Part shown: positions 1-64,000 of the stretch, in pieces | Position numbering within the stretch: position 1 is the stretch's first letter | How the letters are laid out: each line of letters begins with the position of its first letter | Assembly (NCBI GenBank): GCA_965649825.1 | Contig: OZ287705.1 | Coordinates: forward strand, 569,978 to 633,977 | Direction of reading: 5' to 3' | DNA: 64,000 bases | Source of the DNA: Penicillus capitatus | Taxonomy: Eukaryota; Plantae; Chlorophyta | Notes under the pieces: generated by a model | Told to the model about the DNA's origin: nothing | Database searches by the model: none | The model's input: only the letters and a program-made list of their open reading frames with translations | Translations under genes and position numbers: made by a program

Positions 1-297
1 GAGATCCTGTCCGTTCAGACGGAGCTCTACGCCCTCGGCGCGTTCTTCTCGAATCAAGGTCCGGCAGAGCAGATCAGCGATCGACGTTATCGACCGAGGT
101 GTGGGGCAGGAAACCGAAAGGCGGCGGTGATGATGTACGTCCTCCATCAGCTCTGTGCACACGAGGTGCCCGAAATCGCCGACGGACTGGACGGTCTTTA
201 TCGAGAGGCCTTTGTCAAGATCGGCGCGATGATCGAAGACAGCGGCTGGGAACTGACCCGCGAGGGTCAGGAAGAGACGGATGCTGCCGAGACGTAA
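1..297 (+). CDS. 3' end of a spliced gene of unknown product (partial at window edge)
   Basis: Frame from base 1 (EILSVQTELYALGAFFSNQ), a ~50-bp GT-AG intron, then GNRKAAVMMYVLHQLC...DAAET-TAA(295-297). Family not recognised. Confidence 0.6.
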   Translation, partial: EILSVQTELYALGAFFSNQGPAEQISDRRYRPRCGAGNRKAAVMMYVLHQLCAHEVPEIADGLDGLYREAFVKIGAMIEDSGWELTREGQEETDAAET

Positions 298-400
298 ACA
301 TCGTACGCGTAATCAACGCATCGTCGTTAATTTGCCCATCGCCTTCCATCGCGTCGTCGGCGTCGAAGTCGATCGTATCGCGCGGTCCGTTTCCTGTTCG

Positions 401-825
401 ATGAATGTCCCATTGGATGCCACGGCGGCGCTGCCCGAGGAGCAGAAACAGGCGCTGCTACAGTCGATCGAAAAAACGCAACTGCGCGACAGGTCACACC
501 CTCACGCCGCTCTCTCTCGTCCAACGCCGCACCGATCTCTGCAGCATGCGACTGTACAACAGCCTCGTCGAGCGCTGCTTCAATCGCTGCATCGAGTCGT
601 TCCGCAGCAAGACGATGGACAACGCCGAAGAGAAGGTCACACACGCCCTTCCCCAGCGCAGCGTGCAAAAGAGTGAGATGATGTGACGTTTAGTGCGTGC
701 GCAACTGCTGCGGGAAGTTCTTGGCGCACTCCAGTCGTATCGGCATGCGCTTTGCTGAGCTCAGCGCCGAAATGGAGAAGCAACAGATGGAGCAATTAAT
801 GAAAATGCAACAAGACAAGGCATAG
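401..825 (+). CDS. TIM9: Mitochondrial intermembrane-space small Tim chaperone Tim9
   Basis: Three exons splice to MNVPLD...QLRDSMRLYNSLVERCFNRCIESFRSKTMDNAEEKCVRNCCGKFLAHSSRIGMRFAEL...-TAG. Twin CX3C motif, and the MRxYNSLVERCF / GMRFAEL segments are typical of plant Tim9. Confidence 0.9.
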
Positions 826-847
826 AGCCAATCTTTAAGCGGATACG

Positions 848-2673
848 ATGGCGAACGCCAATGGACATTTGCGTTCGTTTCGATTTGATGGCGTCTCGGG
901 CAGTGCTCTCTTTGAAGACGCGGCGCGTCTCGTTTCGCGTAAGCCCCTCGCGAAGCGGTCGGCAACGAGGGTCGAGCTCTAGGCGAGCCATGCAACGTCG
1001 ATGTCTTTATCGAAGTGACGCATGGGGCCGGAACGGCGACGGTCGTGCAGAAAGGCACCGACACGATGCTCTTTCGTGCACCGCTTTCACCCTCCTCGGT
1101 TATGACCTCCGTTTCCCTCAAAGGACGATGGAGACATCTGTGAGCACAGGTCTTCCGGCTCATGCCTCGGAAGTTTCTGCTGAAAGGGGGAGAAGGGGAC
1201 AGGGCGTTCTGCCTCAGTTATCCCTCCGAGATCGAGGCCAATCGATTCCACGCCACGTTGCAGAACGCCTTGACACCATCGGAAGTTGGGTGCCCTCCCC
1301 TGTCGGATGGAGGTCCATAACGGCCTGCGGCGTGGTATCAGGAAAACGGGGAGAGTTGGTTCGATCGCAAGACAGAGAAATCGAGCTCCGAACTCTACTT
1401 TCATTACTATGGCACTCTACAGCACCAGCAGAACATGTTGCAGGACTGCGTACGGACTGGCACCTATTACATGGCGTTTGTTCGCAATACCGTTGACTTT
1501 CATGGAAAAGTGGTGATGGATGTGGGCGCCGGCAGCGGGATGCTCTCACTCTTTGCCGCCCAGGTGGATGCTTTCCTGCTGTCTGTCATCTCACTCTTTT
1601 GCAGGCAGGTGCGCGGAAGGTCTATGCGGTCGAGGCCTCTCCAATGGCACAGTATGCACAACTGCTCTCCGAGAGGAATCCGATTCCTGGGTGCACCGTC
1701 GAAGTGGTGGAGAAAAAGGTGGAGGAGCTGCAGATGGATGAGAAAGTCGATGTGCTGATCTCCGAGCCCATCGGGACGCTCCTTGTCAACGAACGCATGC
1801 TGGAGACATACATCTACGCCAGAGATCACTTCCTGAAGCCAGGCGGAAAGATGTTTCCAGTACGCGCCGCCGCCGCCATTTCGCATCGCCTAACCGTAGC
1901 TGTTTGTTAAGACCATCGGTCGCATCCACTTGGCGCTCTTCTCCGACGACGCGCTGTATCAGGAGCTGCTGTCCAAGGCGACGTTCTGGCTGCAGCAGGG
2001 ATTCTATGGCGTCGATCTGACGTCGCTGCACGAGGAGGCACAGAAACAGTACTTTAGTCAAGTCATTTCCCCTGTCCTTGTCGCATCGATGGCGAGATGG
2101 GGATGAAGGTGGTCGTCGATGCGTTCGATCCGTCCTTGTTGGTCTCCAATACCAACATCCACGTGATGGATTTCTCCACGATGGCTGAGGAGGAGCTCTA
2201 CGACGTGCACATTCCTCTGCAATTCGATCTCGGTAGATTTCGCGTCGTCTGTGCGATGCACGGCGTCTTCTGCTGTAGGGCGGCCGTGTATGGTACACGG
2301 ATTGGGATGCTGGTTTGATATCTTCTTCAGTGGCAGTACCAGAGGGGAATGGCTGACGACGGCACCTGGATGCGCCACGACCCATTGGTTCCAGCTGCGT
2401 TGCGTCCTGCCTCAGCCTCTCTGCGCCGTCAGTGGCAGTCACGTCGTTGGCAGTCTACGGTTAAGAGCGCATTCAAAGCAGAGCTATCTCCTGGACCTAT
2501 CCTTGGAGATGACGCCGCCAGCCGACGGCGTTCCGGGCAACAAGATCCAATTTACGTACGATCTCAAGGAGCCCTACTATCGACAGCTCATTAACTACTG
2601 GCAGACGCAAATACCGCCGCCACCTGCCCCGCACGCATCGGACGGGATCTACCCCGATCGATCCAGCTATTAA
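848..2673 (+). CDS. PRMT4: Protein arginine methyltransferase 4 (CARM1)
   Basis: Spliced YFHYYGTLQHQQNMLQDCVRTGTY, VMDVGAGSGMLSLFAAQ|AGARKVYAVEAS, LISEPIGTLLVNERMLETY, THWFQLRCVL and DLKEPYYRQL are CARM1-specific motifs. ATG 848 is the start that splices in frame; stop TAA 2671-2673. Confidence 0.92.
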
Positions 2674-2817
2674 CACAGCCGCCATCCACGTCCAAGGTGA
2701 ATTTTTCTTGTGGTGTGAGAAAGAGTGAGAGAGACATCTTCAAACAGCCACCATAAGTGTTGGTATCTGCATCGTCTGTGCTGTCCCGCTGCCGCTGTCC
2801 TTTTTGCGCTGCTGTGA

Positions 2818-3641
2818 TTAGGACGCCTCTTGTGAATCTGTGTCGTCGGACGTTTCTGTTCCGCTTCCCTCCGCTTCAGACGTCAGGATCGGTGACTGGT
2901 CAAGGAAAGACTCTTGTAATACTTCCCATTCTTCTCCTGCGACCTCCTCCTACATCCACACCCCCTTCACCCCCACGCACCAGCCACCATCACGACCTCT
3001 GTTTCGCTAGACCCAGCGATGTGCTGTTCTGACGACTTCGCCGCCGCCGCCGCCACGGCCTCTTTGTTATCGACCTGGCGCTGCTTGTGGATGCGAGACA
3101 CGTTGTTCAGAATCTGAACGACGCCTCTGGATGATACAGCATCGGATTCGTGCCTTGTGAGGCAGCGGATTACTTCGTGGCCAAACGCAGGAGCTTCTTC
3201 TCTCGGGCATCGTGCGCTGGATCCTGACCCAATGGCGGCACCTCCTGGATCACAGCACACAGATCATCAACCGTAGCGATGTCATCACCCGCCGCACGCA
3301 AATTCCTCCACGTTTTCGCTTCTCCCTCTGGCGGCGCTGCTGCAGAGTCATAGACATCACACTGCCTGTCCCATCATCCTTCTTCGCAATGGGTGTCTAG
3401 ATGACGAGATCGAGCAGATATCGCCACGAATGGCGGCTGGGATGAACGCACGCACTTTGGCGGCGCGCGTGGCCATAAGTCTACCGAACGCAGCGTGCAG
3501 CTCCCGTCCTTTCTTCCGCAACATCAACGGGTTTCCTCCCGTTCCTCCCTCGTCGACCTCGTGCCCTGCATCCAACCCTCACTCAGTCCAGCCGCCGCCT
3601 CGCACATCGGACAAGCGTCTTGCCGGACGGCCCTTCGACAT
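2818..3641 (-). CDS. RRP15: Ribosome biogenesis protein Rrp15-like
   Basis: Spliced VPPLGQDPAHDAREKKLLRLATK|GVVQILNNVSRIHKQ resembles the Rrp15 EKKLxxxATKGVVQLFNAV core. Upstream LHAAFGRLMA and an acidic last exon (WEVLQESF...SQEAS-TAA) fit. Some internal splice sites are uncertain. Confidence 0.7.
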
Positions 3642-3762
3642 CCGAAGCGAGCGCCTCCCCCGACGGGGTCGTTTCATTGGACATAATGCGTGCATCATCT
3701 CCAACGCACGACTCTTTGTCATTTCGCCTCTCTTCTGCGTTTTCTCCATTTGTGGACGCAAG

Positions 3763-4116
3763 ATGTGCAACGCCACCTGTAAGGCTTCCCCCAACGAGGC
3801 TCTGCAGAACGACGTATCCGTAGGTGGGACGTTCTGTCTGCTGACCTCGATCTTCGGTATCGCCTTCCTCAGCATCCTCGCCGTCCTTATCAAACAAGAC
3901 TACAAGTAACCCTCCTCACGCTCGCCCCCCCCTATCACCCCTGTCCTTTGCAGATACGTGGGCGAGTGGTACGATAGAGATGACACGGAGGACGGACTGC
4001 CGACCGATGATATGAAAGACAATGCCTCGGACGTGCTCTTCGCCACAGCGGGTGTCTACGGCATCTTCGCGGTGCTCTCTGTCGGCTGCATTCTGACGGG
4101 GTCGAAGCGCAAGTGA
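3763..4116 (+). CDS. Small two-TM protein, RNASEK / V-ATPase subunit f-like
   Basis: Three exons: MCNATC|GTFCLLTSIFGIAFLSILAVLIKQDYK|YVGEWYD...NASDVLFATAGVYGIFAVLSVGCILTGSKRK-TGA. A Cys-rich N-terminus and two hydrophobic helices match RNASEK-family topology. Confidence 0.55.
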
Positions 4117-4130
4117 TAGGTTATGGCACG

Positions 4131-5663
4131 TCACATCACGATTCCTGTTTCTGTCTTAAACATCCAATACACTCTTGATCGGGCAATGTCTCTTTTGCCA
4201 AGTTTATTGGGTTTTCCTTCGTGTGTCCATTCCTCCCGGCGGACCCATGGGTCAGAAAGACAGCCGAGGACGACGCCACCTTTCCACAGCATCTGTTCCG
4301 ACGGCCCTTTGGGCTCGATCACTTCCACCGTATCGATCACTTCGTCCGGCGGCAGGGCAGAGAGAACACAGCGCTCGAGCATATCGGGCAGGCCTTTGAG
4401 GTGACTGCAGGGACCTACAACGAGGATCGAGGTGTAAAGCCGACGGCGGTGCTCGACATTCTCCGCCGCCGAGATGCTCCGAACGATAGCCTGATCGAGA
4501 GAGATCGCCAGGTAGCGAGCAGCGGGGGCAGTTTGCGACGATCCGGTGGTTTCGGGATCGGATAGGATCTCGGAATAGAACGCTTCGGAGACAGGTCTGG
4601 AGGATTCGGCTACAGAGACAGCGTGGGGGAGAAGCAGGGAAGGAAAGAACAGTCCCATCGGTGCCACACAGGCGGCGCCGCCAACGCTGATGTGACGGAT
4701 CTCACCCTCTCCTTGCCTCGATGAACGAAAGGACGCGCAAACGGACGCGGCGTTCTGAATCTGGTTTTCCAGAACGGCCTGTGTACATTCCTGCGGTAGA
4801 AAGCAGGCGGCATCGCGGAGGGCGGCCAGCTGACAGCGATCATAGGGATGCAGTTCTGGGCAAAACGCCGATGGCATTGCATCCTGTGTCATCCAGTGAA
4901 GGGCCTGACTGATGTGACGTCCGCCAAAAGGCAGGACGTGGAGGGAATCGGGCATCAGCACGCCATCTTCGATACAGCTCACAGTCACCGCTCCTTCATC
5001 CATATGCACAATACAGCCGCCACTGGTGCCCTGACCAAAGGCGGCGGCTGTGGAGTTCGAATGCACGACGACCTCTTTGAAGGCCATATCGACGAAGAGC
5101 ACATCCAGCATCACTTCGATATCGCCCAGTGCGAAATCGTCCGGTACCAACAGAACGACGCCGATGCTGCGCAAATCAGCCGCCTTGAGATGCAGACATG
5201 ATGTGACAGCCGCCAACCAGATGTGCTCGAGATCCGTTCGAAGCTGCGGGGCGGAACGGCGGCGGTCCAAGCCGCCAATGCCAAAGGGATAGACGATATC
5301 GTAATCCTCCACCGAGATGCTTCGCAGCGCCTCCTCTCCCGTCACATAACGACCACCGACCTCATCCGGCTGCATCACTGGATGGACTTCACGTCTCTTG
5401 ACGCTGCTTCGCTGCAGGCGCTCTTCTGATAGACCCAGTGCCGACAGCGCCTCACTATACGCCGCATTCCGCGCGCCGCCTTCCGCCGCCGTCAACCTCA
5501 CGGATGTCGCACATCTTCTGGACGTGACTCGGCGATAGGCCACCACGTTGGGGAAGGTAACGGGCGTCGGGTCGTTGCCGAAGCCAAAGATAACGCGTTC
5601 CGTCGCCGGTGCAAAGATCACAAAATCTCGGCCCTTCTGTTCTATGAGATCGACATTCGCCAT
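4131..5663 (-). CDS. ARP9: Nuclear actin-related protein (plant ARP9 / ARP8-type, INO80 complex)
   Basis: Uninterrupted ~510-aa ORF starting MANVDLIEQKGRDFVIFAP...PVTFPNVVAYR. Actin-fold motifs YDIVYP, GGCIVHMDEGAVTVSCIEDG, LPFGGRHI, SLDQAIVRSI and WKGGVVLG. Confidence 0.8.
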   Translation of the reverse strand: MANVDLIEQKGRDFVIFAPATERVIFGFGNDPTPVTFPNVVAYRRVTSRRCATSVRLTAAEGGARNAAYSEALSALGLSEERLQRSSVKRREVHPVMQPDEVGGRYVTGEEALRSISVEDYDIVYPFGIGGLDRRRSAPQLRTDLEHIWLAAVTSCLHLKAADLRSIGVVLLVPDDFALGDIEVMLDVLFVDMAFKEVVVHSNSTAAAFGQGTSGGCIVHMDEGAVTVSCIEDGVLMPDSLHVLPFGGRHISQALHWMTQDAMPSAFCPELHPYDRCQLAALRDAACFLPQECTQAVLENQIQNAASVCASFRSSRQGEGEIRHISVGGAACVAPMGLFFPSLLLPHAVSVAESSRPVSEAFYSEILSDPETTGSSQTAPAARYLAISLDQAIVRSISAAENVEHRRRLYTSILVVGPCSHLKGLPDMLERCVLSALPPDEVIDTVEVIEPKGPSEQMLWKGGVVLGCLSDPWVRREEWTHEGKPNKLGKRDIARSRVYWMFKTETGIVM

Positions 5664-5707
5664 TGCCACGGCATTGCTTCGACGCGTACGACACAATCGA
5701 CTAGGCA

Positions 5708-7297
5708 ATGTCGTCGCCCCACGAGGTCCAGCTGAATGGCGTCGATGTCTCTTCGAAGCCATGCCGCGTGACGGAAGTGGAACTCAACGGACTGCAGCGC
5801 ACCCAGGCGCATGTGATCGAACGCGAACTCGCCGCCGTGCATCGCGCCACGAATCTCACCGAACTCTACACGGCGCTCCAAGACGTGATCGCCAATTGGA
5901 CGCAACTCGACGTCTTCTCCTCCGTCGACGTCTCCATCACAGAAACGCAGCGCGTACGTGGGGTGCGTCCATCGGCGCGCGTGAGCGGGGTGTGATTAGG
6001 GAGAGCCAGACACCTGCCGTGTCGAGTTTCACTTTGTGGAAAAGACGTTTTGGACGTTGAAGGCCAAGTCGTTTGTGCAAGGAGCGGAGGCAGGGGTTGA
6101 GGGATGCCTAGGATTACGTAATCTGCGAGGCATGGGTGAGAGAGTGACGGTGTCGATGGAGTACGGATCGCATCGTCTTCGAGAATCGGGCGTCGAATAT
6201 GTGATGCCCAGAATCGGCGGCCATTCGTGCAATGTGGGTAGCACTGACCTCATGCTCGCTTCCTCACGCACCTGTCACATCACTTTTCATTCTGTCTAGC
6301 TCTATGCCAAGCTGTTCAACTTTGCCAAGACGAATTATCATTTCACGTCCTACGAGGAGCGGCTAAGGGGTCTGGCGCTGACACTAGCCAGGTGAGGATG
6401 GTTGGCGATCGTTGATGTGACAGGTGGATGGTTGTAGTCCAGATCGATCGCACGCGCTGAGTTATGAACTGGGATGGCACCAGCTGCTGGATGCGCATCG
6501 TCAGGCATCGCCTGCGATTCTCGAACGGTTAGGACACGAACTCAAATCCTCCATTCAATACCAAATCCTCTACGACCCCCGCGAGGCGCGTCAGCTCTCC
6601 ACTGGCGGCGCCGTCCGTTGGATGACGCAATTGAATGGACTACTGCCCCACGGGTCCGTTGCTAGGACGGTTAAGAATCGTCTGGATGTGCAGCTATCGT
6701 GGAAATGGCTCCCGTGGAGTTCGCTGTCCATCGGCGCCGCCGCCGGACTGGTGATGCCTTTGACGCGCGCCTTCCGAACGACCCAGACATCCATCGCCGA
6801 GCGCTTCCACCTTGGCGGCGTCGACTCCCTCAAGGGATTCCATACCTACTGCCTCGGTCCCTCTATGCCTTGCCGTTCCGCCCACAACGCCACGCCACTG
6901 AAGAGAGCGCGTGATTATCTCGGCGGCGATGCCATGGCCTCCGCCTACGTTTCGGTGAGCACCGTGCTTCGAGGGGACCTCGCTTAACGATCGCCCCCGT
7001 GTTCAGTTGAACCTGTTTCAGCGCAGTGTCCCACGCGATCGGATGGGGATCTATGCTCGCGTGTTTGGAGATGTGGGCAACGTGGCGACGCTGTCGTCTT
7101 TGACGAGTGGTCCTCTCGGAGAGAATCTCAAACGGTTTGCCGAAGAGCATCGAGCATCGATCGGTGCCGGTATCGTTCTGCCAACGCCGCTGGGAAATTT
7201 TGAACTGAATTACGTTCTGCCGATGAGATTCGGCAAGAACGATAACGTCCGGTCCGGATTGCAGATGTCTTTTGGCACCGAGCCCTTCACAGCCTGA
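5708..7297 (+). CDS. SAM50: Sam50 (Omp85-family) mitochondrial outer-membrane beta-barrel assembly protein
   Basis: POTRA-like N-terminus (VELNGLQRTQAHVIEREL), GCLGLRNLRGMGE, ERFHLGGVDSLKGF, DYLGGD and a C-terminal ASIGAGIVLPTPLGNFELNY...GLQMSFG. Several short introns. Confidence 0.88.
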
Positions 7298-7441
7298 CAA
7301 ACAGACACATTCTTAAGCATCCATCCCACTCCGCCGCCACTTATTCCTAACCGTCACCTCTGCGGACGATCCCGATGCGCGACGCCTCGCGTGACCAGCG
7401 CGTTCTCGGATAGGGTGAGACGCTTCGTGTGTTTGCCTGCA

Positions 7442-9917
7442 ATGGATCGCGTGTCCTGTGTGGGATGCTTGGAGGAGGGTGCATCGTGGGTACGGTTGTG
7501 CGTTTTGCCGGCGATGATGGTTAGGGTATTCGGTTTTGGCGCAGAACGACGATGAGAGCGAGCTGCTCAGTGTGCTCTCCGAACTCTGCCCGGATCTCAT
7601 CGTCGAGACACTGATACTGACGCTCGATCCGTGCGACGAAGAGCCGAAGCGCAATGCGTCGATCGCGTGCGACGCATCGACCGATACCTTCACGTGGGAC
7701 CACGTGCGACAGGCGGACGCCCTTGACTTAGGCACTCGCTTTACGCCCTCTTCTGGTCGCGTTCGACTTCGTGCCGCACTCAGGCGACGGCGCGTCGATT
7801 GACTGGTCCAGCCTCCGAGGGATGCTGCCGCTGGAAGGCGATGTGGGAAATGACGTCGCTTGGCCAAAGGAGCTGACGATTCACACAGGAGGACGGTTGT
7901 TCCTCTGCCTCTTCGCCCGACGCGAGAAGACAACGGCATACGACGTCGCCGTTCTCAAGTGCGGACAGAATCGCTCAGAGATGCAGGCCGAGCACTTCGC
8001 TAACGAACTGGCACGATACGTGAAGATTGCCACCCCGCGATCACACCTCATCCGAAAACAGGTTCCGCCGCCTTTGGCATCTCACAGCCGCCACACATGA
8101 CGCGCCAAGGCGGGTGACGCATGGAAGGCTGCCCACGATGCCATCTCTGCCCTGGGGACGACGGTCGCCATCGAAGCTATCCACTGTATGGACGATCTTC
8201 TCTGCTTTCTCGTTATGGAGTACGTCGAAGAGACGTCCCGTCTTTCGTCGAGAACGGCAAGCACGAGGAGCTTTGCGCCGTTCCGTTAAGTGTCGGCCGT
8301 TGTAGGATGATGGGCAGGTGTGTGCGGATTTTGGCAAGGTGTTGGCATTGGATATGCTTCTGGGCAACGCCGATCGATTGCCCTGTGCGGATCTTAACTG
8401 GCGTGGCAATTCAAGGAACGTCCTTTTCGGATCGATTCGATCGAAGCATCCCAGTCGACTCGTTGCAATCGATTCGCGCTTTTCGCGCCAGCCGCCATCG
8501 TTCCAAGTCCTTCACGAGAATGCCACGCTGCAACGCGTGGCCGAGCTGATGCTCAACGACGACGAGACGGGCAGGGCAATGCTCAGTGTCCTTCAGTCCT
8601 TGTGGCCAGTGTTCGCATCTGAGACGTCGTCGGCCGATAGGGAATGCGCCGTGCAGTTTCGGCAAGGATTCCGGCAGGCGATTTCCCAGCTACTGTCTCT
8701 GAAGGTCGGTCCAACGCCTTTCCGTAACCGTCGCTTCTGAACTGGTGTGGTTTCGCAAGGGACTCCTCGAAATGATGCTCGCCGAGATCTCTGCCACCCT
8801 CCGGCAGTTCATTCAGGATCTGGAACGGGAGTCGCCGTCGTACGGAGCCCGCGCACAAGGACAGACGTTTTCAACCATCCTCTCCGAACAGTCGCTGCCC
8901 CCATCGCTCCTCGCCAAGAAGGCCACGCCGGAGAAGATCAAGATTATCATCAAGAGATCGAAACAGAACGAAACCGTTTATCAAAAACTGCAGTACTGGA
9001 AGGATGTGATGCAACAGAAAGGCAATCCATCGATTCTCTCGGTGGCACAGACGGTCTGTTCTGAACAGGCAGGGCGTTGAAGAGCGCCGTCGAGAACTGG
9101 CAGCAGAGACACGGTGTGGCGTCCAGTTGTCTGATGGCCGGTTTCCTTGACGGAACCCATCCAGTGGCCGATACCCACGAAACGAAACAGCGCCTGGAGC
9201 ATATGCTGCGTCGTCTGCGTCTCCTGGAGAGCGCCTACCAGACGGAGAGACCCTCTCGGATTCTCCAGCACCTCTATCTGGGCAGCGCCCTGTCGGCTCA
9301 GAGTCGTCATACACTGAGACGCCGTGGCATCACAGATGCGATCAATACGACTACGGTGGGGCGTAGAGACTGCATTCCACTAGTGAGAGAGGGGGTTTGT
9401 GTAGGAGGTGGAGATGGTTATCGGTGGCGAGGAATTCCGATGCAGTAGGATTCCGTTGGCGGATGGCGATGCAGAGAATCTTGCCTGTTTGTTGACGACG
9501 GTGTTCGATTTGATCGAGGGCGTGCGAGAGAAGGGCGGTGTTGTCTTGGTGCACTGCTTCGAAGGAAGATCCAGATCGGCGGCGCTCGTTATCGGTTACG
9601 TCATGCAGTATCGCAGTCTCTCCCTCAGAAACGCCCTGGTCAGGCACCGAACGCCGCTTAGAGGACGATGGGCTGATGTCTGCTTTCTCTAGGCGTTGGT
9701 CAAATCACAGCATGTGAAGACTCGACCGTGTGCGGCCTTTCTCAGAGCGCTGTCGGAACACGAGAGGCGTCTCTTTGGCTCGTCATCTGTTCCGTATGTC
9801 GAAGATCTGAGGCCTGCTGTCAAACGCTGTCCCCTTTGCGGCACGGAGACGGGAGTTTCGGAGAAGAGCTTGGAAGTCCACTTGCAGTTTAAACACAAAT
9901 CTGCAATGGAGAAATGA
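7442..9917 (+). CDS. PHS1: PHS1-like atypical (actin-fragmin-type) kinase plus dual-specificity phosphatase
   Basis: Kinase part: HTGGRLFLCLF, EHFANELARY, GKVLALDMLLGNADRLPCADLNWRGNSRN, LVAIDS. Phosphatase part: ILQHLYLGSALSA and VLVHCFEGRSRSAALVIGYVM. The start codon is inferred. Confidence 0.8.
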
Positions 9918-10854
9918 TCTGCGCTGTACAGACATGCACTCATGTTCGCAGAACAGATTATTCAAAGCCTGTAAAACTGAGTTCAATCGGCCACGGTGCT
10001 AAGTGATACACCTAGACACATGTTTGTGCTTTCGTGGAATGGATACAAACGAATAGAGCCAGTCGATGCGATAAGAAAACGAAAGACGTCAATAGACGTC
10101 ACATAAGCAATCTTTCATGCGGATCGAGGTTACCTGTATGTGCTTTGTCGATGTAGCTACGGGATGGCATCTCTTTCTCCGTGTTCATGTCGGTCGCGGC
10201 TCATTCGTGGACAGTGAGTGGTACATTGTTCTACGTGGGCTCAAGGTGATCAGATACCAGAGATCACATTCCTGCTCCCATGGACGAGACCTTCGATAAA
10301 CGCAACAAACAAGTATCAGCCGAGGAATCAGGAAACTATCATGCAACCGAATACATCACCTGCTTGAAAGCGCACAATGACCACGATGTTGGAGGATGGA
10401 TGCCTGGCATTCATCAGGTTAGACTGGACGATTGCTTTATTGTGGACTGACCTCAGCGTTTGGTCGACGATTCGCCACAGACGCATTAGGGTATGCGTGT
10501 ATTTCCAGTGTCTGTAGAGGAACCCAGACCGCAAACAACTATTAGCGCTTCCAGTTGCACTGACGCACTGTTGGGTGCTGTACTGCGCGGTCAGCGATCC
10601 TTTGACAGTGACCATTTGTACATCGACAGCATCGAAGAATCTGCGTGGCAGAAAACGGCAGGCGACAAACAGAAGAAGGACTGGACGCGACTCGGACGTC
10701 CGCATTGCAAAGCGTGTCCGTTACGGTACCACTACGCTCTGACGAATGGAGTCTCTCCATCCTCTTTGCAGAGCACTTGGTACTCTTGCCGTCTCAGAAG
10801 AAAGGTAACCGACTACGGAGGGCAGCTGCATGGGAAAGGATGGCGCAGAACCGC

Positions 10855-10897
10855 CGGAGGAATAAAGTCCGCCCGTCACGGCGATTCTTCATTCGCG
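10855..10897 (+). promoter_or_regulatory. Putative core promoter of ankyrin gene A1 (TATA-like AATAAAG plus Inr-like TCATTC)
   Basis: AATAAA at 10861 and the A of TTCATTC at 10891 are 30 bp apart. The same motif and spacing occur upstream of A2, A6 and A8. Confidence 0.55.
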
Positions 10898-10973
10898 CGT
10901 TTCGGGTTCGACAAACACACAAACTGTTTGTCGACGTTTACGAATAAGAGCAGGCCGTGTTATCGAAGAAAGC

Positions 10974-12956
10974 ATGAAGCTGGTTATCTTGAGCGTGTGG
11001 CTTTGCCTTCTGCTCCTTGCTCCGCTCCAGTCGAGTGGCAGCCGCGGTACCGTCGTCTACGCATTTGCGTCGACGGTGATGTTTTGCTGAGTCGCAGACT
11101 TCTATGACGACGACACGTCCGCCAACTCCGTCCCGTTGCAATTCTCGGTAAGGCTCCTGTTGTTTTGACCTCTCACTGAACGGCGGCTCCAATGGCCCTA
11201 TCTGCAGAACATAGAAGACATACATGATGGAGGTAACAAGACATGCGTGTGCTGTTCCGCGAGATACCGACTGACTCGCACCGTAGGAATCTACTACGCC
11301 GGAGCCTCGGACCGAAAGCTTGCTCAAGTAAGTGAACTACAGTTATTGTGGCGGAAGTTAGCGTGGTGTGTTCGTGCAGACGGGTGAAGATTCTACAGCC
11401 CTTAAGGTAGAATAACGTGTCAGCAACACAGCACTTCAAATGGTTGTTGCTGTACAAGCACGACGTCGGCGAAGGAACAGACGACTGGGTTGTCGGTGAT
11501 GACGGATGGACTCCACTTCACGAAGCAGCTAAAAACGGAGAAGCAGAACGCGTAAAGGTGTGCTTCTCCGTATTCAAATTCCCGTGTGGAGCAGTCTCAA
11601 TCGTAGAGTCTGGTCGATCAAGGCAAAGATGTCGATGTGAAGGAAAACGTTAACGGTAGCACTCCACTACATCAGGCCGCACAATACGGACAGGTTGATG
11701 TCGCAAAGGTCCGTCGAGATAGTTCCTTGTGTGTCTTGGAAGGAGTGGCCGTTGACGCAGGTCCTCATCGACAGTAGTGCAAACATCGAGGCAACGGATA
11801 ATTATAAGCAGACTCCGCTTCATGTGGCAGCACGCTACGGACGGGTTGAAGTCGCAAAGGTCCGTCGAGATAGGTCCTTGTTGTCTCGTGAAGAGTGGAC
11901 GTTGACGTAGGTTTTCATCGACAGAAATGCAGACGTTAAGGCGACTGATCAGTTTGGCCGAACTCCGCTTCATCTGGCAGCACGAAACGGACACGTTGAT
12001 GTCGCCAATGTCCGTCGACGCATTTCTTTGTTGTCTTGTGAAAAGTAAGCGTTGACGTAGGTCCTCATCGACAGAAATGCAGACGTTGAGGCGACTGATG
12101 ACTTCGGCCGAAGTCCGCTTCATCTGGCAGCACGAAACGGACACGTTGATGTCGCCAATGTTCGTCGACGCATTTCTTTGTTTTTTTTTTGTGAGGAGTG
12201 GCTGACGACGCAGGTCCTCCTCGACAGAAATGCAAACGTTGATGCGTCCAGTAAGGCGAAAGAGACTCCGCTTTATGTGGCAGCACAGTGCGGACAGGTC
12301 GATTTCGTAAAGGTCCGTCGACACAGTCGCTTGTTGTCTTGCGAGTAACAGCATCGATGCAGGTTCTCCTTGACAGAGGTGCAGACATCGAGGCAACTGA
12401 TGGCATCAGCCGGACTCCGCTTCATATGGCAGCAACTACCGGAAAGGTTAATGTTGTAAAGGTCTGTCGACGCAGTCAGTCGCTTATTGTCCTAAGAAGA
12501 GCGGCCGTGGATACAGGTTCTCCTTGACAGAAAAGCAGACATCAATGCGAAGGACAGTATCGAACAGACTCCGCTTCATCAGGCAGCACGAAACGGACAG
12601 GTCGATGTCGTTAAGGTCCGTCAACGCAGTCTTTTCTCTTTTGTAACGAATGATTGGCCGTCGACGCAGGTCCTCATCGACAGAAAAGCGGACATCGATG
12701 CGAAGGACAACATGGAACAGACTCCGCTTCATTTGGCGGCAGCGAGCGGAGAGGATATAGTCGCAAAGGTACGTCGCAGTTTTTCTCAGATCCTAGGTGT
12801 AGTTGTCTTATGGCACAGGTACTGATTGATGGTGGTGCGTCCAAGACGATTAAGGACAAAGAAGGTCATACTCCGTATGACCTCATATGTACGAATAAGT
12901 ATGCTACTTGTTCTGCGAGTGCCCGATCTAAGCTAGAGTTCTTGTTGTCTTTGTGA
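10974..12956 (+). CDS. Secreted-type ankyrin-repeat protein A1 (signal peptide, micro-exon linker, N-cap, 8 internal repeat exons, two-Cys C-cap)
   Basis: Signal peptide MKLVILSVWLCLLLLAPLQSSGSR, then exons of 50/25/41/27 nt. Repeat exons of ~99 nt (e.g. 11761-11859) start at 11761, 11911, 12061, 12214, 12363, 12517 and 12670 with TPLHxAAxxG motifs. Last exon ...HTPYDLICTNKYATCSASARSKLEFLLSL-TGA. No lesions seen. Confidence 0.9.
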
Positions 12957-12959
12957 AGA

Positions 12960-13310
12960 GCGCACGATTCATGGCGTCTTTATCATACACATTCTGTTGT
13001 TTATCCTTGGTCTGTCATCTATGTGCCAGACATGTTCTAATGATCCAATTCGATGGTGCTGTACATAAAGCTCCATCGCAACTGGCAACTCTTCATGATG
13101 GTGTTTAATAGCTAAAGGGTGTTGTCTGTGAAGCGAGGCTACGCGAATCTCGCATCAAATGTGCCAAACAATCGCAGGTTTGTTAAAAGCTGTCATAATT
13201 GGATGTAATAGTCTTTTTTATGTTAGCTTCTCTAAATGCGACAACGGTAAGTTATCCACCGATTAAGAGTCCGTTCACCTGCTAAGCTACTCCGTATCGC
13301 AAGACCGCCC
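12960..13310 (+). repeat. Conserved 3' flank of secreted-type ankyrin genes, with hairpin at 13052-13077
   Basis: Recognisably homologous to 18950-19110, 28835-29180 and 43866-44100. Contains GATGGTGCTGTACATAAAGCTCCATC. Confidence 0.75.
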
Positions 13311-15249
13311 CGGTCGTCGTCTGCTGCGTTAACTGGCAAGAGTCTCGCTATTTGCGCCGACATCTGAAGAATGTGGTCTTAATCGGCTCTGTCGTAGAGC
13401 ACATTAATAGGGATGTTCAAAGAGATAATAAACAACGATCATCCATCGCGCCTTCAGGCGTCTTCGAACGTCTCCAGACGACTACTTTTCTAGGTTGACG
13501 ATGCATCGTCCACTCAGCGCAACACACTGTCTGCACGCTTTGCTGCGCTTGTGTGCTGTCGACAGTGCCTTAGCGTGATCTACTTAATGAAGAAATCTGT
13601 GCATGACATAGAGATCTAACGAGTCCTATAAATTACTGAGATTCACACTATAGCATCTGCTGCTGGCATGCGATTCGCATAGCAAGGACAAACAAAGTCA
13701 CCGTTACACGGTACAGTAGATGATCTCCGATCTCCGCAGAAGGCGGAGTCGATAGAGGCATTCTGCGGCGTCGGTGACAGCCAGTGGTGAGCATTTAAGG
13801 GCGAGGGCACCGTACTCCCTCATGGACACACCTGTTCGAGTCCGTCTGGCCACAAGGTAGACCCTTATGGTTCCTGCATTAAGAGATCCTTATCAGTATG
13901 CGTGCTTCCTCTCTTTAGCAAGTGATGCGTAATCGCTAAATAGCAACTCCGTTACGTGATACCGTGAATCTAAAGGCAGATGGTGTGTCACGAACTCGTC
14001 GATGATCCTTTGTTTGAAGACTGGCTGTTCAATTTAAGTCGTTGTTGCCTATGCTACACGAATTCACTTGTCAAAACTGGCCTGTCGATGAAGGAGACAA
14101 GAAATCTCACAGTTGACCTTAGCAACGTCGCTAAACTACAAGAGACGTGACAGCGTTGCGAATCGATCTGTACGACAAGAACGCCAGACCTAATGGATTC
14201 ACACACGGCTTTCACTGTGCCGCAAGAGGTTTGCTTTGCGATTGCTGACTCTGTGAAAGATCGTCTGCTCACAGGAGACACTGCGAGAAATATCTCAAAC
14301 GAGCACCGAAGACGTGCCGGATGCACTCTCTGTGTCGCACGACGCCAAATCTCACGCCTTACGGTCTCCGAGATTCACAGGAGGTGTCGTGTCATGCTGT
14401 TCCGCGTTCGCGATCTTCGAGAAGCTAAACGGTCGGACCATCAATCATTAAGAACGTCATTATCATGACGTTCTGTTCTCGTTGTTTCGTTTCCTTTCTC
14501 TGCCGACAGGAGTGTGCACGACTAGAATGCTATCTGCCTATCTTTTGTCCATCTGCTTCGTCCGCTTCTCTTCACACTGGCAAACGGCTTGTTCAGAAAC
14601 GATTGTTGCTGGCCGAATGCTGTGCATCGAGTAACGGATTCGACAATAGAGATCGTGGACGCCTCGATTAACTTGCATGTATCCGACCTACGCTATCAAA
14701 CCACGAGATAGGAGAATTGCTGTGAAGAAAACATAGAGATGTTATGTTGCGAACGTTGATGCGCATCCGTTGGTACTCTAAATGATGTGTCCTTCCATAA
14801 AGCTATCTCGTTCGTTGTTTGGATTCCATTCCATAAAGACTGTCGTCGTGGAGAGCGATCGATTCTCAAGTATTAAACCATTGTGAGGTCTGTCCTGCTG
14901 CTGAAGGTTATGTTTGCGATGCGACAGAAGTGACGTACGTGCTTGGTCTGCGCTTGCTGCGTATTCCGGCCAACGAGTCGAAAACTGTTCAAGTTTTCTT
15001 CGATCTGTGTACGTCTATGCGCTATTCTTACCTTTATCGTTGGCACGTCGACACCATTGCTGACACCAATCCGTGTAAACCTCCTTGCTTAATCTCAAGA
15101 AATCTTAAAAGCGGTCGCGCTGTATACGATGGATGGTTCCGTGTACGAGCGGAACTGCGGTGTTGTTTGTTTGTGTACCCTCTTTCTTTACCTTGACCGT
15201 CTGCAAGAAGGCACCTCTTCGTCGCAGGCACGGACGCACTGTACATTCC

Positions 15250-15860
15250 GTTGTAAGCGAGAACAATATCCTATGCGACGTGACGGGGGTGTTGACCGAT
15301 GTCATGCTGTCAACGTCACGTCGACTAATCTACGGCATTCAAAATCTGTTCAGAAATGCTGCAAGTCCAACGGGATGGAGAGCGTATTCAGATGGAGGCT
15401 TCTCTATTGCTGTTTGCTGTATGGCTAAGGCAATTGGTGTTCTTACCTTATGTACATACGAATGACGCGATATGAAATCAGACCCGTTTTGTAATTCGAC
15501 ATTCAAGGCCATACATACGCCTGTAGCCCGACACCATTTCCTGTCGTGCGTCGTAATTTCCTCTGCGATGTATGCTTGCAACTGACGCACTTGGGTGTTC
15601 TGTTTTGAACGAAGACAAAAAGATAAAGCGTCTGTTGGCGGACACACGCAAAAGAGATTCTCCCGATGCTGATTTGACGGAGACATAGGAAGGGAGACAT
15701 TTCTAGGAAGGCTACGACAAACGCTGCAGTCTGTGAACGCTGGCGATCGTTCCGAATCCATCACTGGAGGGTTGAGGTACACGACCGTCGAAGAGGTGGC
15801 CGTGAACGACATACTCTCGCCTACGGCATCGGCATCTCAGACACGCTGACGATTTCGTTT
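15250..15860 (+). pseudogene. Decayed fragment paralogous to the beta-helix multi-pass receptor gene at 45756-50958
   Basis: 15740-15855 encodes, with frameshifts, SESITGGLRYTTVEEVA..AYGIGISDTLTI versus receptor SEAITGGLRYTAVKGVATIDSTFAWGIGVEDTLTI (~48560-48670). Weaker similarity upstream; stops and indels present. Confidence 0.55.
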
Positions 15861-17230
15861 CTGTGCGTTTCTTGAGCAAAGCAGTCGAATTCTGCCAGGT
15901 CGAGTGGATGCTGTCTTGCATTCTCCTCGAGGGGTTCTCGGTTTCGGGGAATTGGCAATGCGAAGCCTGCCGTCGTCTACGGATCGCTTCGCCGGAACTC
16001 TCCTGCCATCCCCGTAGCCAAACATCCAAAGTGCACAAACACACAACTGCCGTATTCGACGCTTGCTACGGCATCCTCTACGGCGCGACGAAGGAATGTC
16101 TCTGACAAGATAGCCAAAACAGATAGATGTGCGAAGACTCCGGTTGCAGACGTATCTCTGGACAGTGACGGAAGAGAAGCAGGCGTCCATCCGTGCACGT
16201 CACGGACGCCGTTATGAAAAGACTGAAGGAGGAATTGGAAATCGCCCAACCTCTTGTCTTCTCACAGACAAGAATGGCTGTCAAAACAAACGATCATGAA
16301 TCACTCACCTTCCATGAAGTTTGCCGTTGTGCGTCGGGTCTGTTTGAACGATCAATGAGATCACTGTTAGGAACGATGTCTCCGGTTCAGTGAGCATTCA
16401 TTAGTTGGGACCATCACCCTGTAAAGGGCAACCCGAATCCACCGAACTCGCCAATGTTGCTGTGGTAGTGTCAGACAGTCGCGTTAGGTGATGGAGGACA
16501 TCCTCCTCTAAGACAGGGACCGTTCTGTCGTTACCGATGGTGGCATACGACTTGGTTCGATGCTGGATCTCACGTGGGAGGCGGACCACATTCTCGGCAC
16601 TTGATCAGAGATGACGCCTGTCCACAAAGCAGTAGAGCGACAGTTTCGGCGTTGTAGTCCATGACAATGCGCCTGTCTCCTCGCGAGAGCACACGTTTGC
16701 TGTTATGTAATGGAGCGTTCAGCACGGAGCAAGGTTGGCCGTGTGAAACAGCAGCCTGCATGCTGCCATGATCTTGTTCCAATCCAAGAGACCGTCTGTC
16801 AGAACGCCTTCTCAGTCCCTCAGCACTTAATGTTGTGCTTCAACATTCACAGTGAATTCGCAGTTGCGCTGCGCTGTCAGCGACCCTTTGGAGAGACCCT
16901 TCGTACATCCGCGTCATCGAAGCGTCTGCGTGGCACAAAACAACCTACGACGGGTAGAAGAACGACTGGACGGGACTCGCGCATCCTGCATGACGAAGCG
17001 TGCCCGTCACGGCACAACTACGCTCTGACGGATGGAGTCTCTCCATGCTCTTTGCCGAGCGTTTGTCGCTCGTAGCACCTCGAAACGGGAACAGCCCACC
17101 ACGGAAGGCAGCTGCATGGAAAATGACTGCGCGGAACCGTCGAAGGAATAAAGTCCGCCCACCACAGCAATTCTTCATTCGAGAGCTGCGCGTTTGAAAA
17201 ACACAGGAATTGTCTGCGCTGACGAAGAAA
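15850..17230. repeat. Segmental duplicate upstream of A2 (paralogous to 40550-42028)
   Basis: Colinear nucleotide similarity with 40550-42028 throughout. The minus strand carries degenerate coding-like text (LLLCGQASSLIKCRECGPPP, resembling the ankyrin C-cap exon) with stops. Confidence 0.75.
17141..17183 (+). promoter_or_regulatory. Putative core promoter of ankyrin gene A2
   Basis: AATAAA at 17147 and Inr-like A at 17177, 30 bp apart. Confidence 0.55.
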
Positions 17231-17232
17231 GC

Positions 17233-18949
17233 ATGAAGCTGGTTGCCTTCAGCTTGTGGCTCTGCCTTCTGCTCCTTGGTCCGCGCCCGTCAACAAGCAG
17301 CCGCGGTACCGTCGTCCATGCATCTGTGTCGACGGTGATGCCTTGCTGCGCCGCAGACTTCCCTCACGACGACGCGTCCGTCGACTCCTTCCCGTTAAGA
17401 TTCTCGGTAAGGCTCCTGTTGCTCTGCGATTTTACTAAATGGCGGCTCCGATGGGCCGCCTACAGAACATTGACGGAACGCGCCACGGAGGTAACGAGAC
17501 ACGTGTTTGCTGTTGCGCGCATGCTCGGTCGTCGTGCTTCGTAGGAATCGACAACTCCGAAGCCTCGGACCAGAAGTTCAAACAAGTAAACAAACGACGT
17601 ACACTAACCCGCAGCGGAAACTGGCGTCATGGTTTTGTGCAGAGCGGCGAAGTTACTCGGAAGCCTTACCAGGTAGAGTGCTGCGTCAACAACGCGACGC
17701 GACGAAACGCTGTTACTGTGTAAGAGCGCACATGATCAAGGAAAAGCCAATTGGACTGTCGTTATTAACGGATGGCTTTCAGTGGACGACGGAGGGACTC
17801 CCCTTCATGAGGCAGCTAGGAGTGGGGATGTACAACACGTGAAGGTGTGGATAACTCTACTCGAATTCTTAAGTTGGACATCTCCGAACGCAGGATCTTC
17901 TTGTCCAAGGCGCGGATATCAAGGCCAAGGACAAAGGTGGACGGACTCCGCTTCACGCAGCTGCAGAGTTTGGAGATGTCGAAATCATAAAGGTCAACCC
18001 TTGCAACTTTTCCCTTCTCGCCGGAATAACGACTGTCGGCGTAGATCCTCCTTAAGGAAGGCGCAGACATTGAGGCGAAGGATAATGCGGGATGGACTCC
18101 GCTTTATATTGCAGCACTGTACGAAAGCGTCGAATCTCTAAAGGTCTGCGGTCTGCTAACGCAGTCCCTTGCCGTCCCGTGACGAACAGTCATCGGTGCA
18201 GATTCTCCTTCAAGAAGGCGCAGACGTTGAGGCGAAGGATAAGGAAGAAAGGACTCCGCTTCATTGGGTAGCACTGTACGGAAACATCGAACCAGCAAAA
18301 GTTCTTAGATGCAGCATTCGCTTTCTCACGAGAGTAATGACCGTCGGCGTAGCTTCTCATTCAAGGAGGCGCCGATACGGAGGCGAAGGATATATTCGGA
18401 TGGACCCCGCTTCATATTGCAGCGCTGTTCGAAATGGTCGAATCTCTAAAGGTCTGCTAACGCAGTCCTTTACCGTCCCGTGACGAACAGTCACCGGAGT
18501 AGATTCTCCTTCAAGAAGGTGCAGATATTGAGGCGAAGGATGTTGCTGGAATGACGCCGCTTCATGTGGCAGTAGAGGTCGGCAAAACGGGCATCGCAAA
18601 GGTCCGTCGTTGCAACATTCGCCGTCTCGCGAGAATATCGACCATCTGCGTAGATCCTCCTCAAAGAAGGCGCAGAGGTCGATGCGACGGACAATTGGCG
18701 ACAGACTCCACTTCATCATGCAGCAAGGAAAGGATTTCTTGAAATCGCAACTGTACGCCGCAGATTTTCTCTGATCCTGGATGTCGTTGTCCTATGCCAC
18801 AGGTACTGCTTGGTGGCGGCGCATCTAAGTCGGTTAAGAACATAGACGGTCATACTCCTTACGACATCATATGTTTTACGAGATCTTGTTCTGACAGTAC
18901 TCGCTCCGAACTCGAGTCCTTGTTGTCTCCCTCTACGAAGGGTGCATGA
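17233..18949 (+). CDS. Secreted-type ankyrin-repeat protein A2 (6 internal repeat exons)
   Basis: Signal peptide MKLVAFSLWLCLLLLGPRPSTSSR and the same micro-exon leader as A1. Repeat exons such as DLLVQGADIKAKDKGGRTPLHAAAEFGDVEIIK. C-cap HTPYDIICFTRSCSDSTRSELESLLSPSTKGA-TGA. Frame intact after splicing. Confidence 0.88.
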
Positions 18950-19110
18950 TTTATGGCGCTTCTGTCATGCACATCCTGTCGTTTTTGTCCTTGGTCTGTC
19001 ATCTAGATGCCAGATATGATCTAGTGCTTTATGTCGATGGTGCTTTACCTAAAGCTCCATCTCAACGTGCAACTCTGAAAGAAGGTGTTTAATGATTGAA
19101 GTGCTTTGAG
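18950..19110 (+). repeat. Conserved ankyrin-gene 3' flank, hairpin at 19036-19061
   Basis: GATGGTGCTTTACCTAAAGCTCCATC within a block homologous to the other copies. Confidence 0.7.
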
Positions 19111-20311
19111 CGAACGAAGCATCCTTACGCGAATCTCGCGTTAAGTACGGAAAACTGCTCCTGGCTTGCCAGATTACTCTTGTGATTGTGTGTACGGCAG
19201 CGTTTCCGCTGGCTTTTCTGGACGCGGTGCGTCTGAAGCAGACGTCCCTTGGCGCTCACGTCTGGACTCTTTGCATCCGATTAGTCCTTTGCATCTAGGA
19301 AGACTGCAGATCGATCAACGATGACAGGTGACATTCTCAGACGCCTAATGTTCTTACTGGTCTGCGAGTCGAAGGTGGTGACGTCAGGGTGGCGAACGCG
19401 TTTACGGAGTCGCCGTTTTGTGTGACGGCGGAAAAGGACAGAAGGGACTCGCAGCCGCCTTTGTTTACAACAGCATCGACGCGAAGCGCCTATCTATCAC
19501 CTAGGTCGAACAAAACGCACATTTGCCTGTCGACGATCCGCTGGTTTGTGGTCTTATCGTTGTGCAAGAGAGAGATGCCTTGGATCTCCATGCTGCTGGT
19601 GACACGGGTCGGCTCACCTCATTCCAGATAGTCTGGCTGCTTTTCGCCAAAACGGCGATCTGCGTGACGATAGTGGTGTGCTCTGTCTTCCCGTCATCAC
19701 GCCTGCGGACGCGTACCTTCTGTGTATCAATTTCGCTGTAGCTGCTGGAAGGATTCGTTCAGTGAACGCTGGTTTATCCGATGTCTCTTCTGTACGGTGT
19801 CTCTTGCTGTGAGCGAGGGATCAAGACAATAGAGATGTAATGGAAGCAGTTCTTTGTGGATTTCTATCGTCTCTCGAAGAGCGATGCGTTTGTTCAGCCA
19901 TTTCGGTTTCTCTGTCTGAACAGCAATACACACCGTACGACAATGTTAAACGGGTCACATCGTAGCCGACTGTCGTGCACACGTTGTCCTTGTCACTGAC
20001 AGCGACAGCTGCTGGAACTTCTAAAATGGCCAAACGACGGTCTCTCTGGATCCACAGCTGTCGGACACAGCTTGTGACTACCGCTTTACTAGTAAGTCCA
20101 TAAGAAATCGCACAATGGTAGACATACCTGCGATATCCAATTCGACGAAGTTGCCCTCTCGAAGACACGACCACTTCGAGTGGCGCGATATCGTCGTGGG
20201 GTCGAATAGAAAGTGAGGCGATTAAATCCTGCTCTTTTCCACATTACTCAGGAGTCCAAACATTCGTATCCACTTCGACCCGGATGCGCACAACGCCATT
20301 TCCCGGTGCCA

Positions 20312-21552
20312 TCAGATCTTGGACCGTATTGGATAAAACGGATGGTTGGTCGTGTCAAAGCTCAGCGATGGACCGTTGGTTGTGTCAATGCTCATCGATG
20401 GTCCGTGAATGACGCAGCACGCCGTGACTGTCAGAAGAACGGTGATCAGAACAACGAAACCAATAGAACCGATGATCAGTGCCATGCGCCACCATGGGCG
20501 GTGCTTGCCATCGTCGTTACTGCGATCCTCTTCAGAATTCGACGTGGAGTCGGCCACAGATCTCTCGTTTCCGGAATCCTCCTCGTCCACAAAGAGATAC
20601 ACGAGGTCGTATGGGATGCTCCCCGACCTGTCATTTACATTCTCGGACGCGCCGTGATCGAGCAGAATCTGCCAATGCATCTCGCGTCCCTTGACTGTAA
20701 AGCAGACTGAACGCCTCACCTGAATAACCTCCACGCATCCTGCGGCGGCTGCAAGGTGCAGTGGCGTCATGCCCTTGTCGTTTTTCGCTTCGACGTTGGC
20801 TCCTTTGTCGAGCAGAATCTGCCAATGCATCTCGCGTCCCTTGACTGTAAAACAATCTGAGCGCCTTACCTGAATAACCTCCACGCATCCTGTGGCGGCT
20901 GCAAGGTGCAACGGAGTCATGCCCTGCTCGTCTTTCGCTTCGATGTTCGCTCCTTCGTCGAGCAGAACCTGCAACCGCGGTGACAAGCGACAGCGATCAC
21001 ACATCGGCGTTTGCTTTCACGGTCTGCGCTCTCGCTTCGACAGTCGCCGCGCTTCCTTCTGAGGGAATCGACACTGCGCAGTGGAGTGCTGTGAAACCGT
21101 TCTCTTCTGTCTCGTCGATGTCCGCGCCCCGATCGAGAAGACGCTGCGCAGAAGAGCATCGCCAGCGAACCTTCTCCCGTATGTTACTTAACGCACCTTC
21201 ACGCGGTCTGCTCTTCCCAGTGCGGCTGCCACATGAAGTGGTTTCGTTGCGAAGACCGAAGCCTTACGGTAGTCAGAGTTGTGCTCGAGCTGCAACTGCG
21301 TCGGCAGCCTCTGTCGACGCGCTCGGTCTACGGTTGTTTGTTTCACCTGTTCAGCGTTGTCGTCGTTTCTCTTGGCGGCTGCGATGTGCAAGCGACTGTC
21401 CCCAGCGTTCCCTTCCGCTGACAGCTGGGCACCTTCGCGCAACGACAAGCTCGACTGAGGGACGACATGGTTTAACCGACACGACCATGACTGCCGAGTG
21501 TCGAGCGTGGAAGAAGGAAACAGAGCCAAGCGCAAAGAACAGCGCGTTTCAT
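20312..21552 (-). CDS. Type-I membrane ankyrin-repeat protein A3 (signal peptide, ~4 repeats, acidic stalk, TM helix, short tail)
   Basis: MKRAVLCAWLCFLLPRSTLGSH; repeat exons VLLDEGANIEAKDEQGMTPLHLAAATGCVEVIQ and ILLDKGANVEAKNDKGMTPLHLAAAAGCVEVIQ; TM WWRMALIIGSIGFVVLITVLLTVTACCVI; tail GPSMSIDTTNGPSLSFDTTN. One GC-AG intron (AAA|GCAAAC). Confidence 0.85.
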
Positions 21553-21879
21553 GTTTCCGCGAGTGCAGACGCCAGAGACACCGCAAGGGCCAAACTCCGT
21601 TTCACTGGTTCGATTGCGAAGTTCAAATGAAAACCGAGACTCCGTTGCGAGATTGAAATTGCGGGCTGTCCGAGATGTCGTGCAGATGTACGGACAACAA
21701 CAGGCGATCCTTCGCCACATTCGAGGAGAGTGTTCCCGAGAGGAAACCTCGGGCGTCCGTTTCTCGTACGGCCAGAGCGCTGAAAAGAGAGCAGACAGCG
21801 ACCCGTGCTGCATGAAGCTCCGTCCAGCCGCGAGTACTTCTTTTCGCAGTGGGGCGACCTTTCGCGTTCCGACAGTGAC

Positions 21880-22460
21880 ATGGGCATCATTCACCTACAC
21901 GCGAGAGGTGACCTTGTCTTCGGAGCCAGTGCGCTCAGCTGCTGCTAAAGAGAACTGTCCGTCGTCGTCGAGACGAAACGGTCGTCTCTGCGAGACGGAG
22001 ACCACATCGAATGGTCTATCCAAATGGACCACTCGGCGGCTCAGTTCGAAGCCGTTACCTTTGCCCGAGAGCTCATCGAGGCCGAACGTTTCCAACGCAA
22101 CGTCGACGCTACGGACGCCAACGGCGACACGCCTTTGCATACGACAAGCCGCTTCTGCCAATCGCCCATGAACGCCGTATGTCTATTCCGTACATCAACA
22201 TCTGTAGACTGCCGCGGGGTGCTGTTTTGCAGCTCTTCCTGAATTCTGTTGCCGATACGACGATCGAAAACGACGATAGCTTGACGCCCCTGTGCTTGGG
22301 TGCAAAGACAGACGATCCCAATTGCGGAGGCTTCGTCAATCAGTACATCGATATTGGCGGCGTCGACATCAGCGATCGATGCAATGGTCTTCTGCCCAAA
22401 GAATTGGCCGATCAGTTCGGAAACGAAAACGTCGAGGATGTGCGTCCACTTCCCTCTTGA
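21880..22460 (+). pseudogene. Decayed ankyrin-repeat gene, head-to-head with A3
   Basis: RNVDATDANGDTPLHTTSRF and DTTIENDDSLTPLCLGA; in-frame TAA near the 5' end. The 5' part is homologous to 26500-26720 and 62050-62250 (opposite strand). Confidence 0.6.
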
Positions 22461-22699
22461 CAGGCACATGCCTTGATCACAATGTCTGCCGACCAGATCC
22501 TTTTTCAGAGAGAGTATGGTGGCTGGGATGGCCGCTGCAGTTCGTCGAGTGTTTTTAGTGGATATAGAGGATGAATGGTTGATGTGTGACCATCAAGACG
22601 CAAGGGAATAATAATGACAGGCCGCATTGGTCTGTCACGCGTTGCACGATATCCACTTTTTTCCTTTTTCTGTGTTGGGTGCGAAGGATTCTTGTCCGT

Positions 22700-24580
22700 C
22701 GTGATGTTGTTTTGCAGCAGCGTTGCGATCGGATACTGGCAAGGCATTGCCCGTTTAAACGGTCATCGCAACAGCTCCCTTATGTAACGAACTCCGAACG
22801 AAAAGCTGTCATGCCATCGAAAAAGAAAACGACTGCTTTACCAGAGACCGTCACGCCACTCGCAGACAGAGTTCCCACTGATAGAATTAGACGATTCGCG
22901 AAATGGCCATCGATAATGTTACGATCTCCGGCATTCATCGCTGCTTTTGCTTCTTCCATTTGCACGACGATGATCGTCCTACAGCCACCACTCACACAAT
23001 GACAAAGAGCATAGAACTCTACCCTTGTCTTCTCTGGCGGCGGGTGAATACTGTAAGAAACTGTCTTCTTCATCTTACAATACCGTCTCGGTCAATTCGC
23101 TCCTCGATATACAATCATGTCGTGACCGTGCCTTATCCTGTGCCTCACACACATTGCTTGTCTTGCAGCTGACCACCGCCTCCGAAGACATGAACAGCTT
23201 GCCCACGACGCGCTCATCATCTCCCGAATGATACACATGCAATAGTGTTTTCAATAGAGTCGGTTTAAGTGCCAGATCGCACTTCTGCCGAGGACACCAC
23301 TACCGCAGACTTCTTTCTCTAGTCGAGAAAGGACAGGCCTTTTTCCATGTCTCTTATCGATGTCCAGTCACGCATCAATGAAACAACTGATGCCGTCGCG
23401 AAAGAGATCTGGATGCAGTGTTTCTGAACCTGTTGGTTCCGAGCTTGCGCACAGTTCTCAGGGTGACCCCAGAAGGTTTGTCGTTGTAAGGACTGCCCAG
23501 CCTTCTTCCGTCTGAAGACACCTAAGAGACCAAAACGTTCCCTTTGGATTCTATCCGGAATCCGAGACGACGTTAGATTCGCCTTCCTTCCTCGCATTCA
23601 TCACTGTACGGCTAACGAAACGTCGTCCGACACACGTTGACGCCTTGATGGATGATCCTATCCGTCTTGTGCTCTTCTGGGAACACCTCTTCGTATTATT
23701 CTGCGAAGCCGTGGTTCGGAGAGGACCTTGAAGTTTCAGCCGTCTCCTGTGCGCGATGCCGGCGGTGTGCTTCTTTCATTGCACTGACGAAGTCGTCTTG
23801 GTTGTCCACTGCTTCCGTCGCATCTCAAGAGACCGCCAAGGACAAGACTGGATGACGTAACGCCATCGAGCCGAATCTGATTGGCGTTCTGGCGTGGACG
23901 CGACGAACACGTCGACCAATCTTCTGCGAAATAATGCTCCATTGCACGATGATCACCGAACCCTCAAGCATACACAAAATACGCAAAAAATCGTGTCAGT
24001 CCTGTTCACTACGCATCTCGAGGCAGTCCGAGTTGGCCAGAGATTTGCAGAACGATGTCAAACGCGACAGTTTGTGAAAAGGAACTTCAAAAGGCTGTAT
24101 TCTGACATGATGCAGAAGCGCATTTCTTCTTTCCTGTTCCGCCAGCAACAAATCCACTGTTCAGCTCCAGAACTGAGGACCGTGACACCGTGAAATGCAC
24201 AATTTGAGTCCCCGCCGTTTCAAAAGTCGATCTGTCGAGAGCCAAGTGGGGCGCAGTGATTCCGTCTGCACCTCCGCCAAAGGCATAAGCAACGCTGCAG
24301 CAATGATGCGTCTGGTATGGGCCAATTCTGATCCGGAACGAAACGGGGACGAGCCGGCTACGTTCTATTAAGGTGTCGGAGACCCCCAGTCCTTCTGCCT
24401 CGGAGGCAATCCATTTCGACGCTTCAAGTGACCAGTAGTTACCCGGATTCGGAGATCCGTATCCGAGAAGGCAACAGTCGCATGCTTCCGTCGACGTTCT
24501 TCTCCTCTTCGGGAGTTGCTCAACGTCACGGCAGCCGAAATGCGACAGTCGTGTTGAAGGGCTCTCTCCAAAACAGCACA
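22700..24580 (-). pseudogene. Possible decayed beta-helix (Pmp-like) gene fragments
   Basis: Interrupted frames contain AYAFGGGADGITAPHLALDRSTFETAG, VVGKLFMSSEAVVSCKTSNVCE and LSVGTLSASGVTVSGKAVVFF, reminiscent of GGA/FxxN repeats. Many stops, and the similarity is weak. Confidence 0.3.
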
Positions 24581-25329
24581 TTCATGCCACCTGTCATATG
24601 CCAGACCGCACACGCAAGAGGCAAAGGAAACACAGTGGCGCGGACGGAAGGGCCGCAGATACAGAACGAACGCCTACCTCTCCGCGGCGACATGTCACCG
24701 GCTACCCACGACGGAGCGGAAGGTATTCGTCTGACAAGATTGAGATGACCCTTGAGTCAGTCACCTCTCCTGCAGTCAACAGAGTGCCAGTCATCCCATT
24801 GAGGCCTCGGCTGGAGAGTCCAAGTGTGACCGTAAGTGATTTTCTGATAGCAGTCGAAGGACAGCGCGTTTCTGCATGTATCTTGCACAGCGTGGGACTG
24901 TAGGCACTCTGCCAGAAGTGTGCTTGCCACAGGTGCCTCCACGCGGAGCTCCGAGATGCAGTTCGATCTTCTCTGTCCACCCTCAGCAGAATGAAGCTGC
25001 ATCTTCGACAGTTGTCAGCCCATACGTACAGTCTCAGAAGAGCTCTCGACAGAGAAGGATGATACGACAGCAGTCCTGTCAAGAGATGTTTCCGAGGAGA
25101 ACAGCGCCTAGGAGATTGATTGCCAGGGAAGGGCATTCAATCGAAATGACAAGTCATTCTCGAGAGAAAGGCCGAAAACGACAGGCAGTCAGTACTTGAA
25201 GGCTCTATACTAGTGCTGCCGGGAGAGAGGTGTGCTCAATCGCACGATGACGGAGTTGCCATGATGGCAGCGAGACGGCGTCGTTAGCAGGGATGGCGAA
25301 GCCAAACAGCAAGAGGCTTGATTTGATCA

Positions 25330-26720
25330 GTCTATCAAAATTGCGTCACATCACAGCATAAAGACTCAAGTGTCGTACACTAAACGACAGTGTAATCATG
25401 ATGCTCTTCCTTGTGGTTCAAGCGCCATTGGCTGTCCAAGGTCCTGTACTATATCCACGACCGCCATATCATCGTCTTCTTCAACTACAGCGATCCAGGT
25501 GTCGAGCAGTTTCCACTTCTGAGGAACGCTTGGAGAAGGACGATGTTGAAACGCTCTGCAATATGGACGCACAACTGACAGACAAGACTGACTGTTTGCA
25601 GTAAGAGTTTGGAGAGACGGATGGACAGTCGACGGCGACGCGATGACCTGCAGACTTACGGTTCGTGAGACAGAATGAGGCTCAGGCAGATCTAGACCTT
25701 TGACAGGAGCGAGTAGGTGGATTAACAGGCAGCCATTTCCTTCATCATAACACCCAGCAGACTACGATCATCCGCGGAGCATCTCGCGTCTTTCCTCCCG
25801 GAAGGTATTAGGATGACGCAACTCAGGCACGTGGCGCAGTTTCGGTGTTGTGCTCAGTGTCTGTCATCTGCCGTCACCCCAGCGGCAAAGAACTCTTCAA
25901 GACGCGATCCTCGATGACTTCATCCTTGGAGACATCGTACGTAAGGCCAGCAAACGAACAGGCGACAATCACAGAGTGCATTCCACGGCACACTGCTTGA
26001 ATTCTGGACGTCTGGTTTGCCCCTGACTAATGCAGAACCTCTTGCACCTCTGCCAGCTCTTACACAGTATCTCTCGCCTGAGCAAAGCACAGAATCACTT
26101 GTCTCTCTCCCTCCACAGCAGACAGCAGTTTGATGGATGTCATCACGGACGACAAATAGACAGCAGTGCTAGAATGACAGATATTGGTTGTTGTACTTAG
26201 AAAAACGACTCCTGTCGACGTGTGAAAGCCGCAGCCAGATTCACATCATTAGCAAACTTCGCTGTACAAAGCCGCCCTTCCTCATAAAGTGCCTCCTGCA
26301 CTACGTGGATGACTTGATTTCACATCAAGGTTGCAATCGCATCCCTTCCTGTCCACATCGCTTGATACACAGATTCCCGAATGAAGAGCGTTTCGTACAG
26401 GTAATCTAAGATGAATGTCGACATGGCATATCAGAACAGAAAGCACTAGGCACGTCGCGTATACGACTCGCCACAGAAGCTAAGTGGAGAACCAGTTCAT
26501 GTTCAGCTGGCAGCAGGATGACCCTTTAAATGTCCATTCGGACAGTCCATTCGATGTTCGCCTCCGTTGCGCAGAGACGATCTTTTCGCCAGGACGACGA
26601 CGCGAAGTCTTCCCTGGCTGTCGTCGCCTGCGACAGTCTCGACAGGTAAGAGATCGCTTGCACGTAAGCGAATGATGCCCATGTCGCAGTCAGACGACGA
26701 ACTGCGCACAGTCGGCGGTT
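25330..26720 (-). pseudogene. Decayed ankyrin gene with hydrophobic C-terminal segment, head-to-head with A5; duplicate of 60850-62250
   Basis: Degenerate ankyrin text (ANIEWTVRMD, VLHLASVASR, EVLH*SGANQTSR) and RLSKLLLQTVSLVCQLCVHIAERFNIVLL, with stops and frameshifts. Colinear with 60850-62215. Confidence 0.5.
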
Positions 26721-27008
26721 GCACGTTCGAGCGACAGCAAAGTGTTTAGGCAAGCCAGGACAACGGCTGGTTTCGTTTTCGCTGTACGGCTCCCCAGAAA
26801 CCGGACGCCCGAGGCTTGCTGCCGTCAGGCTCGTTCCGCAAATAGCCTTGAAGGAATGCAGGCGATGTCCTGTAGATTCGCATGACAGCGCGGACAGCCT
26901 ACAAATTCAATTCTTGAATCTGAATCGTCGCGTGTGCTTTGTTCCAAACCTCGCGTTTCAACACGACTGAAAGATTCTTCGCAGTGCCTCTGACGCTCGC
27001 GCAAAAAC

Positions 27009-28832
27009 ATGAAGTGCACCGTTCTACACACGTGCCTCTGCCTTCTGCTCTTTGCGCCGCGCAAGTCGACGGGCAGCCGCGGTACCGTCGTCGGTCATGC
27101 ATCTGTGTCGACGGCGATGTCTTCTGCTGAGCAGACTTCTTTACAGACGACGCGTTCGCCAACTCCGTCTTCTCCAGACCCGAGGTAGGACTCGCGCTGT
27201 ACTGGCATCTTGACTAAACGGCGGCTCCGATGCCCATCCTCAGAGCGGCGACTATGCGCGTCGGGGTAACAAGGCCCTCATGTGTTGTTCCTTGTGCGCG
27301 CAGCTGTCTTGATTCCAGGAACGAAACACAAAGAAGCTGCAGACGTAAAGATCCGAAGAACGACTGAGGTGCGGTTAGCGTCGTCGAGAAACCAGCGCGA
27401 TGTTCTTGTGCAGGGAGAAACCGGAATTCAGAAAACCTACCACGTAGAATAGAGCGTCTATAACACAACGCCTCAGATCTTTTTTACTGACATAGGGCGC
27501 CCTTGGGCAAAGAACAGGCAATAAGGCTGTCGGAATCGACTGGCAGGCTCGACTTCATAAGAGGGCTGCGGATGGAAGTAATGGACTCGAGAAGGTGTGT
27601 GCAAACCAAATCAGATTGCCGTGGTGACAACTGTGGACACAGTTTCACCTTTACCCGCTCGCAGACATCGAAGCTGCAGACAATAGCGGCTGGACTCCAC
27701 TTCATCAAGCAGCAGCGACCGGAAATGTTGAAGCCATAAAGGTCCACCGGCTTAGTCTTTGCTGTGTCGTGCAAAACTCTCTACAACGAAGGTCCTTCTT
27801 GACCGCGGTGCGGATATCGATGCCAAGACAGATGACTACGGCTCGACTCCACTCCATCAAGCAGCAGGGCACGGAGAAGTTGAAGCCGTAAAGGTCCGTC
27901 GATGCAGTCTTTCACGTTTTCTGACGAATGGTCGACATCGAAGGTCCTGCTTGACCGTGGCGCGGATATCGAAGCCAAGACAGATGACTACAGCTCGACT
28001 CCACTCCATCAAGCAGCAGGGCACGGAGAAGTTGAAGCCGCAAAGGTCTGTCGACGCACTCGTCCATGTTTTCTGACGAATGGTCGACCTCGAAGGTTCT
28101 TCTTGACCGTGGTGCGAACATCGAGGCCAAAAGCTCAGACGGATCTACTCCACTTCATTTGGCAGCATATCATGACCAGGTTGGAATCGTAAAGGTCAGA
28201 AGACGCAGTCATCAACCTTTTCTGACGAATGACCGACGTCGAAGGTTCTCCTTGACCGTGGTGCGAACATCGAAGCCAAAAACAAAGGAGAGACTACTCC
28301 ACTTCATCAAGCAGCAATGGGAGGATGCGTCGACGTCATAAAGGTTTGTCAACGCAATCTTCGCCGTCTCGTGAAGAATGGTGGTCAACAAAGGTCCTCC
28401 TTGACCGTGGCGCGAATATCGAATCCAAAAACAAAGGAGAGACTACTCCACTTCATCAAGCAGTAGCGAAAAAACAGGTCGATGCCATAAAGGTTAGTCG
28501 ACGCAATGTTCGCTGTCTATGAAGAATTGTCGTCTGTCGAAGGTCCTGCTTGACCGTGGCGCGAACATCGAAGCCAAAACCACGTACGGCGCTACTCCAC
28601 TTCATTGGGCGGCAGATTACGGTGTGGTTGAAGTCGTAGAGGTACATCACAGAATCGTTCGAATCTTGGGTACAGTTGTCATATGGTACAGGTACTACTT
28701 GCTGGCGGTGCGTCCAAGTCGCCTAAAGACAACAGTGGTCGCACTCCATACGATCGCATATGCTATGTTGGTTTTGTTTCGTGCTCTAAGAGTACTCGAG
28801 CTAAGCTCGAGTTTCTCTTGTATCCTTATTAG
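27009..28832 (+). CDS. Secreted-type ankyrin-repeat protein A5 (7 internal repeat exons)
   Basis: Signal peptide MKCTVLHTCLCLLLFAPRKSTGSR and a micro-exon leader. Exons VLLDRGADIDAKTDDYGSTPLHQAAGHGEVEAVK through VLLDRGANIEAKTTYGATPLHWAADYGVVEVVE. C-cap RTPYDRICYVGFVSCSKSTRAKLEFLLYPY-TAG. Confidence 0.88.
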
Positions 28833-28834
28833 GA

Positions 28835-29180
28835 GAGTGCATGATTCATGGCGTCTCTATCATGCACATCCTGCTGTCTATTCTTGGTCTGTCATCTACA
28901 TGCCAGACATGTTCTAGTGCCCCAATTCGATGGTGCTGTACATAAAGCTCCATCTCAACTTGCAACGCTGAACAGTGCTTAATGATTGAAGTTTGTTGTG
29001 CGACGCATCGTTACGCGCGTTTCGCATCGGATGCGGCTGCTGTAGACAGACGACTCAGTTTTGGTAAAGAACTGTCGTGGCTGGATAATGGTCTTGTTTC
29101 TGCTGGCCTTTGAACGCGGTAAGGCACCCACGAACTAAGAGTCTGTTCACTCGTTGTTACTCTGTATCGCAAGACGACTC
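28835..29180 (+). repeat. Conserved ankyrin-gene 3' flank, hairpin at 28929-28954
   Basis: Homologous to 12960-13310, including the downstream ~200 bp. Confidence 0.72.
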
Positions 29181-31248
29181 CTATCATGTGACGTCGTCAG
29201 GTGTGTTGCCTGGCGAGGGTGTCGTTATCTGTGCCGAAATGCGCGTCGAGCGGGATTAAAATTCCGCTGAAGACGACAAGAAGACCTGCGATGGCGAGAG
29301 AGTTTTTACTTGATATCGCGATGCTGACAAAACATGACAGCGACGAACCGAACACGACACAAGCGGCAGTCGTCGACAGAATCTATGTCCTTGTCGCGTT
29401 GTATTGGCACCAAGCCATTTGGAATGCCTGTTGCCTCGCTGCCTCAATTGACCTGAGAATGGCACGGAAACGCATTCGGATCGAGGCGGCTCAATCGCTG
29501 TTTACTGAGCAGCCGGGACAGTGGCATAAAGGTCAGACCGTTTTGCGATGTGGCGTTGAATCTTTTGCGCCTGTACTCAGGCATCCTTTGCCTGTTGCGC
29601 GTTGTATTATCCTTCGCGCTGTAAGCGTCTTGGCAACGCGCCTGCGTGTTTCGTTTTTACATGATCGACATAAGAAGAGCGCTCGATGGCGGACGCGGGC
29701 AAAGAGATGCGCGCGATGTCGATTTAACAGGCACGTACAGAAAGGACTCGTGTCTCGGAAGGCCACAGAAATGCTGCAGTCTGTTGGTGCTTCTACTCTG
29801 CGCACGTCGCGATGACGTTTGCGCCTCTCTCCAGCAACGCGGTCGGATATGAACGCTGTCTGGCGCCACGCACCTCAGACAGGAGAGCGCGTTTTCTCTG
29901 CACCAGACATGAACTTGTAGTTCTTCTGCGCACGGTCCGCGCTGGCCGAACCAGACACCTACCTTACTTGCACATCCCTGTCAACGTTTTGCGCTTGACA
30001 GCGTCATTAGTCGTGCTATGTGCGTCTAATGCCAGCAGGTGATATGCTGTGCGAATCTCGGCAATCTGTTGAGGTCGTTGTACCTTTATGTCAAGCAGGA
30101 GGATCGACACGTTCTGAAGACGGTATTGTTTCCGCGAGGTTAGGAAAACAGTGCAATTCGCGCCACATTTATTCGCGGTGTATCGTTAAGTGGATGACGC
30201 AAAAGCACCGTCGACAGCACACAGATGTAACAAAGTTCGTAGAAACTGTGTAGCGTAGAGAGGGGCGCAGCGTCGCCCGCAAACTAGTCTTCTAGAGACG
30301 TTCGGAGTTGTCTAGCGTCACGGTGGATAAGTGTTGTCTATAGCCTCCTCCTCTGAACTCTGCGTCCTAGTGCGCTCTATGTCAGAGGTGATTACGATCA
30401 CATCTCCTGCCTGTCGGCACAGACAACAAGACCTTTGCCAGGTACTCGTTTGACTTAATCCAATCACTGGAATGATCTTGCAATACAGAGTGGCCGATCA
30501 GATGAACACTGTCGTAACCTGTGCTAACTTACAGCGTCCAGAAGAGCCAACAGAAACAAAACCATATCATCTGAGAACAGATTTTCGCAAACACGCGGCA
30601 GTTTGTCGCACTCGATACGAGATGCGCGTAACTTTGCCTCGCACAGTAACACACTTTAATTATTAAACAATCTCATGCAAAGCTAACAGCTGGAGTGGTC
30701 ACATAACAACAGGTACAATCGAATTAGAGATGTCTGGCACGTGGATAATAAACCAAGAATAGACAGCAGCAGGTGTATGCTAGAAATGTCATGGATCACG
30801 CGCTTTATTTCTTTTCGGTCGGTTTCAACAGGCTCTTGAGCGGAGGTCGAAGTTTTAACGCAAAACAAATTCTTTCTGAATCATCACATATGACGTCATA
30901 AGGAGTATGACCTTTGTCGTCCTTAGCCAACTTGGATGCACCATTGTCAACTAGCACCTGTGTCATAAGCAAGTATACCCATGATCCGAGCAAATCCGGC
31001 GAGGTAGGTACCTTTGCGCTTTCATATTGAGCATTCTTTGCTGTAAGATGAAGTGGAGTCCATCCTTCTTTGGTCTTCGCCTCGGTGTTTGCGTTGTGTT
31101 CAAGGAGCATCTATTCAGCGGCCATTAGTCACAAAACAGTAGGGTTTGAGTCGGCGGACCTTTATTATTTTAGTGTACCCCCAAGTTGCTGAGTAATGTA
31201 GTGGAGTTTGTCCCTCATCATCCCTCACCTCGATGTCTGCGTGGTGTT

Positions 31249-31871
31249 TGTGAAGAACTCCCTCCGGCACCCTCTTCCTGTACCTCCCTCTCGACGTCCT
31301 CGGCTTGGACGACACGTATTTCTCCCTCGCCTTGGCCGGGAGGTGGAGGTGGAGCATTGTTGCCGGAGTCGTTCCCGTGTTGGCTCATCTCACAAACGCA
31401 GCGGAAGTCTTGAAATTGGATGAGGATGGGCGAAAGTTCGGAGGCCACACAAACAGCTTTGCAGCAAAGAGCGACTTGTTACAACTTTGGGAATAGACAG
31501 CGAATGTTTTGACAGATTGTATGCGATTCAGAACACAAGTGTAAACTTTGATGTTTAATCGAAAGGTGTTTTTCTGTGTCAAAGCCTTGCTTAAATACTC
31601 CGACCCTGATGTGACGACAGGAAAATCAGCTGAATTCTAAGAGTGAGCTCGCAATGAGGTTCCCACTGAAACCAGGTAATTCAGTATGAACTTCTAGAAG
31701 TTTCTTAGGAACTTCTCAAGAACTCACTCCCAGTCATCACGACTTGTTTGCGATTCAGCAGTGACGGTTACGTCACACGACCAAAGACGCGACAAGCGCT
31801 AAGTGACAGAAAGGTCACCATTACAGAGACGTCCCATCACTGTTCTGTCAGAATTGCGCCATTCTTTCACA
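31249..31871 (-). mobile_element. Solo LTR of an LTR retrotransposon (623 bp)
   Basis: TG...CA termini with short inverted ends (TGTGAAGAA / TTCTTTCACA) and a 5-bp target-site duplication GTGTT (31244-31248 and 31872-31876). Removing it restores the ankyrin exon. TATTTAA at 31597-31591, and an ORF start (MSQHGND...) runs off the end. Confidence 0.9.
31688..31723. promoter_or_regulatory. Heat-shock-element-like array within the solo LTR
   Basis: Perfect three-unit HSE TTCtaGAAgtTTC at 31692-31704 plus adjacent GAA/TTC units, ~95 bp upstream of the LTR TATA-like box. Confidence 0.6.
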
Positions 31872-33218
31872 GTGTTCAAGGAAAATCTACTCAAAGGCCA
31901 TTTGCCACAAAACAGAGAATAATGTGTCGGTGGACTACGATTTCAGTGCGCCCCCAACTTGCTGCATAATGAAGTGGGGCCTTGTGATATCCGTCAAGAG
32001 GGTTGACGTTTGCGTCGTGTTCAAGGAGCATCTATTCGACAACCATTCATCACAACACAGACAAGACAGAGAAGGTTGGGTCGACGGACCTTTACGATTT
32101 CAGTGGCTTCATACCGTACTGCATAATGAAGTGGAGCAGAGTTGGATAAGTCAGGAGCGTTGATGTTTGGTTTGTGTTCGAGGAGGATCTACTCAACGAC
32201 CATTCATCACAACACAGACAAGACAGAGAAGGTTGTCGCAGCGGACCTCTGCGCATTTTGTGCATCCGTACTCTGCTGCATACAGAATTGGAGTAGAGCG
32301 GGAATTGTCCAACGCATCGACGTTTGCTTCGTTTTCAAGGAGGATCTGCTCAACGACCATTCGTCAAAAACAGAGAATATTGCGTCGACGGACCTCTACG
32401 ATTTCACTGTGTCCGTGTATTATTGCAACGTGAAGTGCAGTGCGACCGTATCTCTCTTCCTTGTAGTCGGGCTTCGAGCCGGTATTGATCAAGTTCTACG
32501 TTTGAAACTGTTCGAAGTGGGAATTAGAGCAGACGCGCTCACCGTTACGTATGTTATGTTTCCATTCTTAGTTTCCTCGTGAAGTTGGGTCCATCCGTCA
32601 ACACCGATAACCCGTTTACCGTTATCCTTAGCTTCTGTCACTGCCGAAAACTCTCCGGCCTAAGGCAGTAACAACAATATACAGCGCTATGTTATTGCCG
32701 CGTCATTCTACCATGATGTCTTCCTTAGGTGGTAAGCCGTCCTACACAAAAACACCACGCTATTTTTCCGCCCTGGTAACTGCAGTGCGTTTACTTGCGC
32801 AAGCTTTCGGTTGGAGGTCTCGGCGTTGTCGATTCCTACAAAGCGAAACAGACGCTCTCGCACGGAACAACAAACGCGTGTCTCTTTACCTCCATCGCGC
32901 GTGTTGTCTATGTTCTGTTCGCGGAGCACAGAACCGCCATTCAATGAAAGGTCAAAGCAATGAGCGTTACCGAGAGTTTAAACGGGACGGAGTTGGCGGA
33001 TGCGTCGTCAGGAGAGAAGTCTGCATAGCAGCAAGACATCACCGTCGACCCAGATGCACGGACGACGCTACCGCGGTTGCCCGTCGACGGGCGCGGAGCA
33101 AGGAACAGAAGGCAGAGCCACACGCTGAGAATGGACAGCTTCATGCTTTCTTCGTCAGCGCAGAGTTCGGCTTAGCTCAGATGGACAGACAGTTCGTGTG
33201 TTTCTCCAACAGAGAATT

Positions 33219-33261
33219 CGCGAATGAAGAATCGCCGTGGCGGGCGGACTTTATTCCTCCG
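33219..33261 (-). promoter_or_regulatory. Putative core promoter of ankyrin gene A6
   Basis: Minus-strand AATAAA starting at 33255 and Inr-like A at 33225, 30 bp apart. Confidence 0.55.
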
Positions 33262-34873
33262 ACGGTTTCGTGCTGCCATTCGCCACGCGGCTGCCGTCTG
33301 CATTCGGTTATCTCTCTTCCGAGTCGGTACGCGTGCCAAGTGCTCTGAAACGAGGATGGAGAGACTCCATTCGTCCGGGCGCAGTTGTGCTGTAACGGTT
33401 AGTCTGCGTCTTGCAGGACGTGTGAGTCGCGTCCAGCCGTTCCTCTATCCGTCTTTAGCCGCTTTGCGCGAGCGCCGCGGATGGTTTGTTACCGTCGATG
33501 TAAGAACGGTCTCTATCTACCAAACGGTTGCTGACAGCGCAGCACAGCTCCCCAACAGTCAATCACTGCAGTTAGAGGTGCTAGTCGTTGCATGCAGGAA
33601 TGGGTGCCTCCACAGACACTAGAAATAGACTCATGTCCTAGAGAGTCTGTGGTGAATGGCCGACCACACGATGAGCTCATCATTCGAGAAAACACTCATC
33701 CATTCTAAGCTGCTGAATGGCAGGCACACACCCTCCGACACCAACACCGTGGTCATTGTGCTCTTCCAAGTAAGATGATGTATTGGTTTGCACAGCGATT
33801 TCACGATTCCTCGGCTGACATTTGTTTGCTGCGTTTATCGAAGGTCCTGTGCATGGCGGTAGGAATGAGATCTCTGGTGTCTCATCGTTAGCGCCACACA
33901 GAGAAGAGTGCACCACCCACTGTTTACGAAGGAGAATGGGCACTGGGTGGCGGACATTGTTCAAAGAAATGGGAGGATGTGGACGTGTGAGGGTACACAG
34001 TGAAGGAGGTTCTTCATCTGGAAATCGCATCAGACGAATGACGCGACATTGCTGCCTTCCTAGTCGATAACAGCGAGACTCCGACACTGCAGATCGAAGA
34101 GGCGGCGACAGACGCGGACGTGGATGTAGGGATGCAATCCCACAACCACATCGACAGGTCACACACAGATAGCCGCCGCCGTCTCGAAGATGTATTCCAG
34201 AAAGGATGAAGAGAAGGAATCACAGTTTGCAGGATGGAGCAGTGGTAAAGAAAACGGAGATTTCTGAACTCCCTGGACGGCAGGTACAGTGATCACAGAT
34301 CTGCAGACTCGGATGGACGACTGTCGTCTTTGCAGCAGCGTTCTAACGTCATTGGCGGGACTGAAGTGGACAGGCAGACGGAATCGGAGATTGCGTTGCT
34401 CCACACCTGATGTGTCACCAAGAGCTCAGAAAAAGAGAAAGAGAGTACACAGATGCACTGAGGGAGAAAAGGCAAAAAGAGTGATGCGTGGCACAAAGAG
34501 TGTGAGGATATTGGATCATGCGAAAAGACAAGTCGTCAGACAGAATGGAGAAACTCAGCTAGTAACGAGGTCTCTTTGTTACACAACACTGTCGATAATG
34601 TCACACATCTTCTGTCTGCCTATCTGCACGAGTATACGATGCACTCTTTCCTGGTCTGACTGCTTCTCTGCATTCCAGTCGAATCATTTGCACATGGTTG
34701 ACAGGTTTGCATCTTTGATGAAGCATCTCCCTCGTGCGATCTCTGCTTTGTTCGCCAGTGAACAGCGAATCACTTCATCGATGACCTCATCCACAGGCAT
34801 GCATGTGCAGTACAGTACAGATTCATCTCCCCAACACAGATTTGTGCTTAGACTGCATGTGAACTCAGATCGG

Positions 34874-35902
34874 CAGTCCAATCAGCCGACATGTCATCTC
34901 ATCTGTCGCCATCGCGCCTCCTCAGTCCAGTCAGCCGGCGGGTCATCTCATCTGTCGCCATCAATCCTCGAGAGTCCAGTCAGCCGGCGGGTCATCTCAT
35001 CTGTCGCCATCGCGCCTCCTCAGTCCAGTCAGCCGGCGGGTCATCTCATCTGTCGCCATCAATCCTCGAGAGTCCAGTCAGCCGGCGGGTCATCTCATCT
35101 GTCGCCATTGCGCCTCGAGAGTCCAGTCAGCCGACCTGTCATCTCATCTGTCGCCATCAATCCTCGAGAGTCCAGTCAGCCGGCGGGTCATCTCATCTGT
35201 CGCCATTGCGCCTCGAGAGTCCAGTCAGCCGACCTGTCATCTCATCTGTCGCCATCGCGCCTCCTCAGTCCAGTCAGCCGGCGGGTCATCTCATCTGTCG
35301 CCATCAATCCTCGAGAGTCCAGTCAGCCGGCGGGTCATCTCATCTGTCGCCATCGCGCCTCCTCAGTCCAGTCAGCCGACCTGTCATCTCATCTGTCGCC
35401 ATCAATCCTCGAGAGTCCAGTCAGCCGGCGGGTCATCTCGCCAGTTACCATCGCGCCTCCTCAGTCCAGTCAGCCGGCGGGTCATCTCGCCAGTTACCAT
35501 CGCGCCTCCTCAGTCCAGTCAGCCGGCGGGTCATCTCGCCAGTTACCATCGCGCCTCCTCAGTCCAGTCAGCCGGCGGGTCATCTCATCTGTCGCCATTG
35601 CGCCTCGAGAGTCCAGTCAGCCGACCTGTCATCTCATCTGTCGCCATCAATCCTCGAGAGTCCAGTCAGCCGGCGGGTCATCTCATCTGTCGCCATTGCG
35701 CCTCGAGAGTCCAGTCAGCCGACCTGTCATCTCATCTGTCGCCATCAATCCTCGAGAGTCCAGTCAGCCGGCGGGTCATCTCATCTGTCGCCATCGCGCC
35801 TCGAGAGTCCAGTCAGCCGGCGGGTCATCTCGCCAGTTACCATCGCGCCTCCTCAGTCCAGTCCGCCGGCGGGGTTCACATCGCCAGTCGCTTTCGCGCC
35901 TT
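34874..35902. repeat. 49-bp minisatellite, 21 tandem units with a few interchangeable sub-blocks
   Basis: Consensus (C/G)AGTCCAGTCAG-CCGGCGGG-TCATCTCATCTGTCGCC-ATCGCGCCTCCT, with unit starts every 49 bp (34874, 34923, 34972, 35021...). The last unit is degenerate. Confidence 0.95.
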
Positions 35903-36679
35903 TGTCCTTGTCTTCGATTCTGTAAGGCGAATTTTTCGCAATTTTGTTCTGCGTGCAGAACGACGACCGCCTCAGGCAGCATCGATTCAGTTGACGATCT
36001 CCGCCGGTGAAGGTTGTTGGAGTGCACTCGGAACGCACTTGAGTCGGCGACGGCCACGAATGCTCGGAGACTTCGGGTGGATCTTGGCGTGAGTAATGTA
36101 TTTAGTCGCGTCGCTTCCGGTTTGTCCTTTCGGCGACGTCGTCGTAGTCAAAATCGATTCGCACACAAGTCGCAACGTTTCCAGCGTTCGCCGTTCTCAG
36201 AACGTCTCCCCTTCAAGTGCTTTCCAAGTCTGCAGTTCAAGTATCTCTTGCTGCTGGCGACGGTCATCTTTGTCTCTGAGTTTCTACGACGTTCATCCGT
36301 GGACTGAATAGCAAGGCTAGCGGTTTTACATTTACGCCGCGTTCTGCATCACGACCGACAGCGGGAAGCGCTTTGTTCAGTCGCAGGATTGAACGTCTCA
36401 TTGAACGAGCGGCTGCGTCTCGACAGCGATTTGCAGAGTTGCGTCTGAGGAGACGCTGCTGGCTGGCGAACGGACAAGGTTAGCAGCAGCGATGTGAACG
36501 AGTCTGTCCGGACACCGTCGCATACCGCTGCAAAGGGGGCAGCTGCAAAGAACGGCTCCGTCTCTAGATCAATTCGGCAAAACGTCAATTAAATGCTTCG
36601 ATTCGAACCGCCTGTTTGCGAGCACGGGAAACGGAGTTCCAACTTCGGCGTCGTGTTCTCCTTTTGTGTTCGAAAGAAC

Positions 36680-37724
36680 ATGAACAAGCGTGCCGTTCTC
36701 CGCGCGTGGCTTCTGTTCCTTCTTGTCCTTCGCTCGGCATCCGCCAGTCACGGTGAAGCCGAAAAGCCATCCCACGACTGGACCAAGCTTCTCGACGTAG
36801 AAGGGCCAAAGCTGTCCGCGGAAGAGCAGAACGGCGAGTCGGATGAGGGTTTCCCCCGACAGCTGCGAACGCAGCTCCCCTTCGAGGGAGGTGCGAAGCA
36901 CCCTGTGCTCAAGAACGGCCTAAGGACAAAGCTTCACGAGGCGGCTCGGGATGGAAGCCTGAAGGACGTGAAAGCAAGTACCGACGCGTGAGCGCGCGGC
37001 GTTGGGAAAGTGATTCCTGCGATGAAGGCCCTGCTCGACGAGGGAGCCAACATCGAAGCGACGGACGACTCGGGAAGGACGCCTCTCTTTGATGCAGCAG
37101 CGTCTGGAGACGCGGAGGTGGTGCAGGTCCGTCTCCAAGTGCGAAATGGTTTTCCGAGTGTAACCACGTCTTGCAGGTTCTGCTCGATGCCGGCGCCAAT
37201 ATCGAAGCGGCGGACGGCGATCGGATGACGCCGCTCCACGTCGCGATCGTGTCTGGGAATGCGGAGGCGGTGAAGGTGAGCGTCGATGTGTGAGAGGACA
37301 TGCCAGATGCACATGTCTTGGAGATGCTGCTCGACGTTGGGGCAGACTTTGGAGCGACAGATGCGGCAGGACTGACGCCGCTTCATTACGCAGCGGCAAC
37401 TGGACGCGTGGAGATTGTTCAGGTGAGACGTTCGATCGGCTGTCCGGTGCTGAGCGGTGAAGGCTACCATCACAGGCTCTGCTCGAGGCGGGTGCATCCA
37501 AGGATGCGGAGGACGTCTATGGGAGGACGCCGTACGACGATGTGTGTACCTACAGCGAGGCGGATTGCTCTGGAGACATCCAGTTGGATCTCCTGTCCCT
37601 GCTGGCTGCCGATGACGACGGCGGCCTCAGTGGTTTCTGGATAACGGTGATCATTGTCTGTTGCGCGATCTTCCTCGTCTTCTTGGCAATCCTTCCGCTG
37701 CTGGCACACGGCGTCAAGGAATGA
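36680..37724 (+). CDS. Membrane-anchored ankyrin-repeat protein A7
   Basis: MNKRAVLRAWLLFLLVLRSASASH, N-cap RTKLHEAARDG and three internal repeat exons. C-cap PYDDVCTYSEADCSG, then hydrophobic FWITVIIVCCAIFLVFLAILPLL-AHGVKE-TGA. GC-AG intron (AAA|GCAAGT). Confidence 0.87.
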
Positions 37725-40549
37725 TCTCGCATCGGGCGGGCAACGTTGACACACTCTACGTTCTGAACAAGACTGTCTGGATTGCCTCGGGAAGCGATGT
37801 TAAGTGAATCTGAATGTGAAAGGAGAAGACGTTGTGTGTAAGAGAGACATCGGTGTGGGTCAGTTGTTCTGTAGCGTCGCCTTACATTCGTTCGCTTGAC
37901 GTCTTGGAGCCGGCGTGAGGTGGTTTTCATGTGTGGATCACACGAAGCCAGCCAGCCTATGTCAGACGTCGCATCCAAATACTGTGCCTCACAGAACGTC
38001 TCTTGAACTGCAGAAATCGTCAGGGATGGGCGTGCTCTGTCTCGGATCGTCTGTGGATGCTCCCGATGTCGGATCTGATTCTCGATGGCGGCTGTATCTG
38101 CAGTGCGGAAGACTTGCTATTGCATTATGGCTCGATCATGTCGCCACTTCCTTGCTCACCTATTTGTCTCGATTCTCTCCTTCCCTGTCCGACTTTCTCA
38201 CTTCTGGCGACGCCGGACGGCTCTGCAGAGCACGGCAGCTATCCATCTGAGCACTGATGAATGGAAAAGACTTCAGACGATGTGAGTGTGACGGATGGGA
38301 CGTTCGTGCTCAAAAAGCTCTCCATTGACCGATGTGTCGCTTCGATTTCTGTGAGCGTTTTTTGCGATGTCAACGTCGTTCTCGACCATCGGACAACAAC
38401 GAGAGTTGCATCGTTATGCCCTCTAGGGTGTTCCTAAGTTCGCGTTACCTTCGCTTTCTATCTCGCCGTGAGCTGAGAGACGAGTTCTCAATCTCTCGCT
38501 TCCTGAAGATGATCGCCATCGCGGAGGCTGCGTTCGACCTGTCGTTCTGACGGGTCAACACTATAAAGAAGAAGAAGAAGTCGCGTTTCGACGTTGTCGC
38601 GAATGAGTGTTGCCGCACTGCGGTCTCAAGCTTCAACTCATAAGATATTGCTTCTCTTTCGCGGTCTTTGTCTCGACTGCTGAGACTCCTAAGAAAGGAA
38701 GGATGGTAAACATATCAAATGACGTCGCATGACGATGCCCACCTTCTCTATCGGTGCAACCTGTGGCTCTGCATCGAGTGCGTTCAACTTAAAGTAGTCG
38801 ATGTTGTCTAACCATGTCGATCTATTAACACTATCTAATCTGCTGTTCTTTAATTGAAACAACAAGGCTTGCCTCGACTGGATCCAATGCGCAAAGGAGT
38901 AAGACAGTCTACCTGTTACTGGTGCTTCGCCGTGTGGTAATTTCTGCCTTGCGCTACTGCATAACGATCTTCTCTTGAAATTCAACTGGGGATGTTAGGA
39001 AGGCTCTCTTCCACTCTTTAAGCCCTCATTTCTTAGCATAAGGCTGCACTTCTCTGCAGAACCATATCCAGATCGGATACTGTCGGCTTGTTTTCTGGCA
39101 AGATCGCATCTTTAGTCGTTGGCAGCGTCCTTGTCTGTTAATCCACTTCCACATTCATCGCAATCTTCTAGGTCATTTCAACGTCGTTTGCTTTGTCAGT
39201 AGTTCTGTTCTCGACCCGTGTTCATGTAAACGACGTAAGTATACTAAAACAAACGATACTTAAGCATCTGCTTTGCAGTTCACCTTCCTCGAGGATACAC
39301 TTACGCATATCAATTAGGAAAAACAAGACAGTCACACAGAGTGATCGTATTTAAGATTCTCGCGTCATGCTACGATTGATCAGTTATTTTACCTTTTCGT
39401 AAGGGCACCTCCCTCTCCAATAGATCTACAGTGGCGAATCGGAATCGCCTTTGTCCGTGCTAAGGCTAGTGACACTGGTTTTGATAATGTTCCTCTCCTC
39501 GGCATAGTTCGAATTCAGGCGAAGCATCAATGATCGTTCTCAGATCCCCAAACGCGTGTCCGGCGCCTTTCTTCGCGTCCACCGGCGACATAAGATTCTG
39601 CCGCTTCTCTCGTTCGGCTCAATAGGCATCCCGTTATGCTTCTGGCAGTTCGATTCTAACGCTAAGCAAAGCACATTTAGACTGAAGATGAAACAGGCAG
39701 GTCTTAATTTCGACCCGACACTCGTCCTTGGCCGGCTAGACAAGCCCGTTCTCTTTAGCTAAATTGGTCGAACGTCTTGGGAATTGGTTCTTGTTCTCTC
39801 TACCTTCTCCGACGCTTTGCATGACACCACATCAATGTCTTTTCGAGATCTGTCGCATCATCGCGGGATATAACCTGCGGCGATGACACAGGTATTCGAC
39901 CGCTAAACTCATAAGACCGGAACGCTTAGTTTTTTTAATCATGTCAAATATGAGTGCGCATAAAGGACGTCGCAGCTGCTAAATGCAGTTCTCGTTGGTA
40001 AGGACTTGCGTAACGTCGACAAATACAAAAAATGGACGCTCTTCCAAGACTCTCCTCGCTTGCTTAATCAATCCTGCTTTACTGCACAAGCATGCATCTC
40101 GACATCAATGGCCTTTGCATTCTGGGCCGTACCTGTACAAAATTTCTTCACTCTCCCATCAGATGAGATCTCCTGCACCGTGAAAGCAAATGCGCAATTC
40201 CGCCGACTCCATAATACGTCTTGCCATCTCGTGTTCCTTCTTGCTTCGCACGTAGCATTGTATGACGTCACGGTTCTTTAAAAGAAGGGATTGATGACAT
40301 ACTTAGGCATGGCTTCGTCTCTAAAAACCAGACATCCCCAAGTTTAATGCAGCGGACACCGATTCCGATCTCTAAAACGCACTTTTCTAGCAGCGCAATG
40401 CTTCCTCATCAGAGAGGAAATGCCGTTTTTTGGCAATGATGTTCTGCAAATCTGCCCTTTCGTGTTAAAACTTCGCATTCTTTTATACACAGTCGTATGA
40501 TATGGATCTTTGAGTAAAGAGTGACTTACCGAACGACGTCGTTCTTGTC

Positions 40550-42028
40550 ACAAAGACGGCGGGTCGCGTTTGGCGTTTTTGCGCGTTTCTTCAGGAACGC
40601 GGTCGAATTCTTCGAGGTCGAATGGATGCCGTCTTATTTCTTCCGTAGGGGGTTCTCCGTTTTCTGGACTTGGCAGTGCAAAGCCTTCCGTCGTCTTTGG
40701 ATCACTTCGTCGCAGCTTTCCTGCCATTCTCGCATCTAAACGCCCAAAATGCACAAACATACTACAGCCGTATTCGACGATTGCTACGGCATCGTCTACG
40801 GCGCCACGACGGAATAGCTTCTGCGAGATTGCCAGAACGACTAGATATGCGTAGACTCCGGTTGCAGACGCAGCTATCTGGAGGGAGACGGAAGAGGAGT
40901 GCGCGTCCGTCCGTGCACGTTATGGTCTCTGTCGCGAGAAGACTAAAAGATAAACTGGAATTCTCACCTTCTGTCCATAGACTGGAGAGAGAGGTATGCA
41001 GAGCATCAAGACTTTCTCGCAGTTCACAAAGTCTGCTATTTGTGCTTCGAGTGTGCTTGAACGATGGATGGGATCATGTTCAGGAACGATGTGTCTGGTG
41101 CAACCAACATTCACCAGTTGGGACGATTACCTTCAAAGGGTAGCAGAAACCACTGAAAGCGCGAGTGTTGCTGCGCCAGTGGCAGACCATCGCGTTAGAT
41201 GATAAAGAATGTCTTCATCTCGGTGAGGGACCGCTCTGGCGTTACCAAAGATGGCATACTGCTCGCTTCGATGCTGGATCTCGTGTGGGAGACGGACCGC
41301 ATTCTCGGCACTGGATCACGAGTGACGTTGGCGCACAACTCAGTAAAGGGACAGTTTCGACGTTGTAGATCATAAGCAATGCGTCTATCTCCTCGCGGGA
41401 ACAGGATGTCTTGGTTATCGGAAGCACATGTTTGCTGCACTGTGATGATCCGTTCAGCACAGAGTAATGCTGATCACCTGAAGCAGATTCCTCCAGGACA
41501 TATAAAGCTGTCTACTGCATACTGCCATGATCCCGTTTCAATCCAAAAGGCCGTCAGTCTGAACGCCTTCTCAGTCCCTCAGCACTCCAGACTTCGTAAT
41601 GTTGTACTTCAACATTCACAGTGAATTCGCAGTTTTGCTGTGCTGTCAGCGACCTTCGGCAGAGACCATTCGTATATCCGCGTCATCGAAACGTCAGCGT
41701 GGCACAAAACGGCCGACGACGGATAGAAGAACAAAGAGACGCCACTCGAGCGTCCTGCAAAACAAAGTCTTGCCGTCACAGGACCAACACTCTCTGACGC
41801 ATAGAGTCTCTCCACCCTCCTTGCAGAGCGCCTGTCGCTCGCAGCACCTCGAAACAGAAACAGCCTGCCACGGAAGGCAGCTTCATGGAAAACGTCGGCG
41901 CGGAACCGTCGAAGGAATAAAGTCCGTCCGCCGCGGCGATTCTTCATTCGCCAATCGCACGTTTAGAAAACAGACAAACTGTCTATCGACCTTTACGAAG
42001 AAGAACTCTCTGCGCTGTCGAAGAAAGC
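40550..42028. repeat. Segmental duplicate upstream of A8 (paralogous to 15850-17230)
   Basis: Colinear similarity to the region upstream of A2. The proximal ~400 bp also match the upstream regions of A1 and A6. Confidence 0.75.
41910..41952 (+). promoter_or_regulatory. Putative core promoter of ankyrin gene A8
   Basis: AATAAA at 41916 and Inr-like A at 41946, 30 bp apart. Confidence 0.55.
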
Positions 42029-43865
42029 ATGAAGCTGGTCACCTTCGGCGTGTGGCTCTGCCTTCTGCTCCTTGTTCCGCGCCAGTCGGCAGGCAGCCGC
42101 GGTACATCCATCCATGCATTTGCGTCGACGGCGATGTCTTGCTGCTCTGCAGACTTCTCTCCCGACGACGCGTCCGCCAACTCCGTCCCGTCGAAACTCT
42201 CGGTAAGGCTCCTGTTGCATCGACATTGCAATTAACGTCGGTTCCGATGGCCCCTCTGCAGAACGCAGACGACACGCGTCATGGAGGTAACGCGACACGC
42301 ACGCATGTTCCTTGCGCGAGCGACTGTCTCTTTGTAGAAATCTACTACGCCGAAGCGTCAGACCGAGACTTCAAACAAGTAAATGACCTACAGTTAACGG
42401 CGCAGAACACCATCGCGGTGTCTTTGTGTAGGGCGATGACGCGACGCAGAAAACTTACCAGGTAGAATGACGTCAAACGACGCAACGCTATTAATCGTTG
42501 TCACTCTCTAAGGGAGAGCCCAACCGTGGGACAGCCAATTGGCATGTCGGCGTTAACAAACAAACTCGGCTTCATTCGGCAGCCAGGGATGGAAAAGCAA
42601 AACTCGTAAAGGTGTGAACGCGTCGAACGTAATTCACGCGCTTGACACTGCCGAACGTAGGACCTGCTTGACAAAGGCGCAGATATCGAAGCCAAGGACG
42701 AGCACGGCCGGACTGCTCTTCACTTGGCAGCAGTGTCCGGAGAGGTTGAAGTCGTAAAGGTCGGTCTGTCGATGATCTTCTGCCATCTCGCGAGGAGTGC
42801 CCTGTCGTTGCGCAGATCCTCCTCGACCGAGGCGCAAACATCAAGGCGCAGTGGAGCGACGGTTCCACTCCGCTTCATTTCGCTGCACGGGATGGAATGG
42901 TTGAAGCGATCAAGGTTCGTCGACGCCGTTCCTGCTGTCTTGTAAGAAATGGACGTCGGTATAGCTTCTCCTTGACCGAGGCGCCGACATCGAGGCGACG
43001 GATAACGACGGAATGACTCCACTGCAGTACGCAGTTCGGAGCGGAAACGTCGAAGCGATCAAGGTTCCTCGACGCCGTTCCTTGCTGTCTTATAAGGAAC
43101 GGACTTTGATGTAGCTTCTCCTTGACAGAGGCGCAGACATCGAGGCGTCGGATGATAGAGGAGTGGCTCCACTGCATACCGCAGTGTCGTGCGGAGACGT
43201 ATACATTGAAGTCGTGAAAGTTCGTCAACGCAATCCTTTCCTGCTTCGTGAGGAAATGGCCTTCGACGCAGTTTCTTCTCGACAGAGGCGCGGATGTCAA
43301 CGCGAGAGATAACGAAAGAGGAACTTCACTGCATACAGCCGTCGTCTTCGGATTCATTGAAGTTATGAAGGTCTGTCGACGCAGCTAACTCTTTGCTGTT
43401 TCGCGAGGAAAGGCCGTCGGCGCAGGTCCTCCTCGACAGAGGTGCAAACACCGAGGCGAAGATGCGTGACGGCGGCTCTACTCCGCTTTTCCTCGCAGTA
43501 CAGTTAGGAACATGTAAATCTATAAAGGTCTGTCGACTGAACCCTCTACGGATGCGTGAGGAATGGCCGCCGACGCAGGTCCTCCTCGACAGAGGCGCAA
43601 ACGTCAATGCGGCGAACAGAGCCGGTTGGACTTCACTTCACGCAGTAGCATGCCTTGGCTCGGTCAAAAGAGCAAAGGTATGTCGCAGACTTGCACAGAT
43701 CCTGGTTGTAGCTGTCCTATGACACAGATACTGCTTGATGGTGGTGCGTCCAAGACGGTTAAGAACAAAGACGGTCATACTCCGTATGATCTCATATGTA
43801 CGGATAAGTATGCTACTTGTTCTGCGAGTGCCCGATCTAAGCTCGAGTTCTTGTTGTCTTTATGA
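42029..43865 (+). CDS. Secreted-type ankyrin-repeat protein A8 (7 internal repeat exons)
   Basis: Signal peptide MKLVTFGVWLCLLLLVPRQSAGSR and a micro-exon leader. Exons such as DLLDKGADIEAKDEHGRTALHLAAVSGEVEVVK. C-cap HTPYDLICTDKYATCSASARSKLEFLLSL-TGA. Confidence 0.9.
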
Positions 43866-44100
43866 AGAGCGCACGATTCATGGCGTTTCAATCACGCCCA
43901 TCCTGTCGTTTTTATCCTTGGTCTGGCATCTTAGTGTCAGACATGTTCTAGTGTCTTACCTTGATGGTGCTGTACATAAAGCACCATCTCAACTTGCAAC
44001 TCTGAATGAAGGTGTTTAATGATTGAAGTGCGTTGTGCGACGCATCGTTTCGCATCGGATGCGGCTGCTGTAGACAGACGGCTCAGTTTTGACCGCCTTG
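43866..44100 (+). repeat. Conserved ankyrin-gene 3' flank, perfect 9-bp-stem hairpin at 43963-43988
   Basis: GATGGTGCT-GTACATAA-AGCACCATC. Confidence 0.75.
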
Positions 44101-44417
44101 AAGCTCGTCTCGTCCTGTTCGTGAGCGGTAGGAGTGACGCGACGCTAAGGGAATGTTGCCGCCAAATTTGCAGACAGTCAGTTCTACACCGAACGCGGCT
44201 CTACTAAAGCGAGGTTAACTTTTTTGCGCATACATCGCGCTGCAGACAGTTGTGAAACGTGTAAAGGGAACGGCATTTTACACTCGATCGTCCTGTGAAA
44301 GAATAGGATGACGAGATAATGAAAGGGCTACGAATGCATTCGCCGAACAGTCGAGCGTCCCTAAAAGCGCTAACGCGGAAAAATATGATCTGACAGGCCT
44401 GCACGAATGGAGGCGAT

Positions 44418-44620
44418 TTGCAAGGCACAAGCGCACAGACTGAGGCGGTGGACGTCAATGGACGCACCGCTCTGTTCTACGCAGCGCGATTTGCACAAAT
44501 GGAGATTGCAGAGGTAAGAAACTTGATCCGATCAGTCCTGTGTGCGAATGATGCTACGCCAGTTTCTGTTGGACGCGCTAGCGCGTCCAAACGGTGGAGG
44601 ATGACATCGAAATCACACAC
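44418..44620 (+). pseudogene. Orphan ankyrin exon remnants
   Basis: LQGTSAQTEAVDVNGRTALFYAARFAQMEIAE|GTAAG donor, then a degenerate FLLDA exon that ends in a stop. Confidence 0.6.
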
Positions 44621-45755
44621 ATCACCGAATATGCGAATCGCGTCTCTGGGCGCAACGCATCTTCCTCTGACGTCCGTGATCGCCTGGCTGTCGTCAGAGA
44701 TACAGGATGGAACTCGGGCTAGCAGCGGTGCATGGCGGCTGATGTTCAATTGCACATCTGAAACATTGAACGTCACATCGCAGACGTGTGTGGATCTCAC
44801 GCCCGTTCGTCGATATGCACGACGTGCCCACGGCGACACTGCGGATTGCTGCTCTACACGAACAACATCCAGACAGTGCGTCTGCCAGAGCCACCTTCAT
44901 AAGTCGCGAGCTGCCTTCGGACGCACTAAGGGCTTCTGCTATTTCGAGTTTCCAAGCCAGTATGTGCCGTACGACGTTGAAGGATTACTGACTGGACCAT
45001 CCAACGCATGCAACAGCGCATTCAGCCTGCTTCCAGAAAGCCGAACGCCTTGCTGGTTTCGTCTTAACGCTTTTCTCCTGCGACCGCGCCTGTCGCGCAC
45101 AAGTCCTTTCACCTGTAACTCGGCGCTCTAAGCTGGCACGCAGATTGTCTCGTTGAACCGTCTGCTGCCAGCCAACAGCGGAGGAGACGCATGTGTGACA
45201 CGGACAAGGGTCCTATCGTCGAGTGGAGATCATCTAGAGCATACCCGCTATGCTTCGCTCAGTGTACGCCGTACGACAAAGTTTGAAAGTTTCTTATTAT
45301 CCTGATGTCTTTTCATGAACTCAAGATGCGCATTGTGCACATTCTCTAAGCAATCCCAAGGCAGCATCGTCCCACCGGCAAATGCGCTCTGCGCTCCGAG
45401 AACCGAAAAGCAGAGAAGAAAGAGAATGGCACAGAGTCGGACGAAACGGGATCGATGACGTCATGCAGCGCGTGAAGACGACAGTCAGCTATGCGGATGG
45501 ACAGATGATTGATTTGGTTCAGCGTCGCATGTTGGCTTTTCAGCTCTCGAAGATGGTCCGACGAGAAAACGCTGCGATTCTGCACACCGATACCTCTCTA
45601 GGTACGTTGCTGCGCTTAGTGTTCAATTTCTGCAAGGACGGTGCGCCTCGACAGGCTCTGGCGAAAGTTCGTTCGTTCGTCCGAGGCAAAAAAAGATCGG
45701 CCAAACGATGCCGTCCTCAGCGCGGCGTCGCCCAGCGAGTGTCTTGCGCCTCTCC

Positions 45756-48700
45756 ATGAGACTACCGCCCTGGGTGCTGCTGTGCTTCGCGGCTCTGTTG
45801 CTCTTGCTGCCGCAGATCCGCGGAAGAGGTAAGACCGCCCGCGCCTTCCTTTGCCATCATTACGGACACGGTCGTTTGCTTGCAGATGCGAGTCCGTCGA
45901 GGGCTCTGTTTCAGAACCGCGCTTCCAAAGAGTCCATTGCTGCGACGGAAGGCGAGCTCCAGAGTCTCTTGGCGAGCCGTGAATACAACCATCGAATCTT
46001 CGTCGACGCACCGGAGATCGCACTGACGGAGAGTCTTCGCGTCGACGGCACTAGATGGGTCTCCATCGTGGGAGACAGACAGACAGCCACAACCATACGG
46101 TGCACGAAGAACAGCACTGGCACCGCTTTGGTCATCAGGTGCGATCACCCCTTCCATCGCGTATCCACTGACGGAAATGATGTGACCCGGCAGGCGAGCG
46201 CATGTGCAGCTCACTCGCTTGCGCTTTGTCGGTTGCGACAACTCGGCCGTCGTCGTGGAACCTGATGCCTTTATGTCCGGAGAAGAAAGGCAGAGGGTGG
46301 ATTTCGACCAGGTCGAGTTCTCCAAGAACGGGCGGGTTAAGGACAGAACGTCTGGAGCGGCCGTGAACGCTCGTCGCTGCCCCGAGCAGCCCTGTCGTCG
46401 CCTCTCCCTTCGTTTCCTGCAGTGTCAGTTCGTCGACAACCGAGGATCGGACGGCGGGGCGATCTTTGCCGAGGACGCAGACGTCGAAATCAGGAAGTCC
46501 ACGTTTGAAGGCAACGAAGCAACCGGCGCCGGCGGAGCCATCTACACGAACAATGGCAGAACCGCTGCGCTGACAATCGAGGACTCGGAGTTCGCGAAGA
46601 ACAAGGCCTGGGGATCCGAAGAGCTCGAGGCTGCGGCGTGCAGGTCTGTCCTCACATCCAACGTAATCGAACTGGCCAGAGGAACGGGTGGCGCCATCTT
46701 CGCATACACTCCTACCTCCGTTGACATCCTAGCCTCGACTTTCGTGCAGAACACCGGATGCAGCGGCGGCGGGGCGATCGCGGTGCTGCAGATGGATTTC
46801 GGCTCGGAAGAGAACTCTCGTCCAGCCTCCTTCTCTGTGACGGACTCCATCTTCCAGGACAACGCCGCCTACTGCGGATCGCAGCGAAATGCCATGGATT
46901 TTATGTACTACAATCGCGGCTGCTCCAAGGGCGGCGCTCTGGTCTACGAGGCCCTTGACGAGTCGCCAGCCTCGTGGACGTTCAGAAATTCCACTTTCCT
47001 CGGGAACAGAGCCATCGTCGGAGGAGCCATGCACCTTACGGGCCTCGGCAGTTCGGTCGCAGAGCACAAGGTCGTCTCCTGCGATTTCGACGAGAACACG
47101 GCGATCCGATCTGGAGGAGCCATGTACCTGAAGGAGGTCAGAATGACGATCGCAAGCTCGACGTTCGCAAATGGCAGGGCCTTCTACGGTGGTCACATAC
47201 TGATGATCGGACCAACACATCTGAGAACGGAGCGCGACCCCAACAAGCCCGAAGCGCATACCGTTCTCGCAGACGCGGTCGCTTATTTCGGCGGCGCCGT
47301 GCTGACCACCAACGAAGGTTCTCTGTTTGATCTGGCAGTTGCCTCTGCCACTGCATCGTGTCTGTTCGCAGGTTCGTTCGATCTCTCTGCGTTGGTCGTC
47401 CGAAACAACATCGCTTACGGGAGCGGCGGCGGGTTTTCCGTAAGAGATGCTTCGCTGACTCCCGTGTTTCGCGATGTGCTGATCGAGAATAACTCCGCCA
47501 TTCTGGGTGGAGGAATCGAGATTGTCTCGTCGCCTAACATCACGTTTGATCCGAGCGTCGGAACGTCGACCATCATACGGAACAACACGGCGGCGGTGGG
47601 AGGCGGAATTCGATACTTAATAGGACGCTTCTGGTTTTCCGGCGTAAAGGCAAGTCGAGCTCAGTTTCAGACGCAAGACATCGAGGCCTTCGTGCTTGCA
47701 GATGAAACGCGTCAGTCTCATTGGCAACAGGGCGTTGCGGATGGACTCACCAGAGATGCAGAGGATCATCGAAGACAGAAGACACTACGTTCCCTCTTTC
47801 ACAGACGACGTGCGATTCCCGGACTTCGACGAAGTGCTCGGCCACCTGAGTGCGCTGAGATTCTACACAAAGACAGAAGAAGGCAACGGAGGCGGCTTCA
47901 ATCTGGAACTCGAAGACGTTGCGCCCAACGACATCGTAGAGATCGTCTTCCAGGATGTGCTGTTCGAAGACAACGAGGCCGTTGTCGGAGGTATGAGCAG
48001 ACGGGTCTCGAATTCTCCTTACTCGACGGCGCAGGTGGCATGTCGGCGCACATGAAAGACTTCTACTGGAACAGGTCGAACAAGACGTCGTGTTTTCCTG
48101 CCCTGTTTGGCGCCGCCGCCTGTCAGAGATTCTCGTTCCACAACGTCACTGTGGTGCAAAACAGAGCAGAGTACGCTGGCGGCATCTTCTGCAGTATCCC
48201 GAACTGTATCGCGTTCTCGTGCAGCCCGACAAACCAGACCAAGCTCGTCATTTCGGAGTTGAATACTGCAGCCATATCGAGGGGAGTGATACAGTCGTAT
48301 TGCTCTGATGTGCACTTGAATGAAGGTCTTGGCAGAGTCAACGGCGAGGGGGCCAACGGAGGCAGCAAGGCGGTGTATCTGTCAGTGGTCGGACACGAAG
48401 GTCCACTGAAGACTGTCGCGAGCGGCGAGAAGCTGGCCATCCCGTGCGAAGACGAACGAAACGCTTCCTGTGCTTCGGAGCTTCGCATCGCCATCAAAGA
48501 CATGTTCGATCAGACGATCACCCGTGGCATCGCCGACGCCAATCTGACCCTGGCTCTCATCTCCGAGGCCATTACGGGAGGACTGAGATACACAGCTGTG
48601 AAGGGAGTCGCCACGATCGACAGCACCTTCGCCTGGGGCATCGGCGTCGAGGACACGCTGACGATAGTCAGCGAGCACGATCCAAAGATCCGTCTGGACA

Positions 48701-50958
48701 TCCCGTTCTCGACGAGAGAATGTTTTCCCGGAGAGACGACAGTGGGCAAGGAGTGCAGCAGGTGTCCTCAAGAGTTCTACGGATTCGACCCATCACTGCC
48801 GTGCCTGCCGTGTGAGAGCGGCGCCGAGTGCGGCGGCGGCGCAGCGATGGTCCCTGAGGACGGTCAGTGGCACTCCAATCCGTTCTCCCCTGCGTTCAGG
48901 AAGTGCATCAAGGCGACTGCCTGCGCGTACAGTGACAGGAAGCAAAAGCTGGAGGCGTTCCACGATGACTCCGCCAGAGTCCAGGAGGCGCTGCGAGATC
49001 TGCAGCGAGACAGTGGAGAAGCAGGATGGACAGCAGGCTCCGCGGACTATCCAGTGTGCAGCGAGGGTTACCGAGGGTTCCTGTGTGGATCCTGTGCATC
49101 TGGATACGGCCACTCGTACACGGGAGATTGCGAGAAGTGTCCGAGCAGAGACTCCTCAGCCGTTCTATTCTTTCTGAGTTCTCTTTGGCTCTTCGTCATC
49201 ATCGGCATCAACAGCGCCATCACAGTGACTTCCATGCGTTCCACCGTCGAGCGCGTGAACTACGAGAGGAGCTCGACACTGCGAGACAGACGCACTCTCT
49301 TTCGACGTATGGGCCATATTCAAAGAGCAGAGGCAGTCATGCCTCGCCGAACATCTCTTTCGAAAGGTACTTCATGACATGATCATCATCATCATTTGAG
49401 AGGGTCTATCTGTGTCTCGTAGCAAATCTCGACCCGGCCGATGACACTGTCGCCGGCGATCCTGTCCTCCTTGCGAAGAGCCTCGTGGCGACTGGTCAGC
49501 TGAGTGAGATGCTCAAGGTTCGAGTCATTCATGTGGTCATCTTGGTTTGATTCTTGTCATCCAGATCCTCATCAACTACCTGCAGATCACCAGCGTGGCA
49601 CTCAGAGTGCACGTGGAATGGAAATCGTACCTGAAGATGTTTCTCGAAGCCGAAGGTTCGTCATCTCTGACAGGCGAAGATGATGATTGTGTTTGTCTGT
49701 ATGTGCAGCTATACTGTCGGGACTCTCCACCTCGGCGACCTCTGACGATGTGGAATGCAGTTTCCAGCATAGCGAAATTCCAGCATCTATCGCCGCCACC
49801 TGGACTCAGCTCTCTATTCCTTGGATCGTGATGACTGCGCTGCTGCTGACGTGCACATTTGCATGCCTCGCAATGAAGATCAAGTCGCTACTCTCCAGCT
49901 CCTCCCAGTCGACCACGCACGTAAGTCTCGTTCGCTCCACAACATACGTCATCGCCATTCTGATCGTCTCTGTATACTTCTTCTTCCTCGACGCCGTGAG
50001 AGAGCTGCTGGGGACAGTCAACTGCATCAGAGTCGACGATCTGCGTCTGAATAACCATCCATACGCGCAGTACTCCACAGAGGCCGTCAACAGACTGGTG
50101 TGGACAGTGGATACCGAGGTCACCTGCTTCCAGGGCGCACATCTGCCGCTCGGCGTCGTCGGATTCGTGGGACTCGCCCTCGCCTTCCTCTTCGTCCTGC
50201 TGATCGTCGTCTGGGTGCCTCTCAACCGAAGACACGCAGACGACCCAGAGTTCATCGCCCGCTACTGGTTCGTGTACCAGGCCTACGGAGAGGAGTGGTA
50301 CAGGAGATCGTGGGAATCGGTCATCCTCACCCGAAAGGCACTGATTGCCGCCGTGGTGTCCTTCTCTGTGCACCTCAGCCTCGTGCTGCAGGCGACCATG
50401 TGCACAGGGATCCTGACAATCGCCGCCATCCTCCAAGCCCTCTTCCTCCCGTTCAAGACTCCAGAGACCGGACAGAACGTCCCAGACTACGCAGGTGGGC
50501 TGCTGCGCTCGATGCATCTGCCGAAACTGCGAAGCGCATGGATCGCCTTCAACAACGCCGTCGATCTGAACCTCCTGGAGATCATGTCCCTGGCCTCCTC
50601 TATTTCTGTATTCTATTCTGCCATCGTCTCAGTCGATCTCACTTCTAGTGATCCTGGCAGCACGGCGATGTTTTCATTCGCCTTTACCTTAAACATTCTT
50701 TTCTTGCTTTATGTTCTGTATCGCATGTATGCTGGTGTCCACGTGTTGCTCGACCTGAAGCTCGAGCTCGTCAGTCCTGCTTTCTTTGGTACGTATGAAA
50801 ACGGGATGAGTCTGTTTTCTTTTCTGACGAAGATTCGAGTCATTGTTTCTGAATGTATGAAGAAAGACGATGCAGGCACTTCTGCCGGAGGATACAAGAA
50901 TTCTCCAATCATCGAAGAATCTGCCTCAGCAGAGGCGCATGACACGGAATCCATCTGA
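45756..50958 (+). CDS. Large surface receptor/channel-like protein: signal peptide, ~14 Pmp-like GGA(I/V)/FxxN beta-helix repeats, Cys-rich stalk, ~9 TM helices
   Basis: MRLPPWVLLCFAALLLLLPQIRG; repeats FVDNRGSDGGAIF, FEGNEATGAGGAIY, FLGNRAIVGGAMH etc.; CFPGE..CSRCPQEFY..CLPCESGAECGG, CSEGYRGFLCGSCASGYG..CEKCP; TM region with KILINYLQITS and RYWFVYQAY...WESVILTRKALI. Splices in frame, including a GC-AG intron at 47650-47701. Confidence 0.85.
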
Positions 50959-52174
50959 CTGACAGTAACCAAGATATAGTCCGGCATCTGTCGCCGGTCG
51001 CTTTCCTTTCTTTCCAGATGGATGCATCAGTCAGTTTCTCTATCGATTCACGCAGAGGATTAGTTTTTGCGATTCTTTGTTTGAGTAGCCTTTAGAGCTG
51101 CCAAACCAGCAGTCCGTTTTGGCTGTTAACGGGGGTTCTCCGTCGGGGGCATCTGAAACCTCAATGCTACAGGATGGGATGGTAACTTCTTTGGTAAGCC
51201 ATGATTCTATAACGTGGCTTTGGATGCGCTATCTTTAATCTGCCTGTGTGACTTCAATAAGATGCATCATTGTCTATGGTTTGATATGACAGTGTTGAGC
51301 AAGTGTTTGTTGACGTTGCGTACCATCCCCTTCGCGAATCTCATTCTAGAGCATCTTAACTCACCTTTGCAGACGCATTCGTTTCGGGAATCCGAGTCTG
51401 GCATCTGACGGCGTCACTGCCAGCGACGGTAGATGAAACAGAGGAGACATTACACACGCTCTGCGATTTCTGTTCGTTGCGACAGCGAACACAATATTCC
51501 GTGAACCGGCTCACACACGGTTGCCGTCGTTATCCGTAGATGATCTCTAGAGCTTCGAGTTGCGTCGGCGGATGGCAGAATCTGTCATCTCTGCGGCGTT
51601 TGCATTGCACTTCGAGACAGTAGAACGATCGGCCAAGCTGCACGGAATGATCTGTCGCTTCTTTCACGGGATCAAGATTGCCTGGATGCATAAGCGTAAC
51701 GCCTCTGTTTCTCCGAACCGACGATTGGACAATCTGTGAACGCGACAGAACCTTTCGCGAACGGAGAGTTGGAGATGTTGATGAGGTCGTGGGTCACTTC
51801 ACTCCATCACTGTATTCGATTCGCGCGAGGCATACGGTAGATGAAGTCGCTCTTTTCGCACGAAACAGGCCGAAATGATAACATTGAGTCCAACTTGACT
51901 GGATTTGACATACATAATCGAAGAATCGGTCATTCCCTTGGCCATAATCAAATAGAGCTTGTCGAATTTGTTGATTCGTGATCGACATTCGACGAAGCTC
52001 GGAAACTGTAGAGACAGCACATGCAAATCTGACTTCGCTGGCATGAGAAACAATGAACCCGCCAATCGGGTTTCCGTCCTCATATGGGACAAACTGTAAA
52101 ACGTCGACAATCCACCGTCTGATTGCAAAGTTCAGAACGGACGGATACTTGATAGAAAAAACGATTGCATATGT

Positions 52175-54322
52175 TTAGAGAAGCAAGTCTGTGCTCTCGC
52201 TTCTGCGCAGCTTGTGTGGGTCGTCGTCATCCAGATCGTTTGCCACGTTCATCCCTCCCGCATAGCTCTTGCGTCTGCGCAGTTTCGAGAAGTCCGTCTT
52301 GTCAGATGCATCGACGACGAATATCTCGACGGCACTCTTGCATCGGCGCAGTCTGGAAGGTGCCTTGTCCAACACCTCCTCGATGACGATCTGCTGCACG
52401 TCTTCGTCGAACGCTAGCCTCTCAGTCGTCTTCCTGACAGCCGTCTCTGAGGGTGGCAGCTCTCTGGCGAGCATGGCGCTCTTGCATCGGCGCATCCCCA
52501 GACTCTTCCTTTCGTCCGAGGTGTCCTGCATGATGATCCGATGGACTATCTCTCGACACACCGGGCACCTGATCGCCTTGCCACTGCGCAGGTTTTCCTT
52601 GAGCGCGACCAGCGCACAAGCATCGCAGTAGCACTTGTGTCTCCTGACGAAGCAAGATGCGAGATTGGAATGGATGCTAGAGATTGATTGCTCTTACGTG
52701 TTGTCTCCGTGGACGGCAGAGCATGTGGGCACTACTGCTTCTGCTTCTGCTTCAGAATCTGTCGCCTTGGACGATGCACCTTTGCTCTTCTTCGAGCGAT
52801 CTCCCGACTTTTTGACATCTTCCTTCGCCTTAGGAGCAGAAATGTTAGTTTTCTTTTTAGTGCCTGCTGCCTTGGAGGTTTCTCCCTTTGCCTCCGCGGT
52901 TGAAGTTTTCGTCTTCTGTGTTTCGTCTTCTGCCTCGTTTGCGTTTTCCTTTATCTCAGAGGCCGAACCTCTAGTCTTCTGTGTGCTATCTTTCGACTTG
53001 CAAGCTGCTTTCTTTGCCGTGGAGGACGAGCCTTTGGTCTTCTTCGTACGTTGTGCTGCCTTGCTGGCCTGCTTTGCCTTACACGGCAAGCATTCTTTGA
53101 TCTCTGTTTCGACAATTCTTGGTTTCCAGGGAGCGGCGTTCATGATGACGCGATCGACTTGCTTGCGACAGAATGGGAAAGGACACACGCGCGTCTCCCG
53201 GGCCTTGAACTTCCTCACAATCTTCTTGTTGCTCTTAATGCAGTAACACAGATGTCTGCTACAGTAAATGCCGCAGTACTACACAATTCGCCGAACGAAT
53301 AAAGACGCACCTGCTTTCATGATCGATGTCTTGGGTCGTCGGGCAGAATGGACATTGTTTATCCCAGGAGAACGTTGCACTCTCACATCTGTGCAGCAGC
53401 GGGACACGTCGCAGAGTCCATGTGTCCTCGACGACTGTCTGATCGGATGGCGCTTGTTGGACTGGAATGCCGACTGCAGTAGAGGCCGAGAGAGCTTTCT
53501 CTAACTTATGAAAAGCAGCCTTTGTTTTTTCGTATGTACTCTTTCTTGAGTCTCCCCTCTGCGTGTTCTGCTTGCCTTTAGCAATTGCCCGATTTATCGA
53601 CTCTTGCTGACCTGGGACCTTGGCTCCTTGAACAGCCGGAGTTTCCTTAAGCAGCTTTCTGATAGTATGCAATGCTTCAAAGTATCTGTCCCGCGCTAAG
53701 CCCTTCTGCGCGTTCCTTGCGCCTTCAGCAACGGTCTGATTCGGCGGGTCTCGCTGTACTGGGACCACAACTCTACGCATGCCAAGAATCTCCTCTTCCA
53801 GCTCCTCTCGAACTGTCTCTGCGCTCTTGCATCTGCGCAGAGCGGGGACGCGCTCATCGTCAGCAGCATCCTTGACGACGATGCGGTCCGCCTCTCTCTG
53901 ACACACTGGGCACTTGAGCTTGCACTTCTTCGCAAGCTCCTTCGCAAATTCTTTGCATGCGCAGACCTGGCAGTAACATACGTGCTCCCTGAACATTAAT
54001 GTATGCAAAAAATCATCAAGCGTTTGTGTGATCGAACATTCGTGGATCCGTGCAGCACTGAGCAGGTTGGATTGTCAGCACCGCACACATGGCATTTCGA
54101 TGTCGTCTTCTGAACAGGCGATATCTTCTTTGAGCACGCCGTTTTGACGACGCAGTCCTGAATGACTCTACCCCTCAGTCTCCTGGAAAGCTCTTTGCCA
54201 CATTCCGTGCAGTAGCAGAGGTGTTTCCTGACACAGCCAGACATGCGGCAGAACGCGTGATGGTGACAGCACTACGTGTTGCCATGTCTGACGGCGCAGG
54301 TGGGGTCGATGAGGCATGTAGG
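52175..54322 (-). CDS. C-terminal part of MATH-RING gene: four further RING-like (C3HC4) units, Lys-rich linker, repeated LRRxxS tail
   Basis: Units PTCLIDPTCAVRHGNT|KHLCYCTEC, KCHVCGADNPTCSVLHG|EHVCYCQVC..CPVC, QCPFC..|RHLCYC..CPFPFC and PTCSAVHGDNT|RHKCYCDAC..CPVC. In frame with the upstream part except for the TGA at 54325-54323. Confidence 0.7.
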
Positions 54323-57300
54323 TCATCGTTCGAAGTATGGACCGTCGTTCATGATGACTCTCTCCACCAGCTGCTCACACACAGGGCACTTGATCTCCTG
54401 TCCATCAAGCAGCGGCTCCTTTAGCTTTTTGGCGCATTTAGTGCAGTAGCACAAGTGTTTTCTGGCAATGGGGCATTAGTGGATTGTTAAGGAGGAGGGA
54501 GTGTCTTACGTGTTGCCGTGACGCACGGAGCACGTTGGATCGATTCGGCAATACCCGCACTGCGGCACGCGATCGACATCGAGGAGGGTGACTCTAACAG
54601 TCAATGTGATCCAGCCCCTTTCCAGGAATCCGAGTGACTCGTCCACCAACTGGTTCCTAGTTAAGAACTTGTGAAATCCCCAAGTGCTGTTTGCTCTGAT
54701 GGTCTCGGTGAATGCTACAGAATCCATTCAGCGATGAAAGTTCACTGAAGAGTGTGCTGACTTTCAACTTTGTCTTCAGAGGTCCACTTGGCCGACTTGC
54801 GATTCGAGGCGCGGAACTCAGTTCTCACGCGGACAGAGTGATTTTGGCAATTCCGGAGGTATAGACCGATGTTGTCGGAGTTCGACGAGTTTCCCTTCGG
54901 CGCAACTGACAAACGCCTGCAAAGACAAACGAGCATTCAATTCGCAGAGTGTAGAGTCAGATGATGTAGCTGCACCACTCGGTTTCTCTGATGTTGAAGA
55001 TCTCGGACCGCAATCGTGATGGACACAGATATGGCAGTCCCTTCAGCTTCCACTGCAGACGTCAAACATCGATGCGTGTCGAAGGAGAAGTCGAACTTAC
55101 AGTGCATGTGGCCGTCTTTCGCTTAACGGAAACTGTCCAGCGCTCATTGTCCTGGAGCTTGAGCCTAATCTCTGCACGCACCAGGAAGAAATCCTTCTTT
55201 ACCTTCTCCAAAAATCCCTCAGTCGGATTGTTCACTCTCGCAGCAGGGCAGAGGGAGAACCCTTCACTGTCGTTGCACACAGCGGGAAAAATCTCTGTGA
55301 CGCCTCCTTCGAATAGAATAACAGTCTTTAGATAGACCACCATCTCCAGCGGATCCATCACCTGCGACCTTACTCTCGTGATATTCTTCGTTCACGATGG
55401 TAAAACAGCAATGAGTGGGTGCCCGAGTGACGCCTTCATTATACAGGTAAGCATCCAGGGAGCCATGATATGTGTGCTGGAACTTCACACTCCTATAAAC
55501 GCAAACCGTCTTCAGGCAGGTCGTCGGCTGTTGTGGATCTAACCATTCTCTGCCGTCCAGATCGAACGTGTTAGTGCTAAAGGATCTCTCTCTCTAGCAG
55601 AAAACTTCGAGGTACTCTACACTGTTAAGGAGAAGACACAGATCACGATGCAACAGAGGTGATGGTTTGGCAGAACAGACCTCGTATGTGGCGTAGTACT
55701 TGTACTTGTTCAGGACGAAAGTGTAAGGAATGCCCCCGGATTGTCCACTTCCCTCTGCACTCAGTGACCATCGAAGCAGAAAGTAATCGTTCAAGGACAG
55801 ACCTTCGACGTGCATCAGTTCGCGAGAGTCGGGCTCCTCCCATCGATGAGGCTCTCGATCGAGATGTCTTGATATGCGCCTCATCTCCTCATCGAACTCT
55901 TTTTCATCGAACAGCTTTATCTTGATCTCGAAGATCATCCAGCCATCACTGACAAACTCCGAGGCTTCGTCCAGCTGACTTGGAGTGGACATGTTGGCTA
56001 TCCATACTACATCGTTCCGACGGATTACACGATGACAGCCTAAACGGCACCTGTCGATGAGAGACACGGGAGATGAAGTTACTCTTCAATCTGACTCTGG
56101 CGGAGTCGACATGACGGACACGGTCGATCTCCACGAACATTCGAACGAGGTCTTCTGCGCTCTGTTTTTGAATGGTGATGAATGGAAGACTCGAACCAGT
56201 TCTACCGTTGGCCCAGAAGAACAGTTGCCTATTCACAAAGAAACTTCAAACGGGCGCTGTGATACTCGAGAGACACTCACAGTGCCGAGTCTCCAATTCT
56301 GATGGATCTGGTTGCAACGCGCCATGGACTCATGCCTTCCAGGAATCTCGACTTCCACTAGAATCCAGCTTAAGAGCAGGACAATGCATCAAACATAAAG
56401 GATACCTGGCAGGTTGCCGTCTTCCCGTTCAGAGTGACTTCACATGACTCGTTGTCTTCCTGTTTCACTCTCATATCCAGATGAAGAAGAAAATGGTCAT
56501 CTCTCAGGAATCCATTATCTGGCGACGCTATTTCGATGCACGGAAGAAGTTTGTCTTCGGAGCAGTCGTCGATGAACGAGAACTCATGAAGATGTCCTAT
56601 CGAACATCTCTCAACTTCGAAGAATGTACAAATTCTGTCTCCTTTACCGGTGCGTTTACTGTGTTCACTTTTCGAATTCACTAGCTCAAATCCAAACTGC
56701 ACCTCCACTGGAGTCTCGTTCTTCGATAAAAAGCAAGCAGAGAGATATCCGTCTTCATCGCGTTTCATTCCAAGACACCTGGAACACTCAAGTCATCAGC
56801 AGAACGAAAGAGTGTTTTCTGTATACCAGAGTCGGTCTTCTACCTCGAACGCGTTTGTGAAGATCTGTCCGCTCTCTTGATCCAGGAAGGATCGATGCAC
56901 AAACCACTGTTCGAACACAAACGGCCATCTTAGTCTCAGATGGAGGTCTTGGATCTCTCACTTCGTAGCGTGCAAACCACTTGTTTGTTGTCAGCCTGTA
57001 GCAACGGTCGATTTCGTCGATCCGTCCAACGCCCTCTATCAAAGGCGATCCAGAGTGATTGTAGTTCTCAGAAACAAATCGGTTGGTACCTTGATGTCGG
57101 ACTTCAGTGCGATTATCGATCTTGGGAAGACAATGCGTCGGAAGTTCTCTAAGAACTCGCGGGAGTGCGTTTCTTAAATGCTCGCGGCTGACCAGGGTAA
57201 TCTTTATGGAAAGGTTCAACCAGCCGTCATCCACGGCCGAAGAAAGGTCGTCCGACAAAGCCTCCTCCTTGAGGAATCGCACCCATCCCTTAGCGGCACC

Positions 57301-59150
57301 AACATTAATCTCCTCCACAAACTCTGAACAGAGAGGTTGGAAAAAACCGATAACGGCGTGAAGAACTTGAGATGCTGAGGCCTTCGAAGCAGTCACTCTC
57401 CAATATGTTGTTGTCTGCAAAAAGATCACTTCTTGCGAGGCAGATTTCACCCTTAAAGCAAGCATTCCTGCCGCTCATGTTCGCAATAAGAACGCTCAGA
57501 CCATCAGCACCGAAAACTCCTTTCTCCTTGCATAGCCTCAACTCTCTGTACAGCATACATGAGATAGATTGTCATCGAGCGAAGGCTGTGTTCTCCGCAA
57601 CGCACATGTCGTGGCCAGGGATTTTGAACTGATCAGTTCTCAGGATAGATGGACTCAGCTCCCAGGCGTGTTTGATGTTCCACTACGTCATCCACTTTTT
57701 GGAGGTAGGAAGGTTTTGTTAATACTTACTTCGCAGAACACTGATCTCTCTCGGATCACTAGCATTCTTCGACGAATGACACATCTGGCAGATTCGTTAT
57801 TTGGACTCCTTATCCTCAGTTCTAATCGCAGCGTGAAGCAATCTTCTGTTAGGTATCCAAGTGAAGTATCCTCTGTGGCCGATGCCATGCGGAAGAAATC
57901 GACCGCCTGATGATTACTACCACGGCCCCGACGATCGAAGAACTTCGCTGTAAGACCACACGTCTGTGCAATGTATCAGATGAGGTTATGCAAACATACC
58001 TCTGACCAGATTCTTCCTTTTTTCGTCACGGTTCTGAAACGGGAATACAACGACTCGCGCGTCGCGGTCAGCGCGAACGCGCAGCGTCGGACGGAAGAGA
58101 CAAGCCTGAGCAAATGCAAAATGCTACAGGTGAGGCGATGCGTCAGCTTAAGTACCCTCGGTCCCCGCGGACTGCCGTCCCATCAGGAAGCGGACAGCCT
58201 GTCCGGTCCGCGGGGCCGCAACCGTTAACGCGCACCCGTCAGTTCACAAGAGTAAACGAATAGTGAGCTTGAAGAGGTAAAGTCGCCCGCGAATGCAAAC
58301 TGACGAGCAATCTCTTCTCGCCCAGATGCTCGGCGAAGATCCTCCTGTCCAGAGTAAAACGAATAAGGGCCGCTAGTCGTTGCGCTCGACCTTACCATCT
58401 CTCGTCGCCGACAGTGAAAGTGTTCGACGCTACACTTTGATTCTCCTTGTCAAGTATAGAGCGGTGCACGCGCCACTGCAACAGAGATGAGGGTTGAGAT
58501 TCTGACAGCACGAATGGAGACGTTTACTTCGTAGACCCCGTACCACAGGTGTGTGCTCAGAGTGTAGGAGTACTCGACTCCATTTGACGACCCGCGTCCC
58601 TCTGCTGCACCGATGCGGGAACCGTAAGTGGAAGAAAGACGAACCTGTAACTTGCATGACGGGACGCTGGAAATCGTTTGAGAGACTGAGCAAACGGAGC
58701 GGTGAAGCTGGCGTTGAGCAATCGAAAGAAATCCGGTGTTCGTGAAAACTCGCCGAGAAACCTTCTTCGACGCGTTTATATATCTAGAATGTTGATGTGA
58801 CGCACCGTCCGCTTGCTTCTGCCACGAACCGATGCCAACGAGGACGGGGATCTTCATAGAAGCGCGAATGGCAGCAAAGAGGAAGCGATATGGAGCGAAT
58901 GCGGGCAGAGAATAGCTCTGGAGTGCCTTCCGATAAAGGCACAGCACTCTGTGCAAACCAGAACAGCATTCGATCCATCGTCGTTCTAACCAAAGATGTT
59001 TGACCTTTCGAAAGCACGAGAGAGTCGTTCGTTGTACAAGGACAGACGTTCTCAGAGTTCCAGAAGGTTGTCTGCGTGTGCACTCTAGGTTGGCGGCGCA
59101 TCTGGCACATCCCAGTGTCTGCGACTGATCGTTGCCGCGTAACCAATCTC
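54323..59150 (-). CDS. Tandem MATH/TRAF-domain (>=6) plus RING E3-ligase-like gene; 5' part possibly decayed
   Basis: MATH N-termini WRVHRSILD, WNIKHAWEL, WFVHRSFLD, WKSRFLEG, LLRWSLSAE and WKLKGLPYL; C-termini such as WGFHKFLTRNQLVDESLGFLERGWITLTVRVTL and GYLTEDCFTLRLEL. RING CGYCRIDPTCSVRHGNT|KHLCYCTKC..CPVC. The start was not located, and lesions are likely around 58100-58250. Confidence 0.75.
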
Positions 59151-60849
59151 TCGTCACATTCGCTTGAGCCACCTGGTTGGGAAAAGACAAGGTGCTGTCG
59201 AAGATGTCCCGTCGAGTTGCAATAATTTACCTAGTGAAGTAGGAATGATGTCTTCCGATCGAGTTTCGCCGAGAACCACGATGCTAAACGGCGTGAAGAG
59301 CGATGTACCGTATGCCAGGCTGATATCAACGCTTGTTAGCGCCTCTGTCGATGCTGAGTCTTAGGTTTGTCCCATCACTGAACAGAGCTTGAGGAGGGCA
59401 TCGTTGGGAAAACATGCTCCTGTCATCCCATCTGTCCGCTCAGCAAAACCGGATGCATGGATGTGCGGCGCCATCGTCACTGGAGATCGTCATCTGGTGA
59501 TTTTATCCAGTCCGCCTGCGTGTGGCGGCCAAGGGAAAGAACCTGGGCGAAGGATAAGATGAATTCATTCGACACTGTTACCGACTGCATTCTTCCTATC
59601 AGCAGCAGCTTCACGTACTGGGGTAGACTCCATGATGTATGATGATTCCATATCTTCTGCTAAACTCTGGTGCAAGTAACATCATGATGACAATGCGAAT
59701 CCGATTCAATCGATCCCGCGTTTCCGCGGTGCCGTTTTCGCCGATGGAGGCTCTTTGCTGAATCTCTTTGCAGGCACATCGTTGACGTGACCCCTGGGTC
59801 ATCGCGACGTAGATGCACGCTCATGACCCCTGCTATCCGCGCTTGACGTTGAAGTTGCCAAGTCTTCTCAACTGGTGCAAGGAATTTCTCGTCCAGAGAT
59901 GCCTGAAGAAGATGCCGTCCGTGCGGAGGGAGATCCGACACCAATGCTTGAGGTGATAACAAGAGCGCCGTTTGTGAGAATCGACAGCAAGCGTCAAGAT
60001 GCACATGTGCCTTCCTGAAGATCTCCAAAACAAGGACAGTCATTAACAAGCAAGCCTGAATGATGAACGTGCGATGCGTCATTGAACGGAGAAGTGGTCC
60101 ACAGATAGGATCGAATAACGGACTCTATAGGAAAACTACATCACTATTGTCGACCTGTAGAGCTCAAGACTGCTATGTATTGTCGTTAGTCGGTTTTGCC
60201 ACTCTCCGATCTGCTGAGGTAGCTTCTTTCGCCAGTGGGATGACCATTGACACGACGCACAGCTGTCCGATCTGTACTGCCCGTTCCCGACTTCTCATTG
60301 CGTGCATGTCCGCCTGCGTTGTTCTTTATACATGCCTCAGCAGGTGCCGGCTCTGCCTCCAAACAGGGAACAGCAAGTCGGTCGACGTATCCCGATGCCA
60401 CTGTACAACTACCATCGCGGTAGAGACAAGCGGCGGATCCTCTGTAGCATCCTGCTCGTATGAGCATCGGTATTGCGCTCTGCTCTTCTCCGTGTCCAGG
60501 AGATTTGGCAGCGGACAGCACGCACGACGCATTAGCGGCCGAGGAGACACGATCGTCGCCCTTTGCGCGACTTCGCAGCCGTCTCGTCTCCATCGCCGAT
60601 GTCTCGAGCCGCCATCCGTCGGCAGGTCAAGGAACTTGCGCATGGCAACGGCGCCGCCGAAGCCGAGTAGCTTCAGCTACCCAACCACAACGCCTGACAG
60701 ACACGCGGCGCAAAGCGTCGTCTTCCAGCTTCTCTGGCCGTCTCATGGCAGACCGACGTTCGACTCGTGCTCTTCTTGACGGTGACAAAGACAACGGCCC
60801 CACGGATCCTGGAATGAGACTGGCTGGCATGTCTCCCAGCACCACCGGT

Positions 60850-62250
60850 CTATCAAAAGTGCATCGCATCGCAGTAGAGGGATTTAAATGTCGTGTACCA
60901 AACGACCGTGCAATCTTGATGCTCTTTTTTGTGTTTAAGCGCCATTGGCTGTCCACGATCCTAGACTGCCTCCGCGACTGTCGCGCCATCGTCTTCGTCA
61001 ACGTCAACGAATCCAGCTGCCGAGTGATCCCCGCCTCTGAAGAGCATCTCGAGGAGGACGCTGCTGAGAAGCTCTGCCACATGGACGCACAAGTGGCAGA
61101 CAAAACTGACTGTTTGCAGCAAGAGTGCGGAAAGACGGATCGACAGTCGGCGTTCGATGACCTGCACAGTTTGCGCTTCATAAGACGGAATGAGACATAG
61201 GCTGATCCAGACCTTTGGCAGCAGCGAGTACGTGGATCGACAGGCAGCGCTTTCGTTGATCGCAGCATCCAGTGGACCACGATCCACAAAGGAGAATCTC
61301 GCGTTTTCCCTCAAAAGCGATCAAGATGACTACGCTCAGGCGTATGGCGCACCTCTTGTGTGAGTGCGTGTCAACTGCCGTTATCCTGGTGGCAGAAGAG
61401 CTGTTCGGGGCTCGGCTCTCTGACCTTATCCGTCGTGGCATCTACTACATCTCCGACGCGAGATGGAAGGCCTTGTAGGTCCACACGGACGGACAATGGA
61501 AGCCGTTTCCAGGTACGACGGGGATGCAATCGAACAGTCGACGACCAAAGAGTGCAATTCATGCGCACACTGCTTGTCATCTGGACGTCTGGTCTGCCCC
61601 TATCTGCTGTAGAACTTTTTGCACCTCGGCCGACCCTCATGCTGTCTTGCCTGAGAGAAGCTCAGAATCACTTGCCTCCCTTTTGCAGCAGATCGCAGTT
61701 TGATAAACGTCATAGAGGAGAACGAAGAGACAACAGTGCTAGCGTGAACAGTTAGTTGCATGTAAAGGAGCGAGCGACCCCTGTCTACATGTGCAGTCTG
61801 CGGCCAGATTTACATCATCGGGCAACCTTTGCTGCACAGTTGTTGCTCTCAATCAAAAAGGGCCTCCTGCACCGCATGACAGGCTTTAGAACACAGTGAA
61901 GTTTAAACTATACCTTTCCCTGTCTACATCACCTGGTATTCGGATTAGCGAACGGCGAGCGTTGCGTGCAGGTAATCTAAGATAAATGCCGCCTCGGCGA
62001 ATCAGAGCAGAAAGTACCTTTGGACCCATAACGCGAACACGATTCCTCGCAAAAGCGCAGCGGAGAACCAGTTCATGTTCAGCTGGCAGCAGGATGACCT
62101 TTCAAGATGTCCATTCGGACAGTCCATTCGATGTTCGCCACCGAAGCGCAGAGACGATCTTTTCGCCAGGACGACGACGCTTAGTCTTCCCTAGCTGTCG
62201 TCGCCTGCGACAGTTCCTCCGCCTTCGCATACGCGTTCGCGCGCACGCGG
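60850..62250 (-). pseudogene. Decayed ankyrin gene, duplicate of 25330-26720
   Basis: Colinear nucleotide similarity with 25330-26640. Degenerate KVLQQIGADQTSR, ANIEWTVRMD and hydrophobic RLSALLLQTVSFVCHLCVHVAELLSSVLLEMLF, with stops. Confidence 0.5.
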
Positions 62251-63586
62251 CGCGCCAGTGTTTGGCATATCCCCGTCACTTGTGAAGTTTGCCCGTTCGT
62301 CCAGAAATGCATGGGAAGTGTAAAAACCGACGGAACACGTCGGCCTCGGACGTGTCGCTTGACGAGTCCGTCGCCGACCGCAGTGTTCGCCGACACATAA
62401 GGACCAATCACTAGATTCCACGTAACCAATGTAATACTGCAGTATCGTTAATGCTCTGTCGAGCCCGGACGGAGGTAACACGCGAAACGACTTCACCCGC
62501 ATGTCGTCGAGAATCACATCAGAAGCTCGTCGTCAACCGATCCACTCTGCGGCATGAGGGCGATTTCCGTACCTGGGAAAGGAAGCTATTAGCGCCACTC
62601 ATCAGTGATAAAGAGAGGGATCCTTCTTTTGGATGCCCTGCCGTAGTAACCACCGTGCGTAGATCTGCTCGACAGCCTCCCTGTCGGAGAACAGATAACA
62701 GAGGCTCAAGCAGAATGGAAGTGTGGACATCTCATTCTCGACTTGTTATATGCGTCGTTGTTACACGCATCTGCTGACCCACGCTGCTCCACTATGTCTC
62801 GAAAGAAGTTCTCGGCTGTTCTGCCCGGCAAAGAAAAGGGGCGAAGTTGTACAGAGGAATCTTTCCGTCGACGAGGACAACTCGCGACTTTACAGAGAAC
62901 TTTTCTTAAGTGTCGTCTTAGTCAAAGGTCGAGGCAACGTCATTGTCCGGCATGATCTCCGCGAGCTTCGAGCTACGCACGCTGGTGACCAAACTTTACG
63001 TCGACGGTCTCGTAGAATTGTTTCGAACTCGATGTATGGACACTTGACTAGGCTGCAGAATCTGTGTAGCTGTTTCTTTCACGGCATCGAGATAACTGGA
63101 TGACAGAGAGGCTGCCGTGTCCCGGGCAGATGGCTGGACAGTGTGATCGGGCAGCTCGGTCCTTCTAAGGGTTAGGAATCTCTGGAAAGAGTGCGATAAA
63201 CGTTCAGGGTCAAACCCACTGTTCCATGCGATCGATGGACGGGAGATCAAGGAAAGAGGACCTTTCTGTATTAAAAGGGCAAATGCACAACATAGGGTAT
63301 CACTGTTATAAGAATTGGCGTAAGTGACTGAAGAACACATTTGTTTCTTAAGAATGAAATAGAGAGTGTGTGAAGAGCATCGCCGCAGGGTCAATGCTTT
63401 AACAAAACTCAGAAACTGATGACGACAAAGCATGCTGCCGTCAATACAATGTCGCGCAGATAATGAACATGTCACATAACTTCGCTTCTTCGTCAGAGAG
63501 ATAATGTGTGAGTGTGTGCGTTGCGCTGCTGACCGCAGCCGGGTTTTGAAATGAATTGTTAATTGACGAAAAGTAAAAGAGGGTGT

Positions 63587-64000
63587 TCAGAGAAGCAAGT
63601 CTGCGCTCTCGCTTCTGCGCAGCTTGTATGGGTCGTCGTCATCCAGATCGTTTGCCGCATCAAGCCCTCCCGTGAAGCTCTTGCATCTGCGCAGTTTCGA
63701 GAAGTCCGCCTTGTCAGCTGCATCGATGGCCGGGATCTCGGCAGCACTCTTGCATCGGCGCAGTCTGGAAGGTGTCTCGTCCAGCACCTCCTCGATGACG
63801 ATCTGCTTCACGTCTTCGTCGAACGCGAGCCTCTCAGTCGTCTTCCTGACAGCCGTCTCTGACGGTGGCAGCTCTCTGGCGAGCATGGCGCTCTTGCATC
63901 GGCGCATCCCCAGACTCTTCCTTTCGTCCGACGCATCCTGCATGATGATCCTATGGACCACTTCTCGACACACTGGGCACCTGATCGCCTTGCCACTGCG
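63587..64000 (-). CDS. 3' end of a paralogue of the MATH-RING gene (partial at window edge)
   Basis: Near-identical to 52175-52590 (CPVCREVVHRIIMQD...LRRSESADLLL). Similarity stops abruptly at the stop codon. Confidence 0.85.
   Translation of the reverse strand, partial: RSGKAIRCPVCREVVHRIIMQDASDERKSLGMRRCKSAMLARELPPSETAVRKTTERLAFDEDVKQIVIEEVLDETPSRLRRCKSAAEIPAIDAADKADFSKLRRCKSFTGGLDAANDLDDDDPYKLRRSESADLLL

What the first reader, a model, noticed from the sequence alone, without database searches (positions are those of the whole stretch)
10974..43865. Cluster of secreted and membrane-anchored ankyrin proteins built one repeat per phase-0 exon: a candidate natural DARPin-like recognition repertoire
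Seen: seven genes (A1, A2, A3, A5, A6, A7, A8) have signal peptides followed by ~3-8 internal ankyrin exons, mostly 99 nt, all flanked by phase-0 introns of ~50 bp. Any exon can therefore be skipped, duplicated or swapped in frame. Repeat number differs between paralogues, and decayed copies are interspersed. Established: ankyrin repeats are overwhelmingly intracellular, and one-repeat-per-exon diversification is described for brown-algal LRR-ROCO and NB-ARC-TPR genes proposed as immune receptors. Inference: this is an extracellular, antibody-like binder family under birth-and-death evolution, possibly for microbe or self/non-self recognition.
Basis: partly seen in the sequence, partly recalled or inferred. 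Interest (0 to 1): 0.88.

Follow-up and report, generated by a model that had tools for sequence, protein, structure and literature searches.

The report
Secreted ankyrin-repeat gene cluster, green alga
A green alga known only from a metagenome carries a cluster of seven genes for ankyrin-repeat proteins that look destined for secretion or the cell surface, each repeat on its own small exon, and a second nearby copy of the cluster shows repeats being gained, lost and replaced, as expected of an evolving set of binding proteins, though secretion and function are untested.

Summary
Seven intact genes lie at 10974-43865. Each starts with a classic signal-peptide-like N-terminus, followed by 3-9 ankyrin (ANK) exons (35 of 47 are exactly 99 nt) and a C-terminal cap with two cysteines in six of the seven genes. 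Five have no membrane anchor. A3 and A7 end in one transmembrane helix. All 74 introns are GT-AG, and 73 are 45-60 nt. All 48 introns after the first ANK exon are phase 0.

The host is an uncultured chlorophyte green alga on a 285-kb metagenome contig, not a brown alga.

A second, inverted copy of part of the cluster lies about 28 kb away on the same contig, 2-6% diverged. Between A5 and its copy the gene ends are 92-99% identical, yet the array differs by at least three exon+intron units. That is direct evidence of unit turnover.

Residues on the usual ANK binding face are the most variable and evolve near the neutral rate, while framework residues and the signal exon are constrained. I found no robust positive selection. 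Decay is real: one dead exon, one lost splice site, two remnants.

Secretion, alternative splicing and any immune role remain untested. No transcript or close homologue was found.

The parts
10974..12956 (+). A1. Signal-peptide exon (10974-11046, phase-1 donor), four mini-exons for an acidic linker, 9 ANK exons (8 of 99 nt, 1 of 102 nt) and a C-cap exon with two Cys. No transmembrane helix. 415 aa.
   Evidence: Model and translation. Pfam ANK E=5e-87. Signal-peptide features.
17233..18949 (+). A2. Same plan as A1 with 7 ANK exons (a 120-nt N-cap and 6 of 99 nt) and a C-cap. No transmembrane helix. 359 aa.
20312..21552 (-). A3. Signal-peptide exon (phase 1), 5 ANK exons (86, 99, 123, 99, 99 nt), and a last exon holding the C-cap (its two Cys not conserved), an acidic spacer, one transmembrane helix (aa 250-282) and a tail of about 30 aa. 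309 aa.
   Evidence: Sequence read. Model. Pfam. Transmembrane window. The copy A3' is intact with all GT-AG sites.
22081..22176 (+). Isolated weak ANK-like remnant (score 18 against the family HMM), not part of a gene model.
27009..28832 (+). A5. Signal-peptide exon, four linker mini-exons (exon 4 uses a donor 9 nt further downstream than the paralogues), 8 ANK exons (6 of 99 nt, 2 of 102 nt) and a C-cap. No transmembrane helix. 387 aa.
   Evidence: Compared with A5'.
30805..33144 (-). A6. Signal-peptide exon, linker exons, 5 ANK exons, a 674-nt intron (31262-31935) that holds a dead ANK exon with a stop codon, 2 more ANK exons and a C-cap. Intact only if the long intron is spliced. 361 aa.
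   Evidence: The copy A6' has lost the acceptor of intron 2.
36680..37724 (+). A7. First exon (288 nt) holds the signal peptide (MNKRAVLRAWLLFLLVLRSASA), a linker and the N-cap. Then 3 ANK exons of 99 nt. The last exon holds the C-cap and a transmembrane helix (aa 243-277) with a tail of about 5 aa. 276 aa.
42029..43865 (+). A8. Same plan as A1 with 8 ANK exons (99-105 nt) and a C-cap 93% identical in DNA to that of A1. No transmembrane helix. 385 aa.
44397..44513 (+).

Best explanation
This is a tandem family of ankyrin-solenoid proteins routed into the secretory pathway of an uncultured chlorophyte green alga. It was partly re-duplicated recently.

Inferred path of the protein: exon 1 encodes a cleavable ER signal peptide. 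Next comes an acidic linker of about 50 aa (DFxxDDASANS...). Then a degenerate N-cap, 3-9 canonical ANK repeats, and a C-cap that carries two conserved cysteines in six of the seven genes. Five proteins would be released. Two (A3, A7) would be type I membrane proteins, with the ANK solenoid facing outwards or into a lumen.

Shown from sequence: each repeat sits on one phase-0 exon that forms a unit of about 150 nt with its intron. These units are gained, lost and replaced by unequal or ectopic recombination, without breaking the frame.

Also shown: the beta-turn and helix-1 positions, which form the binding face in other ANK proteins, vary almost freely. The framework, the caps and the signal exon are conserved.

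Most likely function (inferred): a germline set of extracellular or lumenal binding proteins with differing specificities, used for recognition or adhesion at the cell surface. The ligand class is unknown.
For: - Seven intact models with a conserved exon plan, all GT-AG; intron size matches a housekeeping gene on the same contig.
- ANK repeats confirmed by Pfam.
- Signal-peptide n/h/c regions in all seven; transmembrane helices in A3 and A7.
- The signal exon is homologous in five genes (alignment). In the recent duplicate pairs it shows 2 replacement changes against 6 silent-only codons.
- Repeat positions 14, 15, 17, 22, 25, 26 and 28 have the highest entropy; most are DARPin randomised positions.
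- Older paralogues: omega about 0.85-1.0 on the binding face and about 0.43 on the framework.
- Recent pairs excluding A6: omega 0.73 on the face, 0.23 on the framework; amino-acid changes hit 6 of 42 face codons and 5 of 156 framework codons, p=0.013.
- The second cluster on the same contig has 2-6% background divergence.
- A5' has 153 nt more than A5. A5 exon 8 has no counterpart in A5', two A5' units have no counterpart in A5, and exon 12 is only 81% identical to its positional partner. Meanwhile exon 7 is 99% identical, and exon 9 is 95% identical with a 100% identical following intron.
- Units within a gene are more alike than units between genes (69% vs 58%).
- Host assignment: proteasome alpha-7 best matches Chlorophyta at 73-77%, and a plant-type AFK+DSPc gene lies next door.
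Against: - There is no transcript, proteomic or annotation support. The exact spliced proteins are absent from 15 billion records and no close homologue was found.
- The 5' mini-exons (22-50 nt) are inferred only from conservation among paralogues.
- No signal-peptide predictor was available, so cleavage and final location are unknown.
- There are only 0-1 N-glycosylation sequons per protein, and several proteins have an odd number of cysteines. Neither helps the case.
- Selection for diversity is not demonstrated. Near-neutral change on the binding face also fits simple relaxed constraint.
- A6 and A6' are probably decaying.
Confidence: 0.55

Rival explanations
1. These are secreted interaction or effector proteins aimed at another organism, such as a host, a fungal or animal partner, or grazers. 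ANK repeats would act on the partner's proteins, as proposed for oomycete ANK effectors and for bacterial symbiont ANK proteins.
For: - The signal peptide + ANK architecture is the same as the secreted ANK effector class reported in Phytophthora sojae (PMC11139960).
- An expanded ANK family in a lichen photobiont has been suggested to act at the symbiotic interface (PMC6652019).
- The contig comes from a metagenome, so a host-associated life style is possible.
Against: - Nothing is known about the sample or the alga's life style.
- No translocation motif is evident.
- Two members are membrane-anchored, which fits surface receptors better than exported effectors.
- No homology to oomycete ANK effectors was found (best hits are generic ANK proteins at 44% identity or less).
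Confidence: 0.17
2. These are resident proteins of an internal compartment (ER, Golgi, vacuole, or wall- or scale-forming vesicles). The ANK solenoids would scaffold or chaperone cargo and would not act in recognition.
For: - A signal peptide only shows entry into the ER.
- The conserved C-terminal tail (KLEFLLSL and similar) could be a sorting signal.
- The cluster is co-duplicated with a large signal-peptide + PMP/beta-helix + multi-pass membrane gene.
Against: - There is no KDEL/HDEL-type retention signal.
- Scaffolds with fixed partners would not be expected to have a freely varying binding face and rapid unit turnover.
Confidence: 0.13
3. The N-terminal exon is mis-joined or acts as an uncleaved anchor, so the ANK arrays are ordinary cytosolic proteins and the family is a normal ANK expansion.
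For: - Gene models rest on sequence alone. Thousands of alternative splice paths exist through the 5' region.
- ANK proteins are overwhelmingly cytosolic.
Against: - The same exon 1-5 plan, with typical 51-60-nt GT-AG introns, is conserved in A1, A2, A5, A6 and A8.
- A7 encodes the signal peptide, linker and N-cap in one uninterrupted exon.
- Exon 1 is under purifying selection.
- In A3 and A7 a C-terminal transmembrane helix with a very short tail fits a type I topology.
Confidence: 0.1
4. The cluster is mostly decaying duplicates with no current function.
For: - A6 carries a dead exon, A6' has lost a splice acceptor and A5' has lost its stop codon; remnants lie at 22.1 and 44.4 kb.
- A6/A6' omega is about 2.8.
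Against: - Seven of seven window genes and A3' keep full reading frames and every splice site over as many as 15 exons.
- Framework omega is 0.2-0.45.
Confidence: 0.05

Closest known systems
[quoted passage not shown] 2012, PMC3341825; 2024 follow-up PMC11378527)
   Same: - One repeat per exon, with repeat exons of identical length that are multiples of three.
- Exon shuffling or indels change repeat number.
- Clustered genes, pseudogenised repeats and birth-and-death evolution. Here the same logic applies to ANK repeats.
   Different: - Those proteins are cytosolic and carry ROC-COR or NB-ARC signalling domains. These have a signal peptide and nothing but ANK repeats, with or without one transmembrane helix.
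- The repeat type differs (LRR/TPR vs ANK), as does the lineage (stramenopile vs chlorophyte).
- Introns here are about 51 nt.
- Diversifying selection was reported there but is not shown here.
Secreted ANK effectors of oomycetes (Phytophthora sojae; PMC11139960)
   Same: A signal peptide followed by an ANK array, in an expanded and duplicated family.
   Different: - Those belong to plant pathogens and are proposed to act in host cells.
- No sequence relationship was detected.
- A one-exon-per-repeat structure is not reported in the passages I read.
- Two members here are membrane-anchored.
Designed ankyrin repeat proteins (DARPins) and natural ANK binders
   Same: An N-cap, consensus-like 33-aa repeats and a C-cap. 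The variable positions (exon frame 12, 14, 15, 17, 25, 26, 5) coincide with the DARPin randomised positions (the mapping is from my own knowledge of the DARPin design).
   Different: These are natural genes. Binding has not been tested. The C-cap carries two cysteines and a conserved tail that DARPins lack.
Vertebrate ankyrin genes (ANK1-3), where most repeats are said to sit on 99-bp exons
   Same: 99-nt exon periodicity for ANK repeats. This is recalled from memory; I could not confirm it in the paper library.
   Different: Those are cytosolic membrane-skeleton adaptors with long introns. They have no signal peptide and are not a tandem paralogue cluster.
Lamprey variable lymphocyte receptors (LRR-based)
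   Same: The concept only: an extracellular or anchored solenoid binder built from repeat cassettes.
   Different: VLRs are assembled somatically from LRR cassettes. Here there is only germline variation, and no evidence of somatic change.

Membership tests
Ankyrin repeat proteins (Pfam PF00023 / PF12796) | Tandem repeats of about 33 aa with the TPLH/helix-turn-helix signature, scoring above Pfam's gathering threshold | tested here: met
   A1, A3, A6 and A7 scanned: Ank E=5e-87 to 4.5e-28, with 3-9 repeats matched. A family HMM finds 43 ANK-like segments in the window, two of them weak isolated remnants.
Secretory-pathway proteins with a cleavable signal peptide | N-terminal positive n-region, hydrophobic h-region of 7-15 aa, and a polar c-region with small residues at -3/-1 | tested here: met
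   All seven meet this by a heuristic scan: h-regions of 9-14 aa with mean Kyte-Doolittle 2.6-3.0, followed by P-R-x-S-x-G-S-R or SASA.
Secretory-pathway proteins with a cleavable signal peptide | Actual cleavage and export | not testable with these tools
   No SignalP, no expression data and no proteomics were available.
Type I single-pass membrane proteins (A3, A7 only) | A signal peptide plus one hydrophobic helix of about 20-25 aa near the C-terminus | tested here: met
   19-residue windows with Kyte-Doolittle above 1.8 span A3 aa 250-282 and A7 aa 243-277. No such window occurs in the other five.
Exon-per-repeat candidate receptor families (Ectocarpus ROCO / NB-ARC-TPR type) | Each repeat on one exon, with adjacent phase-0 exons of identical length | tested here: met
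   35 of 47 ANK exons are 99 nt, and all 48 introns after the first ANK exon are phase 0.
Exon-per-repeat candidate receptor families (Ectocarpus ROCO / NB-ARC-TPR type) | Evidence of exon shuffling or indels between related loci | tested here: met
   A5 and A5' differ by at least three units inside a frame that is 92-99% identical at both ends of the gene. The closest unit pairs lie within genes.
Exon-per-repeat candidate receptor families (Ectocarpus ROCO / NB-ARC-TPR type) | A signalling domain (ROC-COR GTPase or NB-ARC) fused to the repeats | tested here: not met
   Pfam finds only ANK families in the proteins scanned.
Exon-per-repeat candidate receptor families (Ectocarpus ROCO / NB-ARC-TPR type) | Diversifying (positive) selection on ligand-binding residues | tested here: inconclusive
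   Omega on the binding face is 0.73-0.98 in intact genes. Omega is 2.4-2.8 only when the probably decaying A6/A6' pair is included.
Oomycete secreted ANK effectors | Sequence homology to that family, and a pathogen that delivers the proteins to a host | tested here: inconclusive
   The A1 search returned only generic ANK proteins at 44% identity or less. Oomycete sequences were not compared directly, and the alga's life style is unknown.
Plant ANK-TM proteins (ACD6 type, PGG domain) | Cytosolic ANK repeats followed by a multi-pass PGG membrane domain | tested here: not met
   No PGG domain hit appears. At most one transmembrane helix is present, preceded by a signal peptide.

The most novel reading that the evidence does not exclude
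A green alga uses a germline library of secreted and membrane-anchored ankyrin solenoids as extracellular recognition molecules for microbes, viruses, mates or partners. The library is diversified by recombination of 150-nt exon+intron cassettes, and perhaps by exon skipping. That would be an ANK-based counterpart of LRR-based recognition systems and a natural analogue of DARPin libraries.
Probability: 0.13. Interest if true: 0.85.

Novelty: new variant of a known kind. Interest (0 to 1): 0.62.

Why it matters
Ankyrin repeats are among the commonest protein-binding modules, yet they are almost always cytosolic.

If this family is really exported, it would show that nature has used the ANK scaffold outside the cell in the way protein engineers use DARPins. 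It has seven or more members, at least eleven counting the second cluster. Its repeats are exchangeable one exon at a time, and its arrays have visibly been rebuilt since a recent duplication.

It would add a third repeat type (after LRR and TPR), and a second algal lineage, to the 'one repeat per exon' route to variable binders. It would also give a tractable entry point into how green algae recognise microbes, partners or mates, about which little is known.

The recent duplicate pair offers a natural before-and-after view of cassette turnover.

Tried and rejected
1. 'Introns are more conserved than exons'. This was an artefact: the gap-friendly aligner gives 74% identity even on shuffled sequence. 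In ungapped, splice-site-anchored comparisons the introns diverge like third codon positions.
2. Intron ends pairing through the CGTCGACG palindrome. The motif is an ancestral remnant. Only 18 of 47 introns keep 6 or more of the 8 possible pairs, and the motif is equally a direct repeat. I found no support for a structure.
3. Diatom dAnk1-3 as a precedent for lumenal ANK proteins. My recollection was wrong. The paper places them on the cytosolic face and reports no targeting signal.
4. Positive selection from A6/A6' (omega 2.8; clustered multi-nucleotide changes at beta-turn codons). This is undermined because A6' has lost a splice acceptor and A6 carries a dead exon. No donor for gene conversion was found in about 100 kb. 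Without A6, omega on the binding face is 0.73.
5. A2 vs A2' (25-40% diverged arrays). This pair probably lies outside the recent duplication, whose boundary is near 18.9 kb, so I did not use it.
6. Homologue searches:
   - The full A1 search was swamped by generic ANK proteins.
   - The C-cap profile search returned generic ANK proteins, the window's own A6 and P0348, which led to the second cluster.
   - The JGI metagenome scan gave only chance hits.
   - Exact look-up of six spliced proteins found nothing.
7. Rfam and tRNA scans found nothing.
No 3D model was made.
9. The sample accession does not appear in the paper library.

Full report
**What is in the window.** The sequence is eukaryotic. 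A motif scan and a family HMM built from AG|ORF|GT candidates found ANK-coding exons in seven groups between 11 and 44 kb, spaced by introns of about 50 nt. I built full models using paralogue alignments of the 5' regions, direct reading of the sequence and the frames after the last repeat. All seven give uninterrupted coding sequences with GT-AG introns only. They are A1 10974-12956 (+), A2 17233-18949 (+), A3 21552-20312 (-), A5 27009-28832 (+), A6 33144-30805 (-), A7 36680-37724 (+) and A8 42029-43865 (+). Pfam confirms the ANK repeats.

**Exon and intron structure.** Of 47 ANK exons, 35 are exactly 99 nt. Of 74 introns, 63 are phase 0 and 11 are phase 1. Their lengths are 45-60 nt, apart from one of 674 nt in A6. 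All 48 introns downstream of the first ANK exon are phase 0. Each exon and its intron form a tandem unit of about 150 nt. The uniform phase therefore reflects common descent from one unit, not many independent events. A proteasome gene on the same contig has introns of about 52-57 nt, so the tiny introns are a feature of the genome.

**Protein plan.** A1, A2, A5, A6 and A8 share a first exon (MKLVxLSVWLCLLLLAPRxSxGSR) that ends in a phase-1 donor. Four mini-exons follow, encoding an acidic linker. Then come a degenerate N-cap repeat, the array and a C-cap exon (GASK..KD..GHTPYD.IC......C...L..LL). The two C-cap cysteines are conserved in six of the seven genes. A3 and A7 have a related N-terminus (MKRAVLCAWLCFLL / MNKRAVLRAWLLFLLVL). 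In A7 it is continuous with the linker and N-cap in one exon. Both end in a single hydrophobic helix with a short tail. All seven N-termini have the n-, h- and c-regions of an ER signal peptide by a simple scan. No dedicated predictor was available, so export is inferred.

**Whose genome.** The window is positions 83695-19696 of a 285,549-nt contig (ctg340182_20x_l) in ENA metagenome assembly ERZ25074695. The gene calls on record are prokaryote-style and unspliced. A proteasome alpha-7 gene just outside the window has its best named matches in Chlorophyta: Haematococcus 76%, Dunaliella 75%, Chlamydomonas 74%. Unnamed transcript assemblies reach 84%. A plant-type gene with actin-fragmin-kinase-like and dual-specificity phosphatase domains lies nearby. 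The host is therefore an unsampled green alga, not a brown alga. Its habitat and life style are unknown.

**Relations among paralogues.** Whole loci, including up to about 1.4 kb upstream and about 0.3-0.6 kb downstream, align at 65-75% DNA identity. Repeat units within a gene are more alike than units between genes (69% vs 58%). The closest pairs are neighbours in the same array: A1 exons 9/10 at 93%, A3 exons 5/6 at 89% and A5 exons 11/12 at 84%. Arrays therefore grow by internal unit duplication. Variability per position peaks at exon-frame positions 14, 15, 17, 22, 25, 26 and 28. Most of these map onto the beta-turn and helix-1 positions that are randomised in DARPins. Among older paralogues omega is about 0.85-1.0 at those a priori positions and about 0.43 elsewhere.

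**A second cluster.** A profile of the C-cap exons, searched against 1.8 billion representative proteins, mostly returned generic ANK proteins. One short hit, P0348, was a near-copy of the A5 C-terminus. It lies on the same contig at 111.9-132.1 kb (locus L004). L004 holds A2', A3', A5', A6' and another PMP-like gene. It aligns colinearly with window 17.9-34.9 kb but lies inverted on the contig. From about 18.9 kb onward the background divergence is only 2-6%. The contig therefore carries at least eleven family members.

**What the second cluster shows.**
- **A3':** fully intact.
- **A5 vs A5':** exons 1-7 are 0-6% diverged and exons 13-14 about 8%, yet the middle of the array does not match. 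A5' is 153 nt longer. A5 exon 9 pairs with A5' unit 2 (exon 95% identical, intron 100%). A5 exon 8 has no partner. A5' units at 9409 and 9558 have no partner (best matches 79% and 88-91%). Exon 12 is only 81% identical to its positional counterpart. At least three unit-level events therefore happened within a very recent time frame. This is the strongest evidence that the cassette structure is actually used in evolution.
- **A2 vs A2':** the arrays are 25-40% diverged, but they probably lie outside the recent duplication. I did not use them.

**Selection in the recent pairs.**
- **Signal exon:** 2 replacement changes against 6 silent-only codons over three pairs.
- **A6/A6':** a striking excess of replacements (32.5 vs 3.5, omega about 2.8). 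They occur as clusters of multi-nucleotide changes at beta-turn codons while the neighbouring introns are unchanged. However, A6 needs a 674-nt intron with a dead exon, and A6' has lost the intron-2 acceptor. This pair may be decaying, and no conversion donor was found.
- **Without A6:** dN on the binding face is 0.064, on the framework 0.020, and dS is 0.088. Amino-acid changes are enriched on the face (6 of 42 vs 5 of 156 codons, p=0.013).

The sound conclusion is that the framework is constrained and the binding face evolves near the neutral rate. Positive selection is unproven.

**Comparison with what is known.** In Ectocarpus, LRR-ROCO and NB-ARC-TPR genes have one repeat per exon, exon shuffling and pseudogenised repeats (PMC3341825). 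Those proteins are cytosolic and carry signalling domains, which are absent here. Signal peptide + ANK is not unique to this alga, since secreted ANK proteins were recently proposed as an effector class in oomycetes (PMC11139960). An expanded ANK family in a lichen alga has been suggested to act at the interface with the fungus (PMC6652019). Diatom dAnk proteins are cytosolic and are not a precedent. I recall that vertebrate ankyrin genes also use 99-bp repeat exons, but I could not confirm this in the paper library. What is new is the combination found in a green alga:
- a tandem family of ANK proteins routed into the secretory pathway, some of them membrane-anchored;
- strict one-repeat-per-exon cassettes with introns of about 51 nt;
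- demonstrable recent cassette turnover.

**Verdict.** Secretory routing and birth-and-death evolution with changes in repeat number are well grounded in sequence. The words 'antibody-like' and 'immune' are untested, and no positive selection, alternative splicing or expression could be shown. No transcript or close homologue exists in the collections searched.

Noticed in passing
window 11709-43578 (internal ANK introns, e.g. 12616-12669 and 43371-43425): Many internal introns begin GTCCGTCGACGCAG and end (G)CCGTCGACGCAG. CGTCGACG is an 8-nt palindrome and also a direct repeat at the two intron ends. The N-cap intron (GTGTG...) and the C-cap intron (GTACGTCGCAG...CACAG) are different and hold their positions across paralogues. 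The motif decays in many copies, and the introns diverge like third codon positions.
   Followed up: yes
window 34875-35873: A minisatellite of 20.4 copies of a 49-nt unit (86% matches) lies between A6 and A7. The unit is not a multiple of three, and all three frames stay open across it.
   Followed up: partly
window 45708-50958 (+); second copy at L004 19262 onwards: A large gene, or gene pair, has a signal-peptide-like start, Chlamydia-PMP / right-handed beta-helix repeats, a Cys-rich stretch and a multi-pass membrane region. It sits next to the ANK cluster, and another copy follows the second ANK cluster.
   Followed up: partly
L004 (contig 111910-132146) vs window 17896-34871: An inverted segmental duplication of about 17 kb lies on the same contig, with 2-6% background divergence from about 18.9 kb onward. 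The window has extra stretches of about 0.4 and 0.8 kb near 23.8-24.2 kb and 25.3-26.1 kb.
   Followed up: yes
L004 10025-10237 (A5') and L004 copy of window 32915 (A6'): A5' has lost its stop codon (the protein reads ...YPYW plus 30 more aa; this ORF is P0348). A6' has its intron-2 acceptor changed from CAG to CAA.
   Followed up: yes
window 12819-12956 vs 43728-43865: The last exons of A1 and A8 are 93% identical in DNA, while the rest of the two loci is about 68% identical. This suggests gene conversion at the 3' end.
   Followed up: no
window 25330-26637 vs 60848-62214; window 52172-52588 vs 63584-64000: Dispersed repeats unrelated to the ANK genes, at 74-75% and 91% identity. Their nature is unknown.
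   Followed up: no
window 4131-5663 (-), 6424-6987 (+); L001 5972-7346 and 16226-21062: Housekeeping neighbours: a divergent actin-related protein with only three relatives found in the word-based search (two besides the window's own entry), a Sam50/Omp85 fragment, a plant-type AFK-like + DSPc gene, proteasome alpha-7 and ribosomal uL30. They served to place the contig in Chlorophyta.
   Followed up: partly
window 27742-28542 (A5 introns): All six internal A5 introns are exactly 50 nt and end in AAG rather than the usual CAG/TAG acceptor.
   Followed up: no
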